The notes beneath the pieces are model-generated. The model did no database searches, had not been told where the DNA came from, and worked only from the letters and a program-made list of their open reading frames with translations. Below, in pieces: positions 1 through 64,000 of a stretch of DNA of 64,000 nt (its first letter is position 1; each line of letters starts with the position of its first letter). A program made the translations under genes and the position numbers. This stretch comes from Macrostomum hystrix (Eukaryota > Animalia > Platyhelminthes), in contig CATNEN010000002.1 of the NCBI GenBank assembly GCA_950097015.1, positions 9,052,001-9,116,000 of the forward strand, written 5' to 3'.

Positions 1-1050
1 TATTAAACTGCACTGTCATGCTGAACATGGAACTCATGATGGAATTTCCATGGAAATACCGGCCGCGATATACGAAAAACGCAGGTCTAGAACGTACCTT
101 GTGACTGGGCAAGTTTAAACTGCGAGATTGTAATTGAAGTTTGCTTTGTGATTGGACTAAAAAGGCACTGCTGAAAAAGAAGCTCGTTTTCGCTATTGTG
201 ATTAATGTTTTCTCGTACGTACTTAATAAACGTTCCCCCCGCCTGAGTTTTTTATTTCAATTGCTCGCCAAATGTCATAACTTTGCTTAAGCGCAGCAAA
301 TTAGAAAAATGTATGAACATGTTGGAAACATGTGTGACAATTTTTCTTTCAGAGCCTATTGAATAAAAATCTAATATTTATTTTGCGCTGACTTGAACGT
401 TTATTCAATTAATAATATCGTGTTTATATCACAAATCGATGCAAATTCAAATAAAAAATGTCAGCGCTGAGATCAAATCAAATCAAAATCTAAGCGAGAA
501 GATTCAAGGCTGATATAAGAATTTCATTGTTAATTAAAGTTACTTTTACTGAAACTTGTAGCTTGTTGTAAAACAAAAAAGTTTTGTCTTTTTGTGAAAA
601 AAATACATTGCAAGAATACTCGAATATTGACAGTCTGGCATTATAGATTGTTAATATTGGCGGCATCCATTTCTAAAAAATTTGGCAAAACCATATTTAT
701 TACATTACGAAGTTTTCTTTATTTGGCATATAATGTTCTCTACGAGTCATTACAAACTGGCGCCATTGAAATAATGAAGTCGGTTGCTAAAGTAACTATC
801 TTACTTTAGTTCCGAAGTCCATGACTGACTACAGAGAGTGGTAAAAAATATGAATTTATAGTTAATTAAAATCTACTCATTCCATATAACTAATTAAGAA
901 AGTAGACTAAATTTAATTTTAAAAAAGGCAAGAGCGGATAAAGATATAAAAATGTGAAAGAGCACACCCCTAATTCATGTACCAGCTATCTCTATTGTCT
1001 GTAGGAAAATTGCGAGAACACAAGGACTGCTCGAGTAATGTAGAAACCTT

Positions 1051-1932
1051 ATAAGTTCTTTGCGTTGTCCTCGCGAGAAAATGTCCAATCAGGGCTTGAA
1101 AATCGACACTTTGAAGGCGCTAATCAGTAGGAGGTAAAAAAACATGAGCAGGGCATTGTAATTGGACACTTTAGTATTGTCTCTGCAGCATCACTCAGAT
1201 CAAAGAGAAAATTGTAAAAGGCCACATTAGAAGGTTAGTAAGATTCAAACTTATCGAATCAGCTAGAACGATTGAGGAAAATTGAGGAAACTAGCTATTT
1301 TTTAGATAAACTACACCAAAATTTACTAGATTATATCACAAAGATAGACCAACCGAAACGCGTCAATATGATAAGTCATGGCTCGAAAATCATGATAATC
1401 TAAAACACAGACTCTCTGGGGATAGAAAGGAATGAGTGGAGAATTTTTATTCGTTATCCTGTAGAGTTGTCAAAGGCACGCTGCGACAGTGTCTTCAAAT
1501 ATTAATACCTCGAAGACCTCAGTAGCTGGAGCAAACCAGCAGCGCCTTCTTGTTCATAGCTCCACCTGACAGTCTTGACAAACCGGTGATTTCTGCAGTG
1601 CTCCACCAAGCCTCGTCCGAACTCCTCCAGGATGTCGTCGACCTGCTGCGGGCTGATCAGTCCGGCGAAGCCCCAGTTCAGCTGCTCGCGCAGGTAAGAA
1701 AACTGGCCGGGAATTTCGAAGGCCAGTCTTGAATGCTGCCAGTGCCAGACTTGATAATTGTAGGGCCTGCCATTGGATCCCATGAAGCTTTCGTTATTTT
1801 TTTGGGCTCCGTGGTCGGCCAGGCCCTGCTCCAGAGCGCTCTGCTCAGGGAAGCGATTGCTTGCAGGCAGGACAATGAAGTACGGCTTGTCGAACGGCAA
1901 AGCACTCCCTTGACTGGACTCGTTCTGCATGT
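1051..1932 (+). repeat. Near-identical segment shared with 17481-18373 (last exon plus about 450 bp of 3' flank of paralogs 1 and 3)
   Basis: GTTGTCCTCGCGAGAAAATGTCC...GGGGATAGAAAGGAATGAGTGGAG...CTCGAAGACCTCAG is read at both positions with few substitutions. Confidence 0.9.
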
Positions 1933-4900
1933 CTACAAGATTGAGGATGCATTTCGTTTCTAGACATTCTGTTTCTTGATGTTGTCATTGTTGTCTTTCA
2001 TGCATACCATTAGCATGTGCTACACTTTTTAAGTTCTGATATACATTTCGAAGCGGATCATGCATGTATATGCACGTCATTCCCATAATTTGCATTCAGA
2101 CTCAGACCTAAGGCTGCCATGTTTCATTAAAAGGCCATTCTCGTGATAAAATTTTGTCAAGAAAATCAACGCGACCGACTCACACTCTTCGAATTTGTTC
2201 ACAAAGCCGCTGCAAATATTGGCTGTGAGAACGCTTGTCATTGTCGCTAGAGGAAGCACTTCGTCAATATCTAAAAACTCGGTCTCGAATACACCTTGAA
2301 TGAAGTTAAATGTGTGAATGCGTCATCGAGTGCTTGCGCAAGCGTCAGTTAAATCAATGAACGTGAACCAAAGGAGCACTGCTGTGTGGCTTGCGAATGC
2401 CATATTAAATTATGAACATCAGCCTATCAACTCACGAAGTTTGGAAAGTGTGTCCTTCAGAGCATCATGCGCGCCTTCGCCAGTGAGTGTTCTCATGGCT
2501 GCCACACAGCAATGTGGTAGGTGCTTGAGACGATCCGGTAGAACTTCGTGGATTTTATTTTCCTCAGCCCCCACAATGATTGCGGAAACGCAGCACTTGC
2601 AGCTTAAATTCATCTAAAACGTCAGATTTGGCTAATTATTATCGGGCAGGGAGAAGTTGACAGGTATTCAGCATCATACGAGGGTCGTGCTTTTAGCGCC
2701 TAACCTAGATGAACCAGTCGTACAATCAGTGGGCAATTGATTTGCCACGCCAGAAGGGGCTCTGGTCGTCTGCCGCGATAAGTGCCGCGGGCGTCGACTC
2801 CCCTAACACGCGCTTTTCCCCACTTACAGTTAGCATAGGACAGACATAAAAATCAGCACGCACCTTTTTAGCAGCGGCTGCAACTTTATGATTCTCGGTG
2901 CCCCTCGTCAAGTCCTCCTGACTCAGCACAAGTAGAATTCTACGGAATTTTCCTGCGTATTGTTCCCATTGATCCTGAGACAGCGATTCGTCCACTGTCG
3001 GAATAAGTTCGTACTTGCCATCGATTATCGAATCCAGTGCCATCTTAAGGGTGTCCGTCTGATCCCTAATGGAGCTGCTTACAGCCACGAGCACATGCGG
3101 ATCTGCGCATTCTATTGAAAGCTTTGATACATTGTCCATTACGCCGAGACTTGCGTCCTTCGCCTGGGCTTGGGCAAAGCAGCTCATGCTTTCAGTTTTC
3201 ATGCATTCTCGCAGACTCTCTTCGCTGGCCACCTCTACCAGCGCCAACCTTGAGCTCATCTCAGTGCTAGTGTAGAGCTCTAGGTTGCTAAAAAACTGCT
3301 TAGAAAAGTTAGGATGGTAGATGATCATTTTCAGCGCCTCCTTGAACTGACTGAACATTTCGTTTTGGACATCAGCAATGTCCTGTCCTTGCGATGCCTC
3401 AACGCTTATGTCTCGCATGGCGAAGATCGGGGAGGCCCAGTCGGCGAAGATGACAGCGTGCGTCTCTCCTGAAGGTGTTCTTTGATGCAGCTTCATCAAG
3501 TAGATGAACACTTTTCTTTGATAGCCAAGGCCATCGAAAGACAAAATCCCAGTTTTCACGCAACCAGGGAACAGGACGTCCGGACTGACGTCTTGACCCA
3601 GTTTGTCCGGAACAAGAACGAAATACTTTTTGAGCACCAGAATTCTTTCAGGTGGCAGTTGAATTTCCACGCTGCTCAGCTTGCTCCCACTGAGATGATC
3701 ACCATCATAGAGAGCTTCTGTGATCTGAGTCTCCAGGTTGGGCACAATGAGACGCAGGAAGGTTGTGGCGAAGTTCCAGGCGAAAGCTTCTCCGGTGCTC
3801 GCATTGCTCATTGGATCTGGAGTTTGGTTTTGAATTGTTGGACATTGTATGCAAGAGTTAGCTCGTAATTGTAGTGTGCAGTAATTCCGTTTCATCGTTT
3901 GAAAAGGCTATTTTTGTCATCGCCACCCTGATAGATTACAACAATGGCAAAGAAATATGAAGTTTTTGTATCTGTTCAGTTTCCATTCAGCTACTCAAAT
4001 TATTTAAGATGTTTAAGAGTGAGTCACATTCAGTTTTTCGTGAATCGGTAAAAAGTTCTAATGGTTGAAAAAATTGGTTTCTATTGAAGGACTAAGAAAG
4101 CAGATGGACAGATTACTATTTTTGTAGAGATGTAGCTGAAAGCCGATACGGAGCGAGAAAATGAATGCATTGAGGAAATGAACCAATTGAACGAAATTTT
4201 TCTTTTTTTCTGTATCTCTTAAAATATTCAACCGATCGCACTGACAATCCTGAACACAATGGCTCTATCCGATGAAACAACTTCCAGAAGCACAAGCCAT
4301 CGGTATCGTTGAGATATTCAAGGATTCTCGTCGGCGTGCAGTCTGCTGGAAAAGCCACCAAAAGAAGCAGAAGTTTTCTGCTTTCTAAACTCCATCATGC
4401 AACCATGTCGGCTATTAATGTTGACTATATTGAATTGATTCTATTGTTAATTTATGCCCCCTTGAACCAATATGGATTCGCCAAAGAGGTTAATACTGAG
4501 CAATGTTATTTGTCCTTGTCTCTAGGTTCTTAGACAAAAATCGCTGAATATATCGACGATGCTGACTCGGACGCCTTTGAAAGTTAGTTAATCGTACAGG
4601 GCGGAAAATTTAGAAGCAAATGGTGGACTTTCACGAAAATCGGTCATTCGGTTTGAGAGCTATCGTGAAGTAGGGAGTGGGTATTTGAAATCCCTTGTGG
4701 TCTTTCCCATGGGGAAAAATAGCATAGTCTTTCTAGTGTTAACGAATGCTCCTGCTAAGCAATTCATAGAATTCGCTACTTCCTCACCGTGAGCACTTTC
4801 GAGGCCGGCCCGGACTGCCGCTACCAAGTCTTCGAGCTTTTCCTGATCATTTGTTCCGGTCAGCTTGACAACGGACCGGAAGTGATCGAGAACTCTCGGG

Positions 4901-6850
4901 TGCTGCAAAAGGTCCCGCGGATTCGCCTCCCCTGGCTGAGTTCGGGAGGCCATGTTGTCCACCGCGTACATCTGAACTCCCCGATTCGATACGCGCTGCA
5001 AAATTATGCACGTGAATGCTGTCATGAGTTCGACAGAATGCAATATCTACATAGGACCAATGAAACTTGTGAATTCTAGCTCCTCAAAAGTTCTCTTGCA
5101 GCTAATACTTCTAGTATCAATAAAGTGGTTACAATTTTATACGTGCCACAAATTGAGCCTGATATGCCGCCAACAGAACAGCCGCAGCTATTGCGCAGCG
5201 CAAATGCCCTGCTGGTCTGTGCCCTCAATTATCCCAGCTGTGCTGACTATGAAATGAATCATATCCCAGCTGTGCTGACTATGAAATGAATCATATCCCA
5301 GCTGTGCTTACTATGAAATGAATCATATCCCAGCTGTGCTGACTATGAAATGAATCATATCCCAGCTGTGCTGACTATGAAATGAATCATATCCCAGCTG
5401 TGCTGACTATGAAATGAATCATATCCCAGCTGTGCTGACTATGAAATGAATCATATCCCAGCTGTGCTGACTATGAAATGAATCATATCCCAGCTGTGCT
5501 GACTATGAAATGAATCATATCCCAGCTGTGCTGACTATGAAATGAATCATATCCCAGCTGTGCTGACTATGAAATGAATCATATCCCAGCTGTGCTGACT
5601 ATGAAATGAATCATATCCCAGCTGTGCTTACTATGAAATGAATCATATCCCAGCTGTGCTGACTATGAAATGAATCATATCCCAGCTGTGCTGACTATGA
5701 AATGAATCATATCCCAGCTGTGCTGACTATGAAATGAATCATATCCCAGCTGTGCTGACTATGAAATGAATCATATCCCAGCTGTGCTGACTATGAAATG
5801 AATCATATCCCAGCTGTGCTGACTATGAAATGAATCATATCCCAGCTGTGCTGACTATGAAATGAATCATATCCCAGCTGTGCTGACTATGAAATGAATC
5901 ATATCCCAGCTGTGCTGACTATGAAATGAATCATATCCCAGCTGTGCTGACTATGAAATGAATCATATCCCAGCTGTGCTGACTATGAAATGAATCATAT
6001 CCCAGCTGTGCTGACTATGAAATGAATCATATCCTAGCTGTGCTGACTATGAAATGAATCATATCCCAGCTGTGCTGACTATGAAATGAATCATATCCCA
6101 GCTGTGCTGACTATGAAATGAATCATATCCCAGCTGTGCTGACTATGAAATGAATCATATCCCAGCTGTGCTGACTATGAAATGAATCATATCCCAGCTA
6201 TGCTGACTATGAAATGAATCATATCCCAGCTGTGCTGACTATGAAATGAATCATATCCCAGCTGTGCTGACTATGAAATGAATCATATCCCAGCTGTGCT
6301 GACTATGAAATGAATCATATCCCAGCTGTGCTGACTATGAAATGAATCATATTCCAGCTGTGCTGACTATGAAATGAATCATATCCCAGCTGTGCTGACT
6401 ATGAAATGAATCATAGCCCAGCTGTGCTGACTATGAAATGAATCATATCCCAGTTGTGCTGACTATGAAATGAATCATATCCCAGCTGTGCTGACTATTA
6501 AAAGTACAAAAAATGGTATTCAGCAGTTCCTGCTTCCGCAGGCCTTACCCGCTTCATCGTCAGTAGCAGGAGGGGCTGCAAGTACACCACAGGCTTTATG
6601 TTGAACAGAATCACAATGGCATCAGATCTATACACCAGCTGCACAACGCTTGCCCAGTCATTCAGGTTCTCATGACTTTCGACCTGAACTAGTCGGTCCT
6701 CCTCTGTGTCACTTCTGGCTGGAACTAAATCTTCAAAGGCTCTTTCCATTGCGTCTTTCAACACTCTGCTGGCATTGTTGGCTCCTCCGACCACTACCAA
6801 AGCGGCGGTGAGGGCTTGGTAGTTCCCGTAGCCAACATAGTCACTAGGTA
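1502..6850 (-). CDS. TIR-STING-TIR-STING-like paralog 1. Exons 6850-6549, 4995-4788, 3816-2864, 2613-2436, 2294-2184, 1932-1502; start exon not resolved.
   Basis: All junctions are GT-AG with consistent phases (0,1,0,1,1) and an open frame of about 728 codons. STING-like motifs: GEAFAWNFATTFLRLIVP, YFVLVP, GYQRKV, FADWASP (domain 1); VLTANICSGFV, YFIVLP, GSNGRPYNYQVW, AFEIPGQ (domain 2). Two beta/alpha x5 TIR-like segments flank domain 1. Confidence 0.85.
5231..6498. repeat. 32-bp minisatellite (ATCCCAGCTGTGCTGACTATGAAATGAATCAT), about 40 copies, intronic in paralog 1
   Basis: Near-perfect tandem periodicity read directly. Confidence 0.97.
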
Positions 6851-8737
6851 CTGCAAATAATTATGAGAAAACGGCTAATGAAACAGGTGCGAAAACAAAC
6901 AACCGCAAATTTGCTAGATCTGAAGCTTGTGAACCTGATCGAACATTCTAGATGCCTGTACTAAAAGTAAAAAATGTGTTTTTGGTTGAACAATTGCTTC
7001 AGTAATTGTTGATAAGTAGTTACTCCAGTAATTGTTCGTAAGTACTTATTCCAGTAATTGTTCATAAGTACTTATTCCAGTAATGGTTGATAGGTACTTT
7101 CCAGCAATCATTCCAGTAGGATAGAAGGAGGAATTAACACTAGTTTCTTAAGTAAGGTCTAGTACGAGCTACGATCCAAATTAAAGGCTATTTAGATCTC
7201 AGTAAGGCTGATATCAAAATGGTAAAATACTTATTAAAAAAAGAAATTTTATAAAGTTAAACTAAATTATGCCTTACGGATTGGAGCATTATACAAATGC
7301 ACGCCAGCGTTTCGAATTGAGTAGTCAAATATCTGAGAAAATTGTGTCATTCTAACTCTCTTGAAGTTAAATGACGCTGTTGTAAAACAAACGTCCAACT
7401 AAAATATCAAGTCGCTGCGGTGAAATAATAAAGCATAGCTTTCATGTGCTGCGCGTACTCTGAGTGTACAGGCAACGATTGCGCACAGCTGGGACGGTGT
7501 CAGTGTACAAAAGTGCGCTAGCTGTGAGCAAAAACTGCTATCGGTGCGTCTTTTCGTTGCCTGTACACTATCTGACGGGCTGAACATGGAACTTGCAAAG
7601 GCAATTCCGTGGAAATACCTCCTGGAAAAAACTGTACATTTTTCAATGGGATATTGTTTGCTTTCTAAGCCTGCTCATATTATGTATATTATGGACACTA
7701 TAATAGTATGAATACTAAATCAATGTGAAATTTAAGGCTCTTCAAATCCAGAAGCAATAATTTAGAGTTCCAGGCAATATACGCAGATTCTCTCCATTGG
7801 CTAGAATTTAAACGAATGTCGCTTAAGAACAAAACGCAACGCTGCAAAAAACTGGCACACCCATCTAGAAATGAGTCATGAAGAGTCCATAGTCTCAGGT
7901 ACATGGAAAAGCCAGAAACCGCTGTCTTGCATAGAAACTACAAACAAGGAGCATCGACCATAGACTACGGACTCTTAAACAGAAATCTTTTGATTGTTAC
8001 GATGCTAACCAATGGAGAGAATTAGCGACCACAAAGCGGGAAAACGGCAGTTTTTTCCGTAGGCAAGTGTTTATTTATCTATTGTCTGCACCATCCCAAT
8101 GGAGACAAGCGAAAAAGGCAATATAGAGGTTATTTAAATCCAAATCTATCGACTCTTCATGCTTGTAAAAGGCGTTAGAAAATGGAGGAAAATATTATTA
8201 AAGACATACTAAACGAATAGTAAATAAATAATCATACAAAATTGAGGACAACCGTGAAAAATGTGTAAAGATGCGGAACCAAATCTTAAAAACAATATAT
8301 TAGAAAATGACCTCTTACATGATAGAAAGGAATGAGTAAGGCCTCTTATTCCGGATGTGCTGTATTGGCAAAGGCACGCCGTTACACTTTCTTCAGCTTT
8401 TTATAGTCTCCAAAAATAACGGATTCATAGCCACATCGAAGTATTCAGCGGTGTGCCACTCAACTGACTTGAGAAACCGATAAGTGTATAAAAAAATTGA
8501 AATTCCGAGAGAAAAAGTGATCACCAATAAAACACAGCAATGGTAGCTAAGGATTAACACTACGATAAAAACATACGAAAAAAGTTAGAAGTTGAACACC
8601 TTGAAATAAAAAAACACAGCCTCTAGGAATACCAGCTAGAAAGGAAAGAGCACATCATTCTTATTGGGCATTTTAGCACTTGATTGTCAAAAAAGACAGT
8701 GCCTGTTACAGAGTCGCCAAATCCAAATGTGGCGGAT

Positions 8738-11700
8738 TCACTGCAACCTCGAAGACCTCAGCAGCTGGAGCAAACCAGCAGCGCCTTCTAGTTCGCCGCT
8801 CCACCGGACAGTCTTGACAAAGCGATAGTTTCTGCAGTCTTCCTCCAGGCCTCTTCCGAACTCCTCCAGGATGTCGTCGACCTGCTGCGGGCTGATCAGT
8901 CCGGAGAAGCCCCAGTTCAGCTGCTCGCGCAGGTAAGAAAACTGAACTGGAATCATAAATGCCAGTCTTGAATCCTGCCAGTGCCAGACTTGATAATTGT
9001 AGGGCCTGCCATTGGATCCCAGGAAGCTTTCGTCCTTTTTCTGGGCTCCGAGGTCAGACAGTCTCTGCTCCAGAGCGCTCTGCTCAGGGAAGCGATTGTT
9101 GGCAGGCAGGACCATGAAGTACGGCTTGTCGAACAGCAAAGCACTCCCTTGATTGGACTCGTTCTGGATGTCTGCAAGATTGAGGTATGTTTCTAAACAT
9201 GTTTCTTGACGTCAGGCATACCATCGGCAGGTCTACACTTGTATGGTCAGATAAACTTTTAGAATTGCTAGGACCATCTCTCTATCTATTTGCAGGGGGG
9301 CCCGGGGCACTTGCCGCACAAGCGACAGAGCGGCACGCCCCCAGACCGGCGAACTAGGCGCTTAGCGCCCATCGCACCGCCTCCCCTGAGCAGGCACCAC
9401 ACACAGCAGCACAGACCAGCCGGGGAGGGCAGGAGGCACCCAGAATAGGCAGCAGTGCCCCACCCAGCTCCACACGCACAGAGCAGACCAAGCCGGGGCG
9501 GAAGGCTGATATGAAATCAGTCCTCAGGGGGGCCGGGTGATGAGTGTACACTTATCCAATCGCGCTGACGGAAATCCAGAAAGCGCGCGGCGGTGTACAC
9601 CCCCCACAAGGTGTACACCCCCCACAAGGTCTCACGCCCCAGCGCCAACGCACACAACTCACACAAAGCAGAACAGGCACACAGAAAGGTAGGAGTGAAG
9701 CTATTATTTCAAGCTTTGATTGCACGAAATATGGCGTACCTCCGCCGGTCGCTACTGTCCAAACCCTTCAACAAGTCCCGAAATTAATCGTGACTTGAAG
9801 GGAGAATCGAACTAGCGTCCATTGGAGTGCGAGGCAGCGACGCTAGCCGCTGACCCACTCGTCCCCCTCCAGGTAGGACCATGTACTAGAGGTAAAAAAG
9901 TTCACTTTTCCTGTCTCTTAAGTATGGAAAATTGAGTTCTGTGTTAGTAAATATAACTTTTAATTACGAGGGCATCTATTCAGTCTCTTGTCTCTCTCCT
10001 GCAGAGCCGCATCAGAATGAAAAATGCTCGGGAAGAAATATTTGAAATAAAATTTTAATTGGTAAATCAGCTAAGCGATTCAAACAACAGATTAATGAAG
10101 TATTAAAATACAAATAGAATAACATTAGAATATTAGAATATATATTAGAATACACTCGGAGCGCAACGCATATGTGCAGGCTTGCTTTCTTACACTCGGT
10201 TAACTGGCTCACGAAGTCATAGATGACATTGGCTATAAGAACTTGGCCCATTGAAATGAGCGGAAAATGGTCCTCAAATTTGAGGCACTCCATCTCGGCG
10301 AGGTCTGCAAAAAGATAAATGCAGTCGTTTTGAAAATAAGCGCAACGCTATCGTTGACACAAAACGATTTTCCAGATAACAAACAAGCCGCGTCTTAAAC
10401 TCAGCCTGTCCAGAACTGTTTAGGCATTTGAAATTGATCAAGGCAGAAAAAGGACCAAATCTCAATGGGTTTAGAGAGTGATAGACTATTCAGAACATGG
10501 TTTCGATTCGCTTACAAACAAACAATATTTTACTGCTCTCTAGCTTACGAAGGCCATCGAGGACGTCGCCAAGAGTGCGCAGCTGCTGTCCGAATGGCAG
10601 CCTGCCTTCAACGTTGTCGCCAGTCAGATTTCGCACGGCTGCCACACAACAATAGGGCAGGTGCCTCAGCCGATCCGGCAGAACTTCGTGAACGGCTTCA
10701 ATCCCAACTCCAAGGTCTCCCACAATGATCACGAAGACGCAGCACTCACCGCTTGAATTCATCTAAATTGTCAGTTTTTGGCTGATTTTGTTGGGAATGG
10801 AAAAATTGATAGATGATAGATGCTCAGTACTAGCCTGAACCGAATGGGCTCGATGCATAAGCAGAGTCAAAGGCAATGTTCTGGCGTAGTGCCTTCGGCT
10901 TTCAGCTTATGTACATTAGGAGCTGCTAATGCTGGTTCCCATTCCCCGAAAATGGAAATGAAAAGTCATCCGTCTTGAAATATAACTGCTCATTTTCCTA
11001 ATTTCTTTCGAACTCCAGACTTCTCAACTAGGAGCTCCAGGACCTACGGCCCGCGTCTGTGGGTCGGTGGCAGAGCGGTTAACGCGTTTTGCCTTTCGCG
11101 CCAAGGTCCCTGAGCTCATTCCGCGGCGGGGCTAAATTTATTTGGGGCGCAGCCGCGAAGTGAAGGCTTGGGGGCTTGTTTACGCCCTTGAAGGCCAACC
11201 TCCAGGGCACAGTAAAAATGTACACTGCCTGACGATGAGAAAGTCAGGGCCGATGTACACAACTGTGTGAGCGTGTGCCTGCGTTTGGTATCTGGGTGCG
11301 TCTGTGCTCAGGAGTCAGCGAAAAGGGGCAGAATTGCATCTTCGCAGGCTGCGGGTCTAGTGTCACCTACTCGTAATGTGGCATCGCCGCAGCCTTCCTG
11401 CCGTTGTTTTGATTATTATTATCTACGGCCCTTGTCTAAAGTCTCCCAACATTGGCTTCTGTGGGCACGCAAGAATGGGGAGGGCGGGTGATCTCACTGA
11501 GTGGCAGGATGCCCACCCAGTGCCCTGTGTTTCTTGCTAACCTCTTAAAGCTTGTATAGAACAGCCACAAAATTAGCTCGTACCTTTTCAGCAGCGGCCA
11601 GAACTTCGTACCTTGATTCGTCCCCCTGTAAGTCATCCAGACTCAGCACAAGTAGAATTTTGCGGAATATATTTGCACATTCTCGAAACAGCCGTTCGTC

Positions 11701-13477
11701 AGCTGCCAGCAGTTTGTACCTCCCTTTGAGTCTCGAATTCAGAGCAATTTTCAGAGTGTCAGTTTGATCCCTTATGGCGCTGCCCATAACTACGAGCACA
11801 TGCGGATCTTCACATTCTATTGAAAGCTTTGACAAATTGCCCATTACGACGCGACTCGCATCCAAAGTCTGGGATTCCTCCTCTATACGATTTCGTAGAC
11901 TCTCTTCGCTGGCCACCTCTACCAGCTTCAACCTTGAGCTCAGCTCAGTGCTGGTGTAGAGCTCTGGATTACTAAAAAGCAGCTTAGAAAAGCTAGGATG
12001 GTAGATGATCATTTTCAGCGCCTCCTTGAACTGACTGAACATTTCCTCTCTGACTTCAGCAATGTCCAGTCCTTGCGATGCTTCAACGCTCATGTCTCGC
12101 ATGAGAAAGATCGGGGAGGCCCAGTCAGCGAAGATGACAGCGTGCGTCTCTCCTGAAGGTGTTCTTTGATGCAGCCTCATCAAGTAGATGAACACTTTTC
12201 TTTGATAGCCAAGGCCATCGAAATACAAAATCCCAGTTTTCACGCAACCAGGGAACAGGACGTCCGGACTGACGTCTTGACCCAGTCTGTCCGGAGCAAG
12301 CACGAAATACTTTTTGAGCACCAGAATTCTTTCAGGTGGCAGTTGAATTCCCACGCTGCTCAGCTTGCTCTCACTGAGATGATCGCCATCATAGAGAGCT
12401 TCTGTGATCCGAGTCTCCAGGTTGGGCACAATGAAACGCAGGAAGGTTGTGGCGAAGTTCCAGGCGAAAGCTTCTCCGGTGCTCGCATTGCTGTTTTGCA
12501 CTGCAATGATTGTTTACTTGATTTTGAAATTTTCATAGTCGATAACCACCCTTTTGTCAGCTAGGTTGAGGTTGTGTAAGGACTGCCTGGTATTGTACGT
12601 AATTAACAGTGACTTTCACCTTGAGGTTGCATGAGACCAAGGATCACTGTGCTTGCCAAGTGTCCGAGCTGGCTCCTGAGATCATTCTCTCCCCTCAGCT
12701 TGACTACGGACTGGAAGAGGCTGCGAACTCGCGGATGTTGCAAAAGGTCGTACGGACTGTCTTCGACATTGTCCACTAAGTGTGTCGGCAATCCTCTGTT
12801 TTCCATGCCCTGTACAAATTAAATATAATTGGAGGAAATTTAAGGCTTAGGCAATTATTGAACATAAGCCATTTAGGAGATTGCAAAACGCATTGATTGA
12901 ACCCTGGACCCATTACTCATTTAAACAGGCACATGAAATAGTGCAACCAGCTTTGGGGGGAATTCGGATGAAAAAGGCTAATCTGATTGTAAGCTGCCAC
13001 CCTTTATGACGAGGCCTCCGGTAAAATGGCCCAGCTACTGCTCTGGTTTTAAATGTAGTGTAATGTGACCAGCATGATAGAATTGCATTACCCGCTTCAT
13101 CGTCAGCAGAAGGATGCGTCGTGTGACATCTGCTCGCTTTTCGTTGAAGAAAAGTACAAGGACGGCAGAGGAGAGCACTTTTGGCACCAAGCTTCCAGTC
13201 CAGTCATCCAGGTTATTTCGGATGTTGACCACATGCATTCGGGTGGGATCTAATTCTCTGGTGATGGCCTCATTTAAAACACTGCTGGCTTGGTTGGCTG
13301 CTCCGATCTCAATAATAGTGACTGATCGGCGTTGGCTGTCCAAGTCTAAAAGGAAAGAAGGTAGCAATGAAGGAAACATTTTTGTGTTAAACAGTCTACG
13401 AAATGCTTGTACACAACTGATTGCATTCAATCAATGGTACCTTCTGGAGGTTGAAACACAGAACGCGGTCTGTCCAT
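8738..13477 (-). CDS. TIR-STING-TIR-STING-like paralog 2. Exons 13477-13441 (candidate ATG exon), 13345-13092, 12809-12620, 12500-11584, 10762-10549, 10304-10194, 9171-8738; about 718 aa.
   Basis: Same exon and phase structure as paralog 1. Summed exon length is 2157 nt (719 codons including stop) with no internal stop. Same STING-like motifs. The first exon is less certain. Confidence 0.85.
9330..9867 (-). mobile_element. tRNA-derived SINE-like element; related copy at about 54385-54750
   Basis: Minus-strand head TGGGTCAGCGGCTAG...GTTCGATTCT resembles Pol III A and B boxes. The head and the CCGGCGAACTAGGCG tail motif recur at 54.4-54.75 kb. Confidence 0.6.
11050..11240 (+). mobile_element. 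Probable tRNA-derived SINE fragment in an intron of paralog 2
   Basis: GGTGGCAGAGCGGTTAACGCG (A-box-like) followed by a degenerate B-box region; GC-rich island within AT-rich intron. Confidence 0.4.
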
Positions 13478-13890
13478 TGCCTGATGAGCTTTATGTCCTA
13501 GGAGAGAAAAACTTAAGCTTCGAAAAACTGCGATCAGAAGGTTTTAAAACAAGAGAATCAGTTATATTCCAGGCTTCAGATATATTCCTAAATGCTGGAC
13601 TGATATAGTTAAACGACTGTCAAAAACTTGGGTTTGAACTTGGGTGGGTTCGAAAGTTCCGTTTTAAGTACAGTAATGTCTTACTTTGGCTTATAAGTCC
13701 GTCATTGTTTTGATGTACGTAGCCACGAAGCGTAGTGTACGGGTTTATAATAATGCATTTACTTAAGTATTTAATTATTGCATTTAACTCTACTTTTTAA
13801 GTCTATCACTAAAAAAGGCAAAAAGATAACTGTATAAGCACTTCTGGCTTACTCTTAATTACGAACACACATTGACCAACGATAAAAGCG

Positions 13891-15680
13891 GTCTTTAATG
13901 TCTTCATTAATGACTTGTTTCTATGGCCGAAACCCATATATTTCATGCTTTTGAATCCGCTAGCGAGTCAACGATATGAAAAAAATGCTTTGAACTAATT
14001 TCAAACACAGAACGGCAAAAACACGAGTAACGAAAGTTTTTTGTTTAGATCAAACAGTCTCATATACATCTTCCCTGCCTCTCATCGACCGTTGCCAAGA
14101 AATACCTGAAAGGTGCAATTGTTGAAAGTTCCGCTTATTCCAGATGCCAATAGCTGCCTGCGCGTCTCTCCAGACCGCCGATTGACCAGAATGTGCAATA
14201 TCCAATGAGGTGAAGTTGGCTCAGTGCTCTTATTCGATGAACTGGCACTAACATCGCTGATTACGTTAGACAGCCTTGCCATATCAGCATCGCGCTTTGC
14301 GGTTTTGCGAATGTAGCTATGGGTAGCCTCAGTGGACTTGTGTCCAGTGATCTTTCCAATGTCAGCAATGGACACTCCCGCATCATTCAGCTCAGTCACC
14401 AGGGTCGCACGAATGCAGTGACCGGTGTATCTCTTGCTTAGCTTCGCATTTGTCGATATGGACGCCATCATATTGCTTAACGTGTTATTTCCAACTGGCT
14501 GATTTGCGAAGAACCAAGAGTTGTTGACACCTCGTACACGAGGCTGAAGGAAGAAAACCTGGTTTAGCCTCTTCGATCTTTGCCATGTAGATATTTAGAG
14601 CGGTGTACGGACAACCAGGGCACCCAGTTTCCGCAATTATGCTTTGCTTCAGATCCTCAGCGCAACGGAGCTCAAGCTTCCTTGCACATTCTTCAATTGC
14701 AATGGCCTAAGCTTAAAGGCACGGACGCCGTCTATTAAAACTTGTTCGAGAGAATCAACTTGTAGCTGGCGCAGCCACTCAAGACCACGAAGTCCGAAAT
14801 GTAGCGCCAGTACGAAATACACTTCTTGCAACTTTTTTGGAGTCGACCGGTCAAAAAAGAGCCTCAGTTTCTCCAAATCGCCTCGCTCGATAATTGAAAA
14901 CTGTTTTACTCGGCCGCCTGCCTTGACGAATAGTCCTGCTGTGATTCGCAACATGGTATTAGCTCTAGCAAACGCTGCATCAGCGATGATATTCCAACCT
15001 CTTAGGCGGAGCATCTGACGAAACAACCCTGCCCGCAGACAAACAAGAGACGACGGTGAAAAATAGTTACCATCTTTGCGCCTCACGAATGCATAAAAAA
15101 CTCGCAACGCAACTGCAGCTTCTTCAATAGTGCACTTACTTAGATCGAAGTGCTCCATGCCCTTGTCTTCCGAAACGGATGTGAACAAACTAAGAGCCCA
15201 AGTCTCTTACTTCAAGGCAGAACGAGGCAAGTGATCCAGTTCTATGTTGTCCAGTTGGCCTACGAGCGCATCGATTTGCGCTTTGTTCTCTATTTGCAGG
15301 AGTGCATCCGCATCAACCATCTCTAAATCGGGCAGATTTTTCTTGCATCAATCGCTCCATTTCATTATCGCGATCCATTCTTGCTCGGATTTCACTCGTA
15401 GTCAAACCGAAGATTTCACCTTGAGATAAATGAAGAAGGCCAATTGGGTACGTGGCTTCGGATTCCATCTCGCATTCCATTTTCTCTGCTGCGAAAAGCT
15501 TCTCTATTGCACTCTTTCACAGCACCTTTTCGATCGCCCGACTGTATTGATAAAGTTTTTACCATCGACGTCTGTCTTAATCCATTGATCCCTTCTGTTA
15601 GCACATCTTTATCGAGGATTGGATAAGTAGGTTTTTACCATAGACATTCCGACCTGTCATTAATGGTGTTCATTAATGAC
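13891..15680 (-). mobile_element. Degraded Crypton-like tyrosine-recombinase element (DUF3504/CryptonA-like), frameshifted
   Basis: ORF 14649-15188 (FYAFVRRKDGNYFSPSSL...LHFGLRGLE) and ORF 14082-14471 (TGHCIRAT...ITGHKSTEATHSY) carry the R...HxxR...H...Y catalytic signature but are separated by a stop/frameshift. Related palindromic sites lie at both ends. Confidence 0.75.
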
Positions 15681-17933
15681 CGACGAAAGAGCACTGAATG
15701 CGTGCCATGCATAAAAGCTCGGCTACAGGCGAGCTAGCTACCTAGAGCCGTTCAACGCTTGGCACATGGCTGCTCTCGGTAGAATCGACCTGCTGCTTGT
15801 CTTGCTTGCAATGCCTAGCTGTACTCATCGTTGCCCCTTCAGTCCATTAATGGGCGTTTGACGTCAAAGCTGTTTTAAAAGTAAAAATTTTTTGCAGGCT
15901 TCAGTTTTTCTTTTAATTCATTCCTTATGGCCCTTTTCCTTTTCCTAAAGCCTATAGGCTCTATGGCATCTTGCCGTACACGTATCTCTGGGTGCTGGCC
16001 TGTCCTCTCTGCCTGCCTGCCAAAGGTGAGCAGCATGACGTCCTGAACACGCTGTGCACAGTAGCCCTCGGCCTAAGACCACATTGGCGCATTGGAGTAC
16101 TAACCGTCGAGGTAGGTGAACTCCAGGCAGTTTCGGCATGTCAGATTCGCTGTAATGTTGTCCGGCACAGTCAACATCTCGATCTTCAGCGAGACCGAAA
16201 CCGGTCTTCATCATGACTTGAAACATGACGTCGCGCATCACGACCTAACACCATAACACAACACCATGACAAAACACCATGACATAACACTATGATTTAA
16301 AACTATGACACAACACCATGACCTACAAGCATGACCTACTATTTAATTTTAGTTCTGAATTTTCCCGGTAGTTATCATTTTGCGAAAATAGTAACTCTTG
16401 AAGAGTTACTAAGCGGCCAAGAAATAGCTTGATAGTGAAAACTAAAAAAATTCGATTGGATAATAAAAGGAATAGAAATGTCATTTTAAGGAAAAAAAAA
16501 TATATATATCAAAAAACCTCAAAGCAGTATTCAGCAAGCAGCATTCGAAATTGTTAAAGCAATAACGAAATAAGGATATACTAAGCAGCGATGAGTAAAG
16601 TTACAAAACTAAAAATACTCGTAAAATGTAAGGTTATTGATAAAAATCTTTGTTAGATATACGAGGCTCGTACGCACGAGTATTAGATTTTTTGAACCAA
16701 TCAAAATGGAGTAGAAAATAAAAATGAATGGAAAACGAAAATTTTCCACATTTTTTAATAAACATCAGAAAGATGGCAAAAGCGGATTAAGTGCTAAAAA
16801 TTGAAATATTTTTTCTATAAATAAAACAATTTTACGCTACATTGACTAGTCAGCACTTTTTGTTTTTTATTGTTTTATTGTTTTATAATTATAAATATAT
16901 TTATAATATACTACGCGTTATTACGATTATAAAATATTACATTTATATTATACGCAATTTATAAGTGCTTATTTTTTCATATTATTTTTTAGGAAAGGAA
17001 AAATGAAATAAAATGATTAGTATATGTTAATTTATTATATGTTATTATGTTTATTATATTATATGTTAATATAAAATAATATATATAACAAAATTTTTTT
17101 TGTCAAAAGAAGTGAGAATGTTCTTCTATGAAGTATATCAGACCACCGTTTAGCTGAGTTGGCAAAACATGTCAGCAAAGTCCACACGATTGACACGGAA
17201 TCTGTTTTATCGAAATGTCAATGTCAATGTCATGTTCACCTTGTCAAAGGTGAACATGACAAGGAAGGCGCCATTCAGAAAGTTATTAAAACGTTTCTCG
17301 CTTTTGAATTGCTCAGCGGCTTTCTCCAGCTGCTCTATAGCAATTCTCTGGCGCCATTTTGTTGGCGAGCTTCGCTTTCTGACGACTCAGTCCTGAAAAA
17401 CGAATATAGATCTTTCCACCTGATGGTTTAAACCCACAGATGGCCCTTGTTCTTGCAGTGCTCCTCTAAGCCTCTTCCTGATAAATTCTTTTCGTTGTCC
17501 TCGCGAGAAAATGTCCGATCAGGGCTTGAAAATCGACACTTTGAAGGCGCTAATCAGTAGGAGGTAAAAAAACATGAGCAGGGCATTGTAATTGGGCACT
17601 TTAGTATATTGTCTCTGCAGCATCACTCAGATCAAAGAGAAAATTGTAAAAGGCCACATTAGAAGGTTAGTAAGATTCAAACTTATCGAATCAGCTAGAA
17701 CGATTGAGGAAAATTGAGGAAACTAGCTATTTTTTAGATAAACTACACCAAAATTTACTAAATTATATCACAAAGATAGACCAACCGAAACGCGTCAATA
17801 TGATAAGTCATGGCTCGAAAATCATGATAATCTAAAACACAGACTCTCTGGGGATAGAAAGGAATGAGTGGAGAATTTTTATTCGTCATCCTGTAGAATT
17901 GTCAAAGGCACGCTGCGACAGTGTCTTCAAATA

Positions 17934-20900
17934 TTAATACCTCGAAGACCTCAGCAGCTGGAGCAAACCAGCAGCGCCTTCTTGTTCATTGCTCCACCTG
18001 ACAGTCTTGACAAACCGGTGATTTCTGCAGTCCTCCTCCAAGCCTCGTCCGAACTCCTCCAGGATGTCGTCGACCTGCTGCGGGCTGATCAGTCCGGCGA
18101 AGCCCCAGTTCAGCTGCTCGCGCAGGTAAGAAAACTGGCCGGGAATTTCAAAGGCCAGTCTTGAATGCTGCCAGTGCCAGACTTGATAATTGTAGGGCCT
18201 GCCATTGGATCCCATGAAGCTTTCGTTATTTTTTTGGGCTCCAAGGTCGGCCAGGCCCTGCTCCAGAGCGCTCTGGTCAGGGAAGCGATTGCTGGCAGGC
18301 AGGATCATGAAGTACGGCTTGTCGAACGGCAAAGCTGCCAGCTGACTTTCGTCAGCAGAGTCTTCCCGCATGTCTACAAGATCAAGGATGAGTTTCGTTT
18401 CCTACGTTTCGTACAGCAGGTGGAATGGTAATATGTTCCCGGCCAGAAATATGACCGATTTCTAGTAAACTTTTAGTTTGAATATACGCTCGTAGTAACC
18501 TTTTCGAATGTCCTTTCGGATTTCAACATTTTACTCTGGCAGTGTGCCTATTAGTGCAACTTAAAAGCTAGTTCAATTTTTTAGTCCTTCACCAAAGTTT
18601 TGTCTTTGATGCCCTTGAAGTCAAAGTGACACTACGAATATATACGACCGTATGCGCTGCCGCACTTCTCCAAGCTTCTCCTAGCTCCTAAATTTAATCA
18701 GAAAGTAGGAGCCTGTTACCGCAAACTCACTGTCAAGCCGTGCTCAGGAGTATAAGGCAAGACTGCCCGTAGGCTTGGTTTGGGTTAGTAGCGAATTTAG
18801 TTTATTAGTCACGATGTTTCACGATACACTTGCATATATATATAAGTAGACGAGTCAACAAGGCTTAAAAGTCAACAGGTGTTGAGTACATCAATAATCA
18901 ATATTCAGGCTGCGTACATTGGGTCAGAGTGCGGTTGGCGCGCAGGCCTGCAGATCTACCACAGTTCACTTGCTTAACACAGTTCACGGTTCATTCACGG
19001 CTCAAACCCCGGCACGTCATCTCCCCCCTTCGAACCGCTCGGGCGGCACGCCCCGATTCGCACGGAGGTTGTAGCTCGGTCTCTGGGGAGTCGCGGCCGG
19101 TGACGGCACTCTGCCACTGGCCGCTGGCGGCGGATCTGCGGTCTCCCCTGGCGCGCTTGCCTGGGTCAAGGACGCAGGCATGTTTTCATGTCGCGCCTCA
19201 GGCAAGTCGGCGGGTCTCGGAGCAACTTCGTGGCTGACTGCGGCTGTCGCAACGTCTCCATTGCCGCCGGCTTCGTGCCGACGCAGTTGGTCTAGGTGGG
19301 CGAGCGTGACCCGGTCACCCTGTCGCATGATCAGCGCCGTGTTGGACCCTTTCTGCGCCAGGAACTCCGCCTTCTCCGGTGTGGCACTCGGCGTTGGAGC
19401 GTACCAGACCTCAGAGCGGATCGCTGTCTTCATGGTGATGGGGTTTCGCAGCTGCCTTCCCATTAGTTGCGCCGGGCTGAACTCCCTTCCGGCGTGCGGT
19501 ACACATCGGTAGTTCAGTAGGATCCGTGCCAGGAACGCGTCGTACGGCTCCTGCTGATCCCAGCCCGCCGAGGCCACCTTGATTGTCTGCACCATTCGCT
19601 CGGCCAGGCCGTTGGACTGGAGATGATATGGTGGGGTTTTCACAGCGCGGCAGCCGATTCTGTGCAGCCAGCTCACCAACCCCTCATCATGGAACTCTGC
19701 AGCATTGTCACTCACCAGGGTTCTCGGCACTCCGTTGCGGGCGAAGACCTCCTGGAGGACCCGCCTGACGGTGGCGGCGCTCTTGTCGGGCACTCGGATA
19801 GCCTCCGGCCAGGCAGACATGGCGTCGACCAGGATCAGCAGGAGCCCGACCTTCGGAACGTGAGCGTGGTCCATGTGCACGCGCCCCCAAGGCTCAGACT
19901 CGGCGGGCCATTGGTGGACACTGCTGTGACTACTTTGACGTTGCTTGGCGCAGGTGTGGCAGGCACGGACGAATCCTTCGACGTCACCGCAGTAGCCTGG
20001 CCACCAGACGGAGTTGCGGACCAGCGCTCGAGTGCTCGTGGCGCCCGGATGCGCCCCGCTGTGCACCAATTCCAGGACGCGACTGCGTAGTGAAGCAGGA
20101 ATGACCGGGCGATCGCCGTAGCACACCACCGAGCCGTCTAGAGTGAGCGCATGTCGAATTGCTTTGAATTGCCGTTCCGCAGGCGAGCAACCCGACCAAC
20201 GGTTTCCAGCTATCCTTCGAGTGATGTCCGCTAGCAGTCTATCGCGCTTTGTCTCCTCTGCCAGCTCAGTCCAGCCGATGACGCTTTCACCGGCCCAATG
20301 CACCAGGTGTTGTTGGGGTGCCGCCTCATATGGATCGTCCGGGACGTCAGCGAAGTCAAGACGAGACAACGCATCTGCGTGCGGGATGTCGACTCCGCGG
20401 GCGTACTCAATAGCGAAGTCAAATCCCATGAGGCGGATCGCCCAGCGCAGGATGCGGGCATTGGCGACTTTAGGGAGCTGCTGCCGTGCCCCGAACAGAA
20501 ACTCGAGAGGGCGGTGGTCGGTTCGCAGAGTGAAGCGCTTGCCCAGTAGGAACTGACGGGACCTCTCCATTGACCACACAATCGCCAGCGCCTCCCGTTC
20601 GATGTTGGAGTAGCGTGTCTCTGCCTCCGTCAACCGCCTGCTGAAGTAGATGACGGGATGACCTTCTTGCGTGAGCACGGCGGCCACCGCCTTCTCACTG
20701 GCGTCGGTCGTGAGCGTTGTTTCCTTTGTCCGGTCGTATGGCTGGATGATCGGGCTGGAGCTCAGGAGCTTCTTTAGCTGGTGGAAGGCCGCTTCCTGTG
20801 AAGTTGTCCAAGTGAACTCCACTCCCTTCTTGCGCAGCTGGTTCAGGGGCTCGACGATGTGCGCATAATTGTTGACGAACCTTCCGAAGAAATTGCAGAG

Positions 20901-23900
20901 GCCGAGGAAGGACTCCAACTGGCGACGGTCGCGTGGTGCAGTGATTTCTTTGATCTTGCTGACCAGTCCAGGGTCCGGAGAGATTCCTTCTGCACCGATT
21001 CTGTAGCCGAGGAACTTGACGCTCTTGGCGCCCAAGTTGGACTTGGCGAGATTTATGTTCATTCCGGCTGCCTGGAGGATCTTGATTACTTCATCGACTT
21101 TGGCTTTGAGATCTTCGCTGGAGCGACCTCCGAGCAGAATATCGTCTTGATAGATGACCTTGCCGTTCACCTCCTCAAGGGTAGTTTCCATGGCCTTTTG
21201 AAAGATGGCGGATGCTGACTTGAGGCCCGGCACGAGTCGGGTGTAGCGAAACAGACCGAGTGGGGTCGCAATCGTAGTGACTTCCCTGCTCTTCTCCTCG
21301 AGTTCAATCTGTAGATACGCGTCAGATAGGTCGAGGGTCGCGAAGTCAGTCATTCCGGCGACATCCGAGAAGATGGTCTCGACGGTTGGCATTGGATAGG
21401 TGTCTCCGCACACTTGATGATTGACCCCCGCCTTGTAATCGGCACAAATTCTGATGTTGCCGTTGGGTTTGAGGACGCAGACGATTGGTGACGCCCACTC
21501 GCTACCGCCTTCGGTCACTGGTTCAATTATTCCTTCAGCCTGGAGGCGCTTCAGCTCTTGGTTGACGCGGTCGCGCAGGTGCAGCGGCACCGCTCTGGCT
21601 GCGCAGTAGAATGGCTTGGCACCTTCGATCAGCTTGATTCTGGCTTGGAAACCCTTCAGGCAATTGAGGTGCTGTACTGCAGTGCCTTGGCCACCGACTG
21701 TCTGCCTCTCAGAGTTCCAATCCAGGTTGTCGAGGCCCAACAGCCCGTGTGACTTGTGTGCTGCAGTGACAACCAAGTCGACAGTGCGGAACTTGTCTTT
21801 ATCATTCCACGTTGCTGTGAACTCGCCCAGGGTCTTGATTATTGATCCATCAAATTGCCTCAGGATTCGCTTGGACTTCCTCAGCGCTGGACGCCCGAGC
21901 ATCTCCCAGTGGCCCCTGGGAATGAGGCTTACGTCGGCGCCTGTGTCCACTTGCATCTGCAGCTCTTTGCCGTTGATCTTGACGCGCCGGAAGATGCCTT
22001 TTCGCTCCTTGTTCTCCGGTCTGATGACGAAGACGTTGGCGGCATCTGGCTTCGGGGCGGCATCATCGTCCTCCTCCCAGGTCTCCAAGTGCACAGTGCG
22101 GGACCTGCAAACGGCTGCGTAGTGGTTTTTCTTGTTGCAGGTGGTGCACCTTTTGCCGAAGGCGGGGCATGAGCCCTGCTGGTGCGAACCGCCACAGTAT
22201 TGGCACTTCGTCCTGGTTGTGTGCCTCGGCGATCTGGTGTCCGGAGGAAGCTGTGGAGGTGCGGCGCGCCGACCTGCATAGGCGATGCTTGACTCGGTGG
22301 TGACGGTGGGCCCGGTGCCGGCGTTGTAGTAGCGAATCTGCTCCAACTGCTCAAGCTCTTGCAGCACATCGGTCAGCAGCATGTCGATGCCCTGCATCCT
22401 CTCCAGCAGTCTGCGCTTGTGGTCCACGGAGGCAAGACCGTCCACGAGCCTCATGGTGATGAGTTCGTCCTCACAGGTCTGTTTCGAGCCTAGCTTTTCA
22501 AAACTGCACGAGGCAGCAGCTGCTCGGAGCCGGCGGTAGTACGATGCGACGCCTTCGCTCGGATCCTGCCTGAGGGAGAGGAATTTCACCCTCTCGGCAA
22601 TGGTGAGGCGCCGCTTGGGCCGAATGGTTGCATCGATGATGTCGCGGATCTGTGCGAATGTTTTGGTCTCCAGGCTGTCTGGGGCAGCCATGAGGGTCAG
22701 GGTTCTCAGTGCCTTGAGGCCTGCCCTCGAGAGGAATAGATCAGTGATCTGGTGTTCCTCTTCCGAATCCTTCAGTTTCTTGGTCCGTGCAGCGGCCGCA
22801 AAACTGAGCAGCCAGGCTTCGGCTGTGTCTGGATCTTCCAGGTTTAGTTCAGATGCTTGCGATGCCATTGTCAAGCCGTGCTCAGGAGTATAAGGCAAGA
22901 CTGCCCGTAGGCTTGGTTTGGGTTAGTAGCGAATTTAGTTTATTAGTCACGATGTTTCACGATACACTTGCATATATATATAAGTAGACGAGTCAACAAG
23001 GCTTAAAAGTCAACAGGTGTTGAGTACATCAATAATCAATATTCAGGCTGCGTACATTGGGTCAGAGTGCGGTTGGCGCGCAGGCCTGCAGATCTACCAC
23101 AGTTCACTTGCTTAACACAGTTCACGGTTCATTCACGGCTCAAACCCCGGCACGTCACTCACATTCCTCCATCTTGTCGACAAAGCCGCAGCAAATGTTC
23201 GCGGTCAGGACACGGGCCATTGACATCAGCGGAAAAACCTCCTCAACTCTGAGGCAGTGGACCTCTGCAAGACCTGAAATTTAGTCACAGCAAATTTGAA
23301 TGGAGAGTGATAAATGACAAGATTCTAAACAATTTGTCTAGATTAAGAGAGCGCAGGTGTTTATAAATGGTGAACAAAATAACAAATATTTATGACAATC
23401 AGTTACTTCAACTTACGAAGGCCATCGATGACGTCAGCAAGAGTGCGCAGCTGCTGTCCGAAGGGCAGCCTGCCTTCAACGTTGTCGCCAGTCAGAGTTC
23501 GCACGCCTGCCACGCAGCAGTAGGGCAGGCATCTCAGCCGATCCGGCAGGACGTCGTGGACAGCTTCAATGCCAACTCCGAAGTCTCCCACAATGATGAC
23601 GGAAACGCAGCACTCGCCAGTCATGCTCATCTGAAATGAAAGCACAAGATATTGATGCATTTTTATCTGGCATTGAGAAGTTGACAGGTTCATACAGAAC
23701 CCAGAAGATACTCAACCAGTGGCACAGCCGCATCTTTTGTGGTGCATTCAAATGCAGCGTTCGGCTCTATGGACAGGAGGCGCTGGCACATCCCCTAAGC
23801 TCTATCTACACCAGCTAGTTCTCGTTCCCATTTCACAGCTGCAGGGCGAAATATCTTGTTTCGAACTCCTGAATTTTCGGTTAGAAGTTCGGCGATCTAG

Positions 23901-26900
23901 ACTGAAGTCTCTCAACGTGAATTTGCGTAGCCGAGCCAGAATGGGGTGTGGGCGCTGGTCATCTGATTGGCTGGTGCGGGTGTCCACTCAGTGCTTGCCC
24001 CGCTTTGCCAAACCCTTACAGTTAGCATTGAACAGACTCACCTTTTCAGCAGCAGCGGTGACTTTATTATTCTCGGTGCCTCTCAAGTCCTCCGGACTCA
24101 GCACAAGAAAAATTCTCCGGAATTGTTGCAAATGCTCAAATTGCAAATCGTTAACTGCCGAAAGTTCGTACCTGCCAGGTAGTCTGGAATCCAGTGCCGT
24201 CTTAAGTGCGTCCGTCTGATTGCTAAGGGAGCTGCTCATTGCTACGAGCACATGCGGATCTGCGCATTCCATAGAAAACTTTGACCCAAACGCCATTCCA
24301 CCTAAACTCGCATTCTTCGCCTGGGGTTGGGCAACAAAGCTCCTGCTTTCATTGTTCATGCACATTTTCAGACTCTCTTCGCTGGCCACCTCAACCAGCG
24401 CCACCTTTGAGCTCTGCTCAGTGCTGATGTGGCTCTCTGGATTGCTGAAAATCAGCCTTGGAAAGTAAGGATGGTAGATGATGATTTTCAGCGCCTCCTT
24501 GAACTGACTGAACATTTCCTCTCGAACTTCAGCAATGTCCAGTCCTTGCGATGCTTCAACGCTCATGCCTCGCATTGCGAACATTGGGGAGGCCCAGTCG
24601 GCGAAGATGACAGCGTGCGTCTCTCCTGAAGGTGTTCTTTGATCCAGCTCCATCAAGTAAATGAACACTTTTCTTTGATAGCCAAGGCCATCGAAATACA
24701 AAATCCCAGTTTTCACGCAACCAGGGAACAGTTCGACCGGACTGATGTCTTGACCCAGTTTGTCCGGAACAAGCACGAAATACTTTTTGAGCGCAATAAT
24801 TCTTTCAGGTGGCAGTTGAATTCCCACGCTACTCAGCTTGCTCTCACTGAGATGATCACCATCATAGAGAGCTTCTGTGATCCGAGTCTCCAGGTTGGGC
24901 ACAATGAGACGCAGGAAGGTTGTGGCGAAGTTCCAGGCGAAAGCTTCTCCGGTGCTCGCATGGCTCGCCGGATCTGGAGCAGGTTTTTAAGCAGCTTTTG
25001 ATTATGTTTTTGTTGTAAGCTGTGTCGCAGAAAGTCATCGCTTCAGAATCCTTGTTATCATATTATGTCGCAGCACATTTTACTCGTTGTTGACAAATAT
25101 TTTAGCTGGTCCACTAATGTGAGCTCTACTGAAGGGCTACGAAAGTAGAAGGACAGATGGCTCTCTGAAAGCGCTTGGATTTCGCTGACATTCTCTGAAA
25201 CTGGAATGGCCCCACCCAGCATTCAAACTGGCCAAGCAGTCATAACCAGAGGTCTTGCTAAACTCGATGTCCTGCGAACAATGGGGCTGAGACCGAGGGG
25301 CCAACGCGTCCTAGCTGCGTCTCGAAATGGCGCTTTGGTTATTATTCGTTGGAAAGAGAACTAGCCTAGCAACGCGAGAAGAGACAAATGCCTTTGTAGA
25401 ATGCCGCTCATGCGAACAAGACTAACCCTAACCATATTTTCCTTTTAACACAATCAATGAGTTTGGCATTAAAGTACACTCGTAAAAGCTGTTTTCCTGC
25501 ACACTGCAGCCTGAGAATGTGAGCCTCACTATACTCAGAATTAGGCCTCGAAATCCAGTGCGTTAATTTCTATCTGCTGCTGTAGCTGGGAGATAGAAGG
25601 CAAGCAACCTGTATACTCTCTAACAGGTAGAGTAGAACCTGTTATATTCGTAGAACAATTAGTTGAGGGCCATTTACGAGCTATAAGCGAAAAATGCATT
25701 GAGAAAATAAAAAACGGCAGTTTATCTGAACCAAATTTAATATACTGTAAGCCTTGTGAGACAGCAGCAGGTCTGAACTTTAGTCTGCGATACGCAGCAG
25801 GTTTCAAGCCCGAAATTGATTGAAAATGCTGTACATTTGTGCTTTTTAACAGCGCCACAATATAGTACCGATAATAAACAAGGAAACTCACGTTTGAAAT
25901 CCAACTGTCCAGTCAAGAGGGAGGGCGCCACCCCAGCCACCTTTTCCCCAGCTGATGCTGCTACCCCATTTTATAACTGGTGAACTCAGTTCTGTGTTGA
26001 ATTTGCTCGATGACCTGAAATTTGCTGTCCAGTCCATGCATTTCACTTAAAAAGCTGGCTTTTAAGTATTTTTCTACGAATTGAGAGCCTTGTATTTTTG
26101 TATCCTTCCAGTTTAGCAGCCCTTGTGTTTTGTATCCTTCCAGTTTAGCAGCCCTTGTGTTTTGTATCCTTCCAGTTTAGCAGCCCTTGTGTTTTGTATC
26201 CTTCCAGTTTAGCAGCCCTTGTGTTTTGTATTCTTCCAGTTTAGCAGCCCTTGTGTTTTGTATTCTTCCAGTTTAGCAGCCCTTGTGTTTTGTATCCTTC
26301 CAGTTTAGCAGCCCTTGTGTTTTGTATCCTTCCAGTTTAGCAGCCCTTGTGTTTTGTATCCTTCCAGTTTAGCAGCCCTTGTTGACTTCAATAGATATTG
26401 GAGCCTTCGCAGTGATTCACTGTATTTTCGGCACTGAACGAATCGAACAGCGGCAGGCACCAGCCCTATGTGCCGAGAATCAAATATATTAACCAGAGAT
26501 AGGAAGGGGGGTTTGTATGACGCCAGAATGAGAAATTACGCATGAGATATATGCGTAAAAACCAAGATCCATGCTTGCGTAAAAACTGAATTAAAAAAAT
26601 AGTGTATATTTAAGCACTGCAAAACAAAGACAGAATTTAAGTTCTAATCGCAAAAAGCAGAACAAAATCTGAAAAACTACTGCCAATAGTCTTGGTACAT
26701 ATCTTTTTAATTGTACCAACTAACAATAACTTTTTAATCTTAAAATCAAAATATTAACACACCAAAAGTGTGGGTAAAGATGTGAAAAAGCTGTATATAC
26801 ATGTAAGACTGCGAATGAGGCCATAAATGTAAATGTGAGTGAGGCTGTGAATGTAAGTAAGGCTGTGAATGTGAGTGAGGCTGCAAATGTAAGTGAGGCT

Positions 26901-29900
26901 GTGAATGTGAGTGAGGCTGTGAATGTGAGTGAGGCTGTGAATGTGAGTGAGGCTGTAAATGTAAGTGAGGCTGTGAATGTGAGTGAGGCTGTGAATGTGA
27001 GTGAGGCTGTAAATGTGAGTGAGGCTGTGAATGTGAGTGAGGCTATAAATGTGAGTGAGGCTGTGAATGTGAGTAAGGCTGTGTATGTAAGTGAGGCTGC
27101 GAATGTGAGTGGGGCTGTGAATGTGAGTGAGGCTGTGAATAAAGTTGTGAGTGTGAATAAGGCTGTGAATGAGGCTGTGAATGATTTCACAGCGCTTAAG
27201 ATTTGCAGCATGTCTGTGTCATTTTGAATAGCTGTATATCCCTCCCATTGTGTGTCACTTCTTTGTTATCCATTGCTTACTGTATATTGACAGCAGCGGA
27301 TCTCACAGTGTTTATGATTTGCAGCATGTCTGTGTCATTTTGAATAGCTGTATATCCCTCCCATTGTGTGTCACTTCTGTGTTATCCATTGCTTACTGTA
27401 TATTGACAGCAGCGGATCTCACAGTGTTTATGATTTGCAGCATGTCTGTGTCATTTTGAATAGCTGTATATCCCTCCCATTGTGTGTCACTTCTTTGTTA
27501 TCCACTGCTCACTGTATATTGACAGCAGCGGATCTTACAGTGTTTATGATTTGCAGCATGTCTGTGTCATTTTGAATAGCTGTATATCCCTCCCATTGTG
27601 TGTCACTTCTGTGTTATCCATTGCTTACTGTATATTGACAGCAGCGGATCTCACAGTGTTTATGATTTGCAGCATGTCTGTGTCATTTTGAATAGCTGTA
27701 TATCCCTCCCATTGTGTGTCACTTCTGTGTTATCCATTGCTTACTGTATATTGACAGCAGCGGATCTCACAGTGTTTATGATTTGCAGCATGTCTGTGTC
27801 ATTTTGAATAGCTGTATATCCCTCCCATTGTGTGTCACTTCTGTGTTATCCACTGCGTACTGTATATTGACAGCAGCGGATCTCACAGTGTTTATGATTT
27901 GCAGCATGTCTGTGTCATTTTGAATAGCTGTATATCTCTCCCATTGTGTGTCACTTCTGTGTTATCCACTGCGTACTGTATATTGACAGCAGCGGATCTC
28001 ACAGTGTTTATGATTTGCAGCATGTCTGTGTCATTTTGAATAGCTGTATATCCCTCCCATTGTGTGTCACTTCTGTGTTATCCACTGCGTACTGTATATT
28101 GACAGCAGCGGATCTCACAGTGTTTATGATTTGCAGCATGTCTGTGTCATTTTGAATAGCTGTATATCTCTCCCATTGTGTGTCACTTCTGTGTTATCCA
28201 CTGCGTACTGTATATTGACAGCAGCGGATCTCACAGTGTTTATGATTTGCAGCATGTCTGTGTCATTTTGAATAGCTGTATATCCCTCCCATTGTGTGTC
28301 ACTTCTGTGTTATCCACTGCGTACTGTATATTGACAGCAGCGGATCTCACAGTGTTTATGATTTGCAGCATGTCTGTGTCATTTTGAATAGCTGTATATC
28401 TCTCCCATTGTGTGTCACTTCTGTGTTATCCACTGCTTACTGTATATTGACAGCAGCGGATCTCACAGTGTTTATGATTTGCAGCATGTCTGTGTCATTT
28501 TGAATAGCTGTATATCCCTCCCATTGTGTGTCACTTCTGTGTTATCCACTGCGTACTGTATATTGACAGCAGCGGATCTTACAGTGTTTATGATTTGCAG
28601 CATGTCTGTGTCATTTTGAATAGCTGTATATCTCTCCCATTGTGTGTCACTTCTGTGTTATCCACTGCGTACTGTATATTGACAGCAGCGGATCTCACAG
28701 TGTTTATGATTTGCAGCATGTCTGTGTCATTTTGAATAGCTGTATATCCCTCCCATTGTGTGTCACTTCTGTGTTATCCACTGCGTACTGTATATTGACA
28801 GCAGCGGATCTCACAGTGTTTATGATTTGCAGCATGTCTGTGTCATTTTGAATAGCTGTATATCTCTCCCATTGTGTGTCACTTCTGTGTTATCCACTGC
28901 GTACTGTATATTGACAGCAGCGGATCTCAAGGGCTACTCAATGAATTAAAAATGCAGAAAAACTGAGTATTCGAAACCCAAACTAGATCAGTGAGTCTGG
29001 CTGTGAATGAGGTACTGAATGAGGCAGTGAATGTGAATGAGGCTGTGAATTAGATCGGGTGAGCTAGCTTTAAAGCAAGTTATGCCTTGCTTGACTTGAA
29101 CCAGGTAATTGTCATGATTGCGCAATAATCCCCTTTTTGTGTTAGTGTTTTATTTTTAATAGGAACGCAGTTCTGGGGTAAGTAATACTCAATCTGTTTT
29201 TGGTCCTTATCTGTTGGAGGTGTGATTGACAGTTTTGCATGCAGTCATGAAGCTACACTGTTCATTATTGACACCAGGTTGATATAAACGTATCTTTTTT
29301 TGACTACAATACTTACATTAACAATACCAATATTCTTGCGCAATGCCGTTAGCACCCCCAGTTTTAGGCCTCTCCAACTGTTGCGAAATGTCGAAAAAAT
29401 CGAGCTTCTGTTTCGGTCTCAAGGTTTGTGCTGTGCACGAGGTTGTAAATGTGGCTATGAATGTTAGTGAAGATGTGAATGAGGCTGTGAATGTGAGTAA
29501 GGCTGTGAATGTAAGTGAGGCTGCGAATGTGAGTGGGGCTGTGAATGTGAGTGAGGCTGTGAATAAAGTTGTGAGTGTGAATAAGGCTGTGAATGAGGCT
29601 GTGAATGATTTCACAGCGCTTAAGATTTGCAGCATGTCTGTGTCATTTTGAATAGCTGTATATCCCTCCCATTGTGTGTCACTTCTGTGTTATCCACTGC
29701 GTACTGTATATTGACAGCAACGGATCTCACAGTGTTTATGATTTGCAGCATGTCTGTGTCATTTTGAATAGCTGTATATCCCTCCCATTGTGTGTCACTT
29801 CTTTGTTATCCACTGCGTACTGTATATTGACAGCAGCGGATCTCACAGTGTTTATGATTTGCAGCATGTCTGTGTCATTTTGAATAGCTGTATATCCCTC

Positions 29901-32900
29901 CCATTGAGTGTCACTTCTTTGTTATCCACTGCTCACTGTATATTGACAGCAGCGGATCTTACAGTGTTTATGATTTGCAGCATGTCTGTGTCATTTTGAA
30001 TAGCTGTATATCTCTCCCATTGTGTGTCACTTCTGTGTTATCCACTGCGTACTGTATATTGACAGCAGCGGATCTCACAGTGTTTATGATTTGCAGCATG
30101 TCTGTGTCATTTTGAATAGCTGTATATCCCTCCCATTGTGTGTCACTTCTGTGTTATCCACTGCGTACTGTATATTGACAGCAGCGGATCTTACAGTGTT
30201 TATGATTTGCAGCATGTCTGTGTCATTTTGAATAGCTGTATATCTCTCCCATTGTGTGTCACTTCTGTGTTATCCACTGCGTACTGTATATTGACAGCAG
30301 CGGATCTCAAGGGCTACTCAATGAATTAAAAATGCAGAAAAACTGAGTATTCGAAACCCAAACTAGATCAGTGAGTCTGGCTGTGAATGAGGTACTGAAT
30401 GAGGCAGTGAATGTGAATGAGGCTGTGAATTAGATCGGGTGAGCTAGCTTTAAAGCAAGTTATGCCTTGCTTGACTTGAACCAGGTAATTGTCATGATTG
30501 CGCAATAATCCCCTTTTTGTGTTAGTGTTTTATTTTTAATAGGAACGCAGTTCTGGGGTAAGTAATACTCAATCTGTTTTTGGTCCTTATCTGTTGGAGG
30601 TGTGATTGACAGTTTTGCATGCAGTCATGAAGCTACACTGTTCATTATTGACACCAGGTTGATATAAACGTATCTTTTTTTGACTACAATACTTACATTA
30701 ACAATACCAATATTCTTGCGCAATGCCGTTAGCACCCCCAGTTTTAGGCCTCTCCAACTGTTGCGAAATGTCGAAAAAATCGAGCTTCTGTTTCGGTCTC
30801 AAGGTTTGTGCTGTGCACGAGGTTGTAAATGTGGCTATGAATGTTAGTGAAGATGTGAATGAGGCTGTGAATGTGAGTAAGGCTGTGAATGTAAGTGAGG
30901 CTGCGAATGTGAGTGGGGCTGTGAATGTGAGTGAGGCTGTGAATAAAGTTGTGAGTGTGAATAAGGCTGTGAATGAGGCTGTGAATGATTTCACAGCGCT
31001 TAAGATTTGCAGCATGTCTGTGTCATTTTGAATAGCTGTATATCCCTCCCATTGTGTGTCACTTCTGTGTTATCCACTGCGTACTGTATATTGACAGCAA
31101 CGGATCTCACAGTGTTTATGATTTGCAGCATGTCTGTGTCATTTTGAATAGCTGTATATCCCTCCCATTGTGTGTCACTTCTTTGTTATCCACTGCGTAC
31201 TGTATATTGACAGCAGCGGATCTCACAGTGTTTATGATTTGCAGCATGTCTGTGTCATTTTGAATAGCTGTATATCCCTCCCATTGAGTGTCACTTCTTT
31301 GTTATCCACTGCTCACTGTATATTGACAGCAGCGGATCTTACAGTGTTTATGATTTGCAGCATGTCTGTGTCATTTTGAATAGCTGTATATCTCTCCCAT
31401 TGTGTGTCACTTCTGTGTTATCCACTGCGTACTGTATATTGACAGCAGCGGATCTCACAGTGTTTATGATTTGCAGCATGTCTGTGTCATTTTGAATAGC
31501 TGTATATCCCTCCCATTGTGTGTCACTTCTGTGTTATCCACTGCGTACTGTATATTGACAGCAGCGGATCTCACAGTGTTTATGATTTGCAGCATGTCTG
31601 TGTCATTTTGAATAGCTGTATATCCCTCCCATTGTGTGTCACTTCTGTGTTATCCACTGCGTACTGTATATTGACAGCAGCGGATCTCACAGTGTTTATG
31701 ATTTGCAGCATGTCTGTGTCATTTTGAATAGCTGTATATCTCTCCCATTGTGTGTCACTTCTTTGTTATCCACTGCGTACTGTATATTGACAGCAGCGGA
31801 TCTCACAGTGTTTATGATTTGCAGCATGTCTGTGTCATTTTGAATAGCTGTATATCTCTCCCATTGTGTGTCACTTCTTTGTTATCCACTGCTCACTGTA
31901 TATTGACAGCAGCGGATCTCACAGTGTTTATGATTTGCAGCATGTCTGTGTCATTTTGAATAGCTGTATATCCCTCCCATTGTGTGTCACTTCTGTGTTA
32001 TCCACTGCGTACTGTATATTGACAGCAGCGGATCTCACAGTGTTTATGATTTGCAGCATGTCTGTGTCATTTTGAATAGCTGTATATCTCTCCCATTGTG
32101 TGTCACTTCTGTGTTATCCACTGCGTACTGTATATTGACAGCAGCGGATCTCACAGTGTTTATGATTTGCAGCATGTCTGTGTCATTTTGAATAGCTGTA
32201 TATCCCTCCCATTGTGTGTCACTTCTGTGTTATCCACTGCGTACTGTATATTGACAGCAGCGGATCTCACAGTGTTTATGATTTGCAGCATGTCTGTGTC
32301 ATTTTGAATAGCTGTATATCTCTCCCATTGTGTGTCACTTCTGTGTTATCCACTGCTTACTGTATATTGACAGCAGCGGATCTCACAGTGTTTATGATTT
32401 GCAGCATGTCTGTGTCATTTTGAATAGCTGTATATCCCTCCCATTGAGTGTCACTTCTTTGTTATCCACTGCTCACTGTATATTGACAGCAGCGGATCTT
32501 ACAGTGTTTATGATTTGCAGCATGTCTGTGTCATTTTGAATAGCTGTATATCTCTCCCATTGTGTGTCACTTCTGTGTTATCCACTGCGTACTGTATATT
32601 GACAGCAGCGGATCTCACAGTGTTTATGATTTGCAGCATGTCTGTGTCATTTTGAATAGCTGTATATCCCTCCCATTGTGTGTCACTTCTGTGTTATCCA
32701 CTGCGTACTGTATATTGACAGCAGCGGATCTCACAGTGTTTATGATTTGCAGCATGTCTGTGTCATTTTGAATAGCTGTATATCTCTCCCATTGTGTGTC
32801 ACTTCTGTGTTATCCACTGCGTACTGTATATTGACAGCAGCGGATCTCACAGTGTTTATGATTTGCAGCATGTCTGTGTCATTTTGAATAGCTGTATATC

Positions 32901-35900
32901 TCTCCCATTGTGTGTCACTTCTTTGTTATCCACTGCGTACTGTATATTGACAGCAGCGGATCTCACAGTGTTTATGATTTGCAGCATGTCTGTGTCATTT
33001 TGAATAGCTGTATATCTCTCCCATTGTGTGTCACTTCTTTGTTATCCACTGCTCACTGTATATTGACAGCAGCGGATCTCACAGTGTTTATGATTTGCAG
33101 CATGTCTGTGTCATTTTGAATAGCTGTATATCCCTCCCATTGTGTGTCACTTCTGTGTTATCCACTGCGTACTGTATATTGACAGCAGCGGATCTCACAG
33201 TGTTTATGATTTGCAGCATGTCTGTGTCATTTTGAATAGCTGTATATCTCTCCCATTGTGTGTCACTTCTGTGTTATCCACTGCGTACTGTATATTGACA
33301 GCAGCGGATCTCACAGTGTTTATGATTTGCAGCATGTCTGTGTCATTTTGAATAGCTGTATATCCCTCCCATTGTGTGTCACTTCTGTGTTATCCACTGC
33401 GTACTGTATATTGACAGCAGCGGATCTCACAGTGTTTATGATTTGCAGCATGTCTGTGTCATTTTGAATAGCTGTATATCTCTCCCATTGTGTGTCACTT
33501 CTGTGTTATCCACTGCTTACTGTATATTGACAGCAGCGGATCTCACAGTGTTTATGATTTGCAGCATGTCTGTGTCATTTTGAATAGCTGTATATCCCTC
33601 CCATTGAGTGTCACTTCTTTGTTATCCACTGCTCACTGTATATTGACAGCAGCGGATCTTACAGTGTTTATGATTTGCAGCATGTCTGTGTCATTTTGAA
33701 TAGCTGTATATCTCTCCCATTGTGTGTCACTTCTGTGTTATCCACTGCGTACTGTATATTGACAGCAGCGGATCTCACAGTGTTTATGATTTGCAGCATG
33801 TCTGTGTCATTTTGAATAGCTGTATATCCCTCCCATTGTGTGTCACTTCTGTGTTATCCACTGCGTACTGTATATTGACAGCAGCGGATCTCACAGTGTT
33901 TATGATTTGCAGCATGTCTGTGTCATTTTGAATAGCTGTATATCTCTCCCATTGTGTGTCACTTCTGTGTTATCCACTGCGTACTGTATATTGACAGCAG
34001 CGGATCTCACAGTGTTTATGATTTGCAGCATGTCTGTGTCATTTTGAATAGCTGTATATCTCTCCCATTGTGTGTCACTTCTTTGTTATCCACTGCGTAC
34101 TGTATATTGACAGCAGCGGATCTCACAGTGTTTATGATTTGCAGCATGTCTGTGTCATTTTGAATAGCTGTATATCTCTCCCATTGTGTGTCACTTCTTT
34201 GTTATCCACTGCTCACTGTATATTGACAGCAGCGGATCTCACAGTGTTTATGATTTGCAGCATGTCTGTGTCATTTTGAATAGCTGTATATCCCTCCCAT
34301 TGTGTGTCACTTCTGTGTTATCCACTGCGTACTGTATATTGACAGCAGCGGATCTCACAGTGTTTATGATTTGCAGCATGTCTGTGTCATTTTGAATAGC
34401 TGTATATCTCTCCCATTGTGTGTCACTTCTGTGTTATCCACTGCGTACTGTATATTGACAGCAGCGGATCTCACAGTGTTTATGATTTGCAGCATGTCTG
34501 TGTCATTTTGAATAGCTGTATATCCCTCCCATTGTGTGTCACTTCTGTGTTATCCACTGCGTACTGTATATTGACAGCAGCGGATCTCACAGTGTTTATG
34601 ATTTGCAGCATGTCTGTGTCATTTTGAATAGCTGTATATCTCTCCCATTGTGTGTCACTTCTGTGTTATCCACTGCGTACTGTATATTGACAGCAGCGGA
34701 TCTCACAGTGTTTATGATTTGCAGCATGTCTGTGTCATTTTGAATAGCTGTATATCCCTCCCATTGTGTGTCACTTCTGTGTTATCCACTGCGTACTGTA
34801 TATTGACAGCAGCGGATCTCACAGTGTTTATGATTTGCAGCATGTCTGTGTCATTTTGAATAGCTGTATATCTCTCCCATTGTGTGTCACTTCTGTGTTA
34901 TCCACTGCGTACTGTATATTGACAGCAGCGGATCTCACAGTGTTTATGATTTGCAGCATGTCTGTGTCATTTTGAATAGCTGTATATCCCTCCCATTGTG
35001 TGTCACTTCTGTGTTATCCACTGCGTACTGTATATTGACAGCAGCGGATCTCACAGTGTTTATGATTTGCAGCATGTCTGTGTCATTTTGAATAGCTGTA
35101 TATCTCTCCCATTGTGTGTCACTTCTGTGTTATCCACTGCGTACTGTATATTGACAGCAGCGGATCTCACAGTGTTTATGATTTGCAGCATGTCTGTGTC
35201 ATTTTGAATAGCTGTATATCTCTCCCATTGTGTGTCACTTCTTTGTTATCCACTGCGTACTGTATATTGACAGCAGCGGATCTCACAGTGTTTATGATTT
35301 GCAGCATGTCTGTGTCATTTTGAATAGCTGTATATCTCTCCCATTGTGTGTCACTTCTTTGTTATCCACTGCTCACTGTATATTGACAGCAGCGGATCTC
35401 ACAGTGTTTATGATTTGCAGCATGTCTGTGTCATTTTGAATAGCTGTATATCCCTCCCATTGTGTGTCACTTCTGTGTTATCCACTGCGTACTGTATATT
35501 GACAGCAGCGGATCTCACAGTGTTTATGATTTGCAGCATGTCTGTGTCATTTTGAATAGCTGTATATCTCTCCCATTGTGTGTCACTTCTGTGTTATCCA
35601 CTGCGTACTGTATATTGACAGCAGCGGATCTCACAGTGTTTATGATTTGCAGCATGTCTGTGTCATTTTGAATAGCTGTATATCCCTCCCATTGTGTGTC
35701 ACTTCTGTGTTATCCACTGCGTACTGTATATTGACAGCAGCGGATCTCACAGTGTTTATGATTTGCAGCATGTCTGTGTCATTTTGAATAGCTGTATATC
35801 TCTCCCATTGTGTGTCACTTCTGTGTTATCCACTGCTTACTGTATATTGACAGCAGCGGATCTCACAGTGTTTATGATTTGCAGCATGTCTGTGTCATTT

Positions 35901-38900
35901 TGAATAGCTGTATATCCCTCCCATTGAGTGTCACTTCTTTGTTATCCACTGCTCACTGTATATTGACAGCAGCGGATCTTACAGTGTTTATGATTTGCAG
36001 CATGTCTGTGTCATTTTGAATAGCTGTATATCTCTCCCATTGTGTGTCACTTCTGTGTTATCCACTGCGTACTGTATATTGACAGCAGCGGATCTCACAG
36101 TGTTTATGATTTGCAGCATGTCTGTGTCATTTTGAATAGCTGTATATCCCTCCCATTGTGTGTCACTTCTGTGTTATCCACTGCGTACTGTATATTGACA
36201 GCAGCGGATCTCACAGTGTTTATGATTTGCAGCATGTCTGTGTCATTTTGAATAGCTGTATATCTCTCCCATTGTGTGTCACTTCTGTGTTATCCACTGC
36301 GTACTGTATATTGACAGCAGCGGATCTCACAGTGTTTATGATTTGCAGCATGTCTGTGTCATTTTGAATAGCTGTATATCCCTCCCATTGTGTGTCACTT
36401 CTGTGTTATCCACTGCGTACTGTATATTGACAGCAGCGGATCTCACAGTGTTTATGATTTGCAGCATGTCTGTGTCATTTTGAATAGCTGTATATCCCTC
36501 CCATTGTGTGTCACTTCTGTGTTATCCACTGCGTACTGTATATTGACAGCAGCGGATCTCACAGTGTTTATGATTTGCAGCATGTCTGTGTCATTTTGAA
36601 TAGCTGTATATCTCTCCCATTGTGTGTCACTTCTGTGTTATCCACTGCGTACTGTATATTGACAGCAGCGGATCTCAAGGGCTACTCAATGAATTAAAAA
36701 TGCAGAAAAACTGAGTATTCGAAACCCAAACTAGATCAGTGAGTCTGGCTGTGAATGAGGTACTGAATGAGGCAGTGAATGTGAATGAGGCTGTGAATTA
36801 GATCGGGTGAGCTAGCTTTAAAGCAAGTTATGCCTTGCTTGACTTGAACCAGGTAATTGTCATGATTGCGCAATAATCCCCTTTTTGTGTTAGTGTTTTA
36901 TTTTTAATAGGAACGCAGTTCTGGGGTAAGTAATACTCAATCTGTTTTTGGTCCTTATCTGTTGGAGGTGTGATTGACAGTTTTGCATGCAGTCATGAAG
37001 CTACACTGTTCATTATTGACACCAGGTTGATATAAACGTATCTTTTTTTGACTACAATACTTACATTAACAATACCAATATTCTTGCGCAATGCCGTTAG
37101 CACCCCCAGTTTTAGGCCTCTCCAACTGTTGCGAAATGTCGAAAAAATCGAGCTTCTGTTTCGGTCTCAAGGTTTGTGCTGTGCACGAGGTTGTAAATGT
37201 GGCTATGAATGTTAGTGAAGATGTGAATGAGGCTGTGAATGTGAGTAAGGCTGTGAATGTAAGTGAGGCTGCGAATGTGAGTGGGGCTGTGAATGTGAGT
37301 GAGGCTGTGAATAAAGTTGTGAGTGTGAATAAGGCTGTGAATGAGGCTGTGAATGATTTCACAGCGCTTAAGATTTGCAGCATGTCTGTGTCATTTTGAA
37401 TAGCTGTATATCCCTCCCATTGTGTGTCACTTCTGTGTTATCCACTGCGTACTGTATATTGACAGCAGCGGATCTCACAGTGTTTATGATTTGCAGCATG
37501 TCTGTGTCATTTTGAATAGCTGTATATCCCTCCCATTGTGTGTCACTTCTGTGTTATCCACTGCGTACTGTATATTGACAGCAGCGGATCTCACAGTGTT
37601 TATGATTTGCAGCATGTCTGTGTCATTTTGAATAGCTGTATATCTCTCCCATTGTGTGTCACTTCTGTGTTATCCACTGCGTACTGTATATTGACAGCAG
37701 CGGATCTCACAGTGTTTATGATTTGCAGCATGTCTGTGTCATTTTGAATAGCTGTATATCCCTCCCATTGTGTGTCACTTCTGTGTTATCCACTGCGTAC
37801 TGTATATTGACAGCAGCGGATCTCACAGTGTTTATGATTTGCAGCATGTCTGTGTCATTTTGAATAGCTGTATATCTCTCCCATTGTGTGTCACTTCTGT
37901 GTTATCCACTGCTCACTGTATATTGACAGCAGCGGATCTCAAGGGCTACGCAATAAAAAAATGCAGAAATAACTGAGTATTCGAAACCCAAACTAGATCA
38001 GTGAGTCTGGCTGTGAATGAGGCAGTGAATCAGGCTGCAGTGAATGTGAGTGAGGCACATTGTACCTAATCTATGTTTCATACTCGTTGATGCACATCTT
38101 TCATTTTGAAATAAAGTAATATGCTGTAAAAATGAGTCACTACTGAAATGAGACAGTCCACCCCTTTTGAGTCTAAAAGCATAATGGGTTTGACACGTTC
38201 CATGAATGTTAAATTATTTTGACAACCCCATTCCGAACCAATAAAAATTAGAGTGAACATTACTTGTTGATGTCAAACTGCCACTTCATATAAAATGGGA
38301 CTTCAACTGGCTTTTCAAAAAGCCAGATTTCTAATTCTCAATTAATTTCATTTTTTCTATATATAATAATTCAAATGTCCAAACAATTTGAGTTTATAAA
38401 ACAGCTGATAAGCCGCAAAGGCAAACGCTATGACGTCGCTAAGCGGCAAAAGTCGTTTGAGAAAGAGCTCGCCGCGTCTGATCGATTTCAGTCAATGGTA
38501 AGTGAAAGTGAAGAGCATACTTTTACTAATAACTGCCCTGTCCCTACCACACTGCCCTGTCTCTACCACATTGCCCTGTCTCTACCACACTGCCCTGTCT
38601 CTACCACATTGCCCTGTCTCTACCACACTGCCCTGTCTCTACCACACTGCCCTGTCTCTACCACACTGCCCTGTCTCTACCACACTGCCCTGTCTCTACC
38701 ACATTGCCCTGTCTCTACCACACTGCCCTGTCTCTACCACATTGCCCTGTCTCTACCACACTGCCCTGTATCTACCACATTGCCCTGTCTCTACCACACT
38801 GCCCTGTCTCTACCACACTGCCCTGTCTCTACCACATTGCCCTGTCTCTACCACACTGCCCTGTCTCTACCACATTGCCTTGTCTCTACCACACTGCCCT

Positions 38901-41900
38901 GTCTCTACCACATTGCCCTGTCTCTACCACACTGCCCTGTCTCTACCACACTGTCCTGTCTCTACCACACTGCCCTGTCTCTACCACACTGCCCTGTCTC
39001 TACCACACTGCCCTGTCTCTACCACACTGCCCTGTCTCTACCACACTGCCCTGTCTCTACCACACTGCCCTGTCTCTACCACACTGCCCTGTCTCTACCA
39101 CACTGCCCTGTCTCTACCACACTGCCCTGTCTCTACCACACTGCCCTGTCTCTACCACACTGCCCTGTCTCTACCACACTGCCCTGTCTCTACCACACTG
39201 CCCTGTCTCTACCACACTGCCCTGTCTCTACCACACTGCCCTGTCTCTACCACACTGCCCTGTCTCTACCACACTGCCCTGTCTCTACCACATTGCCCTG
39301 TCTCTACCACACTGCCCTGCCTCTACCACACTGCCCTGTCTCTACCACACTGCCCTGCCTCTACCACACTGCCCTGTCTCTACCACACTGCCCTGTCTCT
39401 ACCACACTGCCCTGTCTCTACCACACTGCCCTGTCTCTACCACACTGCCCTGTCTCTACCACACTGCCCTGTCTCTACCACATTGCCCTGTCTCTACCAC
39501 ACTGCCCTGTCTCTACCACACTGCCCTGTCTCTACCACACTGCCCTGTCTCTACCACACTGCCCTGTCTCTACCACATTGCCCTGTCTCTACCACACTGC
39601 CCTGCCTCTACTCTACCAATAACTGCAATTTCTCTACTCAGACTGATGCGTCTCAGCCCGGCTCAGCTCAGCAGCCGCCCGGCGCAGCTCAGCAGCCGCC
39701 CACCGCAGCTCAGCAGCCGCCCCTCGCAGCTCAGCAGCCGCCCACCGCAGCTCAGCAGCCACTCGCCGCAGCTCAGCAGCCGCCCACCGCAGCTCAGCAG
39801 CCGCCCCCCGCAGCTCAGCAGCCGCCCCCCGCAGCTCAGCAGCCGCCCCCCGCAGCTCAGCAGCCGCCCACCGCAGCTCAGCAGCCGCCCACCGCAGCTC
39901 AGCAGCCGCCCCCCGCAGCTCAGCAGCCGCCCACCGCAGCTCAGCAGCCACTCGCCGCAGCTCAGCAGCCGCCCACCGTAGCTCAGCAGCCGCCCACCGC
40001 AGCTCAGCAGCCGCCCACCGCAGCTCAGCAGCCGCCCGCCGCAGCTCAGCAGCCCAAGTCGCGTGCCGGGCAGGAGTATATTTGCCCATTCGGTGACTGC
40101 ATGCCAATCAAAGAGTCCCGCTTTAGTGAACACATCAAAAGAGCGCATATGAATCTGATCGAAGAGACAAAACAAAATCTGGCAAAGGATGGGCTTCCTG
40201 AATTTATTCTGCACAAAAGAGCCCTCCAGATTCTGCGTGCTTCTGTTAAGCTTAACACGCATCAGCTGACTGCCGGCCCAATGGCAGAGAAGGCGGTACA
40301 GTGCGAAATCTGCGGCGAGTGGCGCAACGACACAAATTTGCTGGCGAGCCACAGACGCAACAGCCACCCAGACGCAGCAAGAGCTGCAAAGGAGCAGAAG
40401 CTGACTGAGGCCAGAAGCAGAGTGCCGGCTAGACCAGCCGTGGCCGAGCACCCGTCGACAGACGACGTTGAGGCACTCTGTGCATTCTTGGCCAGCTCTC
40501 TCGGTGGGCGCAAGAAGCCGGCAACGGTACGCGAAATTCGTTGCTACCTGAAGCGGCTGATGCGCTCACTTGACATCGACTCATTTAACTCACTGGTCAT
40601 CGAAGACCAGCGCGACCGAATCAGCGCGTATTTGGATAACCTTTCCTACTCGATGCTCAAGCAGAGCGTCTCTGCGCTGGAAAAAGTCGGCAACTTTATG
40701 GTCACCCGACGCTATCAACAAGTGATTGAGGATGGGCTGCTGCAGCATTTAACATCATACAGGCAGTCGACAAAGAATTGGACAGCTAGTTCCATGGGTC
40801 CCAAGGCAAAATATTACGCGGACCTGATGGACCGGAAGGAAGAAGAGCTCATGACCGGCGACCAAATTAAGGCCGTCTTCGAGATGAAGACCACCGTCCT
40901 GGAGGAGGCTAGGCGCACAAAAGACCGGTGAGTTCTTATAATCTTTAAAGTGGCACTTAGATTTTGAAGTGGCACTTAGATTTTGAAGTGGCACTTAGAT
41001 TTTGAAGTGGCACTTAGATTTTGAAGTGGCACTTAGATTTTAAAGTGGCACTTAGATTTTGAAGTGGCACTTAGATTTTGAAGTGGCACTTAGATTTTAA
41101 AGTGGCACTTAGATTTTGAAGTGGCACTTAGATTTTGAAGTGGCACTTAGATTTTGAAGTGGCACTTAGATTTTAAAGTGGCACTTAGATTTTAAAGTGG
41201 CACTTAGATATTGAAGTGGCACTTAGATTTTAAAGTGGCACTTAGATTTTGAAGTGGCACCTAATCTTTGAAATGGCACCTAATCTTTGAAATGGCACCT
41301 AATCTTTGAAATGGCACCTAATCTTTGAAATGGCACCTAATCTTTGAAATGGCACTTAATCATGGGATGAAAAAATCTTGGCCTCAACATTGACACAGGA
41401 CGGTGACATTCCTGGCCATCGGGATGTGTATTTGTTTCGGCGATGGAAACGCCAACCGGCAGGGCGTGGCCTCCGCCTGCAAAATTTCGGACGCACGCCG
41501 GTGGCTGAAGTCGCCGAATGAGCCTCTCAAAGTTAAAGAGCATAAATCAAATGAGGGCCACGGCTCAGCGTGGGCAAGTGTAACGCCGTGCGCAGACCTG
41601 GTGATGCAGGTCCTGGCGCAACGATTTGCGGAGAGCCCGAGCGACGACGCTCCGGCGTTTCTATTCCCGTACGGCTCTTTCGACCGCCTATTTTACCAGT
41701 ATAGAAAAAGATACTCACCGCTGCTGCACAATGTCACTGTTTCTAAATTCCGCGAGTGGCTGGAAACGATGGGTCTGGAATCCGCCACGGCGGAAGAACA
41801 GCGCTTGATGGCAGACCATCAAAATCACACCGAAGGAGTGCAGCGCCGATTTTACCAGGTAAGATTTACTCAAGTTATCTATAAAATCGCTTCACGAACT

Positions 41901-44900
41901 AGGAATTTCTCAAGCTGGAAGCTTTAATACATATATACTTGCTTTAGCAATAGCTTCACTTTCACTCTTTGAAAAGCTTCACTGTATAGTATTTTTTGAG
42001 AAATTATGAAACAAAAGAGTCCAAATAAGAATGTATTGTTAAAATTAAGTTTGCTTTTATTATTATTAACCTTTTTATCCCACCACTTTGCTAATCAGAC
42101 ACAGACTAAGAAAAGAAGAGAGAAGGGCCGCCAGCTCACAAAGCGACTGGTCACAGAGGGCGCCGGCGTGCGTGAAGAGGACGTAAACGCCAAGGCTCCG
42201 CTACTCGGCAACGACCTGCAATCGGCTGCTGGCAGCTTAGCGAGCAGAATTAACTGCGCCGCCAGTGAGTGCATTATTGTTAAATAAGCTTTGTGAATTG
42301 AGATTTTGATGAATTGTGACCTCAGTGAATTTCGTCAATTTGGCCAAGTGAATCAGGACCTCAGGGAGTCAGGACATAAGGGAATCGAAACCTGTATGCT
42401 TGTATGCCAAGTCGCAGTGTCGGTGCTATAAAGAAAGTAGCACCGACTTTCTATATTATATTTTTTTAATATAATGGGTGCAGAGGCTATAACAATTATA
42501 TAAATACATTATCAAATATGACACCGTTTTTTAGCTGCCGACGGCGGTATTCGCAGAAAGCCAGCCACTACCGCATCCGCAAAAGCCAAAGCCAAGCCGT
42601 GCCGGTGGCAGAAAACAACCGACGCTTCGGTGGCTGGTCCGAAGGCGAAACGGCCGAGTGCCGGCGCCGTTCTGCCTGAGAATGCTGCTGCTGGCGCCGT
42701 TCTGCCTGAGAATGCTGCTGCTGGCGCCGTTCTGCCTGAGAATGCTGCTGCTGGCGCCGTTCTGCCTGAGAATGCTGCTGCTGGCGCCGTTCTGCCTGAG
42801 AATGCTGCTGCTGGCGCCGTTCTGCCTGAGAATGCTGCTGCCGGCGCCGTTCTGCCTGAGAATGCTGCTGCTGGCGACTTTCTCGACAGCTTGACAAATC
42901 TGTCGTTCTCTTCTTCGCTGGCAGATTTTAACCAAGAGCTGCTTGAGGAATTGTACAGCTCGGCTGCGGGCTCCTCTGGCGTCGCTGGCGCTGATCTGCC
43001 CGCGGAGTCGGCTGCGGGCTCCTCTGGCGTCGCTGGCGCTGATCTGCCCACGGAGTCGGCTGCAGGCTCCTCTGGCGTCGCTGGCGCTGATCTGCCCGCG
43101 GAGTCGGCTGCGGGCTCCTCTGGCGTCGCTGGCGCTGATCTGCCCACGGAGTCGGCTGCGGGCTCCTCTGGCGTCGCTGGCGCTGATCTGCCCGCGGAGT
43201 CGGTTGCGGGCTCCTCTGGCGTCGCTGGCGCTGATCTGCCCACGGAGTCGGCTGCGGGCTCCTCTGGCGTCGCTGGCGCTGATTTGCCCGCGGAGTCGGT
43301 TGCGGGCTCCTCTGGCGTCGCTGGCGCTGATCTACCCGCGGAGTCGGCTGCGGGCGCAACCCGCAAAAGGCGGCTGCCACCAGCTGCCGACCAATCCTGC
43401 AAACGGCAGAAACTGGAGCCTGGCACGCTGGTGCTAGGGTACTGGCCGACCAATGGCGAATGTTGGTGGCCAGCAATGGTTTGTCTGCCACGACGCGGTT
43501 CGAGATGCACAAGAGGAGTGAGCATGATACATGTGCATGTGCAATTTTTCGACGCCCCACCGTCAAGTGCGTGGTTGCACCAGTGGCGGTTCGTGGAAAA
43601 TTCAATGGCAGCACCACGAGGCGCATCACAAGAGCTGAGAGAAGCCTTCGAGCAAATGGCAGCTGCTTCAAAAATAAGTGCTGAAGACCGTATTGACAGA
43701 TTCCTGAACTCTGTGTAACTTTCTACGCTTAATTAGGCCAAAAAACGAAGGCAGCAGATTCTGATCGATTCAAAGAGGGTGATTATAGGAAGACAGTTCT
43801 AGGAGAGTGATCGAAAGCAGATTGGGCAAGCTCAATTTAATGCATAGCAGCGGTGCCAACACCTGTGCTGCGCGGTTTTTTCTCTGTTGCACTTTTTCTG
43901 CGCTTTTGTACTATTTCAACATGCTATTAAAACTATTTTCTAACTTGTGAAACATGTCAATATAATATAATATTTGAAACTTGTAACTGAAAATTCGTAT
44001 GCACATAAAATATAATTTGAAAATGTGAAAATAAAGTAAATAATAAATTTATATATATAACTGAAATAGCTGGACTTGTGTCTAATACAATTGACCTCAA
44101 ACCCTTTAAAGCTGCGACCGAAATATTTTCCCATTTCTACTATTAGTAGCTTATAATGCAAAATTTACAGTTTCTTTGCAAAACTTTTATGTGTCATATT
44201 TCGAAATATTCTGGTCGGATATATTTTTTTGGAGTGTCATATCTGTGATGTGGCCTGTCGGGTATCCCCTACGATGTGCGTCATTTCTTTGTTTCGTGTC
44301 ATCACCGCTAACATAGGGGCTGAAGGGTAAAAGGAGTGAGGACGGGTCAGAGGGAAAGAGCTGGAAAGGACGGGTGAGGAAAGAGAGACGAACAGCTAGC
44401 CAATCAGAGACGAGGGAGCGGAAAGAGAGTTGAAGGTTTGCTAAGAAGTCGAAAGAAAGAGGGAGAGAGGAGAAAGTACAATAGGAGGGGCGAGCGTAAA
44501 CAACCACAGAGTGGAAGTGGAAGAGAGGAAGGATAAGAGTCCTGACTGTTATTTAAATGCTGCGATGCGAACCAAAGCTTGTGAAGAAAAAGCGCACCTG
44601 GTACTGGTCCGGCAAGCTTTGTAGCAGCAAAAATGTTCCACATCATTTTGGTTATTAACCAGTGCTCCTGCTACGCAATTGATAGAATTAGTATTCTCAC
44701 CTTGAGCACCTTCGATGCCGGCCCGGACTTCCGCTACCAAGCTTTCGAACTTTTTTTGATCATCTTCTTTGGTCAGCTTCACAACGGACCGGATGTGGTC
44801 GAGAACTTTCGGGTGCTGCAGAAGGTCAAGCGGATTTGTCTCTCCTGCCTGAGTTCGGGAAGCCATGTTGTCCACAACGTACACTTGAACTCCTCTGGTC

Positions 44901-46243
44901 GATACGCGCTGGAAATTTAATTTCTGAATATTAGTTCCTTAACAGTTCCCAAATAATACTAACCTTAATGTTAATAAGAAAAGGCAATCATAATTCATTT
45001 TGCGTGCCCTAAATTAGGCCAGACATTCCGTTAACAGCACAGCTGCAGCTATGGCGCGACGCGTCTGAAGGCTCCACCCTTAAATATCCCAGACATCCAA
45101 GCAATCCCAGAGTGCAAGCTATCACAGACATCCAAGCAATCCCAGAGTGCAAGCTATCACAGACATCCAAGCAATCCCAGAGTGCAAGCTATCACAGACA
45201 TCCCAGCTATTCCAGCTATCCCAGCTATCTCGGCTATCCCAGCAATCTAAGCAATCAAAGCTATCCAAGCTATCCAAGCTATTCGAGCTATCAGCAATCC
45301 TAGCTATCCCAGCTATTTCAGCAATCCCAGCTATCCCAGCTATCAGCAATCCTAGCTATTCCTGCTATTCCAGCTATCTCGGCTATCCCAGCAATCTAAG
45401 CAATCATAGCTATCCAAGCTATCCAAGCTATCCAAGCTATTCGAGCTATCAGCAATCCTAGCTATCCCAGCTATCAGCAATCCTAGCTATCCCAGCTATC
45501 AGCAATCCCAGCTATCCCAGCTATCCCAGCTATCCCAGCTATTCCAGCAATCCAAGCTATTTCAGCAATTCCAGCTATCCCAGCTATCCCAGCTATGCCG
45601 ATGTCCAATCAGCAGCTGTCTGAACTCAAGCAGTGAAGAGTTGAGTGTCTTGCTAGAAGCCAAATTTTGTTGCATTGAAGTCGGGAATCCAACTGTTTAA
45701 GGCGAGAGTCCGAAGCCGTAACCGATATTCTTAAAGCCCCTTCAACAGCCACAGCAAATATTGCAGCTAAGAAACTAATCATCGCGGTAGATGATGGCCC
45801 TTTGAAAATTGCCAGGATTTTGTATTTTTATGTCTACTGCTTTATAGTGCGACACAATTTGATGAGCGGAAGGTGAGATCACCCAGTGTGAAAATACTAA
45901 AATTTTAGGCATCCAGCAGTTCCTGCTCCCGGAGGCATTACCCGCTTCATCGTCAGTAGCAGGAGAGGCTGAACATACACCGCTGGCTTCTGGTTGAACA
46001 GAATCACAATGGCATCAGAGTTGTACACCAGCTCCACAACACTAGCCCAGTCCTTCAGGTTGTCGTGTCGGCTGACATTAACAATGCGATCCTCGACCTT
46101 TGAGTCGCCCCTAGCGGAAACTACATATCTGAAGCCATTTTTCATTTCGTCTTCCAATTTTCTGCTGGCATCGTTGGCTCCTCCGACCACAATCAAAGCG
46201 ACGTTGACTGTGCGGTAGTCACCGACGTCACCGTCAATAAGTA
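17934..46243 (-). CDS. TIR-STING-TIR-STING-like paralog 3. Exons 46243-45942, 44908-44701, 24973-24042, 23630-23417, 23273-23163, 18373-17934; introns inflated by a 19.7-kb region and a Gypsy element.
   Basis: Exons are homologous to paralogs 1 and 2, in the correct order, with intact splice sites and compatible phases (about 736 codons). Joining 44701 to 24973 is inferred from paralog structure. Confidence 0.75.
18731..23157 (-). mobile_element. Full-length Ty3/Gypsy LTR retrotransposon (Mag-like by gag/pol layout); 289-bp LTRs at 18731-19019 and 22869-23157; TSD CTCAC
   Basis: The two LTRs read as identical and have TG...CA ends. 5-bp direct repeat at 18726-18730 and 23158-23162. Polypurine tract GAAGGGGGGAGA lies next to the 3' LTR. 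Confidence 0.97.
19017..22868 (-). CDS. Gag-Pol polyprotein (about 1283 aa from the first ATG after the LTR)
   Basis: Zinc knuckle CTTCNKKNHYAAVC, protease VDTGAD, reverse transcriptase YQDD, RNase H TDAS, integrase HPG...CHTC and D,D(35)E-like region, in Gypsy domain order. Confidence 0.95.
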   Translation of the reverse strand: MASQASELNLEDPDTAEAWLLSFAAAARTKKLKDSEEEHQITDLFLSRAGLKALRTLTLMAAPDSLETKTFAQIRDIIDATIRPKRRLTIAERVKFLSLRQDPSEGVASYYRRLRAAAASCSFEKLGSKQTCEDELITMRLVDGLASVDHKRRLLERMQGIDMLLTDVLQELEQLEQIRYYNAGTGPTVTTESSIAYAGRRAAPPQLPPDTRSPRHTTRTKCQYCGGSHQQGSCPAFGKRCTTCNKKNHYAAVCRSRTVHLETWEEDDDAAPKPDAANVFVIRPENKERKGIFRRVKINGKELQMQVDTGADVSLIPRGHWEMLGRPALRKSKRILRQFDGSIIKTLGEFTATWNDKDKFRTVDLVVTAAHKSHGLLGLDNLDWNSERQTVGGQGTAVQHLNCLKGFQARIKLIEGAKPFYCAARAVPLHLRDRVNQELKRLQAEGIIEPVTEGGSEWASPIVCVLKPNGNIRICADYKAGVNHQVCGDTYPMPTVETIFSDVAGMTDFATLDLSDAYLQIELEEKSREVTTIATPLGLFRYTRLVPGLKSASAIFQKAMETTLEEVNGKVIYQDDILLGGRSSEDLKAKVDEVIKILQAAGMNINLAKSNLGAKSVKFLGYRIGAEGISPDPGLVSKIKEITAPRDRRQLESFLGLCNFFGRFVNNYAHIVEPLNQLRKKGVEFTWTTSQEAAFHQLKKLLSSSPIIQPYDRTKETTLTTDASEKAVAAVLTQEGHPVIYFSRRLTEAETRYSNIEREALAIVWSMERSRQFLLGKRFTLRTDHRPLEFLFGARQQLPKVANARILRWAIRLMGFDFAIEYARGVDIPHADALSRLDFADVPDDPYEAAPQQHLVHWAGESVIGWTELAEETKRDRLLADITRRIAGNRWSGCSPAERQFKAIRHALTLDGSVVCYGDRPVIPASLRSRVLELVHSGAHPGATSTRALVRNSVWWPGYCGDVEGFVRACHTCAKQRQSSHSSVHQWPAESEPWGRVHMDHAHVPKVGLLLILVDAMSAWPEAIRVPDKSAATVRRVLQEVFARNGVPRTLVSDNAAEFHDEGLVSWLHRIGCRAVKTPPYHLQSNGLAERMVQTIKVASAGWDQQEPYDAFLARILLNYRCVPHAGREFSPAQLMGRQLRNPITMKTAIRSEVWYAPTPSATPEKAEFLAQKGSNTALIMRQGDRVTLAHLDQLRRHEAGGNGDVATAAVSHEVAPRPADLPEARHENMPASLTQASAPGETADPPPAASGRVPSPAATPQRPSYNLRANRGVPPERFEGGR
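26087..26382. repeat. 32-bp minisatellite (CTTGTGTTTTGTATCCTTCCAGTTTAGCAGCC), about 9 copies
   Basis: Direct tandem periodicity. Confidence 0.93.
26830..27185. repeat. 18-bp degenerate minisatellite (GTGAGTGAGGCTGTGAAT)n
   Basis: Direct periodicity; gives the spurious VNVSEA / FTASLT ORFs. Confidence 0.9.
27201..37940. repeat. 116-bp satellite, 75 units in blocks of 15, 6, 49 and 5, separated by three near-identical 696-bp spacers (28929-29624, 30309-31004, 36677-37372)
   Basis: ORF track recurs every 116 bp; spacers all begin AAGGGCTACTCAATG and end CACAGCGCTTAAG. Confidence 0.97.
38375..43718 (+). CDS. 5-exon gene of about 1072 aa: C2H2-like zinc fingers, tyrosine-recombinase-like domain, low-complexity repeats, C-terminal PWWP. 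Exons 38375-38497, 39642-40927, 41399-41858, 42099-42264, 42535-43718.
   Basis: GT-AG junctions with phases 0,2,0,1 give 3219 nt in one frame. Motifs CPFGDC..HIKRAH, CEICG..HRRNSH, NANRQGVASACKIS, VSKFRE, ADHQNHTEGVQRRFY, and LVLGYWPTNGECWWPAMV...HVQFFDAPPSSAWL. Confidence 0.75.
38533..39610. repeat. 19-bp minisatellite (CTGCCCTGTCTCTACCACA)n filling intron 1 of the recombinase-PWWP gene
   Basis: Direct periodicity, bounded by GTAAGT (38498) and CAG (39639-39641). Confidence 0.95.
40944..41358. repeat. 19-bp minisatellite (GTGGCACTTAGATTTTGAA)n filling intron 2 of the recombinase-PWWP gene
   Basis: Direct periodicity, bounded by GTGAGT (40928) and CAG (41396-41398). Confidence 0.95.
45085..45600. 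repeat. Degenerate (CTATCCCAG)-based repeat, preceded by three 35-bp units, intronic in paralog 3
   Basis: Direct reading of the sequence. Confidence 0.85.
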
Positions 46244-47439
46244 CTGAAAAAGTACAAGAAAATGGCAAAGAAATGGATGCGGCAGCAAAACACGCTAACC
46301 TGGTAAATCTGAGGTTAGCGAACCTGATCGAACTCTGGTAGAGGCTTGTACTAAAATAGTAGAAATTGCATGCTTTAGTTGGGAATTTGTTTTAGTAATT
46401 GTTTAAAAACTAACCCAAGTTTCACTAATCAGACTCTGTACAGTTTGAGGTTGCTCTCAAAACAGTAACATGAGATTTATTCTTACCAAAATATACAAAA
46501 ACTTTTTTGTACACCAGCAATGCCACTTTCTAAACATAGCCCAATCACAGTAAATATTCAATTCTTAAATCACTCAATAAACATGAAGTCAGGGCATAAA
46601 ATGAGAGACTAAGACATACCGCCCAGATGGAGCAAAGATAGGAAAAATAGGTTTCCTAACCGATTGCAGGCATGTGAAAATCTAAGTCTAGTGGAACGTC
46701 TCTTATAGTGAAACGTCTCTTATCCGCTGACGCAACCGAGAAATCAGACATTGAGCGGCCTGTCTTTGAACCTGACCGGCCTATTATAGTCCTCAGTTCC
46801 AGTTCCAGCTGCAAGACTTACCGATAGGAGCGCTCAGCAGAGTCACAGAGCTGCTTGGCAATTCGATGTTCTCAGGTGCGTTCATCATCCTAAAATGCAA
46901 ATTATTTCGATTTGAGTGGGCCCAAATTTAAGTAAAGGAATTATTCAGTTTGAGTGCTGCATTCTTCAGATAAATTTCTATTTGAAATCAAATTTCCTCG
47001 AACCTGAATGCTTTCCCTAAATCCCTGTTTCTCTATCGCCTCCAGTAGTTGATATTCAGGAATGCATGAGTTGAGTTTGAAGCTAAGTAATCAATCCTTG
47101 ATGTGTCCACTGCGACTTTGAAGGCATACTCTTTTGAGGAAATATTGATTTCAGAAGCAGTAAACTGCACGCGGTGGCAACAACGTGTGCGACATATCTG
47201 ACCAGAGTTCAAAGAAAAACTTATTTTTAGCTTCAAAAGAAACGCTCGAGTTGAAAAAAGCACACTAAAAAAGAAGGAACGCGACTCACTCCAGCCATAT
47301 AATTCTAGATTTTACTCTTAATAAAGAATAATCTAGAATTCTTTGCTCCAGCTCATCTCAGTGGCGCCACTTTGTCGAGGCATTCTCACAGAAATCGAGA
47401 ATTCTCACAGAGCGAAAGGCAGAAAGACTGAAACAACTA

Positions 47440-47823
47440 ACGTACTTATGAACTTACGTACTTATGAACTTACGTACTTATGAACTTACGTACTTATGAA
47501 CTTACGTAATTCTGAACTTGCGTACTTATGAACTTACGTACTTATGAACTTACGTACTTATGAACTTACGTAATTCTGAACTTGCGTACCTATGAACTTA
47601 CGTACTTATGAACTCACGTACTTATGAACTTACGTACTTATGAACTTACGTACTTATGAACTTACGTAATTCTGAACTTTCGTACTTATGAACTTACGTA
47701 ATTCTGAACTTGCGTACTTATGAACTTACGTACTTATGAACTTACGTACTTATGAACTTACGTACTTATGAACTTACGTACTTATGAACTTACGTACTTA
47801 TGAACTTACGTACTTATGAACTT
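47440..47823. repeat. 16-bp minisatellite (GTACTTATGAACTTAC)n between paralogs 4 and 3
   Basis: Direct periodicity with a recurring GTAATTCTGAACTTGC variant. Confidence 0.95.
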
Positions 47824-48855
47824 AAAAGGTTAACTCCTAATCACCAGGTGATCAAACTACTCGTGCAATTAGTGCCTCTGTAATTGTCTCCAAACACAGA
47901 AGTGATTTATAGAAAAACTTAATCCATACATTCCTCCTATTAGCGACTTAGAAAACACACTTCAATATTGGACAAAAGTTCTAGAAAAAACTAGGATTGA
48001 AAGCTAGTTTACAGATGTCTGATTACAGTAGGTCGAAGTCCTACCAAATGGTTCAACAGCAGCAGCTGACTGAAAAAGGTGCTAGGAGTTGATGAACTTG
48101 ATGTAGGCTTGAGCGATGATTCCTGAACTTCCGAGATAAAATCGCTAAATTGATGATTCGAGTATATTTAATTTGGATAGTAGATCACCTACAGTGGATT
48201 TAGATTCAATCAAATTTAATAAATACGAGCACTCATTTAGGAAAAACATAGATACCTTAGGTAGATTAAACCCAGTAAAATTCTGCAAAATACGAGTGGT
48301 ACATGCAAAACTACTGGCTACTTTTGTGAGGGTCAGTTAGCTCATTGGAATAGGGAGATACAAAAAACCAAAAAGGACGAAAACATCTCAGCGATTCCGG
48401 AAAAAAGTAGCATGCTTCACATAAGCAAGCACATTTGGCATAAAATGGGTGAAAACGTATTCAGCTCTATTGTGCCCAGCACAATCAACGTGAAAATTAT
48501 GAATTGAGTTTTAAATATCGTGAAATATAAACTTACTTCGAAAACCAACTTCAAACTCTTTCTTGACTCACTAACGCTTGTTGATATTTAAATGGTCAAC
48601 GTCAACGCAGTTTAGTTAAGAAAGTAAATATATTTTTTAACGATGACCATTGCTGCTAAAATTAAAATGATTTCTAAGCATCACCGATTACTAAAAGATC
48701 TCACATTCATTAAAAAATTCGATAAATGGCACTTGATTCGCTGAAAAAGTAAATTAGAAAGCCATGCATATCGGCCGCCCTCATGGCAGAAATCTATATA
48801 GCACAGAGTCAGATTAGTTTAGATGAGTGACTCATAGTCTCAGGCTCTAAATAAT

Positions 48856-51800
48856 TCAGATTGGCATCAGTTTATCACTCAGTAGCTGAAGCAGTTGCCC
48901 TGCCTGACTTTTCTGAAAATATACCTCCGCCTCGGATTCTTGTGAAAAGTCGGAGCGGCAGTCCCAGTCGACTGTCGCCACTTGCTGCTTGTTTCTGCAG
49001 TGCTCTTTCAAGCCTTTTCCGAACTCTTGGAGAAGGCCGTCGATGTGCTGCGTAGTGACCAGTCCGGCGAAGCCCCAGTCCAGCTGCTCGCGCAGGTAGG
49101 AGAACTGGCCTGGGATCTCAAAGGCCAGTCGTTTGGATTTCCAGTGCCAAACTTTGTAGTTGTAGGGCCTGCCATTCGAGTTAAACTCCTCGTCTCTGCG
49201 CTCTGCTCCTGCTTCCCCCAAGCGCTGCTCCAGATTCGTCTGTTCAGGAAAGCATTTGTTACTAGGCAGCACCAGAAAGTACGGCGGGTCGAATGGCAGT
49301 TCTCTGCCTTCACTAAATTCTTCCCGCGCATCTGCAATTTGCGCAAGCTCACAGCTATAGAAGTACCACGGACATCATGACCAGCATGCACTTTTAATCA
49401 AGTAATTGTGAGTCAAGTCAAGACCAAGCGTCCAGTGAGAACGACTTCAAAAGAAAGACAATAATGGCCAGATAAGCCGCAAAGAAATGAAAAGACGAAG
49501 TAGAAAGAAGAAAATACGAAAATTTACGCTCAAGCTGATCGAAAAATGGGCGGACGACCTGCGCATTAAAATTAATCCAGCGAAGATGGAGTGCTGTCTG
49601 TTTTTGCGGGACCGCGCTGACCGCCTCCGTAAACTCAACCTCTCCTTGCTGGACCAACTGATCCCGACCAAGGCCGAGCTGAAGTTCCTGGGGATCTGGA
49701 TGTCCTCCTCTTTGACAAGCAAGTCAACTGCATCAAAGAAACAATTCACAGTCGGGCGGCTGTCCTCCGGCTTAGCCGACCACGAATGGGGCTGTGACCG
49801 CGCCCTGTAGCTCCGGATTTACAAGGCGCTGGTAGAAGCTGTCGTCTGGCACGCGGCCGCTGCTTGGACACCCTGGTTGTCCGCAACCCACCTGTCTGAA
49901 CTTGACCGGGCCCAACGTGAGTCGCTTCGCATCATCACCGGGTTACCGAACCGAAATCAGCGCCTATTGGCACCATCTACATGGAGGCTGGAGTCTCACC
50001 TATCAGCTTGGAAGCCCGCCGCCGTTTGTTGCTCTCCTTCGACAAACGCTCGCCGCGGATCGCCGCGGCCCGCCCGATGACCCGTTTCGAGTGGTCTGCA
50101 AGTTGTGGCTCGATATCCGCCTGACTGCCAACAAGGGGCTCAGTGAACAGGCCTGTACCAGCTGCAGCAGTATGATTCCTGCACCGAGATCCTGCACTGA
50201 GATTGCGTGGGAACTGAGCAATATGCAGGACTGGCTTAATGTATTTAACCTGTTCTGACGCAACGGTCACTTCCCTGGCTCCTGGAAACAAGCAATGAAC
50301 TCACGAACTGAGATCTCTCAAGACCAGACTGAGATTCCCTCAAGACCAGAACTGATATATCGGTTGCCGTCGGCCAAGGAGCGCATCTGATACCACATCA
50401 AATACCGATCCGCTTTGTAGGGTCTCCTTGCCGAAGTGAAACGCGACTAAATCCTCTTGCTAAAGACAAACGGCGGCAACAGTCACTAATCTATCAAACC
50501 AATCCGGAATCGACCGTCTTGAATCCACTTCGACAATTTATAAATCGACAATCGAAATCGCTCGGGCAGCCGAGCAGCCGACAGAGCAATTTCACACCCT
50601 CACTTGTCCCAGGCTCAACACAGCAATTTCACACCCTCACTTGTCCCATGCTCGGCACAGCAATTTCACACCCTCACTTGTCCCAGGCTCGGCACAGAAA
50701 TTTCACACCCTCACTTGTCCCAGGCTCGGCACAGAAATTTCACACCCTCACTTGTCCCAGGCTCGGCACAGCAATTTCACACCCTCACTTGTCCCAGGCT
50801 TGGCACTACGAGACGCCCCATCAGCTTCACTTGCCTGAAGAAAACAGCACGCTGTGGCAGGTTTGGCTTGATAAAACCTGCTATCCCATCGGACCATAAT
50901 AAAAATAATCGCAGTAGGGATGCGGGCAATGGCACATCATTTGGTGATGATTTCCGTGCTGCCCCGAGGAACTTCAAACGAGCAGTCCACAGGGCCGAGG
51001 AAAGTAAGTGGCGACAATTCTGCGACGAATTGGACAAAGACAAGCCCACTTCTAGGCAAGTTCTAACGCTTACTATGGACAAGACGTCCAAACTTGCCAT
51101 CATAAAAAATGAGGATGGCACTTAAACTAACGAACAGCAGGAGGTGCTCAAGCGCCGGGCAGTTTCTTCCCTCCGATTCCCACCGCCAAACAACTCGCTG
51201 GAAGGCGCCAACTTGGCGGCGAGCATCATAAAAGAGGACCTTTGCTCGCGCAGTTAGGACCATCAAACCCTTCAAGTCTCCTGGACCGGACGGCATCTAC
51301 TCAATCATCCTTCGTGAGGTGGCGAAGATCCAGAAGTTCCGGAGTATTACCTGCAACCTTATGCGGGTATCTATTCAGTTGGAGTTCGTGCCCAGATGCT
51401 GGACTAACGCTCGCATTGTCTTCATACCCAAGCCGGGGAAAGGAGACTACCAGAGTGACAGTCTTCCAGCCAATCAGCTTGGCCTCCTTTCTGCTAAAAT
51501 ACAAAACATAAAATGACTCTGACCTACTGGTGCAAGATTAGTGGCATAGTGTTAAGCCAGTGAGTTAAATATGACTCACGTTCTTCCATTTTGTCCACAA
51601 ATCCGCAGCAGATGTTTGCGGTCAGCACACTGGCCATAGACATTATAGGAAAGACGTCTTCAATAGAGAGGCAGTTCTCATCAAGACCTAAAAATAGACA
51701 TGGATTTGTTTTTCACTGTTCTGTTGCATAAGATTAAAGCCGAAATAACTTACGAAGGCCAGAAATAAGATCATTAAGATTGTTATGCGGTAGTCTGTAC

Positions 51801-53896
51801 GGCAGCCTGCCTCCAACATTTCCTTCAGAAAGTGCTCTCACCGACGCCACACAACAATATGGTAGGTGTTTTAGGCGATCAGGCAGGATCTGGTGAATCG
51901 CTTCCAACTCAACTTCAATATCTCCCACAATAACAGCGGAGACGCAGCACCGACCAGTTTCGTTCATCTAGTGTGTCATGTGTTTGTATTTTTATGCAAG
52001 TTTGTAGCTAGTTATTAATCTAATTTACCAAGTGGACTCTGAAAAGAGTGAGTCATTATTAAAAAAGCAAAATGCTAAGTACGAGTACAATACCTTTTTA
52101 GCAGCCAACTTGATATCCTCAGTTTCATCGGCGTGTCGAAGTTCCTGAGCACGGACCACTAGCAGAATTCTGTCACATTTATTGATGTACTCTGACATGC
52201 TTTCTTGAGGTTCCAACAGTTTGTATCGGAGTTTTGAGTTTCTTTGTAGGGCATTCTGAACTGCGGAAGAATCCCGCTCGTCCATTGAGTCGCCCATCTT
52301 TACTAGCAGATGAGGTTCGCTTTCTTCAGACGTGCTTGTTTGGATGCTTAACTGAGCGAATGGCAAGGCGTCGTGCGTTAAACGCGAGCAGTTTTCCACC
52401 TCCCTTTCCAGGCGCTGTCGCAGGCTGTCACCATCGCTCACCTCGAGTACTTCCACATTTGAGCTCCAATTGGGACGATCTCCGCCCACATCAAGCCCAC
52501 TGCTGAAAAGCAGCTTGGGAAAGCTTGCGTGGTTCAGGATCAGCTTTAGAGCGACCTTGAACTGCTGGAAGATTTTCTCGTTGGTTTCTGGAACTTCTTG
52601 TCCTTGTTCCATTTTTTTAATGGCAAAAACTGGAGAGGCCCAGTCTCCAAAGATGATGGCGTGAGTGGCGTGAACTGCCACGTCCTCGCTCAAATCCATG
52701 AGGTACACAAAAACTTTTCTCTGATAGCCCAGGCCTTCAAACTTTAGCAGACTTTTTTTCTCGCAGCCGTGAAATAGTTTGTCCATATCAATATTTTGGT
52801 CAAGTTTTTCCGGAACTAGTATGAAATATTTGTTTACTACTATGATGTTTTCACGGGCTACATGAATTCTGTTGCCGTTGAGTTTGCTTTGACTGAGCAT
52901 ATTTCCGACTTGTAGAGTGGCCCTAATGCACTCATCTAATTTAGGCAAAATGAGGCGCAGGAAAGTGAACGCAAAGTTCCAAGCGAAAGCTTCTCCGATG
53001 CCTTCGTAGCTCTTTCGGTCTGCAGTTTTGCGGAAAAGCTATTTTTTATTTACAGAACTAACTACCAAGGTACAGTGACACATGTAGTGTACACCACCTG
53101 TGGAGTCCTCACTAATGCCTCCATGGTGTTTCACCTTTGCCATACTGTACATTAGCTAGCAAAAACCGCAAGCCGCAGTTCAAATCCTTAAACACAGCCC
53201 AGTATTCTAGACCAGCTAAAGGCCAGCCAACATCTAAAGCTAGGCCGAAGTGAAAAAGCATTCCTCCTTCTGTGGGACTCACCTATATCCTTGGACATGA
53301 GACCCTCCTTTACATCCGCTGCCAAGCGTTTGAGCTGGCTGCGATCGCCTTCTCCAGTCAGCTTGAGCACCTTTTGGAAGAGGTCGCGAACTCGCGGATG
53401 CTGCAGAAGGTCGAGCGGGTTCGTCACCCCAGACTCAGTTCGAGGTAAAAAGTTGTCCACGAAGTACACACGAACGCCTGTGGAGGACACGCGCTGCGGA
53501 ACGGGTTTTAAAGAGTGGGATCGTGTATTTCCTTATACTCGTGCCTTAGTACTTTTAATACAACTGTTTTGATCTTGCAAAAATAATTAAAGATGCGTTG
53601 AGCCCAGGCAATAGCTACCCGCTGCATTGTCAGCAGTGTGAGAGGCCGGACTGTCAGCGGTGGCTTCTTGTTAAAAACAAGCACAGCGGCATCGCAGCCG
53701 AGCACCTTCTGCACTACGCTTTTCCAATCGTCCATGTTCTCTTCACTTTCGACCTCAACTCGGCGGTCCTCCTCTGTGTCGCTGTTGGCGGGAACTCCAT
53801 CTTCGAAGACGGCCCTCAGGTCCTCCTTCAGAGCTGTGCTGGCATCGCTGGCTCCTCCAACAACAATCAGAGCTACTCTGACGTGTTTCTCGAGCT
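48856..53896 (-). CDS. TIR-STING-TIR-STING-like paralog 4 (most divergent). Exons 53896-53619, 53493-53283, 53019-52094, 51967-51754, 51687-51580, 49331-48856; start exon not resolved.
   Basis: Same exon and phase pattern, open frame of about 738 codons. Motifs GEAFAWNFAFTFLRLILP, GLGYQRKVFVYL, IFGDWASP, NGRPYNYKVW, AFEIPGQ. Confidence 0.85.
49480..51490 (+). mobile_element. Degraded non-LTR retrotransposon (LINE) reverse-transcriptase fragments in an intron of paralog 4
   Basis: Broken frames: KWADDLRIKINPAKMECCLF...LKFLGIWM and RIYKALV...LDRAQRESLRIITG (RT C-terminal part); KRAVHRAEESKWRQFC, KPFKSPGPDGI and WTNARIVFIPKPGK (RT N-terminal part). Confidence 0.8.
50585..50800. repeat. 37-bp minisatellite (CAGCAATTTCACACCCTCACTTGTCCCAGGCTCGGCA), about 6 copies
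   Basis: Direct periodicity. Confidence 0.9.
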
Positions 53897-54384
53897 CTGA
53901 GTTAAATAAAGTGTAGTTTAAAAATTATGAGTACTTCCTTCTACTTTCCTGTCTCTACCTGTCTCATTTCTTCCCTGTCTTGTCTGGATTCACCTGGGTC
54001 TTATTTCTCCCATAGGAATGCCACTGGAGAGATGAGGAGGTGAGGTATACGCTGGGACAAGGAAAATTTCGTTGGTGACATTTCATCCATTGTAAATAAC
54101 TTTCATAGTTCTTTAGCAGAGGACAAAAGCCTTTTTTGACGGTGCAAGAAAATACAGAGGTAACAGGAAAGCCAGCAAAGTACATAGAAAACTTAACAGA
54201 AATTGCGAGACTGCAGCTGCCCTAGAAAGAGTAAAGAAACGTGCTTTTTAATACACCTAACAATGTCACAATATGGCTAAATATGCACGCCAAGCTCGTT
54301 TAAACACATTTTTTCTACCGCTTATGCATTGCCAATAGGATTCATTTCGATCGATCCTATTTGAAGTACATTTTTAACACAGGA

Positions 54385-54750
54385 ACGGCATGCCCCCAGG
54401 CCGGCGAACTAGGCGGGAGTCGCCCATCAGAGCACGCATGGCTAGTTCACGGCTGGTGAAACCTCGCCGCTCAGAGCACGCATGGCTGGTGCACACCCGC
54501 CCCACCCCGATACAACGCCTCACACCCGGCCCAACGCACAAACACAAACACAAACAAGCAGGCATGCGGAAGGCAGGGGTTAAGCTATTTTAAATTAGCT
54601 TTGGTTATACATTATAAGGTGCATCTCCGCAAGTCTACTTCGCAAACCTACAACTAAGCCCCAAAATAATCGTGACTTGGAGGGAGGAACGAACCAGCGA
54701 CCATTGGAAAGTGAGGCAGCGACATTAGCCGCTGAACCACTCACCCCCTT
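54385..54750 (-). mobile_element. SINE-like element related to 9330-9867
   Basis: Shares AATCGTGACTTG.AGGGAG...CCATTGGA...GAGGCAGCGAC..TAGCCGCTGA.CCACTC with the 9.8-kb copy. Confidence 0.6.
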
Positions 54751-57215
54751 TGAGCTGGCTATAAAAGTTCAAGCTGTTGCTCAGTCTCAGAGATGGAGGT
54801 GAAACTCGCAAGTTACTGCTCATTTTATTCATACGGCCAAATACGAGTAAGTACGAGTATAAGTAGAAATGATAGGTTAGATGTATTTTCTCTTCTTTAT
54901 TCCATTCTCGGTGACCGAGAATCTCGTTGAGTTGCTTTATAATTTAACGAATGCTCAGTTATAACATTGGCCAAAAAAGAATTCATACCGATCGGAACAC
55001 TGAAAACCGACACTGTCGCTTGTAAGATGTCCGAAATCTGTCCTTGACTAGCCATTCTAGGAATTTAAAACCAACAAAATGCTGGTTAGACACACGAAAT
55101 CGTGTCAGTTTTTCTGGGCTTTGCCGCTTAGCAAACAGTTTGCTAACAGTGCTGAATTTTACAAGTCTTGCCTTTTTGTCTGCAAAGCCTCGGCTAGGAG
55201 TTAAGGAGTGTGCAGCTATGAACCATAATAGCCAGACAGAACGGCAGGCTGGATAAGCGGCGTTTGTCACAATTTAGCTCGTACTTCTATTATAAAACTT
55301 CTATTCTATTATCTATTATAAATCTGAAGGGAATTCAAGAGTTCGCGAGCAGAAAGCTAAAAGCTAAAAATAGCAACAGCAGAGAGGGCAAACAACCAAG
55401 GGGAGAGAGACTGGACAAAAACCCGCCCCGAAGTCACCTCATCATTCCAGCTCAGGCCGGGTCGGCATGGCAACAGCGGTGCGGACGTGGAACTGCCTGA
55501 GACCGGACCCGCAGCTGTACTGACGCGGCGCTGCCGGAATCAACCCGGCCTGTCCCTGCCTGCAGCTGCCGGCGTCGGCCCAGCCCAGCCCGCACTGGGA
55601 GCCGCCTGGGACCGGCCGGGAACGAGAGCTGGAGGAGGACGGAACCGTACAAGAAAACGGGATCGATAAAAGGCGAAGGAATAACGAACGGTGGGAGAGA
55701 AGTTTCAGTGGAAGTGGGAACACATCCTGACTCAACTAATGCGTTTTTAAGACTGTAACTCACCCTCCATGGGAAAGGGGTTGGCGTGCCTGCCAACCAA
55801 CTAGTTTAACGTTAATAACTGTACTAGGTTGGAGGCTGCGACCTCACTCAACACAAATCCTCATGAGTACTGTTGCTACGGTAATGCCTACCCTCGGATT
55901 GAGGGGTTTTGAAGACAGAATATATATCGGAGCGGAGCGCGGGAAAAGGTCCGCCGCTCCAGTTAGTTAGAGATTCTGTTTGAGCTCTGTTAAGCTAAAT
56001 CTATCAGAAAACTCAGTGTGTTTGTGTTATATCTTGAGTAGAAGCTAAGTTAACGATCCCGAGAGATCATCACCGCCAGCCGGTATACTGAGTGTCGATA
56101 GTCGTTAGGAGTTATAGCCTTCAAGACATCTAGACTGCAACAAACCGCTAGACTAATTATATTTTGAAAGACACTAAAATCGAAGAGAGATTAGAAAGCT
56201 TGAAGCACTATATCTATCAAAAGTGTACGGTCTGGAAAGAGACGCCGAGAAATGGCGTTTAAAGTTTTGAGAGAGAAAAAGTTTTACACAAACCGCGATA
56301 CCGATTATACCGATAAAAGTTCCCGCGATACCGCAGTGACTGTACTTCCAGTCATTCGTGTCTAAATTGTCGCTTAGAGAAGCATAAATTCTTAGCATTT
56401 CAGTTTATGGGAAATCTTTTAGTAGTGTCGATATAGAAGCGTAGCTCGTACCTTCATTAGTATAACTTAAAAAACAATTTATTAAGATGGCTCGTGGAAA
56501 GACCGAATTAAACTAACCTCGTTTGGGCTAGTTTTACAGCCATCTAAAATGGATGCACTGCGTCTTAATAACGAAAAAATCTTTTTTTTCATCTTAGTAA
56601 AGGTTTAGAAAGGTGTTGAAATTCAAGGCCTTTCAAGGCACCGGGCAGGACGGAGTGTAACCGGTGTTCTTGTTAGGAAACGGTGAAGGATACATGCTCT
56701 TCCTCCAGTGCCTGGTACCAGTCCGCCATGGGATTATTTTTTGTTTTTAACTACGCAGTGTAACCATTTCAGATGACAGAAAAGTACGATTTACCACACG
56801 CGTCTCTCTTTTCATTGAACGGGAAATGTATTTTCGGATTAATTTTCTGAGCCAGAGTATCCGTTTCAGATAAAAGGTTGTTTTGGGTTGGTTTTATTTT
56901 CAAGTAGTGCATTTCTTCGGAGCGATTTCTATACCACTTTTTTACCTTACTAATTCTATACGTCTTTAGCACCTCTTGTACTTGTACGTATATGTAGCAG
57001 TGTCGTAGAGCAGGTGCTCAAGAGTGTGCGGGGCTGTTATGAAAGGTGGGTAGCTATGCGTTGTTAACTATTGTGTTATTCGCCAGGTGAATGTAAGCGA
57101 AGCGGATCTCGATAACAGTAATTGGGCAACTTTCCCAGCATTTAGTTTCTTCTGTGGTTACGTCAGCGCACCAGGCTAAAGAAGTTGCGAATCTCAGCTT
57201 CTGTCATCGTGTCGT

Positions 57216-58480
57216 TCATGACCGCCACAGACCGGATGTCCCAGTGAACACTGCCGAGTTGCCGTTTCGAAATCCCAGGGTAAAGCAGGCCAGGTTATTG
57301 GGGGCCATCGAGTAGCTGTTGATTTGACTGACCAGTGACTGCGGCACGAATGCGGCATTTGAGTGGAATGTTACACTCTGCGTCATCGCAGAGGTGACGC
57401 CGACTTCAACGAAGATGCTCGAGTTGTAGATGTTAGTGGACACTGCCGTCTGAAGCTCCGCCACTGTCGGTGCGAACCTGCAGAAGTACAAGCCCCTTCT
57501 ATCGGGCCATCCACCCCAGAAGCCAGTCCCGAATACACCGGAGGCGCAGATGATCTTCTCCAGAAGTGTATGCTCCTTGGCGATGCGTTTGTACCTGAAC
57601 AGCTACGTGAGTCGTGAGTTGCTGCAGGTTGCCGAAGTCCACGTTCTCCAGCCTCATCTTCGAGGACACTCCGTTGAACTTGGCGCCCTCAAGATCGAAC
57701 ACGATTGCCTCCGACTTCCATTACTGTGTCTGGCCGCACACCAAGTTGCTCTTGCTGGCTTCCTCATCGTCACTCATCACCCACTCTGCACGCAGCTTCG
57801 AGCCCACACTGCTCATCAGCTTCCTGCTCAGCGTCATGAAGTTGACGGTTCGAGTACTAACAAACGTAACACAGCTCAGTGGTGAGATTTTAGTTATTTC
57901 TCGAGATTTTTATTGCGAATCTACTTTTTTCCAACGGCGTTTAAATGTCACTAAAAAAAATTTTTTTTCAGAGTTCAGCTCACTTGGCGGCCTTGCGCGC
58001 CTCGGCAGCTGCTGCGGCGGCACAAGGGGTGACAGCAGACGCGTGCAGGTGGCTTGGGGCGCAGGTGTGAGTGACTGTCGTGTCCCAGGCGTGGCGATGG
58101 GCAGCCCTTGACGCAGGCTGGCAGCGGCGGCCAGCTCGATTTCTGCATTCCAAGAATACAAAAATTATTTAAATAATTATTTCCAGTACGTTTCGGCAGT
58201 CACGGAGACTGTCCTGTTGTAAAACGCTGAACCATGGACCTTGACAGAGGCTTTGGAGAATTCTTGTCGCTGCGCTTGCGACCAGGCAAATTCATGGCAG
58301 CTATTGCGCCGACTATGCTGCATGCGGCTCTGGGAGTGCGCAGTAGCCCAGGCAGCGAGAACGACACCGCGCTCAAGGCAAGGGCGCGCCAGACGCAGCC
58401 TTCTGACCTGCTGCGCGGGCAGCGACTTCGACTGGCTGGCCACGTGCGAACTGCAGACCAGAAGAGCGCTTCAAGGTCTT
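57216..58480 (-). pseudogene. Possible multi-exon gene or pseudogene for an unidentified, perhaps extracellular, protein
   Basis: GC-rich blocks separated by AT-rich intron-like stretches; SSWPPLPACVKGCPSP resembles the end of a sushi/CCP module; in-frame TAA near 57720 in the longest frame. Confidence 0.3.
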
Positions 58481-59351
58481 TGACCCATTCACCCTTGACT
58501 CCAAATAACTGATTCTTTAAAGTACATTAAAGTTCATAAACCCAACCTCAACACTCAACACGACTCCAACTCCAACACTTAACTCCACTCAACTCAGCAC
58601 TCAACTCTCGAATCCAACACAGTGGCGTGGGCCATGTTCTCCGTGTGTTCTGAGGGAGGGGTACGGGCTGTACATTCTTTACAGTTGGTTGCAACCCCAA
58701 CAGCTCGTCCCTGGACTTTACCTCTCGATTTACGGACCAGCAATGTACTAACCAACTATCGATTAAGTTTATACCCCCAAAAATTATTTTTCACTCGCAA
58801 TCTCTACTCGTTCACTTTTGTTTTAGATAAGCCTGAAGATGCGCACTGTCGTGTGGAACGCGTCGTTAATCTAATCAAATCGTTACTCTAAATAACTACA
58901 GATATACTACAGTGGTCCTTGGTATGCAGTGCTGCATACACAATTAGTCTATGGCAAAGAGTACTAAATATCAATTAGCTCTACCCGCAGCAATTGATTC
59001 TGTTCTAAAGAAAATTGATAATATAATTTTTCCACAGTCAATCAGAAATGCAAGAATGTTTTCCGTCTTCCACACTTTCATCTCCCACGCAATTAAAGTA
59101 CACTTTCCTCAGCGAGACAAGCTCACATGAAGCTAACTTAATTGAAAGTCGCCACCACCACGCCAGCAGATTCCAGCTTAAACCTGTCACTGAGAACACA
59201 CTTGGAGCAGACATAAGTTGCTATCTCAAGCCCGAGCCCCGTTTAACTGTTTGCTGTAAAAACTGTAGCAGTACTTCAGTTTTGCTGTCTGTTTAATAAA
59301 ATATTTGCTGAAAGTAGCAAAGCTAAGAAAAACAGGACAGCCGCCCGAGCT

Positions 59352-59937
59352 ATGTCATTCTTAATAGCCGCAGCGGCCTCCAGCAGCTTCTCGGAGCTGA
59401 CGGGCTCGCTGCGCATCGCCAGCAGCTTCACCGAGACGCACTCGGAGGCTCAGAGCCAGAGGCAATGTGCTCAGCTGTGCGACTACCGAGACCGCTGCCA
59501 GGCCTTCAGCGTGTCGGACGGTCCGTGTCGGCTGTTCGTCTTCGACCGGTGCAGCAAGGCCGTGAGAGACTCGTTGCAGCTGCAACCGCACCGGCTCCGT
59601 GTTCGTCAAGAGGCAGTCGGGACTTCCCGATGGTGCCCTGTGTCCTGCAGGGTTCAGCGACAACTTCTGTGGCACCAGCTACAAGCTGCTGAGGAACTTC
59701 ACCGACTGGAACACCATCGACTCGCTGCCAGGCCTCGTCATCATGGCTGACGTGACGGATCTGTCTGAGATGACCTACCTGAAGAACCTGTCCTGGAAGT
59801 ACAGCTGGACTAATGTCATGCTTGGCGGGTTAACCAGCTGCCAGGCAGCGCCGAGCCGGCCGGAGGCTGGTTCACTGCGTGCAACATCTCCATCAACTCC
59901 ATCCTGTGGAGCCCTGAGAGCCGAACAATTCAAATAG
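59352..59937 (+). pseudogene. PAN/Apple-like plus C-type-lectin-like coding region with one apparent frameshift
   Basis: SQRQCAQLCDYRDRCQAFSVSDGPCRLF (PAN-like cysteine spacing) continues in another frame near 59580 as CNRTGSVFVKR...LCPAGF...SYKLL..W...EMTYL (CTL-like). Confidence 0.5.
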
Positions 59938-61975
59938 GCGCGAAAGCGTCGTTGAGATAAGATCGACACAAGCCAAGTACGACGCCCCAGAAACATTCAG
60001 TATCAGTGCAGTGCTATGGCAGAGTGCGACCTGTTCCACTAGGAAGCAGCGCATTTAAGGTTTTACGCAGATCAATGCTGAAAATAGGAAAAATGGCCCA
60101 CAGAAATCTAACTACGTGCATATTTTATCTGTGCCAAGACTTAATTCAAATTGATCACAATGCCCTGTATCTATAGAAGCTGCGGTACCGAATCTCGCGC
60201 ACTTTATCGTATCTCATATCCGAACTCGGACCGTTGCAAGCTGTCGAGTTGCTGTACAATTTTACCTGTGGCGAGTTATCTCTTGAATCATATTTCAAGC
60301 ATGGATTTATTGCAACGCGCTTTGTCGATTTCAAAGGGAACAAAACGTGCATTAAATGCTTTTGGCCAATGAATGTCGATAGTCTATGCAGACAAGACTA
60401 TCCATATCAACGAGAGCCGCTTGGCAGAAAGCTTTTGCATATAAACAACAAGTCAAATGCATACATTTTGCTCTTCTGCAAAGATTATAAATACCCTGGG
60501 TATTTATAATCTTTGCTCTTCTGTGAGACAGCAAGAACAATACAGGTCTGCGAATTTCAAACGTTATAAGTTCACTATTGCAGGGGCACTCAAACAAAAA
60601 ATGCTAGTTTTATAATACGTATGGAAATTTATCCCTATTCTATTTTTATTAGCAGCAAAGCGGTTCAGAATACTACAGGAGGTCCTTATCCAGATCTAAT
60701 GCAAACAAATTTAGTTCTTTCGCAAGCGATAATGATTTCATTTATTTTTGTACATTAAACCGTCCTATTTTTAATTACCGTTTTCGAGTGGTTTAACAAC
60801 GTGTACAGCCTCTCAGAAACTAATGAAGTACAAGACTCTAAATTAAACTAAAAAACTCATATAAAGCCCTAAGCTGCACTATTTGCAATTTTTCTATTGC
60901 ATCAAGAACAACCCTTCTTTTCTGAGAATTCTTTAAAGGTACATTTGTTGACCAGACATGGGTGCAGTAGGTAGCAGTCGCGAACAATGAGAAATGTGTT
61001 TGTATAATAGGCCCTACTTAAGTCAGTTCTAAGAATATTATTTTTAGTCAATTAATTGTTTAGAATATCATTTAGAGTTTAACTTCTGATTCTTCATTTT
61101 ATGTCTTTATGTGCGTGAATTTATTCTTTAAATTGAAATAGCATAGGTAAAGGTCATGCCTTGGTTCAAAAGATGCATTTCTATCATGGAACAGCTTCAG
61201 TAAAGTTACTTTTTGCTTACTCGAAACTACATAGACGTAGGCAATTTTTATTTTGTGTCTTAAGCTATTCGTGGGCTATCACTATAACATTTAACAAGGC
61301 AAGCCACAAGTTTAAGGCCTACATACATTTTTCTAATTTTCGACATTCTGCTGTGTGATAAATATCACTTACTTCACGGTGTTGTTATATTGTGATAGGG
61401 GCCTAGCCATTAGGCCTACCGTGTAGTAAATTTAGCCATTTCTACTACACTGTCTAGGGCACTCTTAAAAATAGATGACAAAACCAATCAATCTACTTTA
61501 TCACATGTATAATGTATTTCTGAGCATTGGCTATCCAAAGAGTGTTTACCAATGATCTGAAATGTATAGCAATACTGTCTGGTAGGGCCTATTTCTCTTT
61601 CTTGAACTCTCTTAGTAGGCCTACATTTGTCTCCATATGTTTTTAAAGAACTAAGGAAAACTTCTTGAATTATATGTATTGTATTGTATTGTCTTATATA
61701 TCATATAGCATGTCTTGTATTTATTTTAGACCTATTCTTAAGTTTTGTACTTGAATGTGGTATTTAACCACAAATAAACAAAACAGCAAACACTTGCAAG
61801 TGTCTGAATCAAAGTGGACCACCAACAGACACCACACCAATGCTAATCTGGTTGCCAATATTTACTCATTTGATTTGGCTGCACAAAAACTCTTTCTGGA
61901 GTGCCAGCAGCTCTGGCAGGCACTTGCTCTCCTCTCTCACTTCCCAATTTCACTGTATTTTTTGATTTTACAAAT

Positions 61976-62663
61976 GGAAGTGCTTATTCCCACGGTCCCG
62001 TGCCGATAATTTCGATTTTATCCACACGGATCCGTGCCGATAATTTTCTGCTTATCCACATGGCAGCTTGTATGAATAGGTCTACTTTCAAGTCCCTACG
62101 TACCTATTCTAATTCTTCTCTGAGCATAAGGCTTTTGCTTCAGAGTATAGTGTATAGTGTACACTATCAATGAATAGTGTAAAAGAATAACAATGATGTA
62201 TAATGTGTGACGAGTTTGGTGCTGACTAGAATTCTGCTGGTTGACTCGTATTATTTTCTTTGATAGACTTTTTACTCTTTAAGTCAATACAATTCAAATG
62301 AAAACATGTTAACGATGACAAAAGATTTAGTAAGTTGTTATTAAAATAATTAAAAAGGATGACAATAATGTCAGTTAATTAATGTGTATGTAGGTCGAAA
62401 TGTAGAACACTGTCGTAACACACTGGCAACTTTGTCAATCTATTGGCTCGAGGGTTCAACAAAACGTTCAAATCTGAAAGGGCCTCATTTCAAAGAACAG
62501 AACCGTGTGGATAAAATTGAAATTAATGGCACGGCATATTTATATTAAGAGTTGTAGACCTATTTATACAAGCTGCCGTGTGGATAAGCAGAAAATTATT
62601 GGCACAGATCCGTGTGGATAAAATTGAAATTATCGGCACGGGACCGTGGGAATAAGCTCTGCC
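61976..62663. mobile_element. Non-autonomous Mutator-like MITE (688 bp, about 110-bp TIRs, 9-bp TSD TTTACAAAT)
   Basis: 61976-62085 is an imperfect reverse complement of 62554-62663; ends GG...CC; TTTACAAAT at 61967-61975 and 62664-62672. Confidence 0.85.
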
Positions 62664-64000
62664 TTTACAAATATGGTAGACAATTTAAAATGAAGAAAAT
62701 TATATATAGTAAAACAAATTCTAGAAATTTTGAGTGAAAATTTGAAAATTCAACCACAACCAGTTACATTATTTCTATGGTTTCTTAAAAAAGTATTGGC
62801 AATATCAACCTGGTGATGAAATCATACTTTAAAAGGGCTTAGTTAATCAATCTGAATAGCAGCTTGCCTAAAACAAATTCATGGCAGTGAGTCACAGAGT
62901 CCTGTTTCTTTGGTAGAGTTATGGAGATAAAAGTTTAAAAACATTGTTAAATGCTAGCTACAATATAAAAAATGTAGGCCTAACCTCATATCTATTCAGC
63001 CACCTAAGCTATCTTGACTTTAGTAGACTTTAGTATAGTCATTCCCCACCCCCAACCTCTCTTCAGCACAGCTATGGCAGTCTTAGTCCTATATTGTTCT
63101 CTTATTGTTTTTCCTATAGATAGAAATTGTCCTATTTCCTATTTCCTTTTTGCCTGGACTTTTGCTCTTTGCTATATTGGTCATGATATTAGATATATAT
63201 ATATATATATATATATATGTGTCGGGGATTTCAGTGAACATTTCAGAATAAAAATAAAAGTGAATAAAATATGAAACACATAATAAAAAACTTATGAAAT
63301 ATATAAAAAAGTTTATGTGAGTCACTGTACCTAAGAAGCTAGCAATGCCACTGCCAAAAAGACTACTTAAGTACTTTTTAATTTGGTTAATTGTCCCAAA
63401 AAATAAAAAGTATTTAGCTATCATGGGCTTGTTTATATTCAGCCTACATTGCATATTGACAAATATATAGCTTACTCCAAGCCATCTTTGTGTTCCCCTC
63501 TTTTTATTATTATATCAGAAATAAAGTTATTTAAGCCAATTTTCAAGCACCTCTATAACATTTTTAAGACTTAAAAATAGTGCTTTTAAATGTATAAATT
63601 ATAAGTATATTATCATTTGTATTTGTTTTTCTTAAGTTATCTTATTCTTATTAAAGTTTATAGCTATTAGTGCATCTCCAGATATTAAACTCAGAAAAAA
63701 ATTCCAAGCATTGGCATCTTTTTCTATTAGATATTGAGTGCACCTAGTTTACATTCTGGTACCATATAGCTATATCATAAAGTACATTGCAAAACATAGA
63801 ACTGTCTGATCTTTTCCGAAGTCCTAGTAATCCAGTTTATTTTTTCTCATTATTCACATTGCTAACAAATTATTAATTGCTTAGTGCTGTGTAGTTATTT
63901 TATGACCGAAAATGTATTAAACTAGAACCATTGTCTTCTTTGCATAAATTATTGTAATTTGGCATTGTGTTTAGCAGTGAGCTAAACCTTTATGGAAAGA

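Follow-up and report, generated by a model that had tools for sequence, protein, structure and literature searches.

The minus strand of the 64-kb window (the whole stretch of Macrostomum hystrix DNA analysed here) carries four paralogous six-exon genes, each of which encodes a chain with two alpha/beta domains and two STING domains. The order alpha/beta, STING1, alpha/beta, STING2 is the same in all four window genes and in the homolog P0005 from M. lignano. We consider this doubled architecture and the STING identity of both STING-type domains very likely. As an account of the whole locus, tandem genes for a doubled receptor with a TIR-like output are probably the best explanation, the label "TIR-like" for the alpha/beta domains being taken from the modelled fold only.

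Stop-to-stop open reading frames in the window fell into six families of paralogous minus-strand exons with four copies apiece. Splicing of these exons gave an open frame for each of the four genes, with GT-AG at all junctions and the same intron phases throughout (phase 1 at the start of the first exon found, followed by 0, 1, 0, 1 and 1). The limits proposed in an earlier sequence-only reading coincide exactly with the gene models: position 1502 is the last base of the gene A stop codon and position 53896 the first base of the first identified exon of gene D. The genes, all predicted from GT-AG splice models, and the domains of gene A are as follows.

1502-6850, minus strand: gene A, 727 codons counted from the first exon identified, supported by exon paralogy; exons 6850-6549, 4995-4788, 3816-2864, 2613-2436, 2294-2184 and 1932-1502; stop codon 1504-1502
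4788-6850, minus strand: alpha/beta domain 1 of gene A, exons 6850-6549 and 4995-4788, colinear with residues 1-130 of P0005
3173-3816, minus strand: STING domain 1 of gene A, first about 214 codons of the large exon
2436-3172, minus strand: alpha/beta domain 2 of gene A, the final 100 or so codons of the large exon (as far as 2864) and exon 2613-2436, aligned with residues 370-525 of P0005
1502-2294, minus strand: STING domain 2 of gene A, first helix in exon 2294-2184 and remainder in exon 1932-1502
8738-13345, minus strand: gene B, 706 codons; exons 13345-13092, 12809-12620, 12500-11584, 10762-10549, 10304-10194 and 9171-8738
17934-46243, minus strand: gene C, 735 codons over 28 kb; exons 46243-45942, 44908-44701, 24973-24042, 23630-23417, 23273-23163 and 18373-17934
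48856-53896, minus strand: gene D, 737 codons; exons 53896-53619, 53493-53283, 53019-52094, 51967-51754, 51687-51580 and 49331-48856

On these models the four loci are very probably real, intact and spliced genes, part of a larger tandem array that extends past the window, and each product is, with similar probability, a soluble protein of roughly 730-760 residues. The array had been described as tandem and diverging, which agrees with our comparison: gene D branches off earliest (dS about 1.0-1.3 against the others), and alpha/beta domain 1 of gene B is the most diverged among the four genes. A single uninterrupted exon of 305-317 codons encodes STING1 together with the first half of alpha/beta domain 2. 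Since the junction between the two halves of the protein falls within this exon, a reading of the halves as separate genes was ruled out.

The first exon found begins in phase 1, so an upstream exon with the ATG, expected to be short, has to exist. An ATG exon was not found for any of the four genes in the upstream regions within the window, and nucleotide comparison of these four regions revealed intron-proximal similarity only. Looking for ATG codons with a phase-1 donor downstream yielded unverified candidates, 7350-7278 for gene A, 46888-46822 for gene C and 54832-54745 for gene D, which do not align with each other and have no counterpart in positions 1-1500 of the window. The Macrostomum spliced leader ends in ATG. 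Joined to the acceptor of the first exon of gene A, this ATG is out of frame by manual reading, and it was rejected as the start of that gene.

Gene C has been enlarged by insertions. Its second intron measures 19.7 kb and is full of satellite DNA, and its last intron holds an intact retrotransposon.

18728-23157, minus strand: Ty3/gypsy LTR retrotransposon in the last intron of gene C, in the same orientation as the gene
18728-19019 and 22866-23157, minus strand: LTRs of the gypsy element
19017-22898, minus strand: gypsy ORF of 1293 codons with protease, RT, RNase H and integrase
23162-23158 and 18727-18723, minus strand: 5-base target duplication GTGAG of the gypsy element
27183-37941, no strand: array of a 116-base satellite within the 19.7-kb intron of gene C

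Because the duplicated target reads GTGAG, the splice donor of the gene C exon has been kept. One and the same sequence of about 680 bases interrupts the satellite array at three places. A comparison of exon families revealed no spare copies of missing exon types flanking the large intron. The insertions may impair gene C. At 38.3-40.9 kb, long plus-strand ORFs without a Pfam match coincide with tandem repeats of 19 and 21 bases and were set aside.

A search of 1.84 billion representatives detected relatives in three M. lignano clusters only, in line with the lineage restriction suggested earlier, and a word-indexed search seeded with P0005 retrieved no cluster other than that of P0005 itself. 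The window proteins align colinearly with P0005 over its full length, and intron positions and phases are common to the window genes and the M. lignano gene. The whole alpha/beta-STING-alpha/beta-STING build is conserved in M. lignano. The sequence-only reading knew of no description of this architecture; no tandem-STING chain was found described in the literature searched, but homologs are already present in the public M. lignano annotation, some of them auto-named "Stimulator of interferon genes protein". The window genes are under purifying but relaxed selection, with whole-gene dN/dS of 0.33-0.62 among them and values below 1 throughout. In STING1, dN/dS among genes A, B and C reaches 0.7-0.85 at low dS; in STING2 it is 0.28-0.62.

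STING1 is recognisable by sequence. The Pfam STING_LBD profile (PF15009) matched STING1 of gene A (E 4.9e-4) and gene B (E 5.4e-5) with 19.9-23.1 bits, under the curated cut-off of 27 bits, and genes C and D alone gave no Pfam STING match at E<=0.01. Searched against the PDB, a STING1 family profile matched 154 distinct sequences (best E 5.8e-5); the best 60 listed are all STING, with oyster and sea-anemone STING at the top. STING1 of gene A aligned with residues 137-338 of P0005 (BLASTP E 4e-30). In the profile alignment, STING1 of the window genes displays Phe at the position of human Tyr167 and D-W-A-S-P in place of E-Y-A-T-P.

STING2 gave no match in Pfam at E<=10, and its profile detected no STING in the PDB at E<=1, so that the comparison with PF15009 suggested by the sequence-only reading bore out STING1 and failed for STING2. 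The second domain is identified by its fold. The structures are models of the M. lignano homolog P0005, and the window proteins are tied to that fold through sequence alignment: the last exon of gene A aligned with P0005 residues 559-680 with 28% identical aa (BLASTP E 2e-14). P0005 residues 538-711 superimposed on residues 154-337 of human STING with Z 11.1-11.3 and an rmsd of 2.7-3.0 Å over 149-157 aligned residues, and the predicted fold spans the whole ligand-binding domain of the human protein. The same region matched coral, bacterial, oyster and choanoflagellate STING with Z 9-10. Foldseek returned at least 175 matches at E<=1e-3, of which the best 50 listed are all STING, and gave STING entries a probability of 1.00. 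The claim of two STING domains per protein therefore holds, for STING1 by sequence profile and for STING2 by the fold of the M. lignano homolog. Describing the protein as internally doubled is right for the architecture; sequence traces of a duplication, in contrast, were found neither between STING1 and STING2 (hhalign probability 0.1) nor between the two alpha/beta domains (profile-profile probability 0.4).

STING2 has Phe at the position of human Tyr167, keeps Pro264 of the EYATP motif and contains an invariant G-R-x-Y/F. We take the latter to correspond to Arg238/Tyr240, the register of the lid strand having been set manually. By the same manual reading, equivalents of Glu260 and Thr263 are presumably not kept. 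Across paralogs of the two species, 20 columns of STING2 are invariant, including the presumed lid-strand G-R and an A-F-x-x-P, whose Pro we take to be that of the EYATP motif.

In the P0005 models both alpha/beta domains are five-stranded flavodoxin-like units; short alpha/beta exon fragments had been left out of the folding alignment because they were misplaced against the full-length homolog. The window alpha/beta domain 2 aligned with its P0005 counterpart at E 3e-5, the window alpha/beta domain 1 weakly at E about 0.3. For P0005 alpha/beta domain 1 (model pLDDT about 60) the best folds are SIGIRR (Z 11.6), Cat1 (11.3) and RPS4/RRS1 (11.2), and non-TIR folds include a B12-binding domain (Z 10.4) and CheY (9-10). 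For alpha/beta domain 2 (AF2 pLDDT 83) they are the TIR domains of Cat1 (Z 10.5), RPS4/RRS1 (9.6) and bacterial TIR-STING (9.4) and SEFIR (8.6-8.7), and other folds include GTPase (9.4) and CheY (9.3). The lead of TIR over other flavodoxin-like folds is thus about one Z unit or less. Domain 2 shows a conserved D-L after the third strand, and the UniRef name of one M. lignano homolog is "SEFIR domain-containing". The two TIR-like domains of the sequence-only reading are narrowly favoured at the level of the fold, where TIR is at the top for both; the profile comparison proposed for them came out negative, with no match of TIR, TIR_2 or SEFIR profiles in Pfam or PDB profile searches (both E<=10). 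PADLOC defence models gave no match at E<=1.

The lack of TIR and SEFIR profile matches would also suit another flavodoxin-like module (receiver-like, SEFIR-like or new) whose output is not of the TIR type. Foldseek returned nothing at E<=1e-3 for alpha/beta domain 2, and CheY, GTPase and decarboxylase-wing domains reach Z 9.0-10.4 against 9.4-11.6 for TIR, which fits such a module as well. However, TIR comes first for both domains independently and is the most frequent family in both lists, the TIR portions of TIR-STING from bacteria and the oyster are among the matches, and the placement directly upstream of STING mirrors that of known TIR-STING. We regard a different module as rather unlikely; a TIR-type output of the alpha/beta domains is plausible, if open to doubt.

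A hydropathy scan of the window proteins from the first identified exon revealed no four-helix transmembrane domain. Their most hydrophobic 19-residue stretches (KD 1.65-1.92) belong to segments of the alpha/beta and STING domains that are predicted as strands or helices, which bears out the earlier statement that a hydrophobic transmembrane stretch is lacking. In full-length M. lignano homologs the chain starts straight away with the first strand of alpha/beta domain 1.

These features suggest a cytosolic receptor for cyclic dinucleotides, and a function of the proteins as immune nucleotide sensors is likely. In the mechanism that we propose, the two unlike STING domains of one chain would pair via their first helices to form a pseudo-heterodimer with a single asymmetric pocket, and ligand binding would drive assembly of the TIR-like domains, leading to signalling or NAD+ cleavage. 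Pairing of STING1 with STING2 within the chain falls just short of being probable. A hint for it comes from the M. lignano paralog P0002, which has both STING domains joined by a short linker and no middle domain. Further hints are the Phe at the Tyr167 position and the EYATP Pro in both STING types, and the invariant G-R-x-Y/F of STING2, the register of which was set manually. More tentative is the full proposal of a single-chain pseudo-heterodimeric STING with a pocket for asymmetric signals of cGAS-like enzymes and the TIR-like pair as built-in effector.

The STING domains might instead find their partners in a second chain (STING1 with STING1' and STING2 with STING2', giving two symmetric pockets per dimer) or form open head-to-tail polymers. 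All solved STINGs among the PDB entries listed are homodimers, and a domain of about 150 residues lies between the two STINGs in most family members. The model of the full-length homolog (mean pLDDT 57.5, pTM 0.53) fixes no firm domain packing that would speak against such an arrangement. On the other hand, the short linker of P0002 favours pairing within the chain, and STING1 and STING2 are no longer recognisable as related by sequence, yet both are conserved across species, as expected of non-equivalent halves of a single site. Pairing between chains is in our view unlikely.

STING1 could also bind the ligand by itself, with STING2 as a degenerate scaffold, an autoinhibitory cap or a partner-binding module. 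The missing STING profile match and the apparent loss of the Glu260 and Thr263 equivalents are in keeping with such a role. It is improbable, however, given the invariant columns that STING2 retains in both species, including G-R and A-F-x-x-P, its dN/dS of 0.28-0.62 and a modelled fold that covers the entire ligand-binding domain. Decaying pseudogenes, or models that wrongly merge separate genes, are very improbable: the start exon was not found, gene C has large insertions and STING1 dN/dS is raised among genes A, B and C, though at low dS, but all four frames (706-737 codons) are open across six exons, the domain junction lies within a single exon, dN/dS is everywhere <1 and full-length colinear proteins exist in the M. 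lignano annotation.

STING is known to work only as a symmetric homodimer, with one cyclic dinucleotide bound where the two subunits meet. If pairing within the chain is true, a natural two-STING chain would show that the receptor can evolve an asymmetric single-chain pocket, and such a chain offers a test case for the diversification of ligand specificity. Sequence profiles do not see STING2, so a catalogue of domains would either list these proteins with one STING or overlook them. Macrostomum is a laboratory model with RNAi and transgenesis. Flatworms were said, from Schistosoma, to have lost cGAS and STING (PMC4117786), and in planarians cGAS and STING were not found (PMC13563047). In macrostomids, STING-type receptors have clearly been retained and form expanded tandem arrays, which bears on the claimed loss.

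Among known proteins, M. lignano PAA63807.1 (712 aa), PAA82216.1 (582 aa) and PAA82218.1 (927 aa, partial) are uncharacterised members of the same family; they are colinear over the full length, have the same STING1 and STING2 types and are also tandemly arrayed, but share only 26-37% identity with the window proteins. PAA82216.1 differs from these in the absence of the middle alpha/beta domain, and PAA82218.1 in extra N-terminal sequence that aligns with nothing in them.

SAVED, found in CBASS and CRISPR effectors, is a single-chain fusion of two diverged copies of CARF, which is normally a symmetric homodimer; it is a proven pseudo-dimer and can read asymmetric cyclic oligonucleotides. If the pseudo-heterodimer is true, the window proteins would be the STING counterpart of the CARF-to-SAVED transition. 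The likeness is one of analogy only, with the same proposed logic in an unrelated fold and a pseudo-dimer that we infer for the window proteins.

In bacterial TIR-STING, the ligand drives formation of filaments, which switches on the TIR NADase. Bacterial CBASS TIR-STING (SfSTING, PDB 7UN8; 9LMQ) shows the same domain order as the window proteins, and its TIR and STING parts match structurally; it has, however, a single module, and the window proteins match no PADLOC defence model. As STING1 finds its best sequence matches among animal STINGs, nothing points to a recent transfer from bacteria. Canonical membrane STING (human STING1/TMEM173 and the sea anemone, fly and coral proteins) has the same ligand-binding fold as both STING domains, and the STING1 helix motif and EYATP-type motif align with it; the window proteins differ in having two STINGs per chain and neither the four-helix membrane domain nor a C-terminal signalling tail.

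TIR-STING of the oyster Crassostrea gigas (PDB 6WT7) is likewise soluble, with a TIR domain immediately before STING. Its alignment with P0005 spans alpha/beta domain 1 and STING1 (289 residues, Z 10.3), and it also aligns with alpha/beta domain 2 (Z 8.1, 18% identity). Whereas the oyster protein is a homodimer with one module per chain and a TIR recognisable by sequence, the window proteins combine two unlike modules in each chain and lack a TIR signature in their sequence: an alpha/beta domain, TIR-like by fold only, stands directly upstream of STING twice in the same chain.

An all-against-all comparison of stop-to-stop ORFs in the window (animal DNA with a G+C content of about 45%) revealed six minus-strand exon families with four members each. 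Read base by base, the exon boundaries of all copies have canonical donors and acceptors in matching places, and splicing of the exons yielded four open frames:

6850 to 1502, minus strand: gene A, spliced open frame of 727 codons
13345 to 8738, minus strand: gene B, spliced open frame of 706 codons
46243 to 17934, minus strand: gene C, spliced open frame of 735 codons
53896 to 48856, minus strand: gene D, spliced open frame of 737 codons

Intron phases are identical in all four genes (phase 1 into the first exon found, then 0, 1, 0, 1, 1). These frames and the domain analyses below confirmed the array of four paralogs with a doubled STING build proposed in the sequence-only reading; its proposed limits, 1502 and 53896, are the exact outer ends of the spliced models of genes A and D. 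A single stop-free exon of 305-317 codons encodes the first STING-type domain (STING1) together with the N-terminal half of the middle alpha/beta domain. At the level of the DNA, the two halves of the protein are therefore one gene, and the refuting condition of the sequence-only reading, separate genes for the two halves, fails. The Macrostomum lignano homolog P0002 (PAA82216.1) has both STING domains inside one exon. At 5230-6502, in the intron that separates the first and second identified exons of gene A, lies a 64-base tandem repeat of about 20 copies (98-99% identical). In the interval from gene B to gene C, an ORF on the minus strand (14649-15188) gave a weak QRICH1-domain match below the cut-off (E 1.3e-3).

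Entry into the first exon found in phase 1 requires a further short coding exon upstream. In a M. lignano relative, this first exon has 28 bases (ATG plus 25 bases) and a phase-1 donor, and precedes the counterpart of the window's first identified exon by 127 bases; both introns that follow occupy the same positions as in the window genes. No conserved block is common to the regions upstream of the four window genes, where start exons were not identified; candidate mini-exons did not align with each other. As the full-length M. lignano proteins open with the first strand of their N-terminal domain, a hidden membrane domain at the N-terminus of the window proteins is unlikely.

Searches with STING1 against Pfam STING_LBD gave E-values of 4.9e-4 for gene A and 5.4e-5 for gene B, both below the curated cut-off. 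A STING1 family profile built from seven sequences matched 154 distinct solved sequences with oyster and sea-anemone STING on top, the 60 listed all being STING, and aligned with solved STINGs in the motif of the first helix and in the EYATP-type motif. The second domain (STING2) showed no match by sequence, either in profile searches or in comparison with STING1, and we therefore predicted the structure of the full-length M. lignano homolog P0005 (PAA63807.1) in place of the window proteins. The model had a mean pLDDT of 57.5 and a pTM of 0.53, with about 75 and 80 for the two STING cores. Foldseek returned at least 175 matches at E<=1e-3, and the 50 listed were all STING. A second aligner placed residues 538-711 onto residues 154-337 of human STING (Z 11.1-11.3, rmsd 2.7-3.0 A, 149-157 residues aligned), followed by coral, oyster, choanoflagellate and bacterial STINGs for this region (Z 9-10). 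According to this prediction, STING2 is a complete STING fold. Of the two STING-like domains claimed earlier, the first is thus recognised by sequence profile and the second by the homolog's predicted fold, without a sequence match.

Both alpha/beta domains are predicted to contain five beta-alpha units. The best fold matches of the N-terminal domain were TIR domains (SIGIRR, Z 11.6; Cat1, 11.3; RPS4/RRS1, 11.2; SPARTA TIR, 10.8), with a B12-binding domain (10.4) and CheY receivers (9-10) near behind and a model pLDDT of about 60. The middle domain, modelled alone (pLDDT 83, pTM 0.76), gave no Foldseek match at E<=1e-3; its top fold matches were the TIR domains of Cat1 (10.5), RPS4/RRS1 (9.6) and bacterial TIR-STING (9.4), further ones were SEFIR domains (8.6-8.7) and the oyster TIR-STING TIR (8.1), and GTPase (9.4) and CheY (9.3) folds were interleaved among the TIR matches. 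No TIR, SEFIR or defence-system profile matched either domain. The alpha/beta fold proposed earlier for both domains is upheld, with TIR as the best structural match; 'TIR-like' is the best label, and TIR membership, with CheY and GTPase folds close and no profile match, is a hypothesis.

A full HMMER pass of the large exon of gene A against 1.84 billion representative proteins matched only three proteins, all uncharacterised and all from M. lignano, where some relatives carry the automatic names 'Stimulator of interferon genes protein' or 'SEFIR domain-containing protein'. The alignment of P0005 (712 aa) with the window proteins is colinear over the full length; unlike these, P0002 has no middle alpha/beta domain and P0003 (PAA82218.1) is extended at the N-terminus. 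In M. lignano, too, the genes are tandem neighbours. One locus (L001:10001-25298, in its own coordinates) comprises two complete copies and a partial third (17048-18376) of a related gene, with the 28-base first exon, intron positions common with the window genes and one form without the middle alpha/beta domain. The window domains specifically matched their P0005 counterparts for STING1 (E 4e-30), STING2 (E 2e-14) and the middle alpha/beta domain (E 3e-5); the N-terminal domain gave only two weak colinear matches. Judged from these matches, the doubled build is therefore older than the split of the two Macrostomum species.

STING domains bind cyclic dinucleotides as dimers, and STING1 and STING2 of one chain would therefore most simply pair with each other. 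Our hypothesis is thus a single-chain STING pseudo-dimer. One hint for such pairing is P0002, a natural family member in which only a short linker joins the STING domains; others are the conservation of both unlike STING types across species and the different pocket residues that the two domains appear to keep. In human STING numbering, both retain the Pro of EYATP and, in place of Tyr167, a Phe; STING1 of the window genes has an acidic residue at the Glu260 position and Ser at the Thr263 position, and STING2 has an invariant G-R-x-Y/F, which we read as equivalents of Arg238/Tyr240. In several alignment rows, judged by range ends, P0005 residues 136-138, which immediately precede the first helix of STING1, fall along with STING2 on the connector region of full-length human STING. 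Such a placement would agree with adjacent starts of the two first helices, as in the dimer, but is no more than a hint.

Among the window paralogs, whole-gene dN/dS ranges from 0.33 to 0.62, and gene D, with a dS of 1.0-1.3 to the other genes, is their oldest branch. Divergence among genes A, B and C is a mosaic, with a dS of 0.08-0.22 for the STING1 part and the last exon and 0.3-1.6 for the alpha/beta exons and the exon of the first STING2 helix. Over 925 bases, which take in the last exon and about 450 bases of 3' flank, gene A matches gene C at 95% identity, whereas the alpha/beta exons of the two genes are far more diverged (dS 0.3-1.1):

1047-1960 (gene A) and 17477-18401 (gene C), minus-strand genes: shared block, 95% identity

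This mosaic suggests that the STING parts underwent gene conversion or that alpha/beta parts or exons were shuffled. Profile comparison found no sequence trace tying STING1 to STING2 or one alpha/beta domain to the other, so that duplication of a TIR-STING unit is no more than a possible origin of the build.

The coding exons of gene C are intact; its introns carry large insertions, which may impair the gene:

18728-23157, last intron of gene C: intact Ty3/gypsy LTR retrotransposon, polyprotein ORF of 1293 codons
27183-37941, within one gene C intron: 116-base satellite array (98% matches)

The retrotransposon has two LTRs of 292 bases that are 100% identical, and its insertion looks very recent. 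It lies five bases after a gene C exon, and the target duplication GTGAG thereby keeps the splice donor. The satellite array lies in the second intron (19.7 kb), along with several further tandem repeats, and three identical inserts of about 680 bases break it up (28930-29606, 30310-30986 and 36678-37354). Plus-strand ORFs are nested antisense in this intron at 38300-43720; the long ones, at 38.3-40.9 kb, fall on tandem repeats with units of 19 and 21 bases and had no Pfam match, and that at 42630-43718 encodes a PWWP domain (E 2.8e-5).

Full-text literature searches turned up no account of STING in Macrostomum, nor of any chain carrying two STING domains. Flatworms have been described as having lost STING (PMC4117786), no STING was found in planarians (PMC13563047), and most platyhelminths are without cGLRs according to a cGLR survey (bioRxiv 10.1101/2023.02.22.529553). 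The main survey of eukaryotic STING architectures comprises only TM-STING and rare TIR-STING (PMC10732462).
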